Shown: piece after piece, positions 1 through 64,000 of the stretch
Layout: each line of letters opens with the position of its first letter
Position numbering within the stretch: position 1 is the stretch's first letter
NCBI GenBank assembly: GCA_963829055.1
Contig: CAWHHI010000006.1
Location: forward strand, 416,001-480,000
Source of the DNA: an uncultured Gemmatimonadaceae bacterium
GTDB lineage: Bacteria > Gemmatimonadota > Gemmatimonadetes > Gemmatimonadales > Gemmatimonadaceae
DNA: 64,000 nucleotides
Reading direction: 5' to 3'
Notes under the pieces: model-generated
What the model saw: the letters and a program-made list of their open reading frames with translations, nothing else
The model's database searches: none
What the model was told of the DNA's origin: nothing
Made by a program: the position numbers and the translations under genes

Positions 1-1401
1 GACTTCCAGCCGGTACGTCGTGTCGAGGCGGCCGATCGCCCACTTCCCGTTAGGCGTCTGCTGTACCGCGCGCATGTCCGGGTCGCCGAGTCGCGCGAAC
101 TTCTTCGTGGCGAGCGAGAAGGCGGCCGGGTACGTGAAGCGACGCTCCTGCGCGAGGCGCACGATCTGCACCGACTGCAGCTCGGCGTCCTTCCAGTGCC
201 ACACGTCGACGTTCGCCTGCGGCTCGTCGCTCTTCGGCGGCTCCGCTTCCTGCTCCTTGAGGCCGACGAAGACGCGCGAGCCGTCGTTGCTCCAGCGCGG
301 CGCGGCGAACTCGCTCAGGACCAGCGCCTTTGGGAATGTCGCGTCTTTCGACGGATCGTACTCGATCCGCTTGGCGTTAGGCGACGCCGGCGTCGCTCCA
401 GACGAGCAGCACGTTGTCCTTCTGCTTGTTCGTCTTCTCCTTGTCGCCGCGGAGCACGGCGAGCGACGAGCCCTTCTCGCTCCAGGCGAGCCCGTCGAAG
501 TCGAGCGCGGCGCTCGCCAGCGTGCGCGACTGCCCGTCGCGAGATCGATGACATAGACGCCGTTGCCGAGTCGGTCGGCGGCGTCGACGGTGTAGGCGAA
601 GCGCTGACCGGCGTCGTCGAACTCGAACGCATTCACGTTGCCGATGTTGCGCGTCGCCCCGGTGGAGAGCTCACGGAGAATCAGATCGGTGCCGTCGTGC
701 GTGGTGTCGGACGGCGTCGCCTTGTTCGTCCGCACGGCGAGCCAGCGCCCGCCGTCGGAGAACTGGAAGCTCGCCGGATTCGGCACGGTGAACTTCTCGC
801 CGCTCTTGAGATCGAGGAGCTCGAATCGTCGGGTCGCGGCAGTGCCGCGTTGGGCACCTTGAGCGCCCTGGGCACCCGGTGTCGTTGGGGCGTCTGGGGT
901 TGCGGGCGCGCCGCCGCGTCCGCCGGGACCACCTGGTGCACCTGCGCCTCCGGGACGACCACCTCGTCCGGCCGCGCGGCCAGGCGGATTCACATAGTAG
1001 CCGACCCAGCGCGAGTCATCGGAGAACACCGGGTTGTTGGCGCCGCCACCGCCAAAGCCGCCGCCTCCGCCGCCGGCCGCGGCCGGCGGTGCGCCCACGG
1101 GAATGGTGTAGACCTTCGAGCCATCGAGCTCCTTCACGTACAGCGTCCCGTCGCCGTCGTTCGGCTGGTACGCGTACGTCATCCACTTGCCGTCAGCCGA
1201 GATAGCGGTCTGCGTGATGCGATTCCAGCGACCGTAGTCGGCCAGGTTCAACACCTTTTTCGGGTCGCCGCGAGACGTGGCGGCGGAGCTCGGCGGCGTC
1301 GCCGATACCTGCGTGGCCGTCTGGGCGAATGCCTGGACGGCAGGGACAATGGCGAGCGCGAGCGCCAGCGTGAAGCGCTGGCGGCCGTGGGAGCGGCGCA
1401 T
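1..1401 (-). CDS. Secreted S9/prolyl-oligopeptidase-like protein, N-terminal beta-propeller part (runs off window start, frameshifted)
   Basis: Minus-strand ATG at 1401 gives MRRSHGRQRFTLALALAIVPAVQAFAQ (signal peptide), then LNLADYGRWNRITQTAISADGKWMTY and repeats such as FSDDSRWVGY and FSDGGRWLAV that are typical of S9 peptidase propellers. The catalytic domain is outside the window. Confidence 0.65.
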   Translation of the reverse strand, partial: MRRSHGRQRFTLALALAIVPAVQAFAQTATQVSATPPSSAATSRGDPKKVLNLADYGRWNRITQTAISADGKWMTYAYQPNDGDGTLYVKELDGSKVYTIPVGAPPAAAGGGGGGFGGGGANNPVFSDDSRWVGYYVNPPGRAAGRGGRPGGAGAPGGPGGRGGAPATPDAPTTPGAQGAQGAQRGTAATRRFELLDLKSGEKFTVPNPASFQFSDGGRWLAVRTNKATPSDTTHDGTDLILRELSTGATRNIGNVNAFEFDDAGQRFAYTVDAADRLGNGVYVIDLATGSRARWRAPRSTSTGSPGARRARRSPCSAATRRRRTSRRTTCCSSGATPASPNAKRIEYDPSKDATFPKALVLSEFAAPRWSNDGSRVFVGLKEQEAEPPKSDEPQANVDVWHWKDAELQSVQIVRLAQERRFTYPAAFSLATKKFARLGDPDMRAVQQTPNGKWAIGRLDTTYRLEV

Positions 1402-1629
1402 GGGATGTCTCCGTGGAACGATATCGGGGGCGGACGATTTCACCCGAGAATACGCGGCTGACCACCGGGACGTTCGACGCGTCGAACGCTCTGCGACGTC
1501 GGTGGCTGGCCTCGGCTGCGCCTAACAATCGTTTACCGCTCCGCTTCCGAACCCCGCGTCGAGCGCCTCTCGTGATGGCCGTGCCCGACGCTCGTCGACC
1601 TGCGCCGCCATGGAGGCGTTCACCGGAAG

Positions 1630-1700
1630 GAGAGGGCGGACGGCGGCTGGCCGGCCAAAAAAGCGTGTCATCCCGAGCATCCGGCGAGGGATCCGTGATG
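1630..1700. repeat. Partial REP-like element (class A, TGTCATCCCGAGC arm) with GGCGGAC-type flank
   Basis: GGCGGACGGCGG...AAAAAAGCGTGTCATCCCGAGC...GAGGGATC matches the left end of the element at 46940-47000. The right arm is degenerate. Confidence 0.55.
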
Positions 1701-2396
1701 AACATGTCGAGCGTGATCTCAGGGTCATCGTGAAGCCCGTCGCTCTTCGCGCCCGCGAGCCCGCGAGTCTCCATGTGCTTCGTCACGCCGGCATAGTCGT
1801 AGTACTCCTGCACGTGCGCGACGACCGGGTCGCCCTTCCAGATGCGCCGTCAGCGAGTCCGCGACGGCCGCGCTGCCCGTTCTGATTGCCGCCGCTGTCG
1901 CCGATAGGATGATGCTCTGAAGCCGTGCACCTTGAGGCTGTGCACGACGTCCGTGAGCACCGCGCGGAACGTTCCTCGCGGAGACTGATCGTTCCCCGAG
2001 TCGTCATGTGGCCGTCGGTCGGATCGATCGACCTTCCGGGACGTAGGCGATGTTGGTGCACAGGCGTGTTCCCCAGCGCACGCGCGATCGACTCGCAGTT
2101 CGTTCGCAGGACGTAGTTGTGCTTGCCGAGGCGAGCCACGTCCCGTTAGGCTCGAATCCGCCCGTGGCGATGGGCCGTCGTCTTGCCCTGCTGTTCAGGG
2201 CGTCGCGAACGTCCATCCACGTCATCTCCTCGAGCCACACGGTGTTGGCGCCGGCAGCGGGTTCGGCGCGTCGGCGCAGTTGTAGGGGTTCGCAGCACAC
2301 TGGCCACCGCCCATGTTCTGTCCGGGCGTAGCGTCTGGGACTTGGCCGGCGCAGCGGCGAGCAGGAATGCCGTGCAGAGATGAAGGCTCCCTTCAT
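1700..2396 (-). CDS. Creatininase-family protein (multiple frameshifts; 3' end approximate)
   Basis: Stitched frames read WLEEMTWMDVRDAL, ATGGFEPNG, GKHNYVLRTNCESIARALGN, AYVPEG, GTISLREE, IGDSGGNQ and SDGLHDDP. Confidence 0.75.
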
Positions 2397-2409
2397 GGCG
2401 ACCTCGGGC

Positions 2410-2960
2410 GTCTGAATGACGAGCCGGAATCGACGATCGTGACGCCCTCGCCTGGTAGGTCGCCATGAGGATCGCGCGGCCTAACGTGTGACCGAGCATT
2501 GTGAAGGAGACCGCCGCGGCGGACGTGTTGTCGTCAACGCCAAGCCGCTCGACGTCGAGCGCATGCACGACGAAGTAGTACCGGTGCGGCCGGTCGCCGC
2601 CGCGGGGCAGGGCCTCCGTACGCGTTGGCACCGTAGTCGTTCCGACAGTGGAAGGCTCCCTTCGGGAGGCTCGAGCCACCCTCCTGCTGCGTCGCCAGCA
2701 AGCGACGTGACGGACGCGGGCAGATCCACGACGATCCAGTGCCAGAACCCCGATGGCGTGGGCGCGTCAGGATCGAAGCACGTCACCACGAAGCTCTTCG
2801 TGCCAGCCGGGACATCGCTCCAGACAGCTCGGGAGAGCGATTCCCTGCCGCGTAGATGTGGGCCTGGTCGATCGGCGCCCCGCGTCGCACGTCTTTGCTC
2901 TCCACCGTGAACGACGGTACCCTGGGCGGAAATGGACCGTGGGCCTGAGCGGCGGTGCGT
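2410..2960 (-). CDS. YbhB/YbcL (PEBP/Raf kinase inhibitor-like) protein, frameshifted
   Basis: Motifs VPSFTVES, GNRSPEL, KSFVVTCFDPDAPTPSGFWHW and HRYYFVVHALDVERL are spread over three frames. Confidence 0.85.
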
Positions 2961-3227
2961 GGACGTCCTTGGCAGCAGCGAACGTTCACCAGCGCAGGGG
3001 AGTGCGGCCACGATCGTGACGCGTGCGGCGACACGCGTCACATGTGTGCCTCGGGAAGGGTGGGCAAATCCCGGCCGCCCCGTCGCGCGGTTACCGGAGA
3101 TCGTGCTTCGCTCCGCCGTCACGCTGGCGCCGGAAGCGTTGTCGCTGCCGCCGCCTTCGGTGTCTACCTCGCGGTAACGCCAACGCGCACGCTCGCGACG
3201 CGCGGCGCACGAGCCTACATTCTCGAC

Positions 3228-4235
3228 ATGGAACAGCGGTGGATCAGGCGTGGCGTCCGCGTGGGTTCAGTCGTACTGACGCTCCTCGCCACAACGACAA
3301 ATGGATTCGCGCAGAGCGCACCCGCGCGTCCCGCCGGCCGGCTGACGCCGGAAGAAGTCGCGGCGTTCGCGACGCTCTCGCTCTCGGTCGCGCAGGTGCG
3401 CGACTCGATCCAGAAGCAGTTGGCGCAGCCGCGCAACAAGACGCCGCAGGCGCAGCAGCAGCTCCGCGATCAGCTCGCGACGCAGGTGGCGTCGATTCTC
3501 CAACGCGCCGGTGTCTCGGAAGAGGAGTTCCACCGCAAGACGTACATCGTCAGCACGGACTCGGCCGCGCGTGTGGTGTTCGACTCGACGATGTCGAAGC
3601 TCACCGGCGCGCCGCTGCCCGGCCAACTGGCAGCGAGCGCCCCCGTCGTCGCGGTGCCGGCGGGTCCGATCGGCACGCACATCGGCGCACGTGATGAATG
3701 CGTTCACGGACACACCGAAGGGGATGGGGCTCCTGCCGACGGCGATGGAGGAGGCGCGCGTCGCGTCCGTTCACGCTGGGCTTGCTGCGCGCGATCCCGA
3801 GAACCTCGGCGCGATGAAGCTGCACGCCGGTCACGTGATCAACGCGGTGGACCCGAGCGTCGTGACGTCGGGCCCCGGTCTGGGCTACGGCGTCAAGCGT
3901 GCGGCGTTAGGCGTGGCGGCGCACATCGACCTGGCGGCGAAGGTCCCGGGGGCGTCCGCGAACGTCACCACGCATGCGAACCACGTCGGGACCTCGGCGC
4001 GAAACACGGTTCAGCGTGCCGATGCGATCGTGGCGCTGGCGCAGCGGATTCAGGCGTCGACGTCGGCGTCCGATGCGGCGGCGCTCGTGAGCCAGCTCGT
4101 GTCACTCACGAACGAGCTCGTGCTGGGCAAGGATGCGGACGCCGACGGCAAGGTGACGTGGAAGGAAGGCGAGGGCGGCCTGCAGCAGTGCGACGAGCAC
4201 GTGCGGCTGCTGCTCGCTGGCGAGGCGCACTACGG
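3228..4235 (+). CDS. Secreted hypothetical protein (frameshift near 3690; 3' end runs into a repeat)
   Basis: Signal peptide MEQRWIRRG...LLATTTNGFAQS, a helical Gln-rich domain, then a His-rich domain (HVMNAFTDTP...HAGHVINAVDP...HVRLL). Confidence 0.6.
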
Positions 4236-4236
4236 C

Positions 4237-4496
4237 TGTCATTCCGAGCGTCGGCGAGGACGAGCCCGACAGAAGGATTGCAGGTCGACAGGATTGCCCG
4301 GCGGCGGAGCGCAGCCGTCCCTGATCGACAGTCCCGTTCAACCTGCGAATCCTGGTCGATCCTGACTCCTGCGATTGCTCGCCTACCGTCGCTTCGCTCA
4401 GCGGATCGGTGACACAGCGACCTTCCTGGATCAGCTGCAGCCGGTCGAGCCCGAGTACTTCACGACAAGGTCCCTCGCTGCGCGCTCGGGATGACA
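4237..4496. repeat. Degenerate REP-like palindromic element(s) between convergent genes
   Basis: TGTCATTCCGAGCG at 4237 and GGTCCCTCGCTGCGCGCTCGGGATGACA ending near 4496. Confidence 0.6.
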
Positions 4497-4515
4497 GCTG
4501 CGCTCGGCGACGACG

Positions 4516-6696
4516 TCAGCAGGACACGCAGTGATGCTGATTCTTCGCGCCGAGCTTCTCGAGCAGCGCGATCGTCTCCGGGAACGGCCGCAGTCGCTGC
4601 ACCGGCCCGTTCGCCATGTCCACCACCGTGCGTCCCGTTGCGCGAGACCGCCTTCACGTCCGCGCCGTGGGCGACGAGATACACGATCATCTCGTTGTCG
4701 CCACGCGCCGCCGCGCCATGCAGCGCCGTGTACCCGTTGTTGTCGCGCGCGTTGACGTCGACGTGCAGATCCTCGACGAGGTACTTCATCACCGACATCC
4801 ACGCGTCCGGCGCGTGGCGGTGCGAGTTCCCGGCGAAGCCGTTGCCGTAGCCGACGCCGGCCGCGGCGTGAATGGGAAGCACGCCCGGCCCGACCGGCGC
4901 CGCCTTCGCCATCACCTCGATGTCCGGGTCCAGCTTGAGCTGCGTGCCCGCGCCGAGTCCGGGCTGGTCGCGGCACGCCGCGCCCGCTCGGCGGCGCGGT
5001 TCGCCGTGTCGGCGGCGTCGCTGGCGCGGCGCTGGCGACTTCAGGCAGCCGCCGGCTGCGTCGCCGACCTTCTCGACGTCGTCTCCACGTTCGGGCTCGC
5101 CGCCGCGCTCGCCACGGCACCAGCAGCCGTCGCTCGACCACTATCGGCAGCGGCACCCGGACGAGCGGGCCGCGCCGCACGTGCGGCGGGCGCAGGCGGA
5201 GTCGACGCCAGCTTCGGGTCCGCCCCGTGCGCGATCAGCAGCTTCATCGCGTCGAGGTCGAGCGCGTACGTCGCGCGCCAGAACGGCGTCGTCCCGTCGA
5301 TGTTCTCGAGGCCGCAGTTCGGGTTGCCGCAGTTGTTGTACGCGAAGTACCACGGCTGCTTCTTGAGCCGCGCGTTCACGTCCGCGCCCTTCGCGAGCAG
5401 CGCCTCCATCAGCTCGAGGTGCGTCGTCTTCTGCGTCTGGATCGCCTGCGGCTGCGGGATAGCGCGAGCGCGGCGCCCACTGCGAGTTGATCGTCGCGTA
5501 CAGCGGCGCCATCCCCGACGCGCTGGCGATGTTCGGATTCGCGCCACGCTCGATGAGCCGCATGCGCGACGTCGAACTGGCCGTTGATGATCGCCATGAG
5601 CAGCGGCGTCGTCCCGTCCACGAGCGACGTGTCGTTGATGTTCGCGCCGCCGTCGAGCAGCGCGAGCGCCGCATCGAGGTTGCCCTGACGCACCGCGTGA
5701 TGCAGCGCCGTGAGGCCACCCATGCTGCCGACCTGCTTGATGAAGCCCTCGACGCCGCCGTTCAGCGTGTCGACCTGCTCCTTCACGGAGTCCTTCGGGA
5801 CGCTCGCCGCCGTCAGCACCGCGCGCCCGGAGTCGATCGCCGCCTGAATCTGCTCCGGCGTGAACGGTCCACGCGGCTCGCGCACGGGCAGCTGATTCCC
5901 GCGACCTCCTGCCTGCCCTGCGGCCTGCGCATTCGAGTCGGCGCCGGCCGGACGGCAGCACGTGCCGCGGCCTTCGCCGCATCGAGGGACTTCTTGAAGT
6001 CCGCCTCGGCTGAGTCGTGCCGGGCCGGCGGCTCGAACGAGATGAGCACCGCGCGCCGCTTCTTTCTCCGCGGCCTGCTCACGCGCGGCGTCGTCGGAGA
6101 GGTTGAGCACGCGCGTATGGATCGACGGATCGGCACCGTGCTTCAGCAGCACCTGGATCGCCGCTGGCCGATCGTACTCGGCGGCGAAGACGAGCGGTGT
6201 CTGTCCCCAGCTCGACTCGCGCGCGTTAGGGTCCGCGCCCTTGGACGAGCAGCGCCTTGACGACATCGGCGTTGCCGGCGGCCGCCGCGAGGTGCAGCGC
6301 CGTGGCGCCGCTCGCCGTCGTCGCCTTCACATCGCTGCCCGCGGCCAGCAGCGCGCGCACGACGGCGGGATTCCCGGTTCGCGCCGCGATGTGCAGCGGC
6401 GTGTACGCGCCGATGCGCGTTCGCGACGTCGACGTTCGCCTTCGCGCGAAGCAGCTCGCTCGCCATCGCCGAGTCGCCGCGATCGGCGGCCCAGTGCAGG
6501 GCGGTCATGCCGTCGCCCTGCGGCGGCGTTCACGTCGGCGCGTCGCGCGATCAGCGTTCTCACGGCGGCGACGTCGCCGCGCATTGCCGCGTCGGCGATC
6601 GGCGACGACTGTCGACGGCGGCATCGTCGCCGCGGCGAGCGATGCTCCACGCGGCAACGACACCGACGAGCGCTCAACGAGCGAGCGGTCAGTCAC
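4516..6696 (-). CDS. Ankyrin-repeat protein of the DUF1592/DUF1552 cluster (frameshifted)
   Basis: Repeated ankyrin motifs (MTALHWAA, QTPLVFAA, LTALHHAV, TTPLLMAI, YTALHGAAARG). The C-terminus is GAKNQHHCVSC followed by a stop at 4516. Confidence 0.85.
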
Positions 6697-6735
6697 GAGT
6701 GATCCTCGAATGTCGTGTCATCAGCCGGTCTCCAT

Positions 6736-8146
6736 TCAGACCGACAGCGTGAACTCGCCCGTGCTGTCGCCGAAGCTCTCGCACGTCGTTGCAGCCCGAA
6801 CTGGTGCGCCAGCGTCAGCATCACGTTCGCCATCGGCGTCGCGTCAGGCGCCTTGAGATGCATGTTGCCCGGCAGCCGGCCATTCCCGTGGCCGAGCAGC
6901 AGCAGCGGGCAGCGGCGATGGTTGTGAATGTTGCCATCCGCCATCGGCGAGCCGTACATGATCACCGTCTTCTCGAGCAGGTTGCTGTCGCCTTCCTTCG
7001 TGTTCTTGAGCTTCTCGAGGAAGTACGGCAGCATGCTGACGTGGTAGCGGTTGATCTTGTTGAAATCGAGGATCGCCGACTCGCGACCGCCGTGGTGCGA
7101 CGCCGGGTGGAAGCGCCTTGTCGGTGCCGCTCTCCGGGATACGCGCGCGTCGACGCGTCGCGGCCCGTCTTGAACGAGAACACGCGCGTCATGTCCGACT
7201 CGAACGCGAGCACCTGGATGTCGAACATGAGCTTCATGTGCTCGGCGAACGAGTCCGGCACGCCTAACGGCGCTTCGGGCAGCTCGCGCTGCTCGCCGCT
7301 CGCGTTCCGCGCTTCGACCGCCTGGATGCGGCGCTCGAGCTCGCGAATGTCCGACGAGGTACTTGTCGATCGCGCTGGCGATCCGTCGGGCCGAGCTCGC
7401 GCTTGAGCCCAGCGAGGTCGCCGACGATCCAGTCGAGAATGCTCTGGTTCGCCTTGCGCCGCACGGCGCGGTCGCGTGTTGTTGCTGCCGGCGCCGAACA
7501 GCAGGTCGAACGCGATGCGCGGGTTGCGAATCATCGGCAGCGGATCCGTCGGGCTCGCCCAGCTCAGCGTGTCGGTGTACGCGCAGGCGTAGTTGTAGTC
7601 GCAGCCGCCGCCGCGATCCTGGTTCTCGATGCACAGCTGCATCGACGGGATCGCGGTGTCCTCGGCCGATCTTGCGCGCGACGATCTGGTCGAGCGACGT
7701 GCCGACGTACACGTCGGAGCCCTGCGTCTGCTTCGGGTGCGACTGCGTGAGGAACACGGCGCTCGACCGGAAGTGGTCGCCGCCGATCTCCGGCGCCTCG
7801 AACGCCTCGGCCATGCGCACGTCGGTGTTGCTGACGATCGTCAGATACTTCGCGCCACGGCTCGAGCGGGGCGAGCGCGCCTTCGGGATTGAGCTCGAAG
7901 TTGCGGCCGATCTCCGCCGGCGCCCACAGGTGCTTCGACGCGCCCCACGTATTGCGAGCCGGCGCACCCGTGCACGAGCTCCATGCACACGAGCCGCGTC
8001 TTGTCGGCGGCCGCCGACGCGCCACCGACCTTCGCGAGCGAGCGGAACGCCGGCTCCATCGCGTCGAGGTAGGGCAGTGCGACCATGGCACCCAGTCCGC
8101 GAAGGAACGTGCGGCGCTCCATCGCCTTTCCGGCCAGGATCTGCAT
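6736..8146 (-). CDS. DUF1552-domain protein (Tat-like N-terminus; frameshifted)
   Basis: MERRTFLRGLGAMVALPYLDAM, GGDHFRSSAVFLT, CDYNYACAYTDTLSW, DMTRVFSF, HPASHH and YGSPMADGNIHNH. Confidence 0.85.
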
Positions 8147-8176
8147 CGGGTTTCTCGGCTCCTCTCTGGTCCGTAG

Positions 8177-10719
8177 CTAACGCTGCGAGCGATTGTCGTC
8201 CGCGGCCACCGGCTGCTCGGCCGTGCGCATGCGGAACGCCGCTGCTGTTCACGACGCCCATGACGAACGACGAGAACCTGTAGCCGCTCTCCGGCCTCGC
8301 TGCGCGATCGCGCGGACGGTCGGCTGATCTTCATCGGCGACGCGGCGGCCTAACGCGTACGCCATCAGGTTCTCGGTGAAATGACGGACGAACGGCGTCG
8401 GACGCTTGAGCAGCGCGCGCGTGAGCTCGGACGGCGTGGACACCGGCGTGCCGTCGTACAGCTCGCCCCGCGTGTCGAGCGGCATCGCGTTCTCGCGATA
8501 GCGCCACCGGCCGGTCACGTCGAAGTTGTCGAGCGCGAGGCCGATCGGGTCCATGTACTGATGGCACGTGCGGCACGTGATGTTCTTGCGGTGCAGCTCC
8601 ATGCGCTCGCGCGTCGTGAGCGGCTTGCCGTCCTTGCCGTCCGTCGTCTCGTCGAGCGACGGGACGTTAGGCGGCGGCGGTGGCGGCGGCATGCCGATGA
8701 CCACCTCCATCACCCACTTGCCGCGCAGCACCGGCGACGTGCGATTCGCGAGCGACGTCTGCACCAGCATGCTGCCCTGGCCGAGGATGCCGCGGCGCGT
8801 GCTGTCGGGGTACGTCACGCGGCGGAACTGCGTCGCCGGAGACGTTCTGAAGCCGTAGTGCCGAGCCAGGCGCTCGTTCACGAACGTGTAGTTCGCCGTG
8901 AGCAGCGTCAGGATGCTGCGGTCGTGCTTGACGATGTCGCCGAAGAACAGCTCCGTCTCCTTCTGCATCGCGTCGCCCGAGCTGCTCGTCGTAGTCCGGG
9001 AACCAGAACGACGTCCGGACGCACCTTCTCGATGTCCTGCAGGCGCAGCCACTGGCCGGCGAAGCGCGTCGCGAGCGCGTCGGCGCGCGGGTCGGCGAGC
9101 ATGCGCTTCACTTCGCGCCTCGAGCGTCACCGGCGTGGACAGCGTGCCTGCCGCGGCGAGCTTCAGCAGGCGATCGTCGGGGATGCTGCTCCAGAGGAAG
9201 AACGAGAGGCGCGACGCGAGCTCGTAGTCGCTGATCTTGTAGTCCGTGCCTGGCGTCGACGTTCGCGGGCGTCGTCTCGAAGCGGAACACGAAGTACGGG
9301 CTCGCCAGCATCGCCTGCAGCGCCGAGCGAATGCCTTCCTCGAAGCCGCCCGACTGCGCGCCGCGCTTGTAGAACGACATGAGGCCCTCCATGTCGTGCG
9401 GCGTCAGCGCTCGGCGATACGCTCTCGTGCCCAGACGGGTCAGGATCTGCTGCCGCGCACGCGGTGTCGGCGACCGTGGTCGACGGACGGCACGAGAAGA
9501 TGATGCGGCGGCTCGGCGTTTCGGAAACGCCGACCGCGTTCTGCGGGCCGACGATGCCGAGATCCATGATGTGCGGCGGCATCGTCGTGCCGGAGCTCGC
9601 CGTGCCGCCCGACGCCAGCGACCAGTCGTGCGGCTTGATGAGATCCTCGTACGGACCGTCGCCGCGCCTGACGAACGCGACCGACACGCGGTGCGGGCCG
9701 GCCGTGACCTTGAGCGGCTCGGTGCTGATAGAGGTCGACGCCGAGCGGGAGGTCCTGCGACGGCGAACGATTTGTTCACGCCGCGCTCGTACTGCAGCGA
9801 GCGCCACGCGCTCGCCGTCGATCGAGACGTCGATGTCCTCGAGCTGCGTGCCGATGCCGCCGGCGACGTTGAAGCGAAGCTCGTAGAGCCCGTCGGCGAC
9901 GAACGTGTGCTGCGCGACGATGCCGCCGCGCGTGCCGTACGGCGCGCCGTCGACGTGGTCCCACGGGTGCTGCGAGATGTACGGCGACACGCGGTACGTC
10001 GTCATCGACAGCGGCGCGTTCTTGTCGCCGACGGCCATGAGGCTCACCGTCGCGGCGGCGTTGAGGTACGCCTCGAGCAGCGTGGGCGACAGCAGCTGGG
10101 CGTCGGCGATGTTGTCGAAGTTCGCGCTCTTGGTGTCGAGCGGCAGGTAGTCCGCCGCGTTCACGTCGACGCCTAACAAGTCGCGAATCGCGTTCTCGTA
10201 CTCGGGGCGGTTGAGACGCTGGAACGTGCGCGGACCCGGCGTTCGGTGGCGACGCCTTGTCGATCACGCGCTCGATCGCCGTTCGCGAGCATCTGCAGCG
10301 TGTCGCTCGGCGGCCGCGGACGCGCCGGCCAGCGGCATCATCTCGGCGCGCAGCTTCCGGATCATCTTCTCCGACTTCAGGCGCGCGGTGTCCGCCTGGG
10401 CGATGTCGAAGCCTTCCAGCGACAGGTTGCCGAGCTGGAGGTCGTTGCTGTGGCAGTCGATGCAGTACGCGTCGATGACGTCGTTGAGCGTCGTCGAACG
10501 GAGCGATCGCGTGGACGAGGCGACGCGTCGTACGTGATTCACCCGGCGCGCACGCGGCGCAGGGCGTTCGTCGTCGGCGCCGACGATTCCGAGCGCGGCT
10601 GTACGGCCAGGCGATGGCGCGGCGGAGGCGCCCGTCGGGGGGCCGTCTCACCCATGCTCATGCCGACTTTGAACGACAGTGCTACCGTCAGTACGCGACG
10701 CCGCGAGGACACTCTTCAT
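8177..10719 (-). CDS. DUF1587/1595/1592/1588/1585 multidomain protein with c-type heme motifs (frameshifted)
   Basis: YCIDCH, KLRAEMMP, FDNIADAQ, ALQAMLASPYFVFR, RFAGQWLRL, RTSPVLRGKWV and CRTCHQYMDPIGLALDNFD. ATG at 10719 follows GGAGGGGG. Confidence 0.85.
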
Positions 10720-10758
10720 CCGACCCCCTCCGGGCTGGTTGGGTTACGAGGCCGAGGG

Positions 10759-11434
10759 TCAGAGCTCGTGCTTGTCCTTCGTCTGGTTGCTGATCTGCAG
10801 GTCCCAGCCGTCTGGATCCTTCACGTGGAAGCTTTTGAACGGGGACGTTTCCATGGAACCGCGGCCGCCGGTGTCCTCGCGCGGTGTGAGGCCGCGCTTG
10901 ACGAGCTCGCTGCGCACCGTCTCCGTGTCCCACGGCTCGATGCCCCACGAGATATGGTCGACCACTCCGTGACTGGAGGGCGCGAGGCTTGTGCCATCGC
11001 TGAGCCCGCGGACGCCAGTTCGCCGTATCCGCACGAACCGGAGGCTGCGTTACAGGCTGGGCGGCAGGCTGGCCAGCGGTCGCGCCCGCGGCATCAGCAG
11101 GACGCCGACGATTGCGGATGATGATCCCGCCGATGCCGTTGATATCGATGTCGGCCTGGGTGCCGGTGTCCTTCAGCACCTTCCAGCCCATGAGATCGGT
11201 GTAGAACTCGGTGCTCCGTTTGTAGTCGGAGACCTGGAAGGAGATGTGATCGAGGTAGACCGTCTTCCAGGGAGTGCCGGACGCGGCTTTGGCAGGCGCG
11301 GCGGCCACGCTCTGGGCGACCGCGGACGCCACTGGCGATCCAACGGCCATGAGCGCGAGTGTCTGCACGAGTTGGCGGCGGCTCAACTTTCCGCCTTCGA
11401 AATCCCGCAGTAACGCCGCGACGACGCTTTCCAT
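10759..11434 (-). CDS. VOC/glyoxalase-family protein with Tat-like N-terminus (frameshift near 11030)
   Basis: LSRRQLVQTLALMA, LDHISFQVSDYKRSTEFY, VDHISWGIE and SFHVKDPDGWDLQI. Confidence 0.85.
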
Positions 11435-11538
11435 AGAAGGCCGCTGCCTTGGGTGAGGTATGGAGCTTACGCGCGAACCTAGCGAAAGTGCTGCGACAGG
11501 CGTACAAGGGATAGCCCTTTCCGGAGATCTGGCCCCCT

Positions 11539-12171
11539 GTGAAGTCGCTCGTAATTGCTCCGCTCGCAATCGTCGCTGCCATTGGCAGCGCGTCGGCTCA
11601 GGCGAAGTCGCCTTCCAAGACTGAAAGCGTGCGGTACATGGTTGCGCCCGCCGGCAACGAAGCCCGCTATCGCGTTCGCGAACAGTTGGCGGGTTTCGAC
11701 CTTCCCAAGGACGCGATCGGCGCCACCAAGAACGTCACGGGACGCGTCGTGATTGGAGCCGACGGCAAGGTCGTCAAGGACAGCTCGAAGGTCACCATTC
11801 AGCTCTCCGACCTGAAGAGCGACCAGGGCCGCCGCGATAATTACTTGCGACGAAGCACGCTCGAGACGGAAAAGTTCCCTAACGCCGAGCTCGTACCCGT
11901 AGCGCTCGAGGGGCTGCTCATGCCGATCGAGCCCGGATCCTCGCAGACGTTCATCGTGCGTGGCGACCTCACGGTCCACGGCGTGACACGGCCTACGACC
12001 TGGCAGGTGACTGCCCGTGGGGAAGGGAAGGACGTCGTCGGCACCGCGGCCACCGCCTTCACGTTCAAGGATTTCGCACTCGAGCAACCGCGCGTCCCGG
12101 TCGTCCTCAGCGTCGCCGACACGATCCGGCTGGAGTACGACTTCCGGTTCGTGCCGGACACCGCGCGCTGA
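11539..12171 (+). CDS. YceI-family polyisoprenoid-binding protein
   Basis: Signal peptide, ARYRVREQL, LKSDQGRRDNYLR and GDLTVHGVTRP. Confidence 0.9.
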   Translation: MKSLVIAPLAIVAAIGSASAQAKSPSKTESVRYMVAPAGNEARYRVREQLAGFDLPKDAIGATKNVTGRVVIGADGKVVKDSSKVTIQLSDLKSDQGRRDNYLRRSTLETEKFPNAELVPVALEGLLMPIEPGSSQTFIVRGDLTVHGVTRPTTWQVTARGEGKDVVGTAATAFTFKDFALEQPRVPVVLSVADTIRLEYDFRFVPDTAR

Positions 12172-12193
12172 CCTCTCACGTTAGGCACCGCGC

Positions 12194-12691
12194 ATGAAGA
12201 CGAACGACATCGGCGCATCGCTCGCCACACTCTTCTCCGAACTGGTGGTCGGTGCGAACAGTGGCGGCGGCGCGTTCATCCTCAATTCCGGAGACGCCGG
12301 GCTGCTGCGGTCGCTCGACAAGCTCTCCGCCGCTGACGCCTCCGGTTCGGTGCACGGCGGTGCGACGATCGCCGCCCATGCCCAGCACGTGCGCTATGGC
12401 CTGTCGCTCATGAACCGATGGGCGAGCGAAGGAGGCAACCCCTTCGCCGATGCGAAGTGGGACGAAGCCTGGAAGACCTCTCGCGTCGACGACGGTGAGT
12501 GGAGCGAGATCCGCGGCGGCCTCCGCGACGAAGCGCAGCGCTGGTTAGGCGTCCTTGGCACCGGGCGCGAGGTGAGCACCGTGGAGCTCAACGGGATGAT
12601 CGCGAGCATCGCCCATCTCGCCTACCACCTCGGCGCGATCAGACAGATCGCATCGAGCGCACGCGGCCCAAGGGAAGGAACGTTCGCGTAG
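12194..12691 (+). CDS. DinB-like protein
   Basis: TIAAHAQHVRYGL and IAHLAYHLGAIRQ, the His-motif four-helix pattern. Confidence 0.8.
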   Translation: MKTNDIGASLATLFSELVVGANSGGGAFILNSGDAGLLRSLDKLSAADASGSVHGGATIAAHAQHVRYGLSLMNRWASEGGNPFADAKWDEAWKTSRVDDGEWSEIRGGLRDEAQRWLGVLGTGREVSTVELNGMIASIAHLAYHLGAIRQIASSARGPREGTFA

Positions 12692-12711
12692 CCGTCGCTA
12701 CCTGCGCGTCA

Positions 12712-13326
12712 TTATTCGCCCGATCGCCTGAGCGGGCCGATACGTCGCCCGGCGGCCGAGTCGGCGATGAGCGTCTCGAGCCTGCGCTCGCGTGTTGCCT
12801 CCTGCTTCGCGCTCACCACCCAGAACGTCGCCGTGCGCCGGTAGTAGGGCGCCTGCGACTCGAAGAACGCCCACGCCTTCGCGTTGGCGCGGAACCGCTG
12901 CTCGAACTCGTCGCCTAACGTGACGGCCGTTCGCTGCTCGAACGAGTAGACGCCGGACTTCTCCGGCACCCGTGCCTCGAACGCGGCGAGCCCGGACGGC
13001 TGCATCCGGCCTTCCTTCGTCAGTGCCGCGACGCGCGCGATATTCACCGCGCTCCAGTTGCTCCCCTTCTTCCGCGGCGTAAACCGGTTCTTGTAGCGCG
13101 TCTCGTCGATCGACTTCCTGATGCCGTCGATCCAGCCGTAACAGAGCGCCTCGTCTACTGCCTCAGGCCACGTGATGCTCGGCGTGCCCGAGCCCTTCTT
13201 GTGCATGCCGACCCAAACCTCGCTGGCGCGCGCGTGGTTCTTCTCGAGCCACTGGCGCCACTTGGCCGGCGTGGCGAAGAACAGCACGTCGTCTACATTC
13301 GTCGCGCTCTTCGTGTTCGGTGCCAT
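12712..13326 (-). CDS. YdeI/OmdA-associated (bacteriocin-protection) protein
   Basis: WRQWLEKNH, EAVDEALCYGWIDG, FTPRKKGSNWSAVN and WVVSAKQEATRERRL. Confidence 0.9.
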   Translation of the reverse strand: MAPNTKSATNVDDVLFFATPAKWRQWLEKNHARASEVWVGMHKKGSGTPSITWPEAVDEALCYGWIDGIRKSIDETRYKNRFTPRKKGSNWSAVNIARVAALTKEGRMQPSGLAAFEARVPEKSGVYSFEQRTAVTLGDEFEQRFRANAKAWAFFESQAPYYRRTATFWVVSAKQEATRERRLETLIADSAAGRRIGPLRRSGE

Positions 13327-13342
13327 GCAGTCAGAATAGTCA

Positions 13343-13948
13343 TCACAGCTGACTTGCGGCAGAAGACGACGGTGGTCGTTGCTCGCGCTGCGGCTTCGAC
13401 GGCGACCGCGGCCGATCGCCGTCTTCCACAGGACCACGCCCTGGAATGTCGAGCCCATCGAGCGCCGACAGATCATTCGACTCATCGCGCCGCATCACCG
13501 ACCACGCACCGTCGTTCTCGAGCACGACCGCCTGGGCATCATGGACAGACAGGAGACCCGCCTGTCTGATCGCCGCGCGCACCTCATCGACCGAGGCGTC
13601 GATCTCCTTCAGCCTCTCCTCGATGAGGTTGCCGTCCCACACCACGAGGTGCGGTCGCTCGCGGACGATGTGATGCGCCGCCCAGTACCGCGCCTGCAGG
13701 AACCGCGTGATTTCCTGCAGTACGAGAAACGTGAGGATCGCCGTGACGCCATCGATGACGGTGATCTCTGTGGACAGCGGCACTGCCGCGACGAGCGAAC
13801 CGAGCGCGATCGTGACGATCAGATCGTACCCCGACATCTTCGCGAGCGCGCGCGCGCCAATGATCCGGAGTACCAGGACTACCAGGATGTAGATGGTCGC
13901 CGCGCTCAGCGCGACACGAAGTACCGCCTCCCAACTTCGAAAGAACAC
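13343..13948 (-). CDS. DUF421/YetF membrane protein
   Basis: LRIIGARALAKMSGYDLIVTIALGS and AVVLENDGAWSV. Confidence 0.85.
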   Translation of the reverse strand: MFFRSWEAVLRVALSAATIYILVVLVLRIIGARALAKMSGYDLIVTIALGSLVAAVPLSTEITVIDGVTAILTFLVLQEITRFLQARYWAAHHIVRERPHLVVWDGNLIEERLKEIDASVDEVRAAIRQAGLLSVHDAQAVVLENDGAWSVMRRDESNDLSALDGLDIPGRGPVEDGDRPRSPSKPQREQRPPSSSAASQL

Positions 13949-14021
13949 GACGCCGTTACCTCTGCTGGAGGGCGCACAGACTGTCCAACCAGCAGGGCGG
14001 ATCAAGAAGCGAGCCCCTTGC

Positions 14022-15742
14022 TCAATGGCGAGGCAACTCGGGCGGCGTCACTCGTCGCATCGGTGCCGCAGGCGACGCGGGCTGACTCGTTCGAGCGAGC
14101 TGGTCCCGCAGCTTCGCTACCTGATCCGTGAGCTCCGGCCCATCTGCCGCGATCACGAGCAGCTCCTCGGCCCGGGCGACGTTTCCCAGCCGAGCATTCA
14201 TGCTGGCGGCGTTGAACGCCGACGTTCGATACCGCCGGCGCCGATCAGCAAGGTCTTCCTCGAGCGACGCGATGCGCTTCGCCTTGAACGCCGCACTGCC
14301 TTTCCGCGCACTACTCACCTCGGCGATTTTCGCGGCGATGTCCTGCGCCCGCGCATCGTAGCACACCATCGCTGAGTCGAACGAGGCGGCCGCTTCCGCC
14401 CAGATCTCGCGCTTGGTCAGCACGCTGCCGAGGTAGAAGCCCGCCGTGCAGTTCTCCGAGCCCATAGGAAGCCGCCGTGCACTGCGCAGATCGGCCTCGG
14501 CGACTGTAAGACTGTCCTGCTCGTGCTCGATGATCCCGGCGAGCGTGAGGTTCTCGGTGTTTCGGCCGCGTGACTTGGCGGCCTCGATGTCGCTGCGGGC
14601 GAGGTCGAGCTCTTTGCGGCGAAGTCGATTGGCTGCGCGCCAGTAGTAGCCCTCGCCGATGTTGGACGGTTCGAGCGCGATGAACCGCGTCGCTGTGGCG
14701 ATCGCCGCGGAATCCTGGCGGAGCGTCGTTAGGCAGCGCGTGGTCTGCAGCAGCGCGCGATCGTGCGCCGGCTCGATGGCGAGCGTCTGATCGTAGTGGC
14801 GAATCGCTTCCGGGCAGTCGCCGAGCGTGAAGTTGACCCATCCCGTCAGGAACATGACGCCTGGTGCGCGTGGAAATCGGGTATGCGCGCGCTCGAACAG
14901 GCCGAGTGCGTAGTCGCCGCCCGTCTCGTCGGTCTCCCACATCGCGCGGCGCGCCAGCGCGTACGCGGCTTCGTCGAACGAAGGCGCGGCGGCGAGCACG
15001 CGCTTCATGGCCAGCGTGTCGACGGGGTCGCAGCTCGCGGCGCGGTAGGCGACCAATGGCGGCGCGTTGACGGGAACCTGGCGCCGGTTGGCGAACGTGT
15101 TCGTTGTATCGCCCGACGTATTCCGTCGGTCGGAGAAGGAGCAGTCCAGCGAGAGCGCGATGTACCGTCGGACTTCGGGGGTCATCGGAACGCGCGCGAG
15201 CCAGGCGAGCTCGCTGTCTACTTTGGTGGTGTAAGGCGCGTACTTCCTCAGCAGCGCCGCCGTGGCCTTCATTGATACGCCGTTGCCGTCCGGGAAGACG
15301 GCGTCGACGATGTCGAGTACGTGCGTCCGCTTCCAGCGCGGTGGGGAGACGCGTGACGACCGAGCGCGCACGGTCCACGCTCGGCCGCCAGTCGAGTGCC
15401 AGCTCCTTCTCTCGAAGGGCCAGCAGCACGTCGGTCTCGAACAACCGCGCGATGACGGGGGCCGGCTTTTTCGTGTGCCTGTCGCTGGCGACACGCGCAT
15501 ACGTCGCGCGCGCCTCCTTCGAGGCAGTCGTAGCACCCCTCGAGCACGCGGGTATCGGCCGCGGCAAGCGCGAGCGCGTTCGCCTTGCGGATGCGGGCCA
15601 ATGCGCAGCCGAGCGACAATCCCATCCAGGCGAACACGGCGGCTCGGAGCCACAACGCTCGGAGCCTAACGCCGCGCGCGAAGCGGTCTGGCCCTGGCCG
15701 GCAGGCGAACTGGAGTCGTTCGGAATCGTGCGGTCGCGACAT
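14022..15742 (-). CDS. TPR-repeat protein (frameshifted in 5' part)
   Basis: C-terminal TPR-like helices (AIRHYDQTLAIEPAHDRALL, GYYWRAANR, AGFYLGSVL). The N-terminal part contains an EGCYDCL motif. Confidence 0.7.
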
Positions 15743-15834
15743 GGACCGGCCTGCCGTCGCTCGGGGTGGCTGGACTCACGCCCAGTTACAGGCGCAGTGC
15801 TACTATGGCGATAGTAGCTCGTCCGGTCAACCCT

Positions 15835-16025
15835 TGTCATTCCGAGCGCAGCCGCGGAGCGGCGGTCAGGAGCATGTCATTCCGAGCGAAGCGAAGCGAG
15901 TCGAGGAATCCTGGCGTCCCGGTAGAGAGCCCTCTACCATGCGACCCGAGGATTCCTCGACTCCGGCCTTCGGCCTCCGCTCGGAATGACAGCTCCTCGA
16001 CTCACTTCGTTCGCTCGGAATGACA
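15835..16025. repeat. REP-like palindromic element, class B (GTCATTCCGAGCG arms), nested/double
   Basis: Two TGTCATTCCGAGCG left arms and two CGCTCGGAATGACA right arms, an inner GTCGAGGAATC...GATTCCTCGAC stem and a GGTAGAGAGCCCTCTACC hairpin. Confidence 0.85.
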
Positions 16026-16028
16026 GCG

Positions 16029-16703
16029 CTAGTCGTGATCCTTCGCGCCGCCGGCCACCGGCGAGCCATCCGCCCACTTCGGGACCTTCACGATCATCTC
16101 CGCCTGCGGCGTCCCAGGCGACCCCACCGAGATCGGTTCACCCGCTCCGTCCTGAGTGAGCCCGAACTTCGCCGGCGTCGCGCCCGGCACGTAGAACATG
16201 AGATGCGGATGCCACGCCCCGACGCGCCGTCCGTCGGCGTCCGGCGACGAGAACAGCACCTGGCGCGGGGACATCATGTACGCCAGCGCCAGCTCACGAG
16301 GCGCCGTCAGCTCACCGCGTGCGTACGCCGAGCTCACTGCCCGGTCCACCGAGTCCTCGCTCACGCCTAACGAGCGGAGCCGCACCTGCATCAGCTCGCG
16401 GTGCATCACCGTGCGCGTGCCTTCGGCGTTGAAGCAGATCGGATACAGCCCGCCCTCGTGGAGGTCGCGGGCCACCAGGCACGCGACGCCGTTCGATCCC
16501 TTACGAAGGGTGAGCACGTTCCCGTCACGGACCGCGTACACGGTCGCCTTGTCCGTAACCTCCGGTGGCGCCGCCGAGACCGCGAGCGCGATCTCGCTGG
16601 AATCGGGAAGGGGGACTGGCTTGAACGGATACCTGCTCCCGCCGGACTGCGCGGAAGCCGAAGCGGTAGCGACGAGAAACAGCAACACGGCATGGCGGCG
16701 CAT
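16029..16703 (-). CDS. Secreted hypothetical protein
   Basis: Signal peptide MRRHAVLLFLVATASASAQ, and the conserved-looking motifs ALAVSAAP, GSNGVACLV, PICFN, LAYMMS and WHPHLMFYVP. Confidence 0.75.
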   Translation of the reverse strand: MRRHAVLLFLVATASASAQSGGSRYPFKPVPLPDSSEIALAVSAAPPEVTDKATVYAVRDGNVLTLRKGSNGVACLVARDLHEGGLYPICFNAEGTRTVMHRELMQVRLRSLGVSEDSVDRAVSSAYARGELTAPRELALAYMMSPRQVLFSSPDADGRRVGAWHPHLMFYVPGATPAKFGLTQDGAGEPISVGSPGTPQAEMIVKVPKWADGSPVAGGAKDHD

Positions 16704-17140
16704 TGGCGATACGGGATGGAGGTCGGGGTTCGAGCACCGGTATTTGATGGCCGCAAGCTCCAGAGTGTTACACGCCCCGCCGCGCGCGCCGCGGCTCTTC
16801 GAACACAATTGGCACGCTCGGCTCGTGCTTTGCGGCGTGACTGTATTTGGTCTCCCAATCAACGAGCCATCGAGACCATCACTCCGTCGCCCGCCTGCCC
16901 GAGGTCGTCCCCCTTGTTATGGCCCGGTGAGAGGCGAGGCTGTGCCGAAGGGGTGGTGCGGTTTTCTGCATCCGGCTGCGTCGCGCGCGAAGCGCGCCTG
17001 CGCGTTCTGCGTTGCATAGTACGAGCCCGGCGAAGGAACCGTGACCCCGAGATACCCGACGGTTGCACACTGAGGACATAGAAATCGCGGCACCCACCGT
17101 ACTCGGTCGCTGAACTGAGCTGCTCAGGAGCATTCAGGAC

Positions 17141-17706
17141 ATGCAGGTCTCCCGTCGCGAATTTCTTCGCTACTCAGCGGGTGCGGGCGCCGGTACGGCG
17201 CTCGGCGGTCTCGTCGGGCTTGGGCTCACGCTCGCGCCCGCACGCGCAAAGGCGCAGCAGCTTCGCATCAAGGACTCGAGAACGGTGCCGAGCATCTGCC
17301 CATTCTGCTCCGTCGGATGCGCCACGCTGATCCACGTCAAGTACGGCGAGATCATCAACATCGAAGGCGACCCGCGCAGTCCGCACAACGAGGGTACGCT
17401 GTGCCCGAAGGGCGCCGCCATCTACCAGCTCCATCGGAATCCGAACCGACCCACGCAGGTGGTGCACCGGAAGCCCGGTGCCACCGAGTGGGAGACGGTG
17501 GACCTCGAGTGGCAATGAATCGCGTCGCCGAGCTGGTGAAGAAAACGCGTGACGACACGTTCATCGAGCGGCTGCCTAACGGGAAGCTCGTGAACATGAC
17601 ACCGGCGCTCTTCCACCTCGGTGGCGCGACGCTCGACAACGAATTCAACCACGTCGCGCAAAAGTTCTGTCCGAGTGTTATCCGGTCGCGTTCCGCTGGC
17701 CAATGA
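17141..17706 (+). pseudogene. fdnG: N-terminal fragment of formate dehydrogenase-N-like alpha subunit (Tat signal and Fe4S4 domain), truncated
   Basis: SRREFLR Tat motif, CPFCSVGC...EGDPRSPHNEGTLCPKG, and after a frameshift near 17515 GGATLDNEFN. Similarity stops near 17670 and no downstream FDH domains or subunits follow. Confidence 0.75.
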
Positions 17707-18081
17707 AGGCGAAGGTGAACGCGACGTGCGGTGGTGCTCGTCGGTGTGGCGCTGGCGTTAGGCGGCTGCAGCGACCGAAGCAACAAGACGGACTTGCGAA
17801 CGCTCGATGCGGATGAGATGGCGAGCCAGGGTAAGCTCGTGCTCGCCGGCAGTCAGGTCGTCTCGGCTCTCCAGACGCCGAACCTCCCCGGTCGGATCAT
17901 CTACGACAAGCCGGTGGATCTCTCTCTGGCGAACGCGATGCGGACGCGGCCAGATCTCGTGAAACCCGACACAAGCCGCGTCAACCCGAGTCGCCCGACG
18001 GCTCGTCGCGACACGACGGGCGGCGATGCCACCGCCGACACGAGTGGCGGCGCCGTGAAACCACGACCGAAGCGTCCATAG
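17703..18081 (+). CDS. Small putative lipoprotein (start uncertain)
   Basis: VLVGVALALGGC lipobox-like signal. The ATG at 17703 needs a 1-bp shift to join this frame. Confidence 0.5.
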
Positions 18082-18085
18082 CCGA

Positions 18086-18700
18086 TCAGCGTGAGAGGAT
18101 CTTCAGCTCGCCGGTGATGAGCTGATAGCGGACGTCCCCCGTGGGGCCAAGGTCGACCAGCTCCGCCATGTACTCGGGAACCCAGGCCGGAGGCTGATCA
18201 CCCATCGCCCACTGGCTTCGCAGGAACGCTGCGCCGCCGTCGGCGAGGCGAAGGAGTACCATGCCTAACGTGACAGCCTCCCGCGCCGCCGTGACGTCGA
18301 AGCCAGCTGTGGACACCATGACACGGAGAGGCGGGCTGCTCGGAGCGACGTTCACCGGCCGCTCGATCGGCTGCGCGACCGGCTGAAGGCGCTTGGGTCC
18401 GTCGGATGCCGCGGTCGGCGTGACCGGCGCCGCTCGCGCTTCGAGCGCGCGCACGGCGTCGACGTCGGTGACACGAACCTCGTTCCGGAAATCGATGAGC
18501 ACGTCACGTGGTGTCGCGCCGCCGGCCGTCGAAGTCGGCGTTAGGCCTGCCAACTCCATCGCGTACTCACTCGGATCCTCGGGCGCGAGCGCGCGTCGCG
18601 AGAGAACGCGCACGATCGACAACGCGAGGCCCGCCTTCCGGAGCTCGCGCGCGATCACGATCTCGACTTCATCCGGACGGATGCGTCGAGGGTCACCCAT
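18086..18700 (-). CDS. Mrr-like restriction-endonuclease-fold protein, degenerate
   Basis: IRPDEVEIVIARELRKAG, DVLIDFRN and MVSTAGFDVTAAREAVTLGMVLLRLADG resemble Mrr_cat motifs. Confidence 0.55.
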   Translation of the reverse strand: MGDPRRIRPDEVEIVIARELRKAGLALSIVRVLSRRALAPEDPSEYAMELAGLTPTSTAGGATPRDVLIDFRNEVRVTDVDAVRALEARAAPVTPTAASDGPKRLQPVAQPIERPVNVAPSSPPLRVMVSTAGFDVTAAREAVTLGMVLLRLADGGAAFLRSQWAMGDQPPAWVPEYMAELVDLGPTGDVRYQLITGELKILSR

Positions 18701-18907
18701 GGTCGATCGTTCGAGCTGTCACACTTCCGACGTCGTCAAGAAACGAGCCCTCGTCGCGATCTCGCTCATCGGTACACTATCGGGCACTGCGCAGAGCTCG
18801 CCATAGCGGAACATGGCTTGCGACGATCCCGGCCACACGTCGCGCTCGGCGTCAGTCCGCAAGTCCCAGCGAGGTGACACCGACGCGATTGCCCAAGGAG
18901 GTATGAC

Positions 18908-19585
18908 ATGGCACAACATGATCGCGATCGCCTGGTGCGCAACGACGATACGGCCTCGTCCGGCCAGCTCGTCCACACGAGGGACCTCGACAAGTTCGAG
19001 TTTCCCAAGGATAGCCCTGATCCACGCGGCTGGGACGTTCGTTCGGCTGACGGTACGAAGGTCGGAAAGGTCGAAGATCTGATCGTCGACACGGCCGAGC
19101 GCCGCGTCCGCTACATCGAGGTCGCGCTCGACCGCAGTCTCGCGAAAGACACGGATCGTGACTACGCACTGGTTCCGATTGGGCAGGCTCGACTCGATGA
19201 CAACGGAGACAACGTGGTCGTGGACATGGCGAGCACCGATCTGGCCGGCGCGCCGCGTTATGACCGGAAGGCGTTGTCTCGCGACTACGAGACGTCGCTG
19301 CGATCATGGCTCGGTCAGCGGCGAACGAATGCTGGATCGCAGGCTCGCTCGAGCTCGAATGTGAGCTCGACTGCAGGCTCCGATCGTGACGTCGATTTCT
19401 ACTCGAGCCCTGAGTACGACGACCAGCGCTTCTTCACGCGAGGGCGCGGCCAGCGGAGTGGCGCGGCAGGCCGCGCGAGCTCGGGCATCGGTGACCGCAT
19501 CGCCAACGCGGCCGACGACATCAAGGACCGCGTTGACGGAAACCCGGCGTCGCGTCCGGGGCCGGATCCCACGGATCGCCGGTAG
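18908..19585 (+). CDS. PRC-barrel domain protein
   Basis: AAGGAGG RBS and DPRGWDVRSADGTKVGKVEDLIVD...RVRYIEV...LVPIG. Confidence 0.9.
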   Translation: MAQHDRDRLVRNDDTASSGQLVHTRDLDKFEFPKDSPDPRGWDVRSADGTKVGKVEDLIVDTAERRVRYIEVALDRSLAKDTDRDYALVPIGQARLDDNGDNVVVDMASTDLAGAPRYDRKALSRDYETSLRSWLGQRRTNAGSQARSSSNVSSTAGSDRDVDFYSSPEYDDQRFFTRGRGQRSGAAGRASSGIGDRIANAADDIKDRVDGNPASRPGPDPTDRR

Positions 19586-19593
19586 TCGCGGCC

Positions 19594-19728
19594 GTCATTC
19601 CGAGCGGGGTGTCATTCCGAGCGAACGAAGTGAGTCGAGGAATCGCGATCGTCCCGATAGAGGGCTCTCTACCTAGCACGGTCTCGATTCCTCGACTGCG
19701 GCCCGTTGGGCCTCCGCTCGGAATGACA
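19594..19728. repeat. REP-like palindromic element, class B, between convergent genes
   Basis: Two GTCATTCCGAGCG left arms, GTCGAGGAATC...GATTCCTCGAC and a CGCTCGGAATGACA right arm, with an inner TAGAGGGCTCTCTA hairpin. Confidence 0.85.
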
Positions 19729-19729
19729 C

Positions 19730-21170
19730 CTACGATGCCGTGCTTACCGCGAGCGCCTTCAACAGCCGATACGTGAACTCGAGCTGATCGTAGAACGCCT
19801 TCACGCCAATGCGCTCGTTGAGCCCGTGTGCGCGTGTGTCGTCCGCACTGCTCGGGTCGACGAACAGGCCACTCACGCCATACACCGACATCCCCGCGTT
19901 ACGGAGGAACAGTCCGTCGGTCGCACCGGTCTCCATGTTCGGAATGATCGGGAGCGGCCCCCACAACGACGCTGTGACCGAGCGGATCGTGCTCTCCAGC
20001 GCTGGCGGGAGCGGCGACGGCGGACTCGGTCTCGCCGTATCAGCGGCAGTCACGACGACCGCGGTGTCCGCCACGACTCTTTGAATGGTCCGCTCCACTT
20101 CTGCGGGATCCTCACCCGGAAGAATGCGGCAGTTCACCGTAGCTTCGCGCGCGCTGCGGCAGCGCGTTCACGGCGTGCCCACCCTCGATGAGCGTCGTGA
20201 TACACGTCGTCCGAAGCTGGGCGTTGTAGAACGGCGACCGTGCGGCGAGCCGAGCGGCGGCGGCGCGGTCCGGGGTGGCGGTCGCGCTCACGGCACGCAT
20301 CTCGGCGGCGAGCGCTCCGCTGCTGAGCGACGCGGTGCGCGCGAAATACGCCCGCGTCACCGCATTCGTCTTGATCGGAAATTCGTACGCGCTCACCCTG
20401 CCTAACGCTGCTGCGAGTCGGTTGATCGCGTTGTCCTTCGTCGGCAGCGAGCTGTGCCCGCCCGGATTGCGTACGACGAGATGGACGGAGTGGAAGACCT
20501 TCTCCGCGGCCTGCACGTCGAGCGAGATCGGCTTGCCGTCGTGCAACTCGCCGCCGCCCGCATCGGGGTTGAGGACGTACTCGGCGTCGAGTAGATCGCG
20601 GCGGTGCTCGAGCAGCCACTGAATCCCGTTGTATCCGGTTCCGCCACCTTCTTCTCCCGCCGTCAGCGCGAGAACGTAGTCGCCTTCCGGAACGATTCCT
20701 TCCTGCTTCATTCGCAGGAGCGCGGCAACCCACGCCGCGTCGCCGTTCTTCATGTCGAGCGTACCGCGCCCGTAGAAGTGACCGTCGCGCTCGGTCAGCG
20801 TGAATGGATCGAGCACCCAATCCGCGCGCCGCGCTTCCACGACATCCAGATGGCCAATGAGCAGGATCGGTCGGCGCTTCCCACTTCCACGGACGCGAAC
20901 GATGAGATTCTTGTCCTTGGCGTCGACGCCTGTATCCGGCCCGACGATCTGCACGTCGGCACTCGGGAATCCGGCCGCGCGGAACCGGGCGGCGAGAAGC
21001 TCGGCCGCTTTCGTGGTGCTACCCGCGGAGAACGTGGTGTTCGTCTCGATGAGCTCGCGCAGGATATCGCGGCCGAGGGTCTGATACGCGGTCGGAGTTG
21101 ATTGGGCGCGCGCTGATGACGCGAACGCGAGCGTGAGGGCGAGAGTGAACGAGGCGGATCTATTGGTCAT
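19730..21170 (-). CDS. Secreted M20/M25/M40 metallopeptidase (frameshift near 20140)
   Basis: GHLDVV, YGRGTLDMK, TAGEE, GGHSS, GATDG and RAHGLNERI. Confidence 0.9.
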
Positions 21171-21410
21171 CGTGAATCTTGGCTCCAGAGCGTTCGCGTC
21201 CACGTATCCGCGGACGTCGTGATCGGGCGAAGGCCGCAGCGCGATCAAACCTCGGTCCAGCCCCGAACAGCCGCTAGGTGGACCGCGATCGCTGAACGCT
21301 CGTACACTGGGTTACGGGTGGTCATTACGGTTGGTCACTCTGGACACGCCTTTCAAGCGTTGTATGATCACCTCGTCACAGGATCTGAAACGTCTCACCC
21401 CGAGGTGTGC

Positions 21411-24400
21411 ATGCCGCGGCAATTGTCGGGTTCGAGCACGGCACGTCTGATCGCGGGCATAGCAATGTGCCTAACGTTTACCGCACCGGCTCTGCTCTCG
21501 GCACAGGGTGCCGGGCGCATTCGTGGGAGGGTCTCGGACGCCGACGACAAGGCGCCGCTCTCCTCCGTTCAGATCTCGGTCGTGGGGACCAGCCTGGGCG
21601 CCGTGACCGGCGCGACCGGCCAGTACATCATCAACGGCGTCGCGCCCGGTCAGGTCACGCTGCGCATCCGCCGCATCGGCTACGCCAGCATGACGCAGCC
21701 GGTGACCGTTCCGGCGGGCGGCGAAGCCACCGCCGACATCGTCATGACGAGGGCCGCGACACAGCTGTCCGAGGTGATCACCACCGCGACCGGCGATGTC
21801 GAGAAGAAGACCTACGGCAACGTCGTGGCGACGATCAACGCCGACTCCCTCGTCGGCAAGGCGCCGATCACGAACGTCAACGAACTGCTTCAGGCGCGCA
21901 CCGCGGGCGTGCAGGTGATTCAGGGGACGGGACAGACCGGCGCCTCGAGCTCGATCCGCATTCGCGGCGCCAGCTCGCTCTCCCTCACCAACGAGCCGCT
22001 CATCGTCATCGACGGTCTCCGCTTCGACAACTCCCCCGCGTCCAGCAATTTCAGCTCGATTCGCGTCAACCGACTCGGCACGCTCAATCCCGACGAGATC
22101 GAGTCGATGGACATCATCAAGGGCCCTTCCGCAGCCGCGCTCTACGGAACGGCGGCCGCGAACGGCGTCGTCGTGATCACGACCAAGCGGGGGAAGGCCG
22201 GCTCCGCGAAGTGGAGCGCGTTCGGCGAAGGCGGCGCCGTGTCGCAGAACGCCGCCTTCACGTCGAACTATCAGGGGTGGGGCACGAACCTGAACGCCGC
22301 CGGACAGCGCGTCGGCCCCCCGGTCCAGTGCAAGGTGTTCGCGGCAGCGCGCCAGGCATGCGTCCTCGACTCGCTGACCTCCTACAATCCGTGGAACGCG
22401 AAGGAGACCGACCCGTTCCAGACGCAGGGGCGTTATGCGGCCGGGCTCCAGGTGTCAGGCGGTAGCGACCAGCTTCGTTACTTCCTCTCCGGCGAGCACC
22501 AGGGCGAAACCGGTCCCTACACCATGCCGGATTACGAGATCGACCGCCTCACGACGCTTCGCGGCACCCGTCCGCGCGATCGGGAGATCACCCCGAACGA
22601 GCTGACGATGAACTCGGCGCGCGGAAACTTCTCGCTCAGCATCAAGCCGAACCTCACGCTCGATGTGAACTCGGGCTACATCCGGCGCGACCTCTACAAC
22701 GCGTTCGAGGGGACGTTCTTCGCGGGATGACGTTCCAGTACATGACCGGTCCGGGCTTCAAGAACGCCACCAACGGGCTACAGCGTGAGTTCGTGGGTGA
22801 CGTGTTCGGTGTCGAGGGCAAGCTGCGCGATGACCGGTTCACCGGCGGCGCCACGCTCAACTGGCAACCCAAGACCTGGCTCACTGGACGCGCGATCGTG
22901 GGAATCGACCAGACGAATTCCTTCGGGTATCGCCAGCAGTTGAAAGGCGAGGGACCGCAGGTCGGTGTGTCGTGGGGGCCCATCTCCAACGAAGGTGGAA
23001 AGGACTACGACCGCTCGAACAACGCGCGCTACACGTTCGACATCGGCGCGACCGCGACCAAGGACATCACGCCGGTGCTCAACTCGCGCACGTCGGTAGG
23101 CGCGCAGCGCTTCTTCGACGCGCAGTACCAGTCACAGGGCCGAGGCTACGGCCTGCCGCCCGGGGCGTCGACTCCCAACTCGGCGCGCCAGCGCGAGTCG
23201 TGGGAGTTCACCACTGAGGAAGCAACGTACGGTGCCTTCATCGAGGAGGCGCTCGGCTGGCGCGACAAGCTTTTCCTCACGGCCGGCGTCCGCACAGATC
23301 AGACGAGCGCATTCGGTCGCGAGGCGGCGCGTACTGTGTATCCACGCGCCGCGGTTTCGTACGTGATCTCGGATGAAGATTGGTTCCCGAAACTGTCATT
23401 GCATGGACCGACTCCGCCTGCGCATGGCCTATGGCAAGGCGGGTGTGCAGCCGAGTACCATCGCGGCGCTGCAGTACCTCGGTGCGGCGGCGTTCCCGAC
23501 TGGAGCCGCGGCCGATGAGCCGGGCCTTCGCATTGCTTCGATCGGCAACCAGAACCTGAAACCGGAAGTCACGACGGAATACGAAGGCGGCCTGGACCTC
23601 GGCTTATGGGATGGTCGCGTCGCCATCGAGGCGACGCTGTTCCGCAAGCTCTCCAAGGACGCCCTCTACAACCGGCCGCTTCCTCCGTCGTACGGCACGG
23701 CCATCGGATCCGCGTCGCCCACGCAGTGGCAGAACCTCGCCGCGGTGGAGAACAAGGGGACCGAGCTGACGGTCGACATGCAGATCCTTCGCAATCCGGC
23801 GTTTACATGGGACGTGCGTGTCAACGGCTCCCTGCTCAAGAACAAGCTCGTCGACGCCGGCGGCGTGCCTCTGCCGACCGCGCCCGGCGCGCGCAACGAG
23901 GTCGGGTATCCGCTGTTCGGACTGTGGGATCGCGAGATCAAGTCGTACAGCGACAAGAATGGCGATGGCCTGATCGGCGACGATGAGATCGACGTGTCGG
24001 CCGGGCTCGCGTTCCGTGGATCATCGCTCCCACAGCGCGAGGCCGGTTTCGGCACCACGGTCGGCCTGTTCAAACGCGCGCTGCAGTTCTCCATGCTGAT
24101 GGACTACCGCGGCGACTTCTACAAGCGCTGGCAGTACGAGGAGTGGCGCTGCCAGTCGAGCGGCAACTGCGCGGCCGTGAACGACCCGAAGGCTCCGCTG
24201 GCGGACCAGGCCGCGGCCACCGCCGCGAACAGCTCGTCCAAGCGCACGATCTGGGGCTACTACGTGCCTAACGACTTCCTCAAGCTCCGCGAGGTGTCGG
24301 CGACGTATACGCTGCCGGCCGATCTGTCGCGGCGCTGGCTGCGTTCACGCACCGCGTCGATCAACTTCGCCGCGCGCAACCTCGGCTACCCCTGGAGCAA

Positions 24401-24521
24401 GTACCCGGGCATTGACCCCGAGTCGAACAATTCGGTGGCGAACACCGGCGGCGGCAACAGCGAGCTCACGGCCCAGCCACCGCTGCGCTACTTCATTTCC
24501 CGAGTGAACATCCAGTTCTGA
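21411..24521 (+). CDS. SusC/RagA-family TonB-dependent outer membrane transporter (frameshifts near 22727 and 23395)
   Basis: N-terminal carboxypeptidase-regulatory-like domain, plug IRIRGASSL..NEPLIVIDG, IKGPSAAALYGTAAANGVVVITTKRG, NLKPE, and C-terminal VNIQF. Confidence 0.92.
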
Positions 24522-24564
24522 CCTCCGTCGCGATCGTGCGTGCAACCGAACAGAGAGCCAATCC

Positions 24565-25911
24565 ATGACTAATAGAACAGCTCGGACGTTCGCTGCCCTC
24601 CTGCTCGCCATTGGAGTCGCAGCGTGCAGCACCTCGGACCTGCTCGACGTAGAGACGCCCGACCAGATCACCCCTGACCAGGCCGGAAGCGCGGTTGGCG
24701 CGGCTGCGCTCCGCGTGTCGGCCATCGGCAACTTCGCCGCGTTCTACGGCGGTGATTATGGCGGGTCGTTCCACGGCGTGAGCATCACCAGCGGCATGCT
24801 CACCGACGAGATCGAGTCGGCTCGCGGTGGGACGGAGCATTTGGACAGCCGCGCCCAGAACGAGGGTGTGCAACCGCTCAGCACGACGTGGGCGTTCGTG
24901 GGGCAGTCCACGACGCAGACGGTTCGCGCCATCAAGGCACTGAAGGAGTTCGCGCCCGAAGGGACCGCCACGGAGAAGTCGACGAAGGCCACGCAGATCG
25001 GTCATCTGTACGCGCTGCAGGGCTTCGCGTACGCGATTCTCGCCGAGAACTACTGCAGCGGCATCCCAATCGCGAATGCGGATGACATCAACCCGAAGAC
25101 GGACCTGCTCACGACGGCGCAGTTGTACACGCGGTCGCTGGCGTACTTCGACACCGCGGCGACCACGTTAGGCACCACGACGGCCGACCAGCCATTCCGG
25201 AACGCCGTCGCGGTCGGACGTGGACGCGTGCTCGTCGACCTCGCCCGGTATGACGAAGCGGCAGCGGCGGTGACTACCGTCCCTACCAACTTCAGCTTCG
25301 CCGTCAGCTACTCGGCGACGTCCGTCGTGAACGCCATCTACGACTGGATGAACGCGACGCTGAACTACGCGCCCGCGGACAAGGAAGGCATCAACGGGAT
25401 GGACTTCATCACCGCTCGCGATCCGCGCGTGACGGTCATCCGCAACGCGGCGGGGGCTCCCACGCCACGAGCCGGGCAGGATGGAGCGCAGCATTACACG
25501 CAGACCGTCTTCGCGACGGCCGGCGCACCGATGCCGCTCGCGACGGGTGTCGAGGCGCGCCTGATCGAGGCCGAGGCTGCGCTCAAGAAGGGCGATGCGA
25601 CGACGTACCTGGCGAAGATGAACGACGCGCGCACGATCGTGAGCGCGCTGACCCCGCTGACCGACCCCGGCTCGGCGGTGGCGAGAGAGAACCTGCTGTT
25701 CCGCGAACGGGCTTTCTGGTTCTGGGGAACGGCCCATCGGCTCGGCGATCTTCGCCGTCTCGTGAAGGACTACAAGCGAGGCGCGGAGACCGTGTATCCC
25801 ACGGGACCGTATTTCAAGGGTGGGGCGTACGGCACGGACCTCGTCCTGATTCCGGCGCAAGCCGAGAAGAACAACGTGGATTTCCAGGGCTGCTCCGCGA
25901 CCACGTTGTAA
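24565..25911 (+). CDS. SusD/RagB-like lipoprotein
   Basis: Lipobox VAAC, EARLIEAEAAL and ERAFWFWGTAHRLGDLRR. Lies directly downstream of susC. Confidence 0.85.
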   Translation: MTNRTARTFAALLLAIGVAACSTSDLLDVETPDQITPDQAGSAVGAAALRVSAIGNFAAFYGGDYGGSFHGVSITSGMLTDEIESARGGTEHLDSRAQNEGVQPLSTTWAFVGQSTTQTVRAIKALKEFAPEGTATEKSTKATQIGHLYALQGFAYAILAENYCSGIPIANADDINPKTDLLTTAQLYTRSLAYFDTAATTLGTTTADQPFRNAVAVGRGRVLVDLARYDEAAAAVTTVPTNFSFAVSYSATSVVNAIYDWMNATLNYAPADKEGINGMDFITARDPRVTVIRNAAGAPTPRAGQDGAQHYTQTVFATAGAPMPLATGVEARLIEAEAALKKGDATTYLAKMNDARTIVSALTPLTDPGSAVARENLLFRERAFWFWGTAHRLGDLRRLVKDYKRGAETVYPTGPYFKGGAYGTDLVLIPAQAEKNNVDFQGCSATTL

Positions 25912-26047
25912 TGCGCTAGCGGGTGCGCACGGCGCGCGATCCCACCGGGGTCGCGCGCTCGTGCATCGAGCAATTTGGACCTAACGCGGCCTTGACGGCT
26001 CCTGGCTGACGCGCGAGGGTTAGCCACCCCGATTTCCCGAGGACCGC

Positions 26048-27514
26048 ATGTCTCGACTCGCGTCACGCGCTCGCCTGCTGCCCCTCAGTTTCGTCGCGGC
26101 GACCGCAATCGTCGCGCAGAGCCCACCCGCCGCTTCGAGAGCATCGACGGATCCCGACGTGGTCGGGGCGGAGCGCCTCTTCTCCGCCTGGCTGGAGGGA
26201 CAGATCGCCTACCGCGGGCTGCCGGGGATCGCCGTCGGCGTGGTCGCGGACCAGGAGCTCGTATGGGCGGCCGGATTCGGGCACGCCAACGTCCAGGCAA
26301 AGCGGCCGATGACCCCGGACACGAAGTTCCGCATGGCCTCGCACAGCAAGCTGTTCACGGCCACCGCCATCATGCAGCTGCGGGAGCAGGGCAAGCTCCG
26401 ACTCGATGATCCGGTTTCCAAATACCTGCCATGGTTCAAGGTGAAGCCGGCAGGGGATGACGACGGCCCGATCACCATCGAGCAGCTCCTCGGTCACGCG
26501 TCAGGCCTCCCACGTGAAGCAGGCCCGCACTGGACCACAATGCAGTTCCCGACCGCCGACGAGATCCGCAAGCTGATCGCCGACCGGGAAGCGCCGTTCC
26601 CACCGCAGGAGCGGTGGAAGTACTCGAACCTCGCCTACACGATCGCCGGCATGGTGGTGGAGCAGGTGAGCGGTGAGCCGTGGGCCGACTACGTTCAGCG
26701 CCACATTTTTCAGCCGCTCGGCATGAGCGCGTCGAGCGTGGACCGCAACGTCGAGGGACTCGCGGTCGGGTACGGGCGGCGCATGCCGGACGGGTCGCGT
26801 GAGGTGTTGCCCTTCATGGACGCGCGCGGGATGGCGGCGGCGACCGGCCTCACCTCGACCGTCGAGGACATGGCGAAGTTCGTCTCGGCCCAGTTCCGGA
26901 AAGGTCCCATGGGCGGTCGCCAGATCCTGAGCACCGGCTCGCTGCGGGAGATGCACCGCGTCCGCTCGCTGGAGAACGACTGGACCTCGGGCACCGGAAT
27001 CGGGTTCGCGGTGAGCCGGGTGCGTGACAAGACGTATGTGGGTCACGGGGGCGGCTACCCTGGCTACACGACCCAGACGCTGATTCAGCTCGACGACAAG
27101 GTCGGCGTGATCGTGCTGACCAACACGAACGACTCGAACCCGAACGACATCGCACGCCAGCTGATGGCTACCGTGGGAGCAGCGGTGGCGAAGGCATCGG
27201 CCGCGAAGCCGAAGGTGGTCGCGTGGGACCCGTCGTGGTCCCGCTTCGTGGGGCTCTACCGCGGTGTGTTCGGCGACAGCCAGGTGGTGCTGCTCAACCA
27301 GCGCCTGGTCGTGATCACGCCTAACGCGGCGAACGTCGACAATCCGGTCACCCTCGAGCCCCTTGGCGAGGGACGCTTTCGCTACGTGGCGGCTTCCGGT
27401 GGCGGGCCGGTGGGCGAAGTGGTGCGGTTCGTCGAGGAAGGCGGGCGGGTGGTGCGCATGATCACGGGCGACAGCTATGTGGACCGGGTGCCGGACAGCA
27501 CCGGATCGAAGTGA
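26048..27514 (+). CDS. Serine hydrolase, beta-lactamase/PBP (class C-like) family
   Basis: FRMASHSK (SxxK), YSN, HGGGYPG and a signal peptide. Confidence 0.92.
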   Translation: MSRLASRARLLPLSFVAATAIVAQSPPAASRASTDPDVVGAERLFSAWLEGQIAYRGLPGIAVGVVADQELVWAAGFGHANVQAKRPMTPDTKFRMASHSKLFTATAIMQLREQGKLRLDDPVSKYLPWFKVKPAGDDDGPITIEQLLGHASGLPREAGPHWTTMQFPTADEIRKLIADREAPFPPQERWKYSNLAYTIAGMVVEQVSGEPWADYVQRHIFQPLGMSASSVDRNVEGLAVGYGRRMPDGSREVLPFMDARGMAAATGLTSTVEDMAKFVSAQFRKGPMGGRQILSTGSLREMHRVRSLENDWTSGTGIGFAVSRVRDKTYVGHGGGYPGYTTQTLIQLDDKVGVIVLTNTNDSNPNDIARQLMATVGAAVAKASAAKPKVVAWDPSWSRFVGLYRGVFGDSQVVLLNQRLVVITPNAANVDNPVTLEPLGEGRFRYVAASGGGPVGEVVRFVEEGGRVVRMITGDSYVDRVPDSTGSK

Positions 27515-28008
27515 GCGAGGGTTCTCCTCGTATGCGACCACTCCAGGATCTCTACCCCGATGACTTCGCCCACTGCTACGGTTGCGGGCGCCTCAACGCG
27601 CACGGGCTGCACGTAAAGAGCGAGTGGCACGAGGGCGAAGCGCTCGCTCGCTTCCAGCCCGAGCCCCACCACATGGCGCTTCCCGGCTACGTCTACGGCG
27701 GGCTCACCGCGTCACTCGTGGACTGCCACTCGATGGCGACGGCAGCGGCAGCGTCCATGGAGGCGACCGGAGCGAGGCCGGGTATCGACCCGACGCCACG
27801 CTTCGTGACCGCGTCACTTCATGTCGACTACTTGCGGCCGACCCCACTCGGCCCCGTGCTCGTGCTTCGAGCGCGCGCCACCGAGCTGACCGAGCGCAAG
27901 GTCGTGGTGGAGACCTCCGTGTTCGCGGACGAGGTGGAGTGCGCGCGCGGGCGCGTCGTGGCGGTTCGCATGCCAGCGACAATGGGTACGGCTCCCGCAG
28001 TGGACTGA
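27511..28008 (+). CDS. PaaI/hotdog-fold thioesterase
   Basis: CYGCG..N, YGGLTASLVDCH and FVTASLHVDYLRPTP. The GTGA start overlaps the upstream stop. Confidence 0.9.
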   Translation: MSEGSPRMRPLQDLYPDDFAHCYGCGRLNAHGLHVKSEWHEGEALARFQPEPHHMALPGYVYGGLTASLVDCHSMATAAAASMEATGARPGIDPTPRFVTASLHVDYLRPTPLGPVLVLRARATELTERKVVVETSVFADEVECARGRVVAVRMPATMGTAPAVD

Positions 28009-28037
28009 GCGAACCGCCACGAGGCGCGATCGCCGCG

Positions 28038-28961
28038 TCAGATGATCGGCCCGACAGCCTCCAATGCATGTCGCAGCTTCTCGGGGTTGCGGACGAGGTG
28101 AAGCGCCCGGATGCGTCCGTCTTCCACGTCGACCGTCGTGGCCGTGGTGACTACGCCGTCCTCGAACGTCAGGATCGCTGGCTGGCCGTTGAGCCGCGTT
28201 AGGCGTCGGACCGCTGTCGGACCCACCTTGCGCCAGACGCCGAGCAGGAAGCGCGAGACGCGGTCCGAGCCGTCGAGCCGGTTGCGAGCGGCGCGCGCGA
28301 TGTCCGCCGCCGTCGGCGGCGAGCGTCACGTCCGGTGCGAGCAGCGCGAGCAGGGCGGGCGCGTCGTCCGCCGAGAGCGCGGCGAGATACTGTTCGAGGA
28401 TCCGCTCGTGCGCATTGGGCGGCGTAGGCACGCGCGGCCGGTCGGCGCGTACGCGGTCGCGTGCGCGATGCACCATTGGCGGATCGCGTCCGGCCGTCGC
28501 CCCAGGATGTGCGCGATCTCCGCATAGTCGGTCCCGAAGACTTCGCGCAGGAGAAACGCGGCTCGCTCTTCCGGAGCCAGACGCTCCAGAAGCACGAGTA
28601 GAGCGACGGACAGGTCGGATGCGAGCTCCGCTTGATGATCCGGAGCAGGCTCAGCGTTAGGCACCCCCGGCGCGTCGAGGGCAATCGGTTCCGGGAGCCA
28701 CGGACCAGGGTAGGCCGCCCGTTCGGTGCTGAGTCGTCGGAGCCGGTCCACCGCGAGGCGGCTGACGACGGTCACCAGCCACGCCTCCGGCGACCGCACC
28801 ACCTGGCGGTTGGTCTGTTGCCAGCGAAGGTAGGCCTCCTGCACCACGTCCTCGGCCTCATCCATGTCGCCGAGCATCCGGTAGGCGAGCCCGAGAAGCC
28901 GCGGGCGGTGTTCGAGGGCGCTCTCAGCCGAGAGCTCCTCCAGTGAGTTTCGAGCGATCAT
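28038..28961 (-). CDS. sigJ: ECF41/SigJ-type RNA polymerase sigma factor with SnoaL-like C-terminus (frameshifted)
   Basis: LAYRMLG..EAEDVVQEAY, YPGPWLPEP, ERAAFLLREVF, DGGG and RNPEKL, the ECF41 signature motifs. Confidence 0.9.
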
Positions 28962-28970
28962 AACAACACA

Positions 28971-28996
28971 GACGTCCTGGCCTCGCGGATGTGACA
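28971..28996 (-). promoter_or_regulatory. ECF41-type promoter facing sigJ
   Basis: Minus strand reads TGTCACA-N15-CGTC, 9 nt before the sigJ ATG at 28961. Confidence 0.7.
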
Positions 28997-29018
28997 GCCA
29001 TGCCGACGTGGCCTTGGC

Positions 29019-29044
29019 TGTCACATCACGATTGGCGTTCCGTC
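29019..29044 (+). promoter_or_regulatory. ECF41-type promoter facing the glyoxalase-like/NDH-2 genes
   Basis: TGTCACA (29019-29025), N15, CGTC (29041-29044). Confidence 0.7.
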
Positions 29045-29105
29045 TCTCATACGCAACGGAACGCCAACAACGACGAAATATCGTGCGATCACGAGGAGAA
29101 CGACG

Positions 29106-29555
29106 ATGTGCAAGAGTCATGGCTTCGAGCGGAAGGCCAGGCACGTATCGCCTGCATCGGCAAGGGCAGTGTTCCGCGAAACGCATGTGCGCTCGCGTCG
29201 GCGAACCGTCATGACGCCGAGCGAAGAGAGGGCAGCGCGGGTGTTCTATCGTCGCGCGCTGAAGGGTCGACAGGTGTGGCCGGCAGGAGACGCCTGTGCC
29301 AACGGAAGTCTCTGGTTCCTCGTCGCGGGCTCGCTCATCGAGGTCAGCGGTGGGCTGGTCAGCACCGCGAAACCGATTGTGCTCGATGTCGATGACCCCG
29401 ACGACCTCGCGCAGCGATGCTGGGATGCCGGGTTCACGGTCCGGGTCAATCAGGACTCGACGGGTCGTGCGCCTGTATCAGTCTTCGACCCGTTCGGTCG
29501 CAGGGTCGATCTGGCTCCTCGAGAAAGCACGCTGAATGTTTATCGCTCGGCGTGA
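29106..29555 (+). CDS. Glyoxalase/VOC-like small protein (start uncertain)
   Basis: AARVFYRRAL, LDVDDPDDLAQRC and FDPFGRRVDL. A GAGGAG RBS precedes 29106. Confidence 0.55.
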   Translation: MCKSHGFERKARHVSPASARAVFRETHVRSRRRTVMTPSEERAARVFYRRALKGRQVWPAGDACANGSLWFLVAGSLIEVSGGLVSTAKPIVLDVDDPDDLAQRCWDAGFTVRVNQDSTGRAPVSVFDPFGRRVDLAPRESTLNVYRSA

Positions 29556-29565
29556 GGAGGTGATC

Positions 29566-31008
29566 ATGGATAGGCGTGTCCTTTCAACCAGTTCCGTGCG
29601 TGCAGGCGCGGGGCATCACGCGGCGTTCGCTGTCGGAACGCCGATAGAGATCGACGCCGTAGCCGATCGGGCAGACGATGCGACTACCGCGCGCGGCAGC
29701 GAGACGGCAAGACGAATGACAACGACGAGGATCCTCGTACTGGGCGGTGGATTCGGCGGCGTCGCCGCGACACGCGAGATCGAACGACTGTTTCGCGACA
29801 AGCGGGATGTCGAGATCACGCTCGTGAGCCGCGACAACTTCTTCGTGCTCACACCGCTGCTGTTCGAAGCGTGTACCGGCGTCCTGGAGCTGCGGCATTG
29901 TGCGCAGCCCATCCGTCCTGCGTTGCGACGAGCGCGGTTCGTCGAGGCGAGCGTCGGGCACGTGGACGTCGAACGCCGCGTCGTCCACGCCGTGGCCGCG
30001 GAAGGCGTCTCGTACGAGCTTCCGTACGACCATCTCATCGTTGCACTCGGCGCGACGACGAATCAGACGCTGATTCCTGGTTCCACGAACGCGTTCACGT
30101 TCAAGACGATGGCCGACGCACTCGTACTCAGGAACCACCTGATCGAGCGCTTCGAGCGTGCGGATGCGGCGTCGGATCCGATGGTCCGCCGTCGCTGCCT
30201 GACGATCGTGGTGATCGGCGGCGGGCTGGTCGGCGTCGAGCTCCTCGGCGAGCTGACGGCGTTCGCGGATGATGTGCTTCGCTACTACCCGCGGTTACAT
30301 CGAGATGAAGTGCGCTTTCACCTGTTCGAGGCCGGCAAGCGCATCCTGCCGGAGATCGACCCGACGCTCGCGGAGGAGGCGGCGCGCGTGCTCGAGCGCC
30401 GCGGGGCGGACATCCGCGCCACGACGCCCGTGCGGTCGATCGAGCCGGGGTACGTCCATCTCGCGGGTGAGACGATCGAGGCGGCGACCATCGTGCTGGC
30501 GGCGGGCGTCGTGCCTAACGCTATCGCGACTCGCATCCCCGTCGCCCACGACGAGCGTGGACGCATTGCCGTCGACGCCACGATGCGGAGCCAGAGTCAC
30601 CCGGAGGTCTGGGCGCTCGGCGACTGCGCGGCCATCCCGTCACCGGACGGTCACCTGTATCCCGCGCTGGCGCAGCACGCGACGCGCGAAGCGCGACAGG
30701 TCGCGCGGAACGTTGCGGCCGTCGTCGGCAGGCGCACGCCTACCGCGTTCGTCTACCGCACGCTCGGCACCATGGCGTCGCTCGGACACACCGACGCCGT
30801 CGCGACCGTGATGGGCGTGCGCCTAACGGGATTCCCCGCGTGGTGGGTGCGACGGACGTATTACCTCATGCAGATGCCGCGCTGGGACCGACGCCTTCGG
30901 ATGGTGCTCGACTGGACGGTGGCGCTGTTCTTCCGGCCGGATATCACGAAGGTGGATCTTGCTGTCGAACAGGATCAGGTGCTTCGTGCCCCTAGTGGGA
31001 CGAGTTGA
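29566..31008 (+). CDS. ndh: Type II NADH dehydrogenase-like FAD oxidoreductase
   Basis: GGGFGG, LPYDHLIVALG, GGGLVGVELLGEL and WALGDCA..P. GAGGAGG RBS; alternative start at 29716. Confidence 0.88.
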   Translation: MDRRVLSTSSVRAGAGHHAAFAVGTPIEIDAVADRADDATTARGSETARRMTTTRILVLGGGFGGVAATREIERLFRDKRDVEITLVSRDNFFVLTPLLFEACTGVLELRHCAQPIRPALRRARFVEASVGHVDVERRVVHAVAAEGVSYELPYDHLIVALGATTNQTLIPGSTNAFTFKTMADALVLRNHLIERFERADAASDPMVRRRCLTIVVIGGGLVGVELLGELTAFADDVLRYYPRLHRDEVRFHLFEAGKRILPEIDPTLAEEAARVLERRGADIRATTPVRSIEPGYVHLAGETIEAATIVLAAGVVPNAIATRIPVAHDERGRIAVDATMRSQSHPEVWALGDCAAIPSPDGHLYPALAQHATREARQVARNVAAVVGRRTPTAFVYRTLGTMASLGHTDAVATVMGVRLTGFPAWWVRRTYYLMQMPRWDRRLRMVLDWTVALFFRPDITKVDLAVEQDQVLRAPSGTS

Positions 31009-31056
31009 AGCGAATGTTGAGAGCAGGCGATTCTGGCCGCAGAGCCAGAATTGGCA

Positions 31057-31496
31057 AACCCTGTCCACGACGGCGCTCGTCCACGAGGCCTACCTCCGGC
31101 TCGTGGACCAGACGCGCGCGCAGTGGGCCGACCGGGCGCAGTTCTTCGCCGTGGCCGCGCACGTGATGCGACGCGTGCTCGTGGATCACGCCGGCGTCAT
31201 CGCGCGGGACGGCGTGGCGGCGTGCATCGGCGCGGCGGTCTCGCTGGACGTCGCTCGAGTCGAGCAGACGCTGGAAGCCTCGCCACCGGCGAGCGCGCCA
31301 ACGTCCTCTTGGCGATGGACGAGGCGCTCGAGCGGCTCGCGGCGCTGGATTCGCGACAGGCGCGCGTCGTGAGTGCCGCTTCTTCGGAGGGCTGACGGAG
31401 TCGGAGACGGCGGAGGCGTTAGGCGTGACCGCACGCACGGTCGCGCGTGACTGGGTGAAAGCGCGCGGGTGGCTGTACCAGGAGCTTGTCCGATGA
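31057..31496 (+). pseudogene. ECF sigma factor (TIGR02999-like), N-terminus missing, frameshifted
   Basis: TLSTTALVHEAYLRL, FFAVAAHVMRRVLVDHA, FFGGLTESETAEALGV and RDWVKARGWL. No region-2 N-terminus or start codon lies upstream. Confidence 0.75.
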
Positions 31497-31535
31497 CGCG
31501 CTTCTGAGCAGTCGCCGGAAGGGCCGCGCTCGGCG

Positions 31536-34085
31536 ATGCAAGCGACTCCGGGATCACCCTTCTCGGCCGAGCAGTGGCGCGACGATCCAGCGCGCTGGTC
31601 GACGGCGCGCTCGACCTCCCACCTACGGCGCGGGCGGCGTACCTCGACGAGTCGTGCGGTGCGAGATGTGGCGCTGCGCGAGCACGTCACGCGGTTAGTC
31701 GATGCATGCGAGCGCGCGGCGCGTGCGGATGGGCTCCTCGCCGCGCCGGCGATCGCCTTCGCGGCGCCCCTTGCTCGCCGATCTCACCGAGCAGGACGCC
31801 TCGCGCGCGGATCAGCTGCGCCGCTGTGATGGTCGACGCGCTGCGGGCCGCGCTGTCGGGGCGCTACGCGGTCGAGCGCGAGCTCGGGCGCGGCGGGATG
31901 GCCACCGTGTACCTGGCTCGCGACGTCCGGCACGACCGAGTCGGTCGCGGTCGAAGGTTCTCGAGCGGAACGTCGCCGCATGCGGGGGCCGAGCGCTTCC
32001 TGCACGAGATCCGGACGGCCGCGCGGCTCACGCACCCGCACGTGCTCGGCGTCCACGACTCCGGTGAAGCCGACGGGCTGCTGTACTACGTGATGCCGTA
32101 CGTCGAGGGCGAAACCCTCCGCGCGCGTCTGACGCGCGAGGGCGCGCTTGCCGCTTGCCGGACGCGATGCGCCTGATGCGCGAGCTCGCCGACGCGCTCG
32201 CCTACGCGCACGGCCACGGCGTGATGCACCGCGACTTGAAGCCCGAGAACGTGCTGCTCTCGGGCGGGCACGCCGTCGTCGCCGACTTCGGCATCGCCAA
32301 GGCGCTCGCCGCCGCCACCGGAGGGACTGCCGAGCGCGGCGCGGGGACGTCTCGCCGCGTCGCGGCTCACGGCGACGGGCGTGGCGTTAGGCACGCCCGC
32401 CTACATGGCTCCCGAGCAGGCGGTCGGCGACCTGGCCACCGACCACCGGGCCGACCTCTACGCGCTAGGCGTGGTGGCCTACGAGGCGCTGGCCGGCGCG
32501 CACCCGTTCGGCGCGCGGCTCAGCGCAGGCACTCGTTGCGCGCGCATCTCACGGAGCCGCCCGCCCCGCTCGGCGACCGGCGCACGGACGCGTCGCCGGC
32601 GCTGGCCGCGCTTGTCATGCGGCTGCTGGCCAAGGACCCGGCCGCGCGCCCGCAGAGCGCCGCGGCCGTGCTGCGCGCGCTCGACGACGCGCCGCCGCTG
32701 GGCATGCCGGCGTCCGTCCGCTGCCCGCCCCTCGGCCGCGCTGGCCGAGACGGCGGCCGGTCGGCGGAGGCGCGTGGCGGTGCTCGCGGCCGCGGCGGCG
32801 CTGGTGCTGGCCGCCGGCGTCGGCGGGTACGCCCTGTGGCGCCGGGCCCCGGCGTTAGGCGGGCGCGACGCGGCAGCGGCCGGCGTCGAACCGGCCGCGA
32901 TCCGCGCGGTGGCGGTGCTGCCGTTCGAGAACACCGGGGGCGCGGCCGCCGACGACTACTTCAGCGACGGCATGACCGACGAGCTGGCCCACGCGCTCTC
33001 ACGTCTGCCGGGGCTGCGGCTCGCCGGCCGGACGTCGAGCTACGCGTTCAAGGGGAAGGCCGCCGCCGCCAGGAGATCGGCCGGGTGCTCGGCGTCGGCG
33101 CCTACGTCGGCGGCACGGTGCGGCGCGCGGGCGATCGGCTGCGGGTGACGACGCAGCTCGTGGGCACCGCCGACGGGAAGGTGCTCTGGGACAGCGTCTT
33201 CGAGAGCCGCTCGAGCGACGTCTTCGGCGTGCAGGACGAGTTCACGCGCGCGATCGTCGCCGCTCTGGCGGCGTCACTCGGCGGGCGCTGACGGCGCGCT
33301 TGTGCCGCGATGCGGCGCGCGGCACGACAAACCAGGAGGCGTACGACCTGTACCTGAAAGCGCGGTACTTCTGGCTCAATCGCAACGCAGCCAACATCGA
33401 CGCGCTCCGTCACGTACTACCGCGAAGCCATCGCGCGGGACCCGAACTTCGCGCGCGCGCACGCCGGGCTGGCGCTGGCCTACGCCATCCTGCCGGTCTA
33501 CATCCCCGACCCGAGCGACTCGACGACGGCGCTGAACGCGTCGAGCGCGCAACGCGCCATGCGCTCGACTCCACGCTCGCCGACGCGCAGATCGCGCTCG
33601 GCCTCGGGTTTGAGCGCCAACTGAGGTTCTGGCTATGCCCAGGCGCGCTGCCGCGCTGCGCTCAACATCGAACACGCCAGCGTCATCGCTGGATCACGTC
33701 CTCGGGTTTATTCTGCATGCGACAGGGCACCCTGACGAGGCGCTCGTCGAGCTGCGGCAGGCTACACAACTCGATCCACTGGCTAAGTCGGCCGCGAGCG
33801 CGTTCGCGGTCGCGCTCATTAGCGCGAGACGATTTCCCGAAGGCGAGGCTGCCTCGCGCCGTGTATTGACGATTGACTCCACGTTCTCGCTCGGCATCGG
33901 GAGCCTGGGGCTCGCGCAGGCGTTCAGCGGGCAGCCCGACAGCGCGGTGCGCACCCTCGAACGTGGCATGCGGTTGCACCCCGACGGTCCGGGGCAGCAC
34001 GCGCCCCTGCTGTTCGCCTACGCCGCCGCTGGGCGTTGGGCCGAGGCCGAGCGGATGCGCGTGGAGCTCCGCCGCCGGGTTCCCC
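31536..34085 (+). CDS. Ser/Thr protein kinase with TM, TolB-N-like and TPR regions (many frameshifts; C-terminus apparently truncated)
   Basis: [62 protein letters not shown] and TPR helices. Confidence 0.85.
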
Positions 34086-34394
34086 ATGCTCGAGTCGCTC
34101 GATATCACGACCTTCGCCGGACGCGTCGGAGAGGTCTTCCGGCTCGTGGTCGACGAGACGACCACCATCTCGAGCCGACTGATTGCCGTGACGCCGGCCA
34201 ACGGCGGATCGGCGAACCCAGCGCGCGCGGGCGGTCGCACGCCGTTCTCCCTCGTATTCCGCTCTCCGCCCGGCGCGCCGATGCCGCAGCGCATCTACCG
34301 CCTGCAGCACGAGGAGCTCGGCCAGCTCGAGCTCTTCCTCGTTCCGATAGGACCGGACGCGGATGGAATGTGCTATGAGGCGGTGTTCAGCTGA
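34086..34394 (+). CDS. DUF6916-like small protein
   Basis: MLESLDITTFAGRVGEVF, RTPFSLVF, PQRIYRLQH..LG.LELFLVPIG and YEAVFS. Confidence 0.8.
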   Translation: MLESLDITTFAGRVGEVFRLVVDETTTISSRLIAVTPANGGSANPARAGGRTPFSLVFRSPPGAPMPQRIYRLQHEELGQLELFLVPIGPDADGMCYEAVFS

Positions 34395-34885
34395 CGCGGC
34401 GAGGCGGGCGAACGAGGTATGAGTAGACCCCGCGGTCCTGGCGCTCCTCGAAGCCGAGCCGAGTGTACAGTCGGCGGGCGGCGTTCTGCTTCTCGACGTG
34501 GATGCCAATCGGAGTCCCGATCGCGTCCGCCTCATCGCACAGCTCGCGCATAACGCGAGTGCCGATACCAGCGCCGCGGTACTCGGTCAGCAGCGCGATG
34601 TCCATGACCCGAATCTCGTCCGGCCAGCGCGCCACGAACAACCGCCCGACTGGCTGCCCGTCGGCGAGCACGATCTGGTACGTGGCGCCGTCGTAGTTCT
34701 CGCGGTAGTAGCGATACTGCGCGGCGAACTGGCTCGCGAGAAACGCGTGTCGCTGCTCGTCGGTCCACGGGACGTGGGCGAGCTCCTCCCTGCGCGAGTC
34801 GGCGTAGACACGGAAGAGAAAGGGCTCATCGTCGACTGTGGCTTCGCGTAGCGTGAGCTCGGCCGCGATGATTCTCGCTGTCCAC
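34387..34885 (-). CDS. GNAT N-acetyltransferase (start approximate)
   Basis: LREATVDDEPFLFRVYADSR, FLASQFAAQ, DIALLTEYRGAGIGT and HVEKQNAARRLYTRLGF. Confidence 0.88.
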
Positions 34886-34914
34886 GGTGATCGCCACCAG
34901 GTAGAGAGACGCGA

Positions 34915-35436
34915 TCAGGACCGCGGCGGAAAGACGCCCTGCAGCGCAATGCAGAAGGACATCGTTAGGCTCGGCATCATGTTGTTGTGCGGGGCCTGTC
35001 CGCCCGCGGATGCAAGCACCTGGCTTGCCATGGCCACGACGTTGGCTGATGCCGGTGCGAATGCCTGCCCTTTGTTCGCGCGAGCGAGCGAGTTCCCCGC
35101 GGGAGTCTTGCCGGTTGCGAGAGCGCTCTGCGCCATCATGGAGTGAGAGTGCGCGGGCATCTCGCTTTCCGAGAGCGTCGCGGTCTCGCTTCCCCCGGTC
35201 TCGCCGAGTACACGCGGCGAGAGCCCTTGCCCCTGTCCCGGGTGCATCGGCGCGCGGCCTCGCAAGTCGGGCAGCGCGAACGTGCTCTTTCCGTCACCCC
35301 CGTACGTCGTACCGACGAGAGAGAACAGCGCCGTGTTCTGCGAGAGTGGAAGCAACTGCCCATCACAGAACGCCCACCCTTTCGGGGCGAAGTTGAACGG
35401 GAAGATGCGGATCTCCGCGACGAAGGGATCGGCCAT
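34915..35436 (-). CDS. Phage tail collar domain protein (MdpB-like) 3
   Basis: MADPFVAEIRIFPFNFAPKGWAFCDGQ..GTTYGGDG..FALPDLRGR, HSH and HNNMMP...IALQGVFPPRS. Confidence 0.92.
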   Translation of the reverse strand: MADPFVAEIRIFPFNFAPKGWAFCDGQLLPLSQNTALFSLVGTTYGGDGKSTFALPDLRGRAPMHPGQGQGLSPRVLGETGGSETATLSESEMPAHSHSMMAQSALATGKTPAGNSLARANKGQAFAPASANVVAMASQVLASAGGQAPHNNMMPSLTMSFCIALQGVFPPRS

Positions 35437-35446
35437 GAGTACGCCC

Positions 35447-35950
35447 TCAGGGCGGTGACGGGAAAATGCCGAACAGAGAGATGATGAAGTCGATGCAGAG
35501 GTACGGCTGCATGTTGGTATGCGGCTGACTCCCACCGCGTTGCGCTACGGCCTGAGGCGCCATGGTGCTGTCCGGCGGCACGACGCTGTACAAGTTGCTC
35601 GCCCTGGGCTGGGCCAGCGTGCGCGCGGTGGGCGCGTTCCGCGTCGCGTCCCTCCCAGCGGCGATGAACGCATGAGCGTGCGGAGGCAGTTGCTGGACGG
35701 TGAGCGTGACCGTCTCGTCGCCACCGGTCTGCGCCAGGCTGAAGCCATTTCCTTGATGAACGGGGATTCGACCTCGCAGGTCGGGCAGCGCGAACGTGCT
35801 CTGCCCATCGCCACCATACGTGGTGCCGATGAGTTGAAAGAGCGTCTCGTTCTCGGAGATGGGCAGAAGTTGTCCCTCGCAGAACATCCAGCCGGCGGGA
35901 GCGAAGTTTCCGGCGAACATGCGGATCTCGCCGACATACGGTTGCGCCAT
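35447..35950 (-). CDS. Phage tail collar domain protein (MdpB-like) 2
   Basis: MAQPYVGEIRMFAGNFAPAGW, HAH and HTNMQPYL..FIISLFGIFP. Confidence 0.92.
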   Translation of the reverse strand: MAQPYVGEIRMFAGNFAPAGWMFCEGQLLPISENETLFQLIGTTYGGDGQSTFALPDLRGRIPVHQGNGFSLAQTGGDETVTLTVQQLPPHAHAFIAAGRDATRNAPTARTLAQPRASNLYSVVPPDSTMAPQAVAQRGGSQPHTNMQPYLCIDFIISLFGIFPSPP

Positions 35951-35957
35951 GTCAGCC

Positions 35958-36461
35958 TCAGTTGCGAGCCGGGAAAATTCCTTGCAGCGCGATGCAGAAG
36001 TTCAGCGTCAGAAACGGCTGCATGTTGGAATGCGCCTGGCCGCCCCCGACGCTCGCGATGGTTGCTGGCGACAGTGGAGTCGGGTTCGTCGCGCCAGTGT
36101 ACACGGCACCACCGTTCGCCGTCGCGAGCATGTTTGCGTTAGGCGCCGCTGTCGTCGCCTGGGTGGCGACAGCACGGACGGCGTGCGTGTGACTCGGCAT
36201 CTCGGCGGTCGATAGTGTGTGCGCCTGCTCGCCAGCTTTCCCGCCCAGCGCATGCCCATTGCCGACATGGATCGGCGTGCGCGCCCGAAGGTCAGGAAGT
36301 GCGAAGGTCACCCGGCCATCGCCCCCGAAGGTCGTCCCGAGCAGCGCGAAGAGCGCCTGGTTCTGGTTGATGGGCAGCAACTGCCCGTTGCAGAGCGCCC
36401 ACCCTTTCGGGGCGAACGCGAAGCTCATGATGCGAATCTCGCCGAGGAACGGCTCCGCCAT
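35958..36461 (-). CDS. Phage tail collar domain protein (MdpB-like) 1
   Basis: MAEPFLGEIRIMSFAFAPKGW, HTH and HSNMQPFL..CIALQGIFP. Confidence 0.92.
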   Translation of the reverse strand: MAEPFLGEIRIMSFAFAPKGWALCNGQLLPINQNQALFALLGTTFGGDGRVTFALPDLRARTPIHVGNGHALGGKAGEQAHTLSTAEMPSHTHAVRAVATQATTAAPNANMLATANGGAVYTGATNPTPLSPATIASVGGGQAHSNMQPFLTLNFCIALQGIFPARN

Positions 36462-36556
36462 GGCGGTACCTCATCGTCATTGTGCCTAACAGGGCAGGGT
36501 GGCCACTATGTGCCACTCACAGCTGAGGCGCAAGCAAGTTCATCCACCGGAGAGCT

Positions 36557-37523
36557 CTATCGGCGGTCGAACGTTAGGTGCGCGCTCTCCCCGCACTCGG
36601 CGGCTCGCCGTAACGCGCTGTCCACACGCGGCGCAATTGGCGGCCGTTCGCGAAGCCGCACGCCGCAGCCACCGCGTCCAGCGTCAGCGTCGGGTTCCGC
36701 ATCAGGTCTCGGGCGCGCTCGACCCGCAATCGCTCGCGAAAGTCGTGAATCGAGATGCCCGTCGCGCGCTTGAACACGCGCGTCAGGTTGCGTTCGCTCA
36801 TCCCCGCGATCTCCGCGAGCTCGTCGAGCGTCGCACGGGTGGCAGGATTTGCGACGAGGTGTTGCTGCACCTGGTGGATGCCCGGGCTCAGGTGCGTCTG
36901 ATAGTCGAGGTACACGCTGTCCTGCCGGTGGCGCACCATCGCGGCGCAGGTAGACCACCATCTCCCGCGCGACTTCCGCGGCGACGACCGGGCCCGCGTC
37001 GTGCTCGATGAGCGCGAGCGCCATGTCGATGCCGGCCGCGATGCCGGCGCTCGTGACGATGCCGTCATCCTCGACGAACAGCCGGTCTCCCACCACGCGC
37101 GCTCGTGGGAACCTCGCTTGCAGCTCGGCCACCCGCTTCCAGTGCGTCGTGCACGTCCGGCCGTCGAGCGCGCCCGCCTCACCTAACGCGAACGCGCCGG
37201 TGCAGACCGAGCACAGCTCGGCGCCCGCCCGCTGCGCCCGCCGGAGCCACGTGACGAGCTTGGGTGGCACGCGAAAGTCCGCTACGCGGAAATCCCGGGA
37301 CGATGACGCGTTCTCCGGGCCCAACATCCGGCAACGCTTCGAGCCCACCGAGCTCGAGGCCCTGTGCTGTCTGTACCGTGGGCGTCGCGGCGTGATACGA
37401 CAGCGCATAACGCGCCCCGAGCGCCGTCGCCTCGTGGAGGACCTGGACGGGGCCAGCCAGGTCCAGGATCTCGCAGCCAGGAAAGACGACGAAGATCGCG
37501 CGGCGCGGCGCCTGGCTGGTCAT
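36557..37523 (-). CDS. GlxA-family AraC regulator with DJ-1/PfpI domain (frameshifted)
   Basis: LDLAGPVQV, SVCTGAFAL, TTHW, TSAGIAAGID, MSERNLTRVF and VAAACGF. Confidence 0.9.
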
Positions 37524-37527
37524 TCGT

Positions 37528-38172
37528 TCACGACGCGAACGCGGGCTGCAATGCGGGCTGCAACGCCTGCTGCATGGCGGCCGACTCGATCAACGCCTCG
37601 ACTTCCGCAACGAGCGTCTTCGTCTGCACGATACGCGCGAACCGACGGCGAAGCGCGTACGCGGTGCGCTCCTCGATGGCGTCGACGCCGATCTCCTCGC
37701 CGGGCACGTCGTGGTTCGGAATCGGGAACGTCATCGTGCCGTCGATGACGAAATCGACGGCGTACCCGAGATCGGCGGCAACGCGCGTCGTCGTCTCGCA
37801 ACACTGTTCCATGGAGATCCCGGTGACGGCCAGCCGGCGAACGCCGAGCGCGAGCAGTTTCACCTGCAGCGTCGTACTGGTGAATGCGTTTCGGGTGTCC
37901 TTGAGCATTACAGGCTCGTCGGTCCGCGGCTGAATGAAGTCCATCAGTCGAAGATGAACGCTATCACGTTCGAAGCCCGGATCGCCATCGGTATGCAGGA
38001 AGAAGATGACCGGCAGGCCGGCGGCGCGATACGCGTCGATGAGCGCCGACACGTTGCGCTCGAACTGGCGGTTGTTGCGGCGTTCCCATCGGGGACCGAC
38101 CTTGAACGAGTCCTGCGCGTCGACTACGAGCAGCGCGGACTGAGACAGCGGGACTTCATCGGTCGTCAGCAT
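37528..38172 (-). CDS. Isochorismatase/cysteine hydrolase family protein
   Basis: ALLVVDAQ, K..RNAF and GISMEQCCETTTRVAADLGY. Confidence 0.92.
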   Translation of the reverse strand: MLTTDEVPLSQSALLVVDAQDSFKVGPRWERRNNRQFERNVSALIDAYRAAGLPVIFFLHTDGDPGFERDSVHLRLMDFIQPRTDEPVMLKDTRNAFTSTTLQVKLLALGVRRLAVTGISMEQCCETTTRVAADLGYAVDFVIDGTMTFPIPNHDVPGEEIGVDAIEERTAYALRRRFARIVQTKTLVAEVEALIESAAMQQALQPALQPAFAS

Positions 38173-38272
38173 GGAGTGATCTCAGGGTGAAGGTGCCCTG
38201 AAGGTGCTGGATTCGGTCCGCCGCCGGAGGCCACCGCACGGGACGATCACCGGTCAGATCCGGCCATGTGTC

Positions 38273-38335
38273 GGGAATCGGGAATCGGGAATCGGGAATC
38301 GGGATCGGACGACTCGGGGACTGGGGACTGGGACT
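38273..38335. repeat. Heptamer tandem repeats (GGGAATC)x4 and (GGGGACT)x2
   Basis: Read directly at 38273-38300 and 38316-38329, each followed by a degenerate extra copy. Confidence 0.9.
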
Positions 38336-38432
38336 GCGGAACCGGCGGTGGGTCGATTTACCCATGCGGCGCAGCGGCTCGAGCCCGCACGTTATGCTCT
38401 GCCGTCTTTATGCTCTATCGTCTGTGCTGTCA

Positions 38433-38467
38433 GCTGATAGCTGATAGCTGATAGCTGATAGCTGATA
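38433..38467. repeat. Heptamer tandem repeat (GCTGATA)x5
   Basis: Five perfect copies, followed by GCTGCATA. Confidence 0.92.
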
Positions 38468-38488
38468 GCTGCATACGCGGAGTCCTCC

Positions 38489-39443
38489 ATGCGGTACGCC
38501 ACCATACCAATCGTCCTCGCGCTGCTCGCGCAGCCGGCCCTCGCTCAGAACGAGAGCGTGCTGCGCCAGGCGTTCGAGGGTAAGGTCGTCAGCCGTCAAG
38601 ATCGACATGCCCGCGACGAGCCGAGGCGTCGATGTGTACCCGCTCGATCCCATGGCCGTCGACTTCCGTGAGGTCGCGCAGCGGCTCAAGGACAACTCGA
38701 CGTCGCTCAGGATCGGCCAGCAGGTGATGGTCACCAAGGTCCTCGTGAAGAAGAACTCGCACATCGAGTTCCAGCTCGGCGGCGGCGGCTACGGGACGTT
38801 CGGCGACAACACGTCGGACGGATCGGGCCTGAACGCGGTCACCCAGGGCGAGACGAAAGCGGAGAAGGCGCTTCGCGACTCGATCAAGAAGGCGCAGGGT
38901 CCCACGAAGCGAAAGCAGTTCGAGAAGGAGCTCGCGAGCCTGCGCGCCGAGCGTGAGCGCGAGAACGCGCGGGCGGAGGCGGAGGCGAAGCAGGCGCAGT
39001 CGGTGATCGAAGCGAACCTGCGCGCGAAGCGGGCCGAGAGCGGCAGCCGCTTCAACGTGCGCTATCGGAACGGTATTCCGGCGGATGCCCTCACGCCCGA
39101 CGGTCTCATGCGCGCGCTATCGCCGTACGTGGACTTCGGCGCGGCCGGGGGTCGCTCGCGTCAGGCGGTACGACATCAGGCGGGGCGCGTCAGGCGGCGC
39201 GGTGTCAGGCACGGCGACCCAGGCCTCACGTCAGGCGGCATCTCGCCCGGCGACACCGAACTCGCTCCGAAAGGGCCTGCTGCTCGAGGACGTCGAGACG
39301 ATACTCGGCCCGCGGCAACCGCGTCGGAAACGAAGGAAGGCACGCTCACGGTCCTCAAGCGCACGTACCGCAAGGACGGCCAGAAGGTCTCGGCGAGCTT
39401 CGTGAATGGAGTGCTGATCGACTTCGCGATCACGCCGCAGTAG
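38489..39443 (+). CDS. Secreted hypothetical protein with coiled-coil (frameshifted)
   Basis: Signal peptide MRYATIPIVLALLAQPALAQ, IDMPATSRGVD, HIEFQLGGGGYGTFGD and SGSRFNVRY. Confidence 0.7.
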
Positions 39444-39444
39444 A

Positions 39445-39672
39445 GGAGGGCAGGCCTTAGGAAGCGGAACGGCGGAAGGCGTTGGCGGATGCGCGGAGGA
39501 CGCGGTCATCCCGAGCGGCAGCGAGGGATCTTCTCGAACGTCATCGTGGCCGGACTTGCCACGAGGACGTCACAGAAGGTCCCTCGCTCGCTCGGGATGA
39601 CACCGTCGTGTCGTCCGCTTTCCGCCCTCCGTCCTCCGCGCCTCCTTCCTCAGGCCTCCGTCCTAGGCCTCC
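39445..39672. repeat. REP-like element class A (core 39505-39601) with GGCGGA/GGAGGC-rich inverted flanks
   Basis: GTCATCCCGAGC..GAGGGATCTTCT..GTGGCCGGACTTGCCACG..AGAAGGTCCCTC..GCTCGGGATGAC. Confidence 0.85.
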
Positions 39673-39719
39673 TCGCTGTCCTGTCGGCTATCCGGTCTGT
39701 TGGCTGATAGCTTTGTCGC

Positions 39720-40915
39720 ATGCTGAAAACCACGCCGTTCCACGCACGCACGGCGCCGCTCGTCCGCGCGCAGACCTGGCGACGCTGGGCCGGCTACCAG
39801 GTCGCGAGCGCGTACGACCCGCATCCGGACCGCGAGTACGCCGCCGTGCGCAACGCCGCGGCGCTGTTCGACGTGTCGCCGCTCTACAAGTACCTCGATC
39901 CGCGGGCGCGACGCCGCGCGGCTGCTCGACCGCATGGTCACGCGTGACGTCACCAAATGCGCCGTCGGCCAGGTCCTGTACACGCCCTGGTGCGACGCGC
40001 ACGGCAAGGTCATCGACGACGGCACCATCAGCCGCCTGGACGACGAACACGTACCGGCTCACGAGCGCCGAGCCTAACGTGCGGTGGCTGACGATGAATG
40101 CCGTCGGCCTCGACGTGACCATCGAGGACGTCTCCGACGCGCACCGGCGCGCTCGCGCTCCAGGGCCCGCTGTCGCGCACCATTCTGCAGCACGCTGTCG
40201 CCGGCAGACCTCGCGACGCTCAAGCTACTTCCGGCTCGTGCACACGACCGTCCGCGACATCCCCGTCACCATCTCGCGCACGGGCTACACCGGCGACCTC
40301 GGCTACGAGCTCTGGGTGGACGCCGACCGCGCGGTCGCGCTGTGGGACGCGCTCATGGAGGGCGGGCAGGGCTACGGCATCACGCCCGCGGGCATCTGGG
40401 CGCTCGACATCGCGCGCATCGAGGCCGGTCTCGTCATGCTCGACGTCGACTACTACTCCGCGCATCACGCGCTGATCGAGGACCAGAAGTCGTTCCCCGA
40501 CGAGATCAACCTCGCGTGGACGGTGAATCTCGACAAAGGTCCGTACAACGGACGACGCGCGCTGCGGAAGGCGCGTGCGAAGAAGCAGGCGTGGGCGTTC
40601 GTCGGCATCGAGGTGCAGTGGGACTCGCTCGAGCGGCTCTACGCGAAGCGCGGGCTGCCGCCGCACCTGCCGAACGTCGCGTGGCGCACGAGCGCGCCGG
40701 TGCTATCGCGACGGCGAGCAGATCGGCTACGCGACGAGCGGCTGCTGGTCGCCGCTGCTCAAGCGATCGCTGGCGCTCGCGCACATTCAGGCGCCGCACT
40801 TCGCGCCCGGCACGCCCGTGCGAGATCGAGGTGACGGTGGAGCATCATCGCGAGCAGGCGAACGCGATCGTTCGCAAGCTGCCGTTCTATCGACCCCGAG
40901 CGGAAGCGCGCATGA
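39720..40915 (+). CDS. GcvT-like aminomethyltransferase family protein (frameshifted)
   Basis: MLKTTPFHART, EYAAVRNAAALFDVSPL, ISRTGYTGDLGYELW, ARIEAG and TSGCWSP. Confidence 0.9.
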
Positions 40916-42533
40916 GCACTCCGCGCTACGACGCCATCATCATCGGCGGTGGACACAACGGACTCGTCGCCGCGGCCTACCTCGCGCGCGCGGGCCGGAA
41001 GGTCGTCGTGCTCGAGCGTCGCCCGCTCGTCGGCGGCGCGGCGGTCACCGAGGAGATCGTTCCCGGCTTCAAGTTCTCGGTGTTCTCGTACGTCGTGAGC
41101 CTGCTGCGACCCGAGATCATCCGCGACCTCGACCTGCCCGCGCACGGGCTGCAGATCCTTCCGCTCGAGAGCACCGTCACGCCGCTCGACAACGGCGACT
41201 ATCTCGCCGGCTGGGCCGACGCCGACGAGTCGCGCCGCGAGATCGCGCGCCATTCGCCGCGCGATGCCGAGGCCGCGTCGCAGTTCGGCCGCCTCATGCA
41301 CCACATGGCGATGGCGGTGAAGCCGATCCTCGGGATGGTGCCGCCGGACCCGGCATCGCTCGCGCCGTCCGACCTGCGCGGTCTGCTCAAGCTCGGCGGG
41401 CACTTCCGGTCGTTAGGCGCCGAGCGGTTCCATGCGCTGCTACAAGCTCATGACGATGAGCAGCGCCGACTACCTCGACGAGTGGTACGAGTTCGATCCG
41501 CTCAAGGCGACCAAGTCGGCCAGCGGCATCATCGGCACGTTCCTCGGACCACGCTCGCCCGGCTCGCGCGTACGTGCTGCTCCATCACTACATGGGCGAG
41601 ATCGACGGCGCCTTCCGCGCGTGGGGCTTCCAGAAGGGCGGCACCGGCGCGATCAGCGAATCGATCGCCAGCGCGGCGCGGTCGTTCGGCGCGGAGGTTC
41701 GAACCGACGCCGACGTGGCGCGCGTGCTCGTGAAGGACGGGCGCACCACTGGCGTCGCGCTCGCGAACGGCGACGAGATCGCGGCGCCGATCGTCGTGTC
41801 GGGTCTCGACCCGCGCCGCACGTTCATCGACCTCGTCGAGTCGAAGGAGCTGCCTGACGATCTCGTCGCGAGCATCGCGCAACTACCGGTTCCGCGGCTC
41901 GTCAGGCAAGGTGAACCTCGCGCTCGACGGGCTGCCCGACTTCACCTGTCCTCGAACGGCAACGGCGGCTATCGATCGCCGCTCCTGGCGACCGCGCTCC
42001 GCGGCGCGATCTCGATCAGCCCGAGCGTCGACTACCTCGAGCGCGCGTACGACGACGCCAAGTACGGCGAGTTCTCGCGCCATCCGTACATGGACATCGT
42101 CATTCCGTCGATGATCGATCCGGGGATGGCGCCGCCGGGCAAGCACGTCATGAGCATCTTCGTCCAGTACGCGCCGTACCATCTGAACGGCGGCTGGACG
42201 GACGCGAAGCGCGAGGCGTTCGGCGACGCGGTCATCGACACGCTCGAGCGCTATGCACCGAACATCCGTTCGATCATTCGCCACCGGCAGGTGCTGACGC
42301 CCGCCGACATCGAGCGCATCACCGGACTCTCCGAGGGCAACATCTTCCAGGGCGAGCTCGCGCTGCATCAGCTCTTCTTCCTCCGCCCGGCGCGCGCAGT
42401 GGGCGAAGTACCGCACGCCGGTGAAGGGCTACTGGCAGTGCGGCGCCGGCACGCATCCCGGCGGCGGCATCATGGGCGCGTCGGGCCGGCTCGCGGCGCT
42501 CGAGATCCTCGGCGCGAGGAGCCTGACGCATGA
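40912..42533 (+). CDS. Phytoene-dehydrogenase-like (PYROXD2-like) FAD oxidoreductase 1 (frameshifted)
   Basis: YDAIIIGGGHNGLVAAAYL, GGTGAIS, APPGKHVMS, GNIFQGEL and CGAGTHPGGGIMG. ATGA overlap with the upstream gene. Confidence 0.9.
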
Positions 42534-44151
42534 CGAAGACACTCGACGCGATCGTCATCGGCGCCGGCTCGAACGGCCTCGCCGCGGCCGCAACGTTAGG
42601 CAGGGCGGGGCGCCGTGTCCTCGTGCTCGACTCGAGCGGACCGGCTCGGAGGCGTCGTCACGCACCGTCGAGTTTGCGCCCGGCTTCCACGCGGCGCCGC
42701 TCGGACTCGACGCCGGGTGGCTCCCGCCCGCCGTCGCGCGTGGCATCGGCATGGGCATCGGCGACCTCGCCGACACGGAGCCGGCGATTGGCGCCACCGT
42801 GGCGAGCGCCAGCGGCGAGCTCATCGCGCTGCCGTGCGACGCCCGTCAGGCCGCGGATCGCATTCGCGGTCTCTCGTCGACGCGACGCCGGCCGCTGGCC
42901 GGACTTCGTCGCGCGACTCCGCGCACTCGCCGGCTTTCTCGAGGCGATGTACCAGCTACCGCCTCCGGACCTCGACGCCAGCCTGTCGTTCGGCGAGGTC
43001 GCTCCGCTGCTCGGGCTCGGCCGCAAGTTTCGCTCGTTAGGCCGCGACGACATGACGGAGCTGCTGCGCGTGCTGCCGATGTCGGTCCAGGACCTGGTCG
43101 ACGAGTGGTTCGAGCACGAGGCGCTCAAGGCGGCCATCGCCGCCGGCGGCGTGCGCGACATCCGGCAGGGACCGCGGTCGGGCGGAACGTCGTTCGTGCT
43201 GCTGCACCATCTCGTCGGCGCGCCGCCGGGCTCGGTGCGCGCGCGCGGCTGGTGGCGCGACGGCCCGGACGCGTTCACCGTGACCGCTGAGGCGCTGGCG
43301 CGAAAAGCGGGCGTGGCGATCCGAACCGGCGCCGACGTTCACGCGAATCGTCGTGAAGGACGATGCGGTCACCGGCGTCGTGCTCGCGAACGGCGACGAG
43401 ATCACCGCGCCGATCGTGATCTCGACCGCCGATCCGGCACGCACGCTGCTCGGTATGGTCGATCCCGGTGTGGCTCGACCCCGAGTTCCTGCACGCCGTG
43501 CGGCAGATCAAGATCCGCGGGTGCACGGCGTTCGTGATGTACGCGCTCGACGGCTTGCCGGATGTCGCCGGGCTGCCCGACCCGAAGGCGGCGCTCGCCA
43601 GCATGGTGAGCCTCACGCCCACGACCGAGGCGCTCGAGCGGAGCTACGACGCCGCGAAGTACGGACGCGTGTCGGAACACCCGCACGTCGAGTTCACCAT
43701 CCCGTCGCTTCGCTGGCCGCGCCTCGCGCCCGAGGGCAAGCACGTGCTCGTCGCGCGGGCCCAGTACGCGCCCTATCGCCTTCGCGACGGCGCAACCTGG
43801 GACGCCGCTCGCTCGTCTGCACTCGCCGACTGTGTGACATCCGATCATCTGCCGCGTCATGCCGAAGCTCGCGAATCACGTCGTTGCGCGATCGGTGCTC
43901 ACGCCGGTCGATCTCGAGCGAACGTTCGGGTTGACCGAGGGCGCGCGTACGCAGGGCGAGATCACGCTCGACCAGATCCTGTTCATGCGTCCCGTGCGCC
44001 GGCTGGGGCCGTCACGCGATGCCGATCGACGGCCTGTATCTCGGCGGCGCGGGTGCGCATCCCGGGCCCGGCATTCTCGGTGCGTCCGGGTGGCTGGCTG
44101 CGCGGGCCGAAATGGCACGCGCGAGCGAAGATCAGCGACAGCGTAGCATGA
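42530..44151 (+). CDS. Phytoene-dehydrogenase-like FAD oxidoreductase 2 (frameshifted)
   Basis: DAIVIGAGSNGL, APEGKHVL, TPVDLERTFGLTEG and GAGAHPG. Confidence 0.85.
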
Positions 44152-44156
44152 CACGA

Positions 44157-45294
44157 TGACCACGCTTCTCATCGCAACGGTCATCGACACCTACCAGCAG
44201 CGGCGCGCGGACGATGCCCGGCGAGTACTACACCTCGCCGGCCATCCTCGCCGAGGAGACCGAGCGCATCTTCGCCCGCTCGTGGCACTGCGTCGGTCGC
44301 GCGAGCGCGCTCGCCGACGCGGGCGACTACGTCCTGCGCACCGATCGCCGGCGAGTCGCTGATCATTCTGCGCGACCGGAGCGGCGAGCTGCGCGCGTTC
44401 TTCAACGTCTGCCGCCATCGCGGCACGCGACTCTGCGAGGCGGCGTCGGGGCACTTCTCCGAGACGATCCAGTGCCCGTACCACGCGTGGACGTACACGA
44501 CCGACGGACGCCTGATCGGCGCGCCGCAGATGCAGGACGTCGAAGGCTTCGACAAGCGCGACTACCCGCTGCACTCGGCCGCCGCTCGCCGAGTGGGAGG
44601 GGTTCGTGTTCGTGAACGTCGCCACCGATCCCGAGCCGTTCGACGAGGTGTTCGCGCCGATGATCGGCCGCCTAACGCGGTTCGGTCTCGAGCGCGCTCG
44701 ACGGTCGGCCACTCGCGTCACCTACGAGGTCGACGCGAACTGGAAGCTCGTGTTCCAGAACTACTCGGAGTGCCTGCACTGCCCGATGATCCATCCCGAG
44801 CTGACGGCGGTGCTGCCGTATCAGAGCGGCGCGAACGATCTCACCGAGGGCCCGTTCCTCGGCGGCTACATGGAGATCATGGCGCCGCACGAGAGCGCGA
44901 CGATGAGCGGGCGCGCGTGCGGACGGCTCGTCGACGCCGGACTGCCGGCGGATGACCGGCGACGCGCGTTCTACTACTCGCTGATGCCGAACATGCTGCT
45001 CAGCATCCATCCCGACTACGCGAACTACTACGTCGTGACGCCGCTCGCGGCGGACCGCACGCGCGTGGAGTCGGAGTGGATGTTCAATCCCGACAGCGCG
45101 TCCGATCCGACGTTCAATCCCGACGACGCGATTCGCTTCTGGGACGTGACCAACTCGCCAGGACTGGCACATCGTCGAACAGAGCCAGCTGGGTATCACG
45201 CTCGCGGCGTTATGCGCCCGGACCCTATTCGCCGCGCGAGTCGATCCCGGCCGCGTGGGATCGTGAGTACCTGCGGCAGATGGGTCGGTCGTGA
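44157..45294 (+). CDS. Rieske ring-hydroxylating oxygenase alpha subunit (GbcA/choline monooxygenase-like; frameshifted)
   Basis: NVCRHRG...CPYHAW Rieske motif and [20 protein letters not shown] mononuclear iron site. Confidence 0.9.
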
Positions 45295-46878
45295 TGAGCC
45301 GATTGTCAGAGGGCAACGGCGCGAGCAACGGCTCGAAGACGCCGCACGTCGTGATCATTGGCGCGGGCCCGGCTGGGCTCACGGCCGCGTACGAGTTGGT
45401 GGAGCGGTACGGCATCACGTCGACGATCCTCGAGTCGGACTCGGTCGTCGGTGGCATCAGTCGCACCGTCGAGCGGGACGGGTGGCGCTTCGACATTGGC
45501 GGCCACCGCTTCTTCACGAAGGTGAAGGAGGTCGGAGTCGCTCTGGCACGAGATCCTGCCTGACGAGGATTTCATGCTGCGTCCGCGCATGAGCCGCATC
45601 TACTACAACGGCAAGTACTACGACTACCCGCTCAAGGCGTCGAACGCGCTCAAGAATCTGGGCCTCTGGGAAGCCGACGCTGTGCGTGATGTCCTACGCG
45701 TGGGCGCGCGTGAACCCACCGAAGGATCAGATCGACGCTCGAAGGGTGGATCGTGTCGCGATTCGGCTGGCGCCTCTACAAGCACTTCTTCAAGACGTAC
45801 AACGAGAAGCTGTGGGGCGTCCCGGTCAACAAGCTTCCGGCGGACTTCGCGGCGCAGCGCATCAAGAATCTCTCGCTGTGGAACGCGGTCGTGAACTCGC
45901 TCCTGCCGAAGAAGAACCAGAAGGCGATCACGTCGCTCATCGAGGAGTTCCAGTATCCGAAGCACGGCCCGGGCATGATGTGGGAGCGCGCTCGCGACCT
46001 CGTCGAGGCCAAGGGCTGCAAGGTCGTGATGAACACGCGCGTCGTCGGCGTGCGGCGCGAGAACGGCAAGGCGGTCGCGGTCGTTGGCCAGACGAAAGAC
46101 GGCACGCGCACGGAGTACCCGTGCAGCCACGTCATCTCGTCCATGCCGTTGTCGCAGCTCGTGATGGCGATGCAACCGCCGGCGAGCGAGCCCGCCGCGA
46201 AGGCCGCGAGCGATCTTCGCTATCGCGACTTCCTCACCGTCGCGCTCGTGGTGCCGGAGCAGTACAGCTTCCCCGACAACTGGATCTACGTCCACTCGAA
46301 GGACGTGCAGGTCGGGACGCATCCAGAACTTCGGCTCGTGGTCACCCTATATGGTGAAGGAGGGGCGCACGTGTCTGGGCCTCGAGTTCTTCGTGTTCGA
46401 GGGCGACGAGACGTGGAACAAGCCTGACGCGGAGCTCATCGAGCAGGGCAAGCGCGAGCTCGGCATCCTCAACCTCGTAGACCCCTCGAAGGTCGAAGCG
46501 GGCTACGTGGTTCGCATGCCGAAGGCGTATCCGTTCTACGACGAGTTCTACAAGGCGAACGTCGCGCGGATCATGGAGTGGATGAAGCGCGACGCGTCGA
46601 ACGTGTTCCCGGTCGGGCGGAACGGCATGCACCGGTACAACAACCAGGATCACTCGATGTACACCGCGATGCTGACGGCCGAGAATATCGCGCTAGGCAC
46701 GCAGCACGACGTGTGGAGCGTGAACGTCGAGGAGGAGTACCACGAGGAAGCGGCGAAGACGGGTGACGACTCCCGCCGCGGCACGCGCGGGACGGGTCGT
46801 GACGCGCCGGTGATCCCGCGTGCGCACTACGGCCCGGATCATCCGGTCAACAAGCCGGCGAAAACGTCGAGGCCGTAG
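45294..46878 (+). CDS. FAD-dependent oxidoreductase (protoporphyrinogen oxidase/UDP-galactopyranose mutase-like; frameshifted)
   Basis: [31 protein letters not shown] and [15 protein letters not shown]. Confidence 0.88.
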
Positions 46879-46879
46879 G

Positions 46880-47124
46880 AAGGAGGCCTTGCGGGCAGGC
46901 CGTAGGAAGGAGGCCTGAGGAAGGAGGCGGAGGCGGAGGGCGGACGGCGGACGGCGGAAAAAAGCGGTGTCATCCCGAGCGGCAGCGAGGGATCTCCTGT
47001 GAAGTGCCATCGTGGCCAGACTTGCCACGATGCGACCACGAGAAGATCCCTCGTCGCTAGCGCTCGCTCGGGATGACAACATCCGCTCCTCCGCCATCCG
47101 GCCGTCCGCCCTCCGGCCTCCGCC
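46880..47124. repeat. REP-like element class A (core 46968-47078) with GGCGGAC/GGCGGAG flanks between convergent genes
   Basis: TGTCATCCCGAGC...GTGGCCAGACTTGCCACG...GCTCGGGATGACA. The purine-rich left flank is mirrored by a pyrimidine-rich right flank. Confidence 0.85.
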
Positions 47125-49674
47125 TCACCAGAACTTTTTCGCCAGTCGGACCTTGTGCAGCTGCCAGCCGCCGGAGACCGGGACGCCGATGCCGACGAAG
47201 GTGCCCGACCGCACGCGGTCGAAGCCGGCGTCGCTGCTCCAGCGGAAGTCGATGCTCGCCGTGATCGTCGGCGGATTCGTTGACGCATCGACGCTCGTCG
47301 ACCTGACCACCGCGCGCGGATTGTAGTCGCGCACGAACACCAGGAAATCCTGCCATAGCGTGACCGCGGCGGCGTCCGTCGGCTGCGAGTAGGCGGCCGT
47401 GATGCGCGAGTACGTGCGGGCACTGATCGCGCCGGCGAACTCCTTGTACAGCCCCGCCGCGACTTCACGCGGCGCCGCAGGAATACGCTCGGCGCTGTCG
47501 CGCGCGGCCGCCGGCGGATTGGCTGGTGGTGGTGTGGTCGCCGTCGACGCCGTTGGCGCTGCCGCCGTGGCGCGCGACGCAGGATATCCGGCCGTGGAGT
47601 CGACCCGATTCGTCGTTAGGCGGACGGAGTCCGGCCGAAGGATGGGAACGGTCGGCGGAGTCGCCGGCGGCGTCGACGGCTGACCCGTTGACGCCGACGC
47701 ACTGGCGCCCGTGCCGGTTGCTGCTGGCGCTCGCACGACGGGAGTCGTCGGCCCACGCTGCACGGCGGCAGGCGCGGCTGGCTTGGGCGGAACAGGCCTG
47801 GGTGTGATGGCCGCGCCGGCCAGTGGCGCAGGCGAGACGTTCGTTCCGCTGCCGGCGGCTGGCGGGGTGATCGCCGTGCTGGTCGCCGGCGAACGTGGCG
47901 GTGCTGGCGCCGTTGCCGGTAGCGGCGCGGGCGATGGCGAGGGTGATTCAGTTGTCGGCGCGCCAGCATCGCGAACGTCGGTGACGCCACCACCCGATCG
48001 AGCGCCGCGGATGACCGCCGCGACGACGACGCCAGCCGCGAGCACACCCACCCACCACCGCGCTTGCGGACGTCGTGCGCTCGACCCCGCGGCCGGTTCG
48101 CGCGACACAATCGCTGGGCGCGGTGCTGGTGCTGGTTTGGCGGCGACAGGCTCCGTGACGGGATCGTCGTCCCGTACCCGGGTTCCCGTGGCCGGCGGCC
48201 CCGGCACCGGCGTACTCACCGCCGCGGCTGCCGCCGACACCTGTACGACGCACACCGCGCGTTTGCCACGCCACGCACACGCGATCTCGGCCAGCCCCGG
48301 CGCGACCGCGGTCACGAATCCGTCTCGCGACACCTTCGCCACCGCGGGATTGCTGCTCTGCCATTCGATCGACGCGATGTCGCTCGACCCGCCGTCGGCC
48401 TCGAGCTCCACGATCAGCTCTACAGAGTCGCCCGTCGCCAGCTCGATCCGCTGCTGCGAAAGCGTCAGCGGCGGGGCGGCGACCGGACCGACGTTAGGCG
48501 CGGCCGTGTGCGCATCCGACGGAGCGCTGACGTCACTCGTGGACACGGTCGCTCGCACCGGATCCGTCGTGGCGTCACCAGCCGCCGCTGGGCCTGGCCC
48601 GATCGGAACGGGACTCGCGGGAGTCGTTGGCAGCGTCTTGTCGCGCCGGCCGGGAGCCTCGCGCACGAGCGCGACGAGCGTCGCCCGCGCGGCGTTCGCG
48701 GTCGCCGGTTCGTCGGCCAGCGCGTGCGCCACGTCGTGCAGCGTCGGCCAGCGGTCTGCCGGCGCCTTCGCCATCATCCGCAACACCAGCGCGTCGAGCT
48801 CCGGCGGGCAGTCGGGACGCAACGTCCGGACGGACGGCGGGCCCGCCGTCGCGTGAGCCCACTGCATCTCCAGCGCCGACCCGCGGAACGGCGTCTTGCC
48901 CGTGAGGAGCTCATACGCGACGACGCCTAACGAATACTGATCCGAGGCCGGCGCCACGCCCTGCGCGAGACACTGCTCCGGGCTCATGTACGCCGGCGTG
49001 CCGATCACGAGACCGGTGCGCGTGAGGTTCGCGTCGTCCGCCGCCTTCGCGATGCCGAAGTCCATGACCACCACGTTGCCGCGGCGATCAACCATGATGT
49101 TCGCTGGCTTCACGTCCCGGTGAACCACGCCCTCGCCATGCGCGTACGACAGCGCCTCGGCCACGTAGCGCACGACGTAACGCACTACCGGGATCGACAG
49201 TGGCCCGGCGACCTTCGCGATGGAGCTCAGCGGCTCGCCTTCCACGAGCTTCATCACGATGTACAGGAGGTCGTTCGCCTCCCGCACGCTGTGAATCACC
49301 AGGATGTTCGGATGATCGAGCTTCGCCGCGATGCGCGCCTCGTGCTTGAAGCGCCGATCCATCCCTTCGGTGTACAGCAGCTCCGGCAGCAGCGCCTTGA
49401 TGGCGACCTTGCGGTTGAGCGACAGGTCGTGGGCGAGGAAGACGACCGCCATGCCGCCACGCCCGATCTCACCGGCGACGTCGTATTCGCCAATGGTGGC
49501 GGAGCGGAGCGCCGTCAGGATCCGATCGACGTGCGGCCGGTGCGATCCCGTCGTGTCCGCCGTCGGCGTGGCATTCTCCCCATCGAGTCGCGCACCACAG
49601 AAGCCGCAGAACCGATCGTCTGCGGTTGCGGGTCTTCCGCACGTGCTACAACGCATTTCAGTGGGAACTGCCAT
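47125..49674 (-). CDS. Ser/Thr protein kinase with N-terminal zinc ribbon, Ig-like (Big_2) domain, TM and Pro-rich linker
   Basis: CSTCG..FCGFCG, IGRGGMAVV, HRDVKPAN, DFG, GTPAYMSPEQ and WQSSNPAVAKVS.DG.VTAVAPG. The ORF is intact. Confidence 0.92.
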   Translation of the reverse strand: MAVPTEMRCSTCGRPATADDRFCGFCGARLDGENATPTADTTGSHRPHVDRILTALRSATIGEYDVAGEIGRGGMAVVFLAHDLSLNRKVAIKALLPELLYTEGMDRRFKHEARIAAKLDHPNILVIHSVREANDLLYIVMKLVEGEPLSSIAKVAGPLSIPVVRYVVRYVAEALSYAHGEGVVHRDVKPANIMVDRRGNVVVMDFGIAKAADDANLTRTGLVIGTPAYMSPEQCLAQGVAPASDQYSLGVVAYELLTGKTPFRGSALEMQWAHATAGPPSVRTLRPDCPPELDALVLRMMAKAPADRWPTLHDVAHALADEPATANAARATLVALVREAPGRRDKTLPTTPASPVPIGPGPAAAGDATTDPVRATVSTSDVSAPSDAHTAAPNVGPVAAPPLTLSQQRIELATGDSVELIVELEADGGSSDIASIEWQSSNPAVAKVSRDGFVTAVAPGLAEIACAWRGKRAVCVVQVSAAAAAVSTPVPGPPATGTRVRDDDPVTEPVAAKPAPAPRPAIVSREPAAGSSARRPQARWWVGVLAAGVVVAAVIRGARSGGGVTDVRDAGAPTTESPSPSPAPLPATAPAPPRSPATSTAITPPAAGSGTNVSPAPLAGAAITPRPVPPKPAAPAAVQRGPTTPVVRAPAATGTGASASASTGQPSTPPATPPTVPILRPDSVRLTTNRVDSTAGYPASRATAAAPTASTATTPPPANPPAAARDSAERIPAAPREVAAGLYKEFAGAISARTYSRITAAYSQPTDAAAVTLWQDFLVFVRDYNPRAVVRSTSVDASTNPPTITASIDFRWSSDAGFDRVRSGTFVGIGVPVSGGWQLHKVRLAKKFW

Positions 49675-49728
49675 CGTCGCGAGGCGCGGTGCTCGGGGAG
49701 CGGGTCGGGACCGACAAAGGTGTAGGAC

Positions 49729-50199
49729 TCAGTCCTTTCGCGCTACGACGCTGATCGCGCCGTTGTTCTCCAGGACTGCGTACTGCACGTCTTCGACGCA
49801 GCCACATCCGGCCTGGCGAAGGGCGGCGTTCAACTCGTGGTGCGTGACCTTGGCGCGACCCATCATCTGGTCGTACAGCTTGCCGTTGTGGATCAAGACC
49901 AGCGGATGCCCCTCGATGAACGCCTCGGCTCTCTTGCTCCGGGACGTCACCACGGAGACGATCGAGTTCAGGGCGACAAGCACCGTGGCCGAGAGCAGTC
50001 CCCCGAACACGGAGTTGTCGCCGCCGTTCAACGCGTTCTGCACCGCGTTGGAGAGCATCAGCAGCAGCACGAGATCGAACGGTGCCAGCTGCCCGATTTG
50101 CCGCTTGCCAGTGAATCGAAGCAACAGCAGGACGAGGGCGTAGACAACGATCGCCCGAACCACCAGCTGCTCGAGGACGAGAGGGCTCGGAAACCACAT
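49729..50199 (-). CDS. DUF421/YetF membrane protein
   Basis: LLRFTGKRQIGQLAPFDLVLLL and AVLENNGAISV. Confidence 0.9.
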   Translation of the reverse strand: MWFPSPLVLEQLVVRAIVVYALVLLLLRFTGKRQIGQLAPFDLVLLLMLSNAVQNALNGGDNSVFGGLLSATVLVALNSIVSVVTSRSKRAEAFIEGHPLVLIHNGKLYDQMMGRAKVTHHELNAALRQAGCGCVEDVQYAVLENNGAISVVARKD

Positions 50200-50336
50200 A
50201 GTCGCACCTTCTTCCGGTAGGAGCGAGACTGCGATGCCAGTGAACATGTACTGGTATTTCAGGACGGCGGCGAATCGGTCACGGTGAATTTGGCACTCTT
50301 GCCGGCTCCGGCTCGCAGGTGGATAAATGCCGGGAG

Positions 50337-50371
50337 TTGACAATGAGTGTTAGAACAGCTAATGTCATAAC
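50337..50371 (+). promoter_or_regulatory. Sigma70-type promoter of marR (likely leaderless) overlapping candidate operator palindromes
   Basis: TTGACA (50337-42), 17 nt, TAATGT (50360-65), 6 nt, then ATG. TGTTAGAACA and TGTCATAACA overlap it. Confidence 0.7.
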
Positions 50372-50836
50372 ATGTCCAGTCGACTCCAGTCCGAGATCAA
50401 GCAGACCAAGCCGTTCGCCACGTTGGAGCATGAGGCGATGCTTGGGCTGATGCGGACAGCCGCCATTGTCGACCACGCTACGGACGAGATGCTTCGGCCG
50501 TACGGGCTCACCGGCACGCAGTTCAACGTGCTGCGCATCCTTCGGGGTGCTGGCCAGCAAGGGCTCTGCGGACGTGAGATCGGCGAACGCATGATCACCA
50601 AGGTACCGGATGTCCCGCGGTTGCTCGACCGGTTGGAGAAAGCCGAACTGATCACTCGCGAGCGGGATCCCAACGATCGGCGTCATGTGACGGCTCGTAT
50701 CACGGCGAAGGGTCGGCAGATTCTCGAGGACGTCGGGGCAGCGCCTTCCAATCCGATCGAGAAGCGGTTCAGTCAGCTCGGGCAGGAACAGTTGCAGGTG
50801 CTCATCGAAGCGTTGGATCTGATTCGACAGGGGTAA
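50372..50836 (+). CDS. MarR-family transcriptional regulator
   Basis: YGLTGTQFNVLRIL, VPDVPRLLDRLE and DRRHVTARIT.KG. Confidence 0.93.
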   Translation: MSSRLQSEIKQTKPFATLEHEAMLGLMRTAAIVDHATDEMLRPYGLTGTQFNVLRILRGAGQQGLCGREIGERMITKVPDVPRLLDRLEKAELITRERDPNDRRHVTARITAKGRQILEDVGAAPSNPIEKRFSQLGQEQLQVLIEALDLIRQG

Positions 50837-50905
50837 GCCCCCTTTTTTACATATATAGATGTTATAACGCTGGTTGTTATCACTTCTACTGGGAGACTAC
50901 GACCA

Positions 50906-51449
50906 TGTCGACTCACTTCAACTTCAACTCACGGCCTTCAGCGCTGGTCTGCTTGCGCTGCGGCTTGTCCTCGGTCTCGGGATGGCCGCGCACGGATCGC
51001 AGAAGCTCTTCGGCTGGTTCGGCGGACACGGTCTCGCCGGCACTGGCGGCTTCTTCGAGATGATCGGCTTTCGTCCTGGCCGATTGTTCGCCATGGCGGC
51101 GGGCGTAACGGAGATCGCCAGCGGGCTGCTCATCGCTCTCGGCTTCCTCGGCCCGATCGGCCCGGCGTTGATGCTGTCGGTCATGATCGTCGCCGCGATC
51201 ACGGTGCACTGGAAGAACGGCTACTTCGCGCAGGCCAACGGCATCGAGCTGACGGTGATGTTCGCGGTCGGTGCGGTGGCGCTCGCGTTCACGGGCTTCG
51301 GCGAGTTCTCGCTCGATGCAGTGACGGGTCTTGCCGGGTACTTCACGACAACCGAGACGATCGCGGCGTTGGTCCTTGGCGCGGCGGGCGCGGTCGGCAA
51401 CCTCGCGATGCGTCGCGGTCACGACACCGTGGTCAGCCCGCAGTCGTAA
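50906..51449 (+). CDS. DoxX-family membrane protein (5' frameshift)
   Basis: LRLVLGLGMAAHGSQKLFGWFGG, VHWKNG and GEFSLD. GGGAG RBS before the ATG at 50906. Confidence 0.9.
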
Positions 51450-51458
51450 TAGCTCGGC

Positions 51459-51568
51459 TGTCATCCCGAGGAGTGAAACGACGAGGGACCTTCTGTGAAT
51501 TCAGTGTGGCCGGACTGGCTACGATGATCTCACAGAAGGTCCCTCGTTGCTTCACTCGAGGCGATGAC
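51459..51568. repeat. REP-like element class A
   Basis: TGTCATCCCGAG..GAGGGACCTTCTGTG..GTGGCCGGACTGGCTACG..CACAGAAGGTCCCTC..GATGAC. Confidence 0.8.
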
Positions 51569-51684
51569 TGCCTGACAAGAAGCCGAGGGAGCGGCATCTT
51601 CCCGCGCGAAGGTCCTGGATCGAGAATGCATTCGAGAATGTATTCTCCCTGTCTGCTGACCACGGCGGCCCTTCCCGTAACCCC

Positions 51685-53274
51685 ATGCCAATGACTCGTC
51701 GCGTACCGACGCCGGTGCTCACGCTGCTCCCCTTGCTCATCACACTCGCGCCTGCCAACCCGTTGCTCGCGCAGCGGGCGCCGCTCGCGAACCGCATCCA
51801 GCGCGTGATGGATCGTCCCGAGTTCGCGCATGCGATGTGGGGCATGCAGTTCGTCTCGCTCGACTCCGGCGGTCGCGTCGTCTACGCGCTCAACGAGAAC
51901 AAGCTGTTCACGCCCGGCTCGACCACGAAGCTCGTCACGGAAGGCACGGCCATGGGCGTCCTCGGTGCCGATCACCGTTTCACGACGCGCGTCTACCGGA
52001 CAGGTCCGGTGCGCGCCGGTGTCCTCGAGGGTGATCTCGTCCTGCTCGCGAGCGGCGATCCGAATCTCTCGGCGCGGCTCAAGCCGGATGGAACGCTCGC
52101 GTTCGAGAACGAGGACCACTCCTACGATGCGGATCCGAACACGCGGGCCGTTCCCGGCGACCCGCTTCAGGTGCTTCGCTCGCTCGCAAAGCAGGTTCGC
52201 GAGCACGGGCATCACCCGCGTGAGCGGTTCGGTGATCGTCGACGCGTCGCTCTTTGCCGAGGGTGAGCGCGAGTTAGGCACCGGCGTCGTGATCTCGCCG
52301 ATCGTCGTGAACGACAATCTCGTAGACGTCACCATCGGTCCGGCGGCAAACGGTGAGGGCGCGGCGTCGCTCGCGGTGTCGCCGAAGACGAGCTACGTCC
52401 GCTTCATCAATCAGGTGAAGACCGCGCCTGCCGGCACGCGCCCGTCCATTCGCTGGTCCTCCGATTCACTGCTCCCTGACGGCAGCCACATCGTCGTCGC
52501 GAGTGGCGTGTTTCCGAAGGGCACCGCACCGATCCTCTACAGCTATGCGGTCCCGCAGCCCAGTCGTTTCGCCGAGGTGACGCTGGCCGAGGTGCTGCGT
52601 GATGCGGGCGTGGCGGCGCAACCGCGGCGGTACGCAACGAAGCCTGCGTTCGTGCGGCTCCGGTCATCGTACGGACCGGCCAACACGATTGCGGAACACC
52701 AGTCGGCGACGTTCGGCAACGAGGTGCGGGTCACGCTCAAGGTGAGCCAGAACCTGCACGCGAGCATGACTCCGTTTCTCCTCGGCGCCCTGCGCGGAAA
52801 GGACAGCAGTACGACCGGCTTTGACGTCGAGCGCGATTTCCTCACGTCGCTCGGCCTCGACCTCTCGGGTGCGCAGCAGGCGGACGGCGCGGGAGGCGAC
52901 GCGCACTACACGCCGACGTTCATGACGAGCTATCTCAGCGGCGATGGCGAAGCGGCCGGACATGCCGACATTCCTCGCGGCGCTCCCGATCCTCGGACGC
53001 GACGGTACGCTGTTCGACATCCAGGACAGAATCGCCGGCTGCCGGGCACGTGTTCGCGAAGACCGGCACGTTCGCGGTGGACGACCCGCTCAACCGTCGT
53101 CTGCTGGTCACGGGGAAAGGGCTCGCCGGCTATATGACGACGGCGCAGGGCGAGCGGCTCGCGTTCGCGATCTACGTGAACAACGTGTCGGTGTCCACGG
53201 CGCCTGACGAGGTCAAGCGCGTGGTTGGCCAGGCGCTGGGTGAGATCGCGGCCCTCGCGTACGAGGGGCGTTAG
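51685..53274 (+). CDS. dacB: D-alanyl-D-alanine carboxypeptidase/endopeptidase (peptidase S13, PBP4-like; frameshifted)
   Basis: PGSTTK (SxxK), ASGDPNL, SQN and AKTGT. Confidence 0.88.
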
Positions 53275-53282
53275 GCGCGACG

Positions 53283-53413
53283 TGTCATTCCGAGCGGAGG
53301 CCGCAGGCCGCAGTCGAGGAATCGCGCGTACCGGCAGAGGGCCGTCGCCCGCCTCGCGACCCGACTCGTCGCTCGTGGCGGGCGGACTGCCTGCTCTGCG
53401 CGCTCGGAATGAC
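53283..53413. repeat. REP-like element class B
   Basis: TGTCATTCCGAGCGGAGGCC..GTCGAGGAATCG...CGCTCGGAATGAC. Confidence 0.75.
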
Positions 53414-55740
53414 TCGCCGCGGCACTCGCTCTCGCCGTCGCTATGCCCGCGCAACGTGCGCGCCCGTGTGTGCCGCGGGCGACGATCCTAACGCGAGCGT
53501 CGTTCTCAATTGCATGACGCTGGTGCCCGTCCCCGACTGTCCCGGACGGCGGCGGGCATCGTGCATCTGCGTCCCGTCCCCACGCCATTTGGCGTGGCCG
53601 TACACGCCGACGGGCGCCCTCGCTATCGACTGGTCGCCACCTTCGACGGATTGCCGGCTCCAGCCTCCCTCGGCGACTACAGCGTCTACGTCGCGTGGGT
53701 CTATACGGTGTCGCTGGACAGCGTGCGTGAAGCTCGGCCCGGTGCGGAACGGCGTCGTGGATCTGGGCGAGCTGTCCTATCCACAATTCCGGATTCTCGT
53801 GAGTGCGGAGCGGTCCGCGGACGTGCGCGAGCGCGGGCGGCAAGCTCGATTCTCCGCGGAACATCGCCCGAGCGCTCGGCTCCTGGCGCATCGTGACGTG
53901 GTGCAGCCGTCGGCGCCCGGTGCCCTCCGCGACGCCGGCCCCCCGCGCGACACCGGCATGGCGTCCATGCACGATGCGCCTAACGCTGGTCACGGTTCAT
54001 GGCCGATGCCGCCCATGCCTGCCAACATGCCGAGCGTCAGCATGATGGGCATGACCGACTTGGTGCCGCGCGTCGGTCCGTTCCTTCCTGGCGCCGGGGT
54101 CGATCCGGCAGTCCATTCCGCTCTCGCGGCCACGTGAGGTCGTCCGACTCTCCGACGGTGACACGCTTCGACTCGAGTCGGGCCTCGTCCGCCGCACGAT
54201 CGGCGGGAAGACGGTCGTGATGTACGGTTTCAACGGCCAACATCCCGGGCCGCTCATCGATGTGCGCGAAGGGTGCGACGCATCGTCGTTCGCTTCCGCA
54301 ACGGCATCGAGCAGCCGAGTGCGGTGCACTGGCACGGCGTGCGGCTCGACAATCGGTTCGATGGAGTTCGTCGGCGTCACGCAGGACGCTGTGCCCCCGG
54401 GCGGGACGTTCACGTACGTCGTGCGCTTTCCGGACGCCGGCATCTACTGGTATCACCCGCACGTGCGTGAGGACATCGCAGCAGGACCTCGGTCTTTACG
54501 GCAACATGCTCGTGCGTCCGGCGTCATCCGGATATTTCGCGCCGGTGAACCGCGAGCAGGTGCTGATGCTCGACGACCTGCTGGTGGGGGACGATGGCCT
54601 AACGCCGCACGGGGCGGAGTCGCCGACGCACGCGTTGATGGGGCGATTCGGCAACGTCATGCTCGTGAATGGCGAGCCGCGCTACGATCTCGTCCGTGCG
54701 GCGTGGTGAGATCGTGCGATTTTATCTGACGAACGCGTCGAACGCGCGGTTGTTCAACGTGTCGTTCGCTGGCGCGCGGATGAAGGTCGTCGCCAGCGAC
54801 GTCGGGCAAGTTCGAGCGCGAGGCGATGGGTGTCGAGCGTGGTGATCGCGCCGGCGGAGCGATACGTCATCGACGTCGAGTTCGCGCGCGCCGGGCGGGT
54901 GGCGCTGGTGAATCGCGTGCAGGCGCTCGATCACATGTTCGGACGTCTACTCGCCGGAGACGGATACGCTCGGCGTCGTGCAGGTCGGCGATGCGCCCGG
55001 CGGCGCCTCGTTACGCGGCGCAGTTCGCCGAGCTGCGTCGCAACGCCGATGTCGCGGCGGAGATCGCGCCGTTCCGTCGGCTGTTCGACGCGCCACCCGA
55101 CGCACTCGCTCGTGCTCACGATGCGCACGCAGGGTCTGCCGGCGGTCGTGTCGAACATGCTCATCGGCGATCAACGCGCCGGTCGAGTGGAACGACGGCA
55201 TGGCGATGATGAACTGGGTCGCGACGGCGAAGGAAGTGAGCTGGGTGCTTCGCGATCCGGACACGCGGCAAGGAGAACATGGACGATCGACTGGCGCTTC
55301 CGAGTCGGGCGACGTGGTGAAGCTCCGGGTGTTCAACGATCCGGCGTCGAGTCACGCGATGGATCACCCACTTCACCTGCACGGCCAGCGCTTTCTCGTG
55401 GTGAGTCGCGACGGCGTTCGGACGACGAATCTCGTATGGAAGGACACGGCGATCATCCCGGCGGGTGAGACGGTAGACCTGTTGGTCGACATGGCGAACC
55501 CAGGGCGCTGGATGATACACTGCCACATCGCCGAGCATCTCGGGGCGGGGATGATGGGCGTGTTCAGTGTCGATCCCGGTGAGCACAGACAGGACAACGG
55601 AAACTGCAGGACAGGACAACAGCAACGGCAACTGCAAGACAGGACGACAGACTGCAACAGCAGGACAGGATGGCCAGGATTGGCAGGATTGAAGAAGATG
55701 ACACGCCTCGGCGTCCGGGAGCGCGTCGCCGGGGCCTAAC
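53409..55740 (+). CDS. Multicopper oxidase (laccase/CueO-like; many frameshifts; ends approximate)
   Basis: All four Cu motifs are present: HWHG, WYHPH, HPLHLHG and HCHIAEHLGAGMM. A Met-rich segment is also present. Confidence 0.88.
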
Positions 55741-55895
55741 GAATGAAGGAACATGATGCGACACGGAGCCTCTGTTCAATCCTGTCCATCCTGCCAATCC
55801 TGTCATGCAGTTGCCGTTGCAGTTGCCGTCACCGGCCTCGCGTGTTGGGCAGCCGTCATCCTGCCAATGCTGGCCATCCTGTCTTGCAGTTCTGG
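55585..55895. repeat. Imperfect inverted repeat region built from CAGGAT/CAGGAC and GCAACT/GCAACG units
   Basis: Left ...GACAGGATGGCCAGGATTGGCAGGATTGAA versus right TTCAATCCTGTCCATCCTGCCAATCCTGTC and ATCCTGCCAATGCTGGCCATCCTGTCTTGCAGTT. Confidence 0.75.
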
Positions 55896-55937
55896 TAAGT
55901 GGCCGATGAAAACCTCTTCTCTCGAGGACTGGATACG

Positions 55938-57347
55938 ATGCTTCGAATGATTCGTGCTGTCGCAATAGGGCTACTGCTCGCTGGGCCGTTAGGCGCACAG
56001 GCGCGTGAGCTCGCCGCGCCGCTCAAGCCATACGTGACCGTGAACGATCCTGTCGTCGCGCTCACGAACGTGCGCGTCATCGACGGCACGGGCGCGCCCG
56101 TGAAGGAGGGGCAGACGATCGTCATTCGCGGCGAGAAGATCGCGGCCGTCGGGCCGGCGAGCTCGGTGACCGTGCCGGCTGGCGCGCGAACGATCGATCT
56201 CTCCGGGAAGACCGTGATCCCCGGGATCATCGGGCTGCACGACCACATGTACTACGGCGGCATGAAGTTCATGGGCGTGAGCTACCCGCGTCTCTTCCTC
56301 TCCGCCGGCGTGACGACCATCCGCACGACTGGCAGCGTCGACGCGTACCAGGAGCTCAACCTCAAGCGCCTCAGCGACTCGCTGCAGATCGTCGCGCCGA
56401 CGATCGTCGTGACCGGACCGTACCTGCAGGGCGCGGGTTCAGGCTTCGTCACGATGCCGGCGCTCTCCGGCCCGGAGAGCGCGCGCCGCATGGTGCGCTA
56501 CTGGGCCGAGGAAGGTGTCACGTGGTTCAAGGCGTACACGCAGATCTCGCGCGCGGAGCTCGGCGCCGCGATCGACGAGGCGCACAAGCACGGCGTGAAG
56601 GTCACGGCGCATCTGTGCTCCGTCGGCTTCCGCGAAGCCGTTGCGTTAGGCATCGACGCGCTCGAGCACGGGATGCTCACGAACACGGAATGGTATTCGG
56701 GCAAGAAGCCGGACCAGTGTCCGCAGGCGTCCACGGGCGACATGTACGGCGCGCTCGACATCAACAGCCCCGAGGTGCAGCGCACGATCCAGGAGATGGT
56801 GAAGAAGAAGGTGGCGATGACGTCGACGCTGGACGTGTTCGAGCTGTCGAGCCCGAGCCGAGTGCCGGTCGATCAGCGCGTGCTGGACGCGCTGTATCCG
56901 GACATGTCGAAGTCGGTGGCCAAGTACTACGAGGGCGGGAAGACGGCGAACGATTCAGTCGAGCGGGCGGCGTTCAAGAAGTCGATGGAATTCGAGCGCG
57001 CATTCGTGAAGGCCGGCGGTTTGTTAGGCGCCGGCTCCGACCCGTGCTGCCTCAGCTCCATCGCTGGCTATGGCGATCAGCGTAACTACGAGCTGCTCAT
57101 CGAGGCCGGCTTCACGCCGGAGCAGGCGGTGCAGATCATGACGTCGAACGGCGCGAAGATCCTCGGCTTCGACAAGACGGTCGGTACGATCGCACCGGGC
57201 ATGCAGGCGGATCTCGTGGTCATCGCGGGGAATCCGGTGCAGACCCCGGCCGACATTCGCAACGTCGAGACGGTGTTCCGCCGCGGCCTCGGCTACGACT
57301 CGGCGAAGCTCAAGGAGTCGATCAAGGGGCTCGTCGGGCTGCGCTGA
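55938..57347 (+). CDS. Secreted amidohydrolase-family protein
   Basis: PGIIGLHDH, GVTTIRT, FKAY, TAHL, LEHG, AGSD and GTIAPGMQADLVV. Confidence 0.92.
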   Translation: MLRMIRAVAIGLLLAGPLGAQARELAAPLKPYVTVNDPVVALTNVRVIDGTGAPVKEGQTIVIRGEKIAAVGPASSVTVPAGARTIDLSGKTVIPGIIGLHDHMYYGGMKFMGVSYPRLFLSAGVTTIRTTGSVDAYQELNLKRLSDSLQIVAPTIVVTGPYLQGAGSGFVTMPALSGPESARRMVRYWAEEGVTWFKAYTQISRAELGAAIDEAHKHGVKVTAHLCSVGFREAVALGIDALEHGMLTNTEWYSGKKPDQCPQASTGDMYGALDINSPEVQRTIQEMVKKKVAMTSTLDVFELSSPSRVPVDQRVLDALYPDMSKSVAKYYEGGKTANDSVERAAFKKSMEFERAFVKAGGLLGAGSDPCCLSSIAGYGDQRNYELLIEAGFTPEQAVQIMTSNGAKILGFDKTVGTIAPGMQADLVVIAGNPVQTPADIRNVETVFRRGLGYDSAKLKESIKGLVGLR

Positions 57348-57406
57348 CGCGTACTCGGCGGTCTGTGGCCGCCGCGCCAACGTCGACGTGATCGCCGAGC
57401 TGAACG

Positions 57407-57441
57407 AGCGGCCCCGATCGTTCCGGGGCCGCTTTCGTTTT
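57407..57441 (+). terminator. Intrinsic terminator
   Basis: AGCGGCCCCG, 7-nt loop, CGGGGCCGCT, followed by TTCGTTTT. Confidence 0.7.
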
Positions 57442-57453
57442 GAGTTCCGGCCA

Positions 57454-57480
57454 TGTCGATTCCGCGGACCGTCGTTCGAC
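57454..57480 (+). promoter_or_regulatory. ECF42-type promoter upstream of YciI/DGPF genes
   Basis: TGTCGA-N17-CGAC, matching the described ECF42 consensus whose usual targets are DGPF proteins. Confidence 0.65.
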
Positions 57481-57556
57481 GTGTCGGTAGAGGCGAGTAC
57501 GAAGCGCGCCCGGAACGACTGTCGCGTGACGCCCGAACTTCATAGGAGACAACGCA

Positions 57557-57976
57557 ATGCGATTCCTCATGATCATGTATCCCGATCGCGCGGCCGAGTC
57601 AGCTGCGGTGCCTGACTGGAAGGCGATGGAAGCCATGATGCAGTACAACGAAGAGCTCGCGAAGGCCGGTGTTCTGATTACTCTGGATGGATTGCACCCG
57701 AGCTCGAAGGGCGCTCGCGTCTACTTCCCCGATGGCAAACCCAAGGTACAGGACGGTCCATTCACTGAAGCGAAAGAGCTCGTCGGCGGGTTCTGGATGC
57801 TACAGGTGAAGTCGAAGGACGAAGCCGTGGAGTGGGCCAAGAAGGTCCCGACCACGGGCACGAACTTCGTCGAGCTCCGCCAGGTGTTCGAGATGAGTGA
57901 GTTCCCCGAGGACATTCGGAAGGCAACCGAGAACTCCGCAACCAGGGCGCAGGTCGAGAAGCACGCTCGCGCCTGA
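57557..57976 (+). CDS. YciI/DGPF-family protein 1
   Basis: DGPFTEAKELVGGFW; AGGAG RBS. Confidence 0.93.
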   Translation: MRFLMIMYPDRAAESAAVPDWKAMEAMMQYNEELAKAGVLITLDGLHPSSKGARVYFPDGKPKVQDGPFTEAKELVGGFWMLQVKSKDEAVEWAKKVPTTGTNFVELRQVFEMSEFPEDIRKATENSATRAQVEKHARA

Positions 57977-58014
57977 CGAAGTCCCGATTACCGACACAGC
58001 ACGGAGATGCCACG

Positions 58015-58440
58015 ATGCGATTCATGATCATCCGCAGAGCGGACAAGGCCACCGAGGCGGGCGTGATGCCCAGCGAGCAGACGCTCACGTTGATGGGCAA
58101 CTACATGCAGGACATGGTGAACGCCGGCGTGCTCCTCGGCGGCGAAGGACTCAAGCCGACGTCCGCCGGCGCGCTCGTCAAGTTCACGAACGGAAAGCCG
58201 AAGGTGATCGACGGGCCGTTCACCGAAGCGAAGGAGCTGATCGCCGGCTACGCGCTGATCCAGGTCAACTCACGAGAGGAAGCGCTGGAGTGGGTGAAGC
58301 GATGGCCGGCGGTGGACATCGACGCCAACGTCGAGCTGGAGCTTCGCGAGATGTTCGAGGCGGATGACTTCGGCAAGGAGTTCACGCCCGAGCTCCGCGA
58401 GCAGGAAGAGCGCATGCGCGCACAGATCGGTACCAAATAG
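58015..58440 (+). CDS. YciI/DGPF-family protein 2
   Basis: DGPFTEAKELIAGYAL. Confidence 0.93.
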   Translation: MRFMIIRRADKATEAGVMPSEQTLTLMGNYMQDMVNAGVLLGGEGLKPTSAGALVKFTNGKPKVIDGPFTEAKELIAGYALIQVNSREEALEWVKRWPAVDIDANVELELREMFEADDFGKEFTPELREQEERMRAQIGTK

Positions 58441-58484
58441 CGCTCCGCAATTCCAACGACATCAACGACTCGAGAGGACGAACG

Positions 58485-58862
58485 ATGAAATACATGATGA
58501 TGCTGCGAACGGACGAGAATTTCACCGAGGCTGGCCCGCCGCCGAAGGAGCTGTTCGAGCGAATGGACAAGTTCATGGAGGAATCGACGAAGGCTGGATC
58601 GCTCGTCTGGGCGGGTGGCCTGATGCACACGTCGAAGGGCGCCAAGGTCAGCCTGTCGAAGAACGGAAAGATCTCGGTCGTCGACGGGCCGTTCACGGAG
58701 GCGAAGGAAGTCATCGGCGGGTTCGCGGTCATCGAGGCGAAATCAAAAGAAGAGGCGATCGAGCACGCGAAGCGGTTCATGGAGCTGCATCGCGACACGT
58801 GGAAGGGTTGGGAGGGCGTCTCGGAGATCCGCGAGATGCATGGCGAGCCGCCCCGGCCGTAG
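58485..58862 (+). CDS. YciI/DGPF-family protein 3
   Basis: DGPFTEAKEVIGGFA. Confidence 0.93.
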   Translation: MKYMMMLRTDENFTEAGPPPKELFERMDKFMEESTKAGSLVWAGGLMHTSKGAKVSLSKNGKISVVDGPFTEAKEVIGGFAVIEAKSKEEAIEHAKRFMELHRDTWKGWEGVSEIREMHGEPPRP

Positions 58863-58885
58863 CCCGAGCCTAACGTGGGAATGCC

Positions 58886-58922
58886 GGGCTCCGGTTCAGC
58901 TTCTCGAACCGGAGCCCTCTTG
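58886..58922 (+). terminator. Hairpin/terminator after YciI triplet
   Basis: GGGCTCCGGTTC, 8-nt loop, GAACCGGAGCCC, then TCTT. Confidence 0.6.
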
Positions 58923-58956
58923 CGAATTGGCCCTGGCGGGCGCAGCGTCCTGCCCG

Positions 58957-59601
58957 ATGAACGTCACCACGCTCTCGCCCGATAACGTCGTGGAGGTCGT
59001 GTCGGTGCTCACCGACGCGTTCCATGACTACCCGGTGATGCGCTTCGTGCTCGGCCCAGACGCAGCCGGTGTCGGCGCGCCGTACAACGTGCGCCTGCAC
59101 CGGCTGCTGCAGCTGTTCGTGAGCGCTCGCTCGTACCGCAACGAGCCGATGCTCGGAGTGCGCGACAGCGCAGGCGCGCTCATCGCCGCGGCGGTGATGT
59201 CGCTGCCCGACGCCCAGGACCCACCGCCAACGTTCATCGCGCTTCGCGAATCGATCTGGGCGGAGCTCGGCGCGGAGGCCCGCGCGCGTTACGACTCCTA
59301 CGTACTATCGGCCCGGTTCTTCGAGCAGACGCCGCGGCACCACCACCTCAACATGATCGGCGTGCGACGGTCGCAGCAGCGGAGCGGCCTCGCGCGCGTG
59401 CTGCTCGGCGCGGTGCACGATCTCGCGAGCCGAGATCCGGGCTCGGCCGGCGTGAGCCTAACGACAGAGCGGCCGGAGAACGTCGTGCTGTACGAGCACT
59501 TCGGTTACCACGTCGTCGGTCATGCGCGGGTCTCTTCGACGGAGGAGACGTGGGGGATGTTCCGACCGCGCGACGGAACCGCAGCCTCGTCGACATCGTA
59601 A
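58957..59601 (+). CDS. GNAT N-acetyltransferase
   Basis: LTDAFHDYP, HLNMIGVRRSQQRSGLARVLL and NVVLYEHFGY. Confidence 0.85.
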   Translation: MNVTTLSPDNVVEVVSVLTDAFHDYPVMRFVLGPDAAGVGAPYNVRLHRLLQLFVSARSYRNEPMLGVRDSAGALIAAAVMSLPDAQDPPPTFIALRESIWAELGAEARARYDSYVLSARFFEQTPRHHHLNMIGVRRSQQRSGLARVLLGAVHDLASRDPGSAGVSLTTERPENVVLYEHFGYHVVGHARVSSTEETWGMFRPRDGTAASSTS

Positions 59602-59745
59602 CGTGGGGTCGTAGCGTCAGCGCCGACTCGATCACGCCTCGGCCCGCCATATCACTACTCGCAGTCGGCGCGTTGCCGCGTTGCAGGGCGCCCAGCATGG
59701 TTGCGCGCCCCGGACCACGATTTCTCCACGACGGCGCCCCTGATC

Positions 59746-60290
59746 ATGCGACGCATCACCCACGGGTCGGTTCTCGTTCTCCTTGTTGTCGCCAGCGCAT
59801 GTGCTGGCCGTGCCTCTGCTCCGTCGGCCCCGTCTGTCGATCCTGTCGCGCGTCTCACGGAGGGCTTCGACGCGAACGTCCGGCGAGACGTGGAGACGCT
59901 GCGCAGCGCGACGAGCAAGTTCCACGATCTCACCGCGGCCGAAACGGCGGGCTATCCGACGAAGATGCCCATGTGCGTTGCCGACTCCACGATGGGCGGC
60001 ATGGGACATCATCTCATCGACCGTCAACTGGTCGACGACAAGCTGGAGATCGAGCGGCCCGAGATGTTGATCTACGCGCCGTCGGGGAACGGGAAGGGGA
60101 GGTAGAGTTGGTCGGCGTCGAGTACATCGTGCCGTACCGGTTTCTGCCGTCAACGGAGAAGCCGCCGCGCCTGTTCGGGCAGGAGCTCAAGCGATACGAC
60201 CAGTACAACTACTGGGAGCTGCACGTGTGGGCGTGGCGTCATAACGCGGCCGGGTTGTTCGCGGACTGGAACCCAGCGGTGAAGTGTTGA
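59746..60290 (+). CDS. Putative lipoprotein, hypothetical (frameshift near 60100)
   Basis: LLVVASAC lipobox, GGMGHH, PEMLIY, LVGVEY and LHVWAW..N..GLFADWNP. Confidence 0.7.
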
Positions 60291-60292
60291 TA

Positions 60293-60392
60293 TGTCATCC
60301 CGAGCGCCAGCGAGGGATCTCCTCTGATGTCATAGTAGGCAGTCCGGCCACGCTGACGTTCGAGAAGATCCCTCGCTTCGCTCGGGATGACA
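60293..60392. repeat. REP-like element class A between convergent genes
   Basis: TGTCATCCCGAGC..GAGGGATC..GTAGGCAGTCCGGCCACG..GATCCCTC..GCTCGGGATGACA. Confidence 0.88.
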
Positions 60393-60408
60393 CCTTGGCA
60401 CCTTGGCG

Positions 60409-61398
60409 CTACGGCACCTTCTCCGCGAGAAAGCGCTCGACCTCCGGCCAGACGAGCTCCGGGCGCTCCGCATACGTGAAGTGAGCGGCCTTCGGAACGC
60501 GAATCAGGCGCGCGTGCGGCAGCGAAGTCACCCACTCCTCGACCAAGTCCATCGGAATGGATTCCTGTTCGCCATGTACGACGAGCGTCGGCACGTCGAG
60601 GCGCTTCAGCTGCTCGCGAAGATCCCAGTCGCCATAGGACCCCATCACGACGCGATTCGTGATCGTGAGTCCATAGCGAATGCCCGCCGGGTCCGACGCG
60701 CACAGATCGCTCTTGATCAGCGGCAGCGTACGATCCGGCTCGGCCAGACGAGGACGCATGCCGACCGCCCAGTAATCACGGCATGCCTGACGCGTGTCCG
60801 CGTTAGGGTCGGCGAGCCGGCGGCTCGCGTCAGCCGCACGGGCGCGGGCAGCTGGGTCCAGTCGCTGGTTCATGCTCGCGCCAAACCGCTTCCAGAAGTC
60901 GCCACGCCGAGGTGGAACCGGCCCGAAGAACACCATCCGTCGCACCGCCTCGGGGTGCGCGAGCGCGTACGATGCCGCGAGCAGCGGCCCGTATGAATGC
61001 GCCACGAGTGTGACATGCTGCACGCCGAAATGACGCCGCACCTCGTCGAGGTCGGCGATCTGACGTTTCACGAAGAGACGGGACGTGTCCTTCGGCAACT
61101 CGGACCGGCCGGCGCCTCGCTGGTCGTAGAAGATCACCACGTGGCGCCCCGCGAGCGGCGCGAAGTCACCGGCGATGCTCTCGAGATCCACGCCTGGCCC
61201 GCCGTGAATGGCGATGAGCGTGTCGCCACGCTGCCCCATCACGCGATAGAACAGGCGGGCCGAGTCGGAGGTGGTGACGTAGCCTTCACGGACGGTTGCG
61301 CGCACAGCTGGTTTGTTCTGGGCGGCTGCACACATCGGCGCGAACACGCGCATGGTCACAGCGGCAACAACGGCGCAGCGAAGTTTTCGGTTGCACAT
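60409..61398 (-). CDS. Alpha/beta hydrolase (proline iminopeptidase-like)
   Basis: HGGPG, YDQRGAGRS, AHSYG and AAHF. Confidence 0.9.
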   Translation of the reverse strand: MCNRKLRCAVVAAVTMRVFAPMCAAAQNKPAVRATVREGYVTTSDSARLFYRVMGQRGDTLIAIHGGPGVDLESIAGDFAPLAGRHVVIFYDQRGAGRSELPKDTSRLFVKRQIADLDEVRRHFGVQHVTLVAHSYGPLLAASYALAHPEAVRRMVFFGPVPPRRGDFWKRFGASMNQRLDPAARARAADASRRLADPNADTRQACRDYWAVGMRPRLAEPDRTLPLIKSDLCASDPAGIRYGLTITNRVVMGSYGDWDLREQLKRLDVPTLVVHGEQESIPMDLVEEWVTSLPHARLIRVPKAAHFTYAERPELVWPEVERFLAEKVP

Positions 61399-61596
61399 GA
61401 GTCCAACCTATCCACCGTTCCAGTAGCCGGATACGGCCCGCTCACGACATTGCGCGAGTCGTTCAGGGGGCGGATTCTACACCGATGAGTGCGAATATGC
61501 ATCGTACGGAGACAGCCATGACGCAGGCGCATTGCTTTCTGACCGCGGAGCTGGCGCTCCTGGCTCAGTCACACGCGCGTATCATCGAGTAGCCCA

Positions 61597-62655
61597 ATGC
61601 ACATCGGTCGCGTCCGCCTAACGAACCAGCACATCGCCCGCCCGGTGCTCGACGATCCCGCCGCAGTCGTCGGGTGGTTCGGCGCCGTGCAGGCTCAGGA
61701 CTACCTCGGCGGACTGTGGGCGGTGGGCCTGCGGACGCGAGGCGCGACGGAGGCGAGCGTGGAGGAGGCCATCGCGCGCGGCGAATTCGTGCGCACGTGG
61801 CCCATGCGCGGGACGCTCCATTTCGTCGCGGCGGCGGACGTCCGCTGGATGCTGTCGCTGCTCGCGCCACGTGCTCGTACGGCGGCGTCCGCGCGGTGGC
61901 GACAGCTCGAGCTCGATCACGCGGTCATGGCGCGTAGTGCGAAGGTGGCCGAGAAGGCGCTCGTGGGCGGGAAGCGCGTGCGGCGTGATGCGTTGTACGC
62001 ACTATGGAACAAGGCCGGGATCGCCACGCACGACTCGCGTGGACTGCATATCCTCGGGCACCTGGCGCAGACGGGCCTCATCTGCTTCGGCCCGCGCGAC
62101 GGGAAGCAGCAGACGTTCACGCTCGTCGAGGAGTGGCTTCCGGCCGCGCGATCGCTCGAGCGCGACGTCGCGTTAGGTGAGCTCGCGCGTCGGTACTTCA
62201 CGAGCCACGGGCCGGCCACGGTGCACGACTTCGCGTGGTGGTCCGGCCTCACGGTCACGGATGCGCGTGCTGGCCTCGACGGAGTGAAATCGTCGTTCGA
62301 GAGTGAGATCGTCGATGGACGGACGTTCTGGTTCTCCTCAGCGACGGCGAGCGCGTCGACGGCCGCATACCTGCTCCCGGCGTGGGATGAGTTCACGGTG
62401 GCCTATCGGGACCGCAGCGACGTTCTCGATCCGCGTTTCACGGTCAAGGTGAACGCCGGCGGTGGCGTGCTGAAGCCGGTCATCGTTCTCGGCGGTGCCG
62501 TTGTCGGCACGTGGCAGCGGACCGTCGGGAAGGGGAAGGTAGTCGTTAGGCCGATCCTGTTCGAGCCGCTCTCGCCGGCAAGCACGGGCGCGCTGGAAGC
62601 CGCGACGCGCAAATACGGTCGGTTTCTGGGCGCCGCCGGCGAGGTCGCTGGATAA
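61597..62655 (+). CDS. AlkZ/YcaQ-like (HTH_42) DNA glycosylase family protein
   Basis: AVQAQD (QxQ), RTWPMRGTLH, HGPATVHDFAWWSG and LLPAWDEF. Confidence 0.9.
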   Translation: MHIGRVRLTNQHIARPVLDDPAAVVGWFGAVQAQDYLGGLWAVGLRTRGATEASVEEAIARGEFVRTWPMRGTLHFVAAADVRWMLSLLAPRARTAASARWRQLELDHAVMARSAKVAEKALVGGKRVRRDALYALWNKAGIATHDSRGLHILGHLAQTGLICFGPRDGKQQTFTLVEEWLPAARSLERDVALGELARRYFTSHGPATVHDFAWWSGLTVTDARAGLDGVKSSFESEIVDGRTFWFSSATASASTAAYLLPAWDEFTVAYRDRSDVLDPRFTVKVNAGGGVLKPVIVLGGAVVGTWQRTVGKGKVVVRPILFEPLSPASTGALEAATRKYGRFLGAAGEVAG

Positions 62656-62691
62656 TGAGGAAATCCGACCACGCCGACTGCTTCGACACGA

Positions 62692-62938
62692 CATCCAGAA
62701 CCCAGGGTGTGAACGGAAACGACCGGAAACAACTGGAACGGCCGGATCCCAGCGCGACCCGGACAGACCGTGGAACGGGGCCGTTGAAGGAGGGGAACGG
62801 CCTCGTGAGGCCGATGCGTCGCGAGGCCATCCCGCTTTCCATCACGGCTCGTTGCGGGCACCGACTCTCCCCGCATCAGGCCGATCCGCCTGATCCGATG
62901 TTTCCGGCTGTTTCCGTTCACACGCTCTGTTCTGGATG
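62692..62938. repeat. MITE-like element with 40-bp imperfect terminal inverted repeats
   Basis: 62692-62731 versus the reverse complement of 62899-62938 match at 35 of 40 positions. Confidence 0.8.
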
Positions 62939-63041
62939 CTTGCTGAAGCCGTCCTCAGCGTCGATGTGCGGAATCTGCGTTCACGGTTGGATATCGAACC
63001 ACGCTATCTGATTTCGGGGGGCGGCCTGCTACTTTGTTCGT

Positions 63042-63716
63042 GTGAAGCCCCATGAACGCCTGGCCGAAGCGACGGCTCCCGATGGTACGCGCCTGACGCT
63101 GATCCGGCACGACGGCGCGTATCTCCTGCGTGCGAACGGTGCCGAGCTCATGTCCACTCGGCGATCGCATTCCGAGGTGGAACTGGCCGACGTCGCCTGT
63201 TCGCGCATCGCCGACCGCGGCGGCGCGCACGTGCTGATCGGCGGCCTGGGACTCGGCTTCACGCTCCGCGCCGCGCTACGGGTGCTCGGGCCGGACGCGC
63301 GGGTGACGGTCGCCGAGATCGTGCAGGCGGTGATCGACTGGAATCGCAACGCCGACTGGGGGCTGAGCGTCGACGCGTTAGGCGACCCACGCGTGACGGT
63401 GCGTCACGCGGACGTGCTGGACGTCCTGCGTGGCAGTGTCGCGGCGTTCGACGCGATCATGCTCGACGTGGACAATGGCGCCGAGGCGATGGTGACGGCG
63501 AAGAACAGCGCGCTGTACCGCGAGACGGGCATCCGCGCGGCGGTTGCCGCGTTGCGTCCAGGTGGGGTGCTCGCCTACTGGTCGGCCGTTGCGGATCCGC
63601 CGTTCGTGAAGGCGCTCAAAGGGTTCGGCCTAACGGTGACGACGCAGCGGAGTCGAGCGCATGGGTCGACCGGGCCCTACCATGAGATCATCGTCGCGAG
63701 GTTGTCGCGGGACTAG
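63042..63716 (+). CDS. Spermidine-synthase-like SAM-dependent methyltransferase
   Basis: NGAELMSTR, VLIGGLGLGFTL, FDAIMLDVDNG and LRPGGVLAYWS. Confidence 0.88.
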   Translation: MKPHERLAEATAPDGTRLTLIRHDGAYLLRANGAELMSTRRSHSEVELADVACSRIADRGGAHVLIGGLGLGFTLRAALRVLGPDARVTVAEIVQAVIDWNRNADWGLSVDALGDPRVTVRHADVLDVLRGSVAAFDAIMLDVDNGAEAMVTAKNSALYRETGIRAAVAALRPGGVLAYWSAVADPPFVKALKGFGLTVTTQRSRAHGSTGPYHEIIVARLSRD

Positions 63717-63727
63717 GCATCCGGCGG

Positions 63728-63880
63728 GGCATGGCCAGTACCAAGTGCGTCAGCGACTGCTCAGTAGGAGGTGTCAGGCATCAGGTCCCGTATCCGCCGG
63801 CTTGGGTCGCCCTTACCCGCAGTGCCCTGATGCCTGACACCTCCTACTGACGCGACTCAGTGCTGAGTACTGGCCATGCC
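63728..63880. repeat. Long nested inverted repeat (25-bp perfect inner stem, 14-bp outer stem)
   Basis: 63761-63785 is the reverse complement of 63826-63850, and 63728-63741 is the reverse complement of 63867-63880. Confidence 0.9.
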
Positions 63881-64000
63881 GCCGCGGCGTGGCCGATCGC
63901 CATCGGTCGGCGACCACCGAGCTCAGTCGCTCGTCACCAGCCGATCCCGTAGTCCTCTCCGTGGTTGCTCGAGCCGCCCCACATCGTACGGTGCTTTCGA

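Follow-up and report, generated by a model that had tools for sequence, protein, structure and literature searches.

A hyper-abundant non-palindromic 8-mer, tentatively read as a DNA-uptake or kin tag

The window, that is, the whole 64,000-nucleotide (64-kb) stretch of DNA analysed (65–70% GC), carries TonB-receptor-like, beta-lactamase-family, NDH-2-like, Ser/Thr kinase, amidohydrolase and AlkZ-like glycosylase genes, and 51 exact copies of the octamer CGTTAGGC (27 on the plus and 24 on the minus strand; Table 1), hereafter termed the word. Each of the 51 positions listed in the original prediction was an exact match. Dinucleotide-preserving shuffles of the window gave a mean of 0.94 copies and a maximum of 5, and none of 100 shuffled sequences reached 51. 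The GTTAGG core was counted 65 times against 6.2 expected, with 14 cores having a changed flank, as had been estimated by eye. The codon readings proposed earlier held at 3905 (Ala-Leu-Gly) and 61616 (Arg-Leu-Thr), as did the stop codon within the word at 53269; the site at 2144, read as Glu-Pro-Asn, falls outside the conservative gene calls. Two sites had been called intergenic: 12179 does lie outside called genes, and the assignment is uncertain for 58868 because this site is located 28 nt within a predicted ORF start.

Table 1. Copies of CGTTAGGC in the window, with the codons spelled (residues in brackets) and the state of the site in congeners.
Position	Strand	Reading or location	Gene	Congeners
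48..55	+	ACG CCT AAC GGG (T-P-N-G)	minus-strand gene	
375..382	+	TCG CCT AAC GCC (S-P-N-A)	minus-strand gene	
2144..2151	+	outside called genes (conservative calls)		
2479..2486	-	outside called genes		
3905..3912	+	GCG TTA GGC GTG (A-L-G-V)		
7262..7269	-	outside called genes		
8348..8355	-	GCG TTA GGC CGC (A-L-G-R)		
8665..8672	+	CCG CCT AAC GTC (P-P-N-V)		
12179..12186	+	outside called genes		
12913..12920	-	ACG TTA GGC GAC (T-L-G-D)		
14727..14734	+	TGC CTA ACG ACG (C-L-T-T)		
15664..15671	-	outside called genes		
16365..16372	-	TCG TTA GGC GTG (S-L-G-V)		
17574..17581	-	outside called genes		
17756..17763	+	GCG TTA GGC GGC (A-L-G-G)		
18263..18270	-	ACG TTA GGC ATG (T-L-G-M)		
18539..18546	+	GGC CTA ACG CCG (G-L-T-P)		
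20400..20407	-	GCG TTA GGC AGG (A-L-G-R)		
21469..21476	-	TGC CTA ACG TTT (C-L-T-F)	TonB-receptor-like	
24266..24273	-	GTG CCT AAC GAC (V-P-N-D)		
25166..25173	+	ACG TTA GGC ACC (T-L-G-T)		
27319..27326	-	ACG CCT AAC GCG (T-P-N-A)	beta-lactamase-family	kept in G001, not in G003
28197..28204	+	CGC CTA ACG CGG (R-L-T-R)		
28655..28662	+	AGC GTT AGG CAC (S-V-R-H)		
30513..30520	-	GTG CCT AAC GCT (V-P-N-A)	NDH-2-like	
30821..30828	-	CGC CTA ACG GGA (R-L-T-G)	NDH-2-like	
31417..31424	+	outside called genes		CGCTCGGC in G004, CACTTGGC in G003
32385..32392	+	GCG TTA GGC ACG (A-L-G-T)		CGCTCGGC in G004
32853..32860	+	GCG TTA GGC GGG (A-L-G-G)		
34963..34970	+	AGC CTA ACG ATG (S-L-T-M)		
36137..36144	+	GCG CCT AAC GCA (A-P-N-A)		kept in G005
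40072..40079	-	outside called genes		GCCGAAC-/GCCAAAC-type spellings in 4
41411..41418	+			kept in 4/4 aligned (G001, G002, G004, G005)
42594..42601	+			kept in 5/5 aligned
43035..43042	+	overlaps called-gene end		kept in 3/5, CGTTAGGT in 2/5
44670..44677	-			kept in G001, G005; not in G003, G004
47614..47621	+	CGC CTA ACG ACG (R-L-T-T)	Ser/Thr kinase	
48492..48499	+	GCG CCT AAC GTC (A-P-N-V)	kinase	
48925..48932	-	TCG TTA GGC GTC (S-L-G-V)	kinase	
53269..53276	+	TAG (53272-53274), stop of called ORF 53050-53274		
53978..53985	-	outside called genes		
54597..54604	-	outside called genes		
55734..55741	-	outside called genes		
55987..55994	+	CCG TTA GGC GCA (P-L-G-A)	amidohydrolase	
56644..56651	+	GCG TTA GGC ATC (A-L-G-I)	amidohydrolase	
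58868..58875	-	AGC CTA ACG TGG, in predicted ORF 58840-59601, possibly upstream of true start		
59456..59463	-	AGC CTA ACG ACA (S-L-T-T)		
61616..61623	-	CGC CTA ACG AAC (R-L-T-N)	AlkZ-like glycosylase	
62544..62551	+	GTC GTT AGG CCG (V-V-R-P)	AlkZ-like	
63376..63383	+	GCG TTA GGC GAC (A-L-G-D)		
63628..63635	-	GGC CTA ACG GTG (G-L-T-V)		

In the genome (G000), CGTTAGGC was counted 5004 times in 7.78 Mb (2547 and 2457 by strand) against expectations of 102 (order-2) and 258 (order-3), and it was the most enriched 8-mer. The enrichment persisted under the codon-aware check suggested earlier, called genes containing 3181 words against 154±11 in 20 synonymous-codon shuffles. The genome-wide sites had no consensus outside the eight positions, the word being a bare 8-mer. 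All four stop-free frames were occupied in called genes (1247, 894, 584 and 456 words), the commonest using the rarest Leu codon, and 44% of all TTA codons fall inside the word. The word spelling was found at 22% of [APTS]-L-G and at 45% of x-P-N-[AGVDE] positions. The word also inflates the peptides that it encodes: the ratio of encodable to reversed tripeptides for PN[AGVDE] was 1.76 and 1.76 in word-rich sets, and 0.79 in pooled word-poor relatives. Its density was 1 per 1046 bp in non-coding and 1 per 1730 bp in coding DNA. A base-calling artefact, named beforehand as the alternative, was excluded because dozens of genomes assembled independently of one another are rich in the word, and because the word is conserved at orthologous positions yet missing from foreign blocks of this assembly.

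The lack of strand bias noted earlier was borne out by the even genome counts and by the absence of replication skew (50.7–51.9% of words on the G-rich strand). Words repel one another over about 300 bp in any orientation: 28 gaps of 0–50 bp were observed against 160 expected, and 41 of 50–100 bp against 155. Below 100 bp, same-strand, convergent and divergent pairs were all scarce (ratios 0.09–0.29), the ratio reaching approximately 1 by 300–400 bp; close inverted pairs (terminator dyads, 8–50 bp) numbered 3 and 4 against about 32 expected. The word was conserved between species at 68 of 152 sites (45%), the preferred-codon spelling CGCTCGGC at 24 of 147 (16%) and all 8-mers at 9–30%. Comparison with aligned congeners showed that words in conserved genes were gained through substitutions and not indels, and the gains often took two substitutions, transversions included (CTC to TTA).

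These results bear on the proposal that the word is functionless and is written by biased mutation or repair, such as VSP-like correction of near-variants. Several one-mismatch neighbours do look depleted against simple nulls, and an intracellular process would mark phage DNA too. The depletion is unspecific, however, with all xxTTAGxx 8-mers at 2–4 mismatches present at 0.18–0.20 of the same null and one-mismatch 8-mers at 0.31. Poisson spacing would be expected from a site-by-site process, but close pairs are 3–10 times too rare, and the two-substitution gains likewise count against it. Biased repair is disfavoured, and considered quite improbable, because of the short-range repulsion and because the near-variant depletion is a general TTAG-context effect; parts of Xu et al. 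2018 argue likewise against it for HIP1.

At least 400 sites were found in 63 of 201 family genomes, corresponding to 25 of 68 genera. The trait is patchy and graded inside this one family, and within genus g52 the counts ranged 60-fold, from 66 (G316) to 4141 (G353). Three blocks of the genome (48, 37 and 31 kb) lacked even the core; for two of the blocks, the genes tested also occur as a second, divergent copy at another place in the genome, and the blocks are regarded as foreign DNA. In one provirus record and in a second lineage of phages the word occurs on both strands at 1–2 copies per kb, and a related provirus had no words at all. In phage structural genes the word density was equal to or above that of the host. 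One complete terminal-repeat phage had 17 of its 18 words on one strand, in two reading phases, and also carried 13 copies of TTGTTAGGC.

The last-mentioned phage would fit an end-directed reader, as postulated for a Chi-like signal at which an end-processing helicase-nuclease stops degrading and starts recombining. Like Chi, the word is a non-palindromic 8-mer that could mark self DNA and ride on phages. Chi sites are strand-skewed and are read by RecBCD or AddAB, whereas the chromosomal words are unskewed, repel each other as strongly in opposite as in like orientations, and occur in a genome in which RecC (TIGR01450) and AddB (TIGR02786) were not found (G000, 86% complete). An enrichment of 20–50 fold via rare codons is also far above that of known Chi sites. 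Chi and KOPS, which the original prediction had set apart by their strand skew, are disfavoured because skew is absent and neither RecC nor AddB was detected in G000, and a Chi-like role is regarded as highly improbable.

Alternatively, the word may be a site in double-stranded DNA that acts in cis, bound by a nucleoid-organising protein or modified by a methyltransferase as a self mark. Selection would then favour it directly in every chromosome, and likewise in phages replicating in these cells, with no role in uptake. Regular and orientation-blind spacing, conservation of sites above controls, and the word density of phage structural genes are consistent with such a site. Large word-free foreign blocks are nevertheless tolerated, a core architectural function looks odd because the trait varies 60-fold within one genus, and no such protein is known for an 8-mer that is present in so many copies; the explanation is judged unlikely. 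In its favour, the closest 8-mer analogue, HIP1 (GCGATCGC) of cyanobacteria, which is likewise hyper-abundant and conserved between genomes, is described in passages of PMC5861425 and PMC13756078 as methylated and as first seen as a chromosome-structure signal. According to passages of the same papers and of bioRxiv 10.1101/2024.09.10.611283, HIP1 is 15–300 fold over-represented, is argued to be kept by selection and not by biased repair, and, in a recent proposal, serves as a signal for transformation or uptake. HIP1 is palindromic and methylated by known enzymes, whereas the word is non-palindromic, and the periodicity reported for HIP1 lies at 10–90 kb, in contrast to the repulsion over about 300 bp seen here.

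The word is also identical in spelling to the R' core of the clade's integron attC sites at all eight positions, the preceding C included, a match not noticed in the original prediction: of 41 attC sites located independently in cassette arrays of relatives, 34 end in CGTTAGGC, as do cassette arrays in a viral collection (30–64% GC), the latter located by searching for the word. It fits the cassette boundary GTTRRRY given in a passage of PMC3053210, where the attC core is described as one end of an imperfect inverted repeat of 57–141 bp, which recombines in the form of a folded single strand. The dispersed words might be either targeted or produced by the integron integrase, as secondary insertion sites, scars or decoys. 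At the G000 words, however, neither an attC partner nor an inner repeat was found; they stand alone in ordinary genes, in which they appear by substitution and without indels. Nor does the integrase track them: by a count from the tables, IntI-like genes are present in 41 of the 63 word-rich genomes of the panel and in 73 of the 138 word-poor ones, and only one of the 5 genomes in g9, the densest genus, has them. The G014 copy is in three frame-shifted pieces, with none above the cut-off in G002 and G004. Either link to the integrase is accordingly given very little credence.

The best reading of CGTTAGGC, to which a probability of roughly 0.45 is assigned, is a tag for DNA uptake or for kin, maintained by recombination-coupled drive, because most of the published USS/DUS properties are matched. 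From the three interpretations offered originally, the uptake sequence thus gained support, biased repair lost it, and the choice was narrowed. Of the shared properties listed in parts of PMC2817400, those matched comprise frames and a bare 8-mer, codon cost, lack of skew, spacing, conservation, peptides, non-coding density and word-free blocks. As with the USS of Pasteurellaceae and the DUS of Neisseriaceae, a short, non-palindromic word is present thousands of times, in both orientations and several frames; its copies are spaced more evenly than by chance, are denser outside genes, enrich the encoded peptides, are missing from foreign DNA and accumulate in temperate phages; gathering of host USS by temperate phages of Pasteurellaceae is reported in a section of PMC6776037. 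Unlike USS/DUS, close inverted pairs of the word are depleted instead of enriched, the word uses rare codons and equals an integron attC core, its distribution within a single family is patchy and graded, and it belongs to a different phylum. A further difference is that no alternative hyper-abundant words ("dialects") were found in other, word-poor relatives (five samples of 100–120 kb and one of 20 kb).

As a "self word" of double-stranded DNA, similar in kind to DUS/USS and probably also to HIP1, CGTTAGGC would be favoured by some DNA-handling machine of these bacteria, the likeliest step being the binding of outside DNA ahead of import by type IV pilus and ComEC. The reader of the word would then act in DNA uptake, and these organisms would presumably undergo transformation. 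Alleles gaining the word by point mutation would spread to kin by recombination more than word-less alleles, and this drive, perhaps aided by selection, would write one word into roughly every 1.5 kb of genes, spacers and resident prophages alike, against codon preference. One word per few hundred bases would suffice, so that close neighbours would not accumulate. A plain tag predicts neither the 17 of 18 words on one strand of the terminal-repeat phage nor the identity with the attC core.

No protein reader or receptor of the word was found by the searches run. The ComP_DUS profile had no match, its control likewise matching nowhere; ComEA (TIGR00426) was not found in G000 (86% complete), and the distribution of one divergent pilin profiled on the genome panel does not track the word. 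Literature searches returned no report that members of this phylum are naturally transformed and no paper describing the word, in line with the earlier statement that no description was known. In favour of uptake, the genome encodes three ATPases of the PilT family as well as ComEC. PilT was found in 200 of 201 genomes and ComEC in 31 of 31, which counts against the uptake tag: they cannot account for who has the word because they are equally present in word-poor relatives. The source bacterium is from soil, and the word, written through its genes thousands of times against codon habits, is shared by many relatives.

All 51 positions at which the original prediction had placed the octamer CGTTAGGC (hereafter the word, counted on both strands; core GTTAGG/CCTAAC), 27 on the + and 24 on the − strand, proved to be exact copies. 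Dinucleotide-preserving shuffles of the window gave a mean of 0.94 and a maximum of 5. The GTTAGG core was found 65 times in the window (6.2 expected), leaving 14 sites beyond the exact words, in agreement with the earlier estimate of about 14 sites with a changed flank. In the source genome (G000; assembly of 7.78 Mb in 20 contigs, 66–67% GC; the window corresponds to C6:416001-480000) the word is present 5004 times (2547 +, 2457 −), on all contigs and at about one per 1.56 kb. Expected counts were calculated with Markov models of order 1–3 and amounted to 102 (order 2) and 258 (order 3); the word tops the resulting ranking of enriched 8-mers. In a ranking with the maximal-order model it was hidden, because its own sub-words are enriched too. 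Outside the eight positions no more than 0.13 bit was measured at any position of the G000 sites; the word is therefore bare and does not belong to any repeat element. A dispersed repeat of the REP or MITE type was ruled out on the basis of these flanks and of the location of most sites within genes. Other 10-mers are also enriched in G000, namely TCGGAATGAC/GTCATTCCGA (719 vs. 23 expected), AGTCCCCAGT (212 vs. 2.6) and ATTCCCGATT (240 vs. 4.8); these probably stem from one or more dispersed repeat elements.

Coding context was assessed with a conservative set of 6515 genes (75% of G000), called by a codon model after its training on long ORFs. These genes contain 3181 words, as compared with 154±11 in 20 synonymous-codon shuffles in which each protein and the codon usage of each gene were kept; the enrichment thus persists under the codon-aware shuffling that had been named as a possible refutation. 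All four stop-free frames are occupied (xCG-TTA-GGC, 1247; xxG-CCT-AAC-G, 894; xGC-CTA-ACG, 584; xxC-GTT-AGG-C, 456). TTA accounts for 1.7% of the leucine codons, and 44% of the TTA codons in called genes fall inside the word. The word is the spelling at 22% of [APTS]-Leu-Gly, 20% of [RGSC]-Leu-Thr, 45% of x-Pro-Asn-[AGVDE] and 10% of x-Val-Arg-[LPHQR] positions, and it contains 173 of the 1727 TAG and 207 of the 825 TAA stops. Coding DNA has one word per 1730 bp and the remainder one per 1046 bp, as measured with a lenient ORF-based mask (83% of the genome coding) in place of a curated annotation. The codon readings proposed for individual sites were reproduced, but site 58868, described as intergenic, is possibly not so. 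The word is real, strong and specific to the organism. In the window region 51830–53274, the ORF of an S13 peptidase is overlapped by an ORF in another frame that terminates at a TAG within the word (Table); the overlap may reflect a frameshift or a mis-called start.

The proteome is affected as well. The ratio of word-encodable to reversed tripeptides was determined for G000, for other word-rich samples and for pooled word-poor relatives, in this order: PN[AGVDE], 1.76 and 1.76 vs. 0.79; [APTS]LG, 1.26 and 1.24 vs. 1.05; VR[LPHQR], 1.11 and 1.12 vs. 0.91; [RGSC]LT, 1.07 and 1.34 vs. 1.04. The dipeptide ratio PN/NP exceeds 1.1 in three of three word-rich samples and is below 1.0 in all six word-poor or weak ones. 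For the uptake signal sequences USS and DUS a roughly two-fold tripeptide enrichment is reported (PMC2817400), which the enrichment seen here mirrors.

Several single-mismatch variants are raised in G000 (T1, 435; T8, 827; G8, 428; T4→C, 1763; G6→T, 583); the enrichment profile shows the GTTAGG core flanked by Y at positions 1 and 8. Under a codon-aware null, the variants at positions 2 and 7, together with G6→A, appeared to be depleted 3–12 fold. With the same null, however, xxTTAGxx 8-mers two to four mismatches away from the word were at 0.18–0.20 of expectation and those with one mismatch at 0.31. The depletion is therefore not specific; it was dropped as a sign of directed conversion and was assigned to a general TTAG-context effect. 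TTAG-containing 8-mers unrelated to the word stand at about 0.2 of the synonymous-shuffle expectation in the called genes of G000; TTAG/CTAA is thus strongly avoided in general, over and above codon usage.

Relative to the local GC skew of G000, 50.7–51.9% of the words lie on the G-rich strand, which is not significant. Spacing was evaluated against a null in which every site was jittered by ±3 kb. Neighbour gaps deviate strongly from a Poisson distribution: those of 0–50, 50–100 and 100–200 bp were found 28, 41 and 144 times (160, 155 and 295 expected); short gaps are thus at 0.17–0.49 of expectation, gaps of 0.5–1.5 kb at 1.26–1.28, and gaps of 3–10 kb at 0.80–0.86. For pairs closer than 100 bp the observed/expected ratios were 0.29 and 0.26 (same strand), 0.09 and 0.29 (+/−), and 0.12 and 0.27 (−/+), and in all orientations the deficit is gone by 300–400 bp. 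Inverted pairs at 8–50 bp were seen three and four times, with about 32 of each expected. The deficit is blind to orientation. Neither site-by-site writing nor a reader confined to one strand (the reader being a hypothetical protein or machine that recognises the word) can account for it; the spacing fits a double-strand reader that is satisfied by one site per few hundred bases. Biased repair, which would write the sites one by one, cannot produce such short-range repulsion, and the near-variant depletion that might have spoken for it is not specific to the word; we regard it as improbable. A Chi-like signal was considered as well: Chi is co-oriented with replication and is read by RecBCD or AddAB, whereas the word follows no GC skew and repels its neighbours across orientations, and RecC and AddB gave no match in G000 (86% complete, so that their absence is provisional). 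Such a role is very hard to sustain.

The origin of the sites was traced in alignable DNA of congeners, which is 76–83% identical. Sites of G000 in aligned blocks are kept in 22 of 38 cases in G005, 19 of 31 in G001 and 23 of 62 in G004 (all congeners), and in 4 of 21 in G014, a genome of another genus. The pooled conservation of 68/152 (45%) compares with 24/147 (16%) for CGCTCGGC, which encodes the same class of peptides in preferred codons; across all 8-mers these alignments gave 9–30%. At sites that are not shared, most orthologues have a common-codon spelling, for example CGCTCGGC, CGTTCGGC, CGTCAGGC or CGTTAGGT, which differs from the word by one to four substitutions and by no indel. 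Sites therefore arise by point substitution and are then maintained.

Three stretches of G000 are devoid of the core (Table). They lie outside the window at contig ends and carry housekeeping genes, several of them split; with this gene content and without phage genes, they were rejected as prophages. FtsK, DAHP synthase and M17 peptidase of the 48 kb block, and FolD of the 37 kb block, have second copies on contig C16 (47–58% identity). Because the genes tested have such divergent second copies elsewhere in the genome, these two blocks probably stem from another organism and entered the assembly through chimeric joining or contamination, and they serve as an internal negative control.

Among 30 relatives, all six congeners carry 2501–5112 words, G014 carries 6360 in 5.1 Mb, G010 carries 605, and most others 6–60. 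In a panel of 201 genomes of the family, each at least 80% complete, 63 genomes from 25 of the 68 genera have at least 400 words and are counted as word-rich, the other 138 as word-poor; these counts were tallied from a table and include three genomes flagged as unpublished (G013, G249 and G295), all word-poor, on which the conclusions do not depend. The panel maximum is 7821 words in 6.1 Mb (G391). Density ranges from absence to one per 780 bp across the family and differs by up to 60-fold within one genus: 66 (G316) vs. 3244–4141 (the latter in G353) in genus g52, 895 vs. 4469 in g43, 173–1991 in g22, and 1100–7821 in g65. An appearance of one-strand runs of 70 kb in genus g51 was rejected as a listing artefact. 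G014 uses the identical 8-mer (148 in 136 kb vs. 3.3 expected) and G010 carries it weakly (14 in 120 kb vs. 1.1), and no hyper-abundant word of any spelling was detected in 100–120 kb each of the relatives G008, G017, G018, G026 and G029 or in 20 kb of G030. The relatives sampled thus have either the same 8-mer or nothing, so that a single word is present or absent and dialects are not seen. The phylum of G031 (recorded as Verrucomicrobiae) was sampled with 201 genomes, none of which is word-rich, although a narrow word-rich clade could escape such a sample; the highest count there is 104 words in 3.1 Mb, below the genome's own reversed-word control.

In word-poor relatives the word also occurs in same-strand runs with a spacing of about 550 bp, which are integron cassette arrays (Table). 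Each unit ends in an attC site of about 100 nt, with GCCTAACA at one end, CGTTAGGC at the other and an imperfect inverted repeat between them. When attC sites were located by the inner repeat and not by the word, 34 of 41 ended exactly in CGTTAGGC and five in CGTTAGAC, and the opposite end was GCCTAACA in 18 of 23. Cassette arrays in a viral collection, which were found through a word search, have the identical ending with many attC types and at 30–64% GC. According to PMC3053210, attC consists of RYYYAAC, an imperfect inverted repeat and GTTRRRY, with a length of 57–141 bp, and GTTRRRY is the cassette boundary. The dispersed word agrees with the R′ core of the clade's attC at all eight positions, which is unlikely to be a coincidence.

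Coordinates of features discussed in the text
Feature	Location	Strand	Remarks
IntI-like gene	G000:C20:208041-208958	-	265.7 bits, just at family cut-off; relatives 400-450
Core-free block	G000:C6:6854-55038		48 kb, 70% GC
Core-free block	G000:C11:7377-44055		37 kb
Core-free block	G000:C6:591809-623330		31 kb, 73% GC
Pilin (prepilin-like ORF)	G000:C16:947580		
Cassette array L048	G021:C95:1-20000		23 attC-like units in 20 kb; cassettes ~0.4-1.3 kb
Cassette array L051	G021:C80		
Cassette array L049	G019:C3		
Cassette array L050	G029:C1		
S13 peptidase ORF	window 51830-53137		
Overlapping ORF	window 53050-53274		other frame

The attC sites stand in same-strand arrays beside intI, whereas the dispersed words of G000 share only the core spelling. 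Because the G000 words show neither a partner peak at attC distances nor a flank consensus, and because no cassette array was found beside the IntI-like gene of G000, these words do not represent attC sites. The closest kin of this gene (56–57% identity) are in G325, G003 and G316, the first and last of which are word-poor. The integrase profile TIGR02249 scores above its cut-off in 18 of 31 relatives, though in neither of the word-rich congeners G002 and G004, and the copy in G014 is broken into three frame-shifted pieces. As tallied from tables at E≤1e-40, an IntI-like gene is present in 41 of the 63 word-rich genomes of the panel, in 73 of the 138 word-poor ones and in one of five genomes of g9, the densest genus. 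IntI was therefore rejected as the reader, its presence not being correlated with the word. Direct involvement of the integrase, for which the match to the R′ core would speak, is scarcely credible given that IntI does not track the word and that the dispersed sites lack attC structure.

Components of an uptake machinery were also searched for. G000 has three PilT-family ATPases above the cut-off as well as ComEC; with PilT in 200 of the 201 panel genomes and ComEC in all 31 relatives, word-rich and word-poor alike, both were rejected as the discriminating factor. ComEA (TIGR00426) gave no match in G000, an absence that is provisional at 86% completeness, and the ComP_DUS profile matched neither G000 nor its control genomes. 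Six prepilin-like ORFs were found in G000; the only one profiled (Table) was rejected as the reader, since its full-length orthologues are confined to G001 and G002 and do not track the word.

In most respects that are open to in silico testing, the word behaves as a self word of the USS/DUS type. USS and DUS occur in hundreds to thousands of copies irrespective of frame (here 5004 copies in four frames), in near-equal orientations and with more even than random spacing; they are scarcer in coding than in non-coding DNA, and their encoded tripeptides are enriched over reversed controls, all of which holds for the word. The departures are three. Intergenic dyad pairs of USS and DUS act as terminators, whereas close inverted pairs of the word are depleted; their preferred frames use preferred codons, whereas the commonest frame of the word includes the rare TTA; and no dialects exist among the relatives sampled. 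A new feature of the word, in addition, is its identity with the integron attC core. HIP1 differs from the word in being palindromic (GCGATCGC), and it is recognised by cognate methyltransferases; that the word is likewise a cis-acting site for binding or modification is conceivable, although we rate it as rather unlikely. With USS and DUS, competent cells take up word-bearing DNA in preference to other DNA, by an uptake machinery with a sequence-specific receptor (ComP in Neisseria). A drive through uptake or kin recognition is the reading we favour for the word, with a probability of roughly 0.45.

A more specific form of the uptake or kin-recognition tag, in which the spelling was seeded by the attC R′ core and is still tuned to it, is speculative and on balance doubtful. 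Long chromosomal cassette arrays would already have made CGTTAGGC the commonest 8-mer in the clade; once a DNA receptor had acquired a preference for it, DNA of kin and cassette arrays would have been imported preferentially, and the drive would then have spread the word genome-wide. If so, natural transformation would be coupled to the acquisition of integron cassettes, and it would be understandable if the word had arisen independently in unrelated lineages rich in integrons.

To our knowledge, hyper-abundant self words are known from two bacterial families only, apart from the cyanobacterial HIP1, and their origin is a long-standing question. Literature searches for the word in full text returned only primers and oligonucleotides; those on over-represented octamers, uptake sequences, Chi and HIP1 returned HIP1 papers and nothing on this word; and those on uptake sequences, transformation, competence or attC in this phylum yielded neither a description of such a word nor a paper on transformation. 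Here the word is a graded trait in a little-studied, largely uncultured soil family, and hence a natural comparative panel in which a reader can be sought by phyletic profiling. The identity with the attC core suggests that DNA uptake may be tied to the integron gene pool, a link that is open to testing. The word might serve as a marker for binning, for detection of foreign or chimeric DNA and for phage–host assignment in soil metagenomes, and, should it act as an uptake tag, might help to render these bacteria transformable.

The viral collection was scanned for two same-strand words 300–330 bp apart, which returned at least 120 stretches; flanks were examined for 80 loci. Of these 80, most are chance pairs, a dozen or so are attC arrays, and two (L185 and L181) are genuine phages with dispersed words. 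L185, with genes for terminase, portal, head protein, holin and repressor, belongs to a record classed as a provirus fragment (G418) that has 26 words in 25.5 kb (12/14 by strand). L181 is a myovirus, the record of which (G417, loci L279–L281; IMGVR_UViG_3300036846_000250) is complete at 57.8 kb with terminal repeats. It carries 18 exact words, 17 of them on one (coding) strand and in two reading phases, together with 13 copies of TTGTTAGGC; YGTTAGGC is nearly confined to the coding strand, and the reversed control word occurs 12 times. A separate 10-mer, TGATAAGCTT, is present 14 times in G417. A related provirus (terminase 38% identical) has no word in 41.6 kb. The inverted-pair arrangement was found at 37 loci in the entire viral collection, two of which are clearly word-rich at about two words per kb: L309 (15 in 7.1 kb, 8/7 by strand) and L292 (8 in 4.6 kb, 4/4). 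Both are fragments from a single phage lineage, which encodes virion proteins and an endolysin. A prophage in G000 was rejected, as neither a match to the HK97 capsid or portal families nor a relative of L185 or L181 was found there. USS and DUS are missing from recently acquired DNA and accumulate in resident prophages, as does the word (core-free blocks on the one hand; G418, L309 and L292 on the other). For phages of Pasteurellaceae, accumulation of the host USS is reported in temperate ones but not in large, probably lytic ones (PMC6776037); the words in proviruses therefore fit an uptake tag. The one-stranded pattern of the complete phage G417 does not fit it. A very AT-rich viral contig (L205; IMGVR_UViG_3300045995_000451, 29.8% GC) contains a run of tandem units of about 108 bp, each closed by the word, which resembles neither the attC arrays nor the dispersed pattern.
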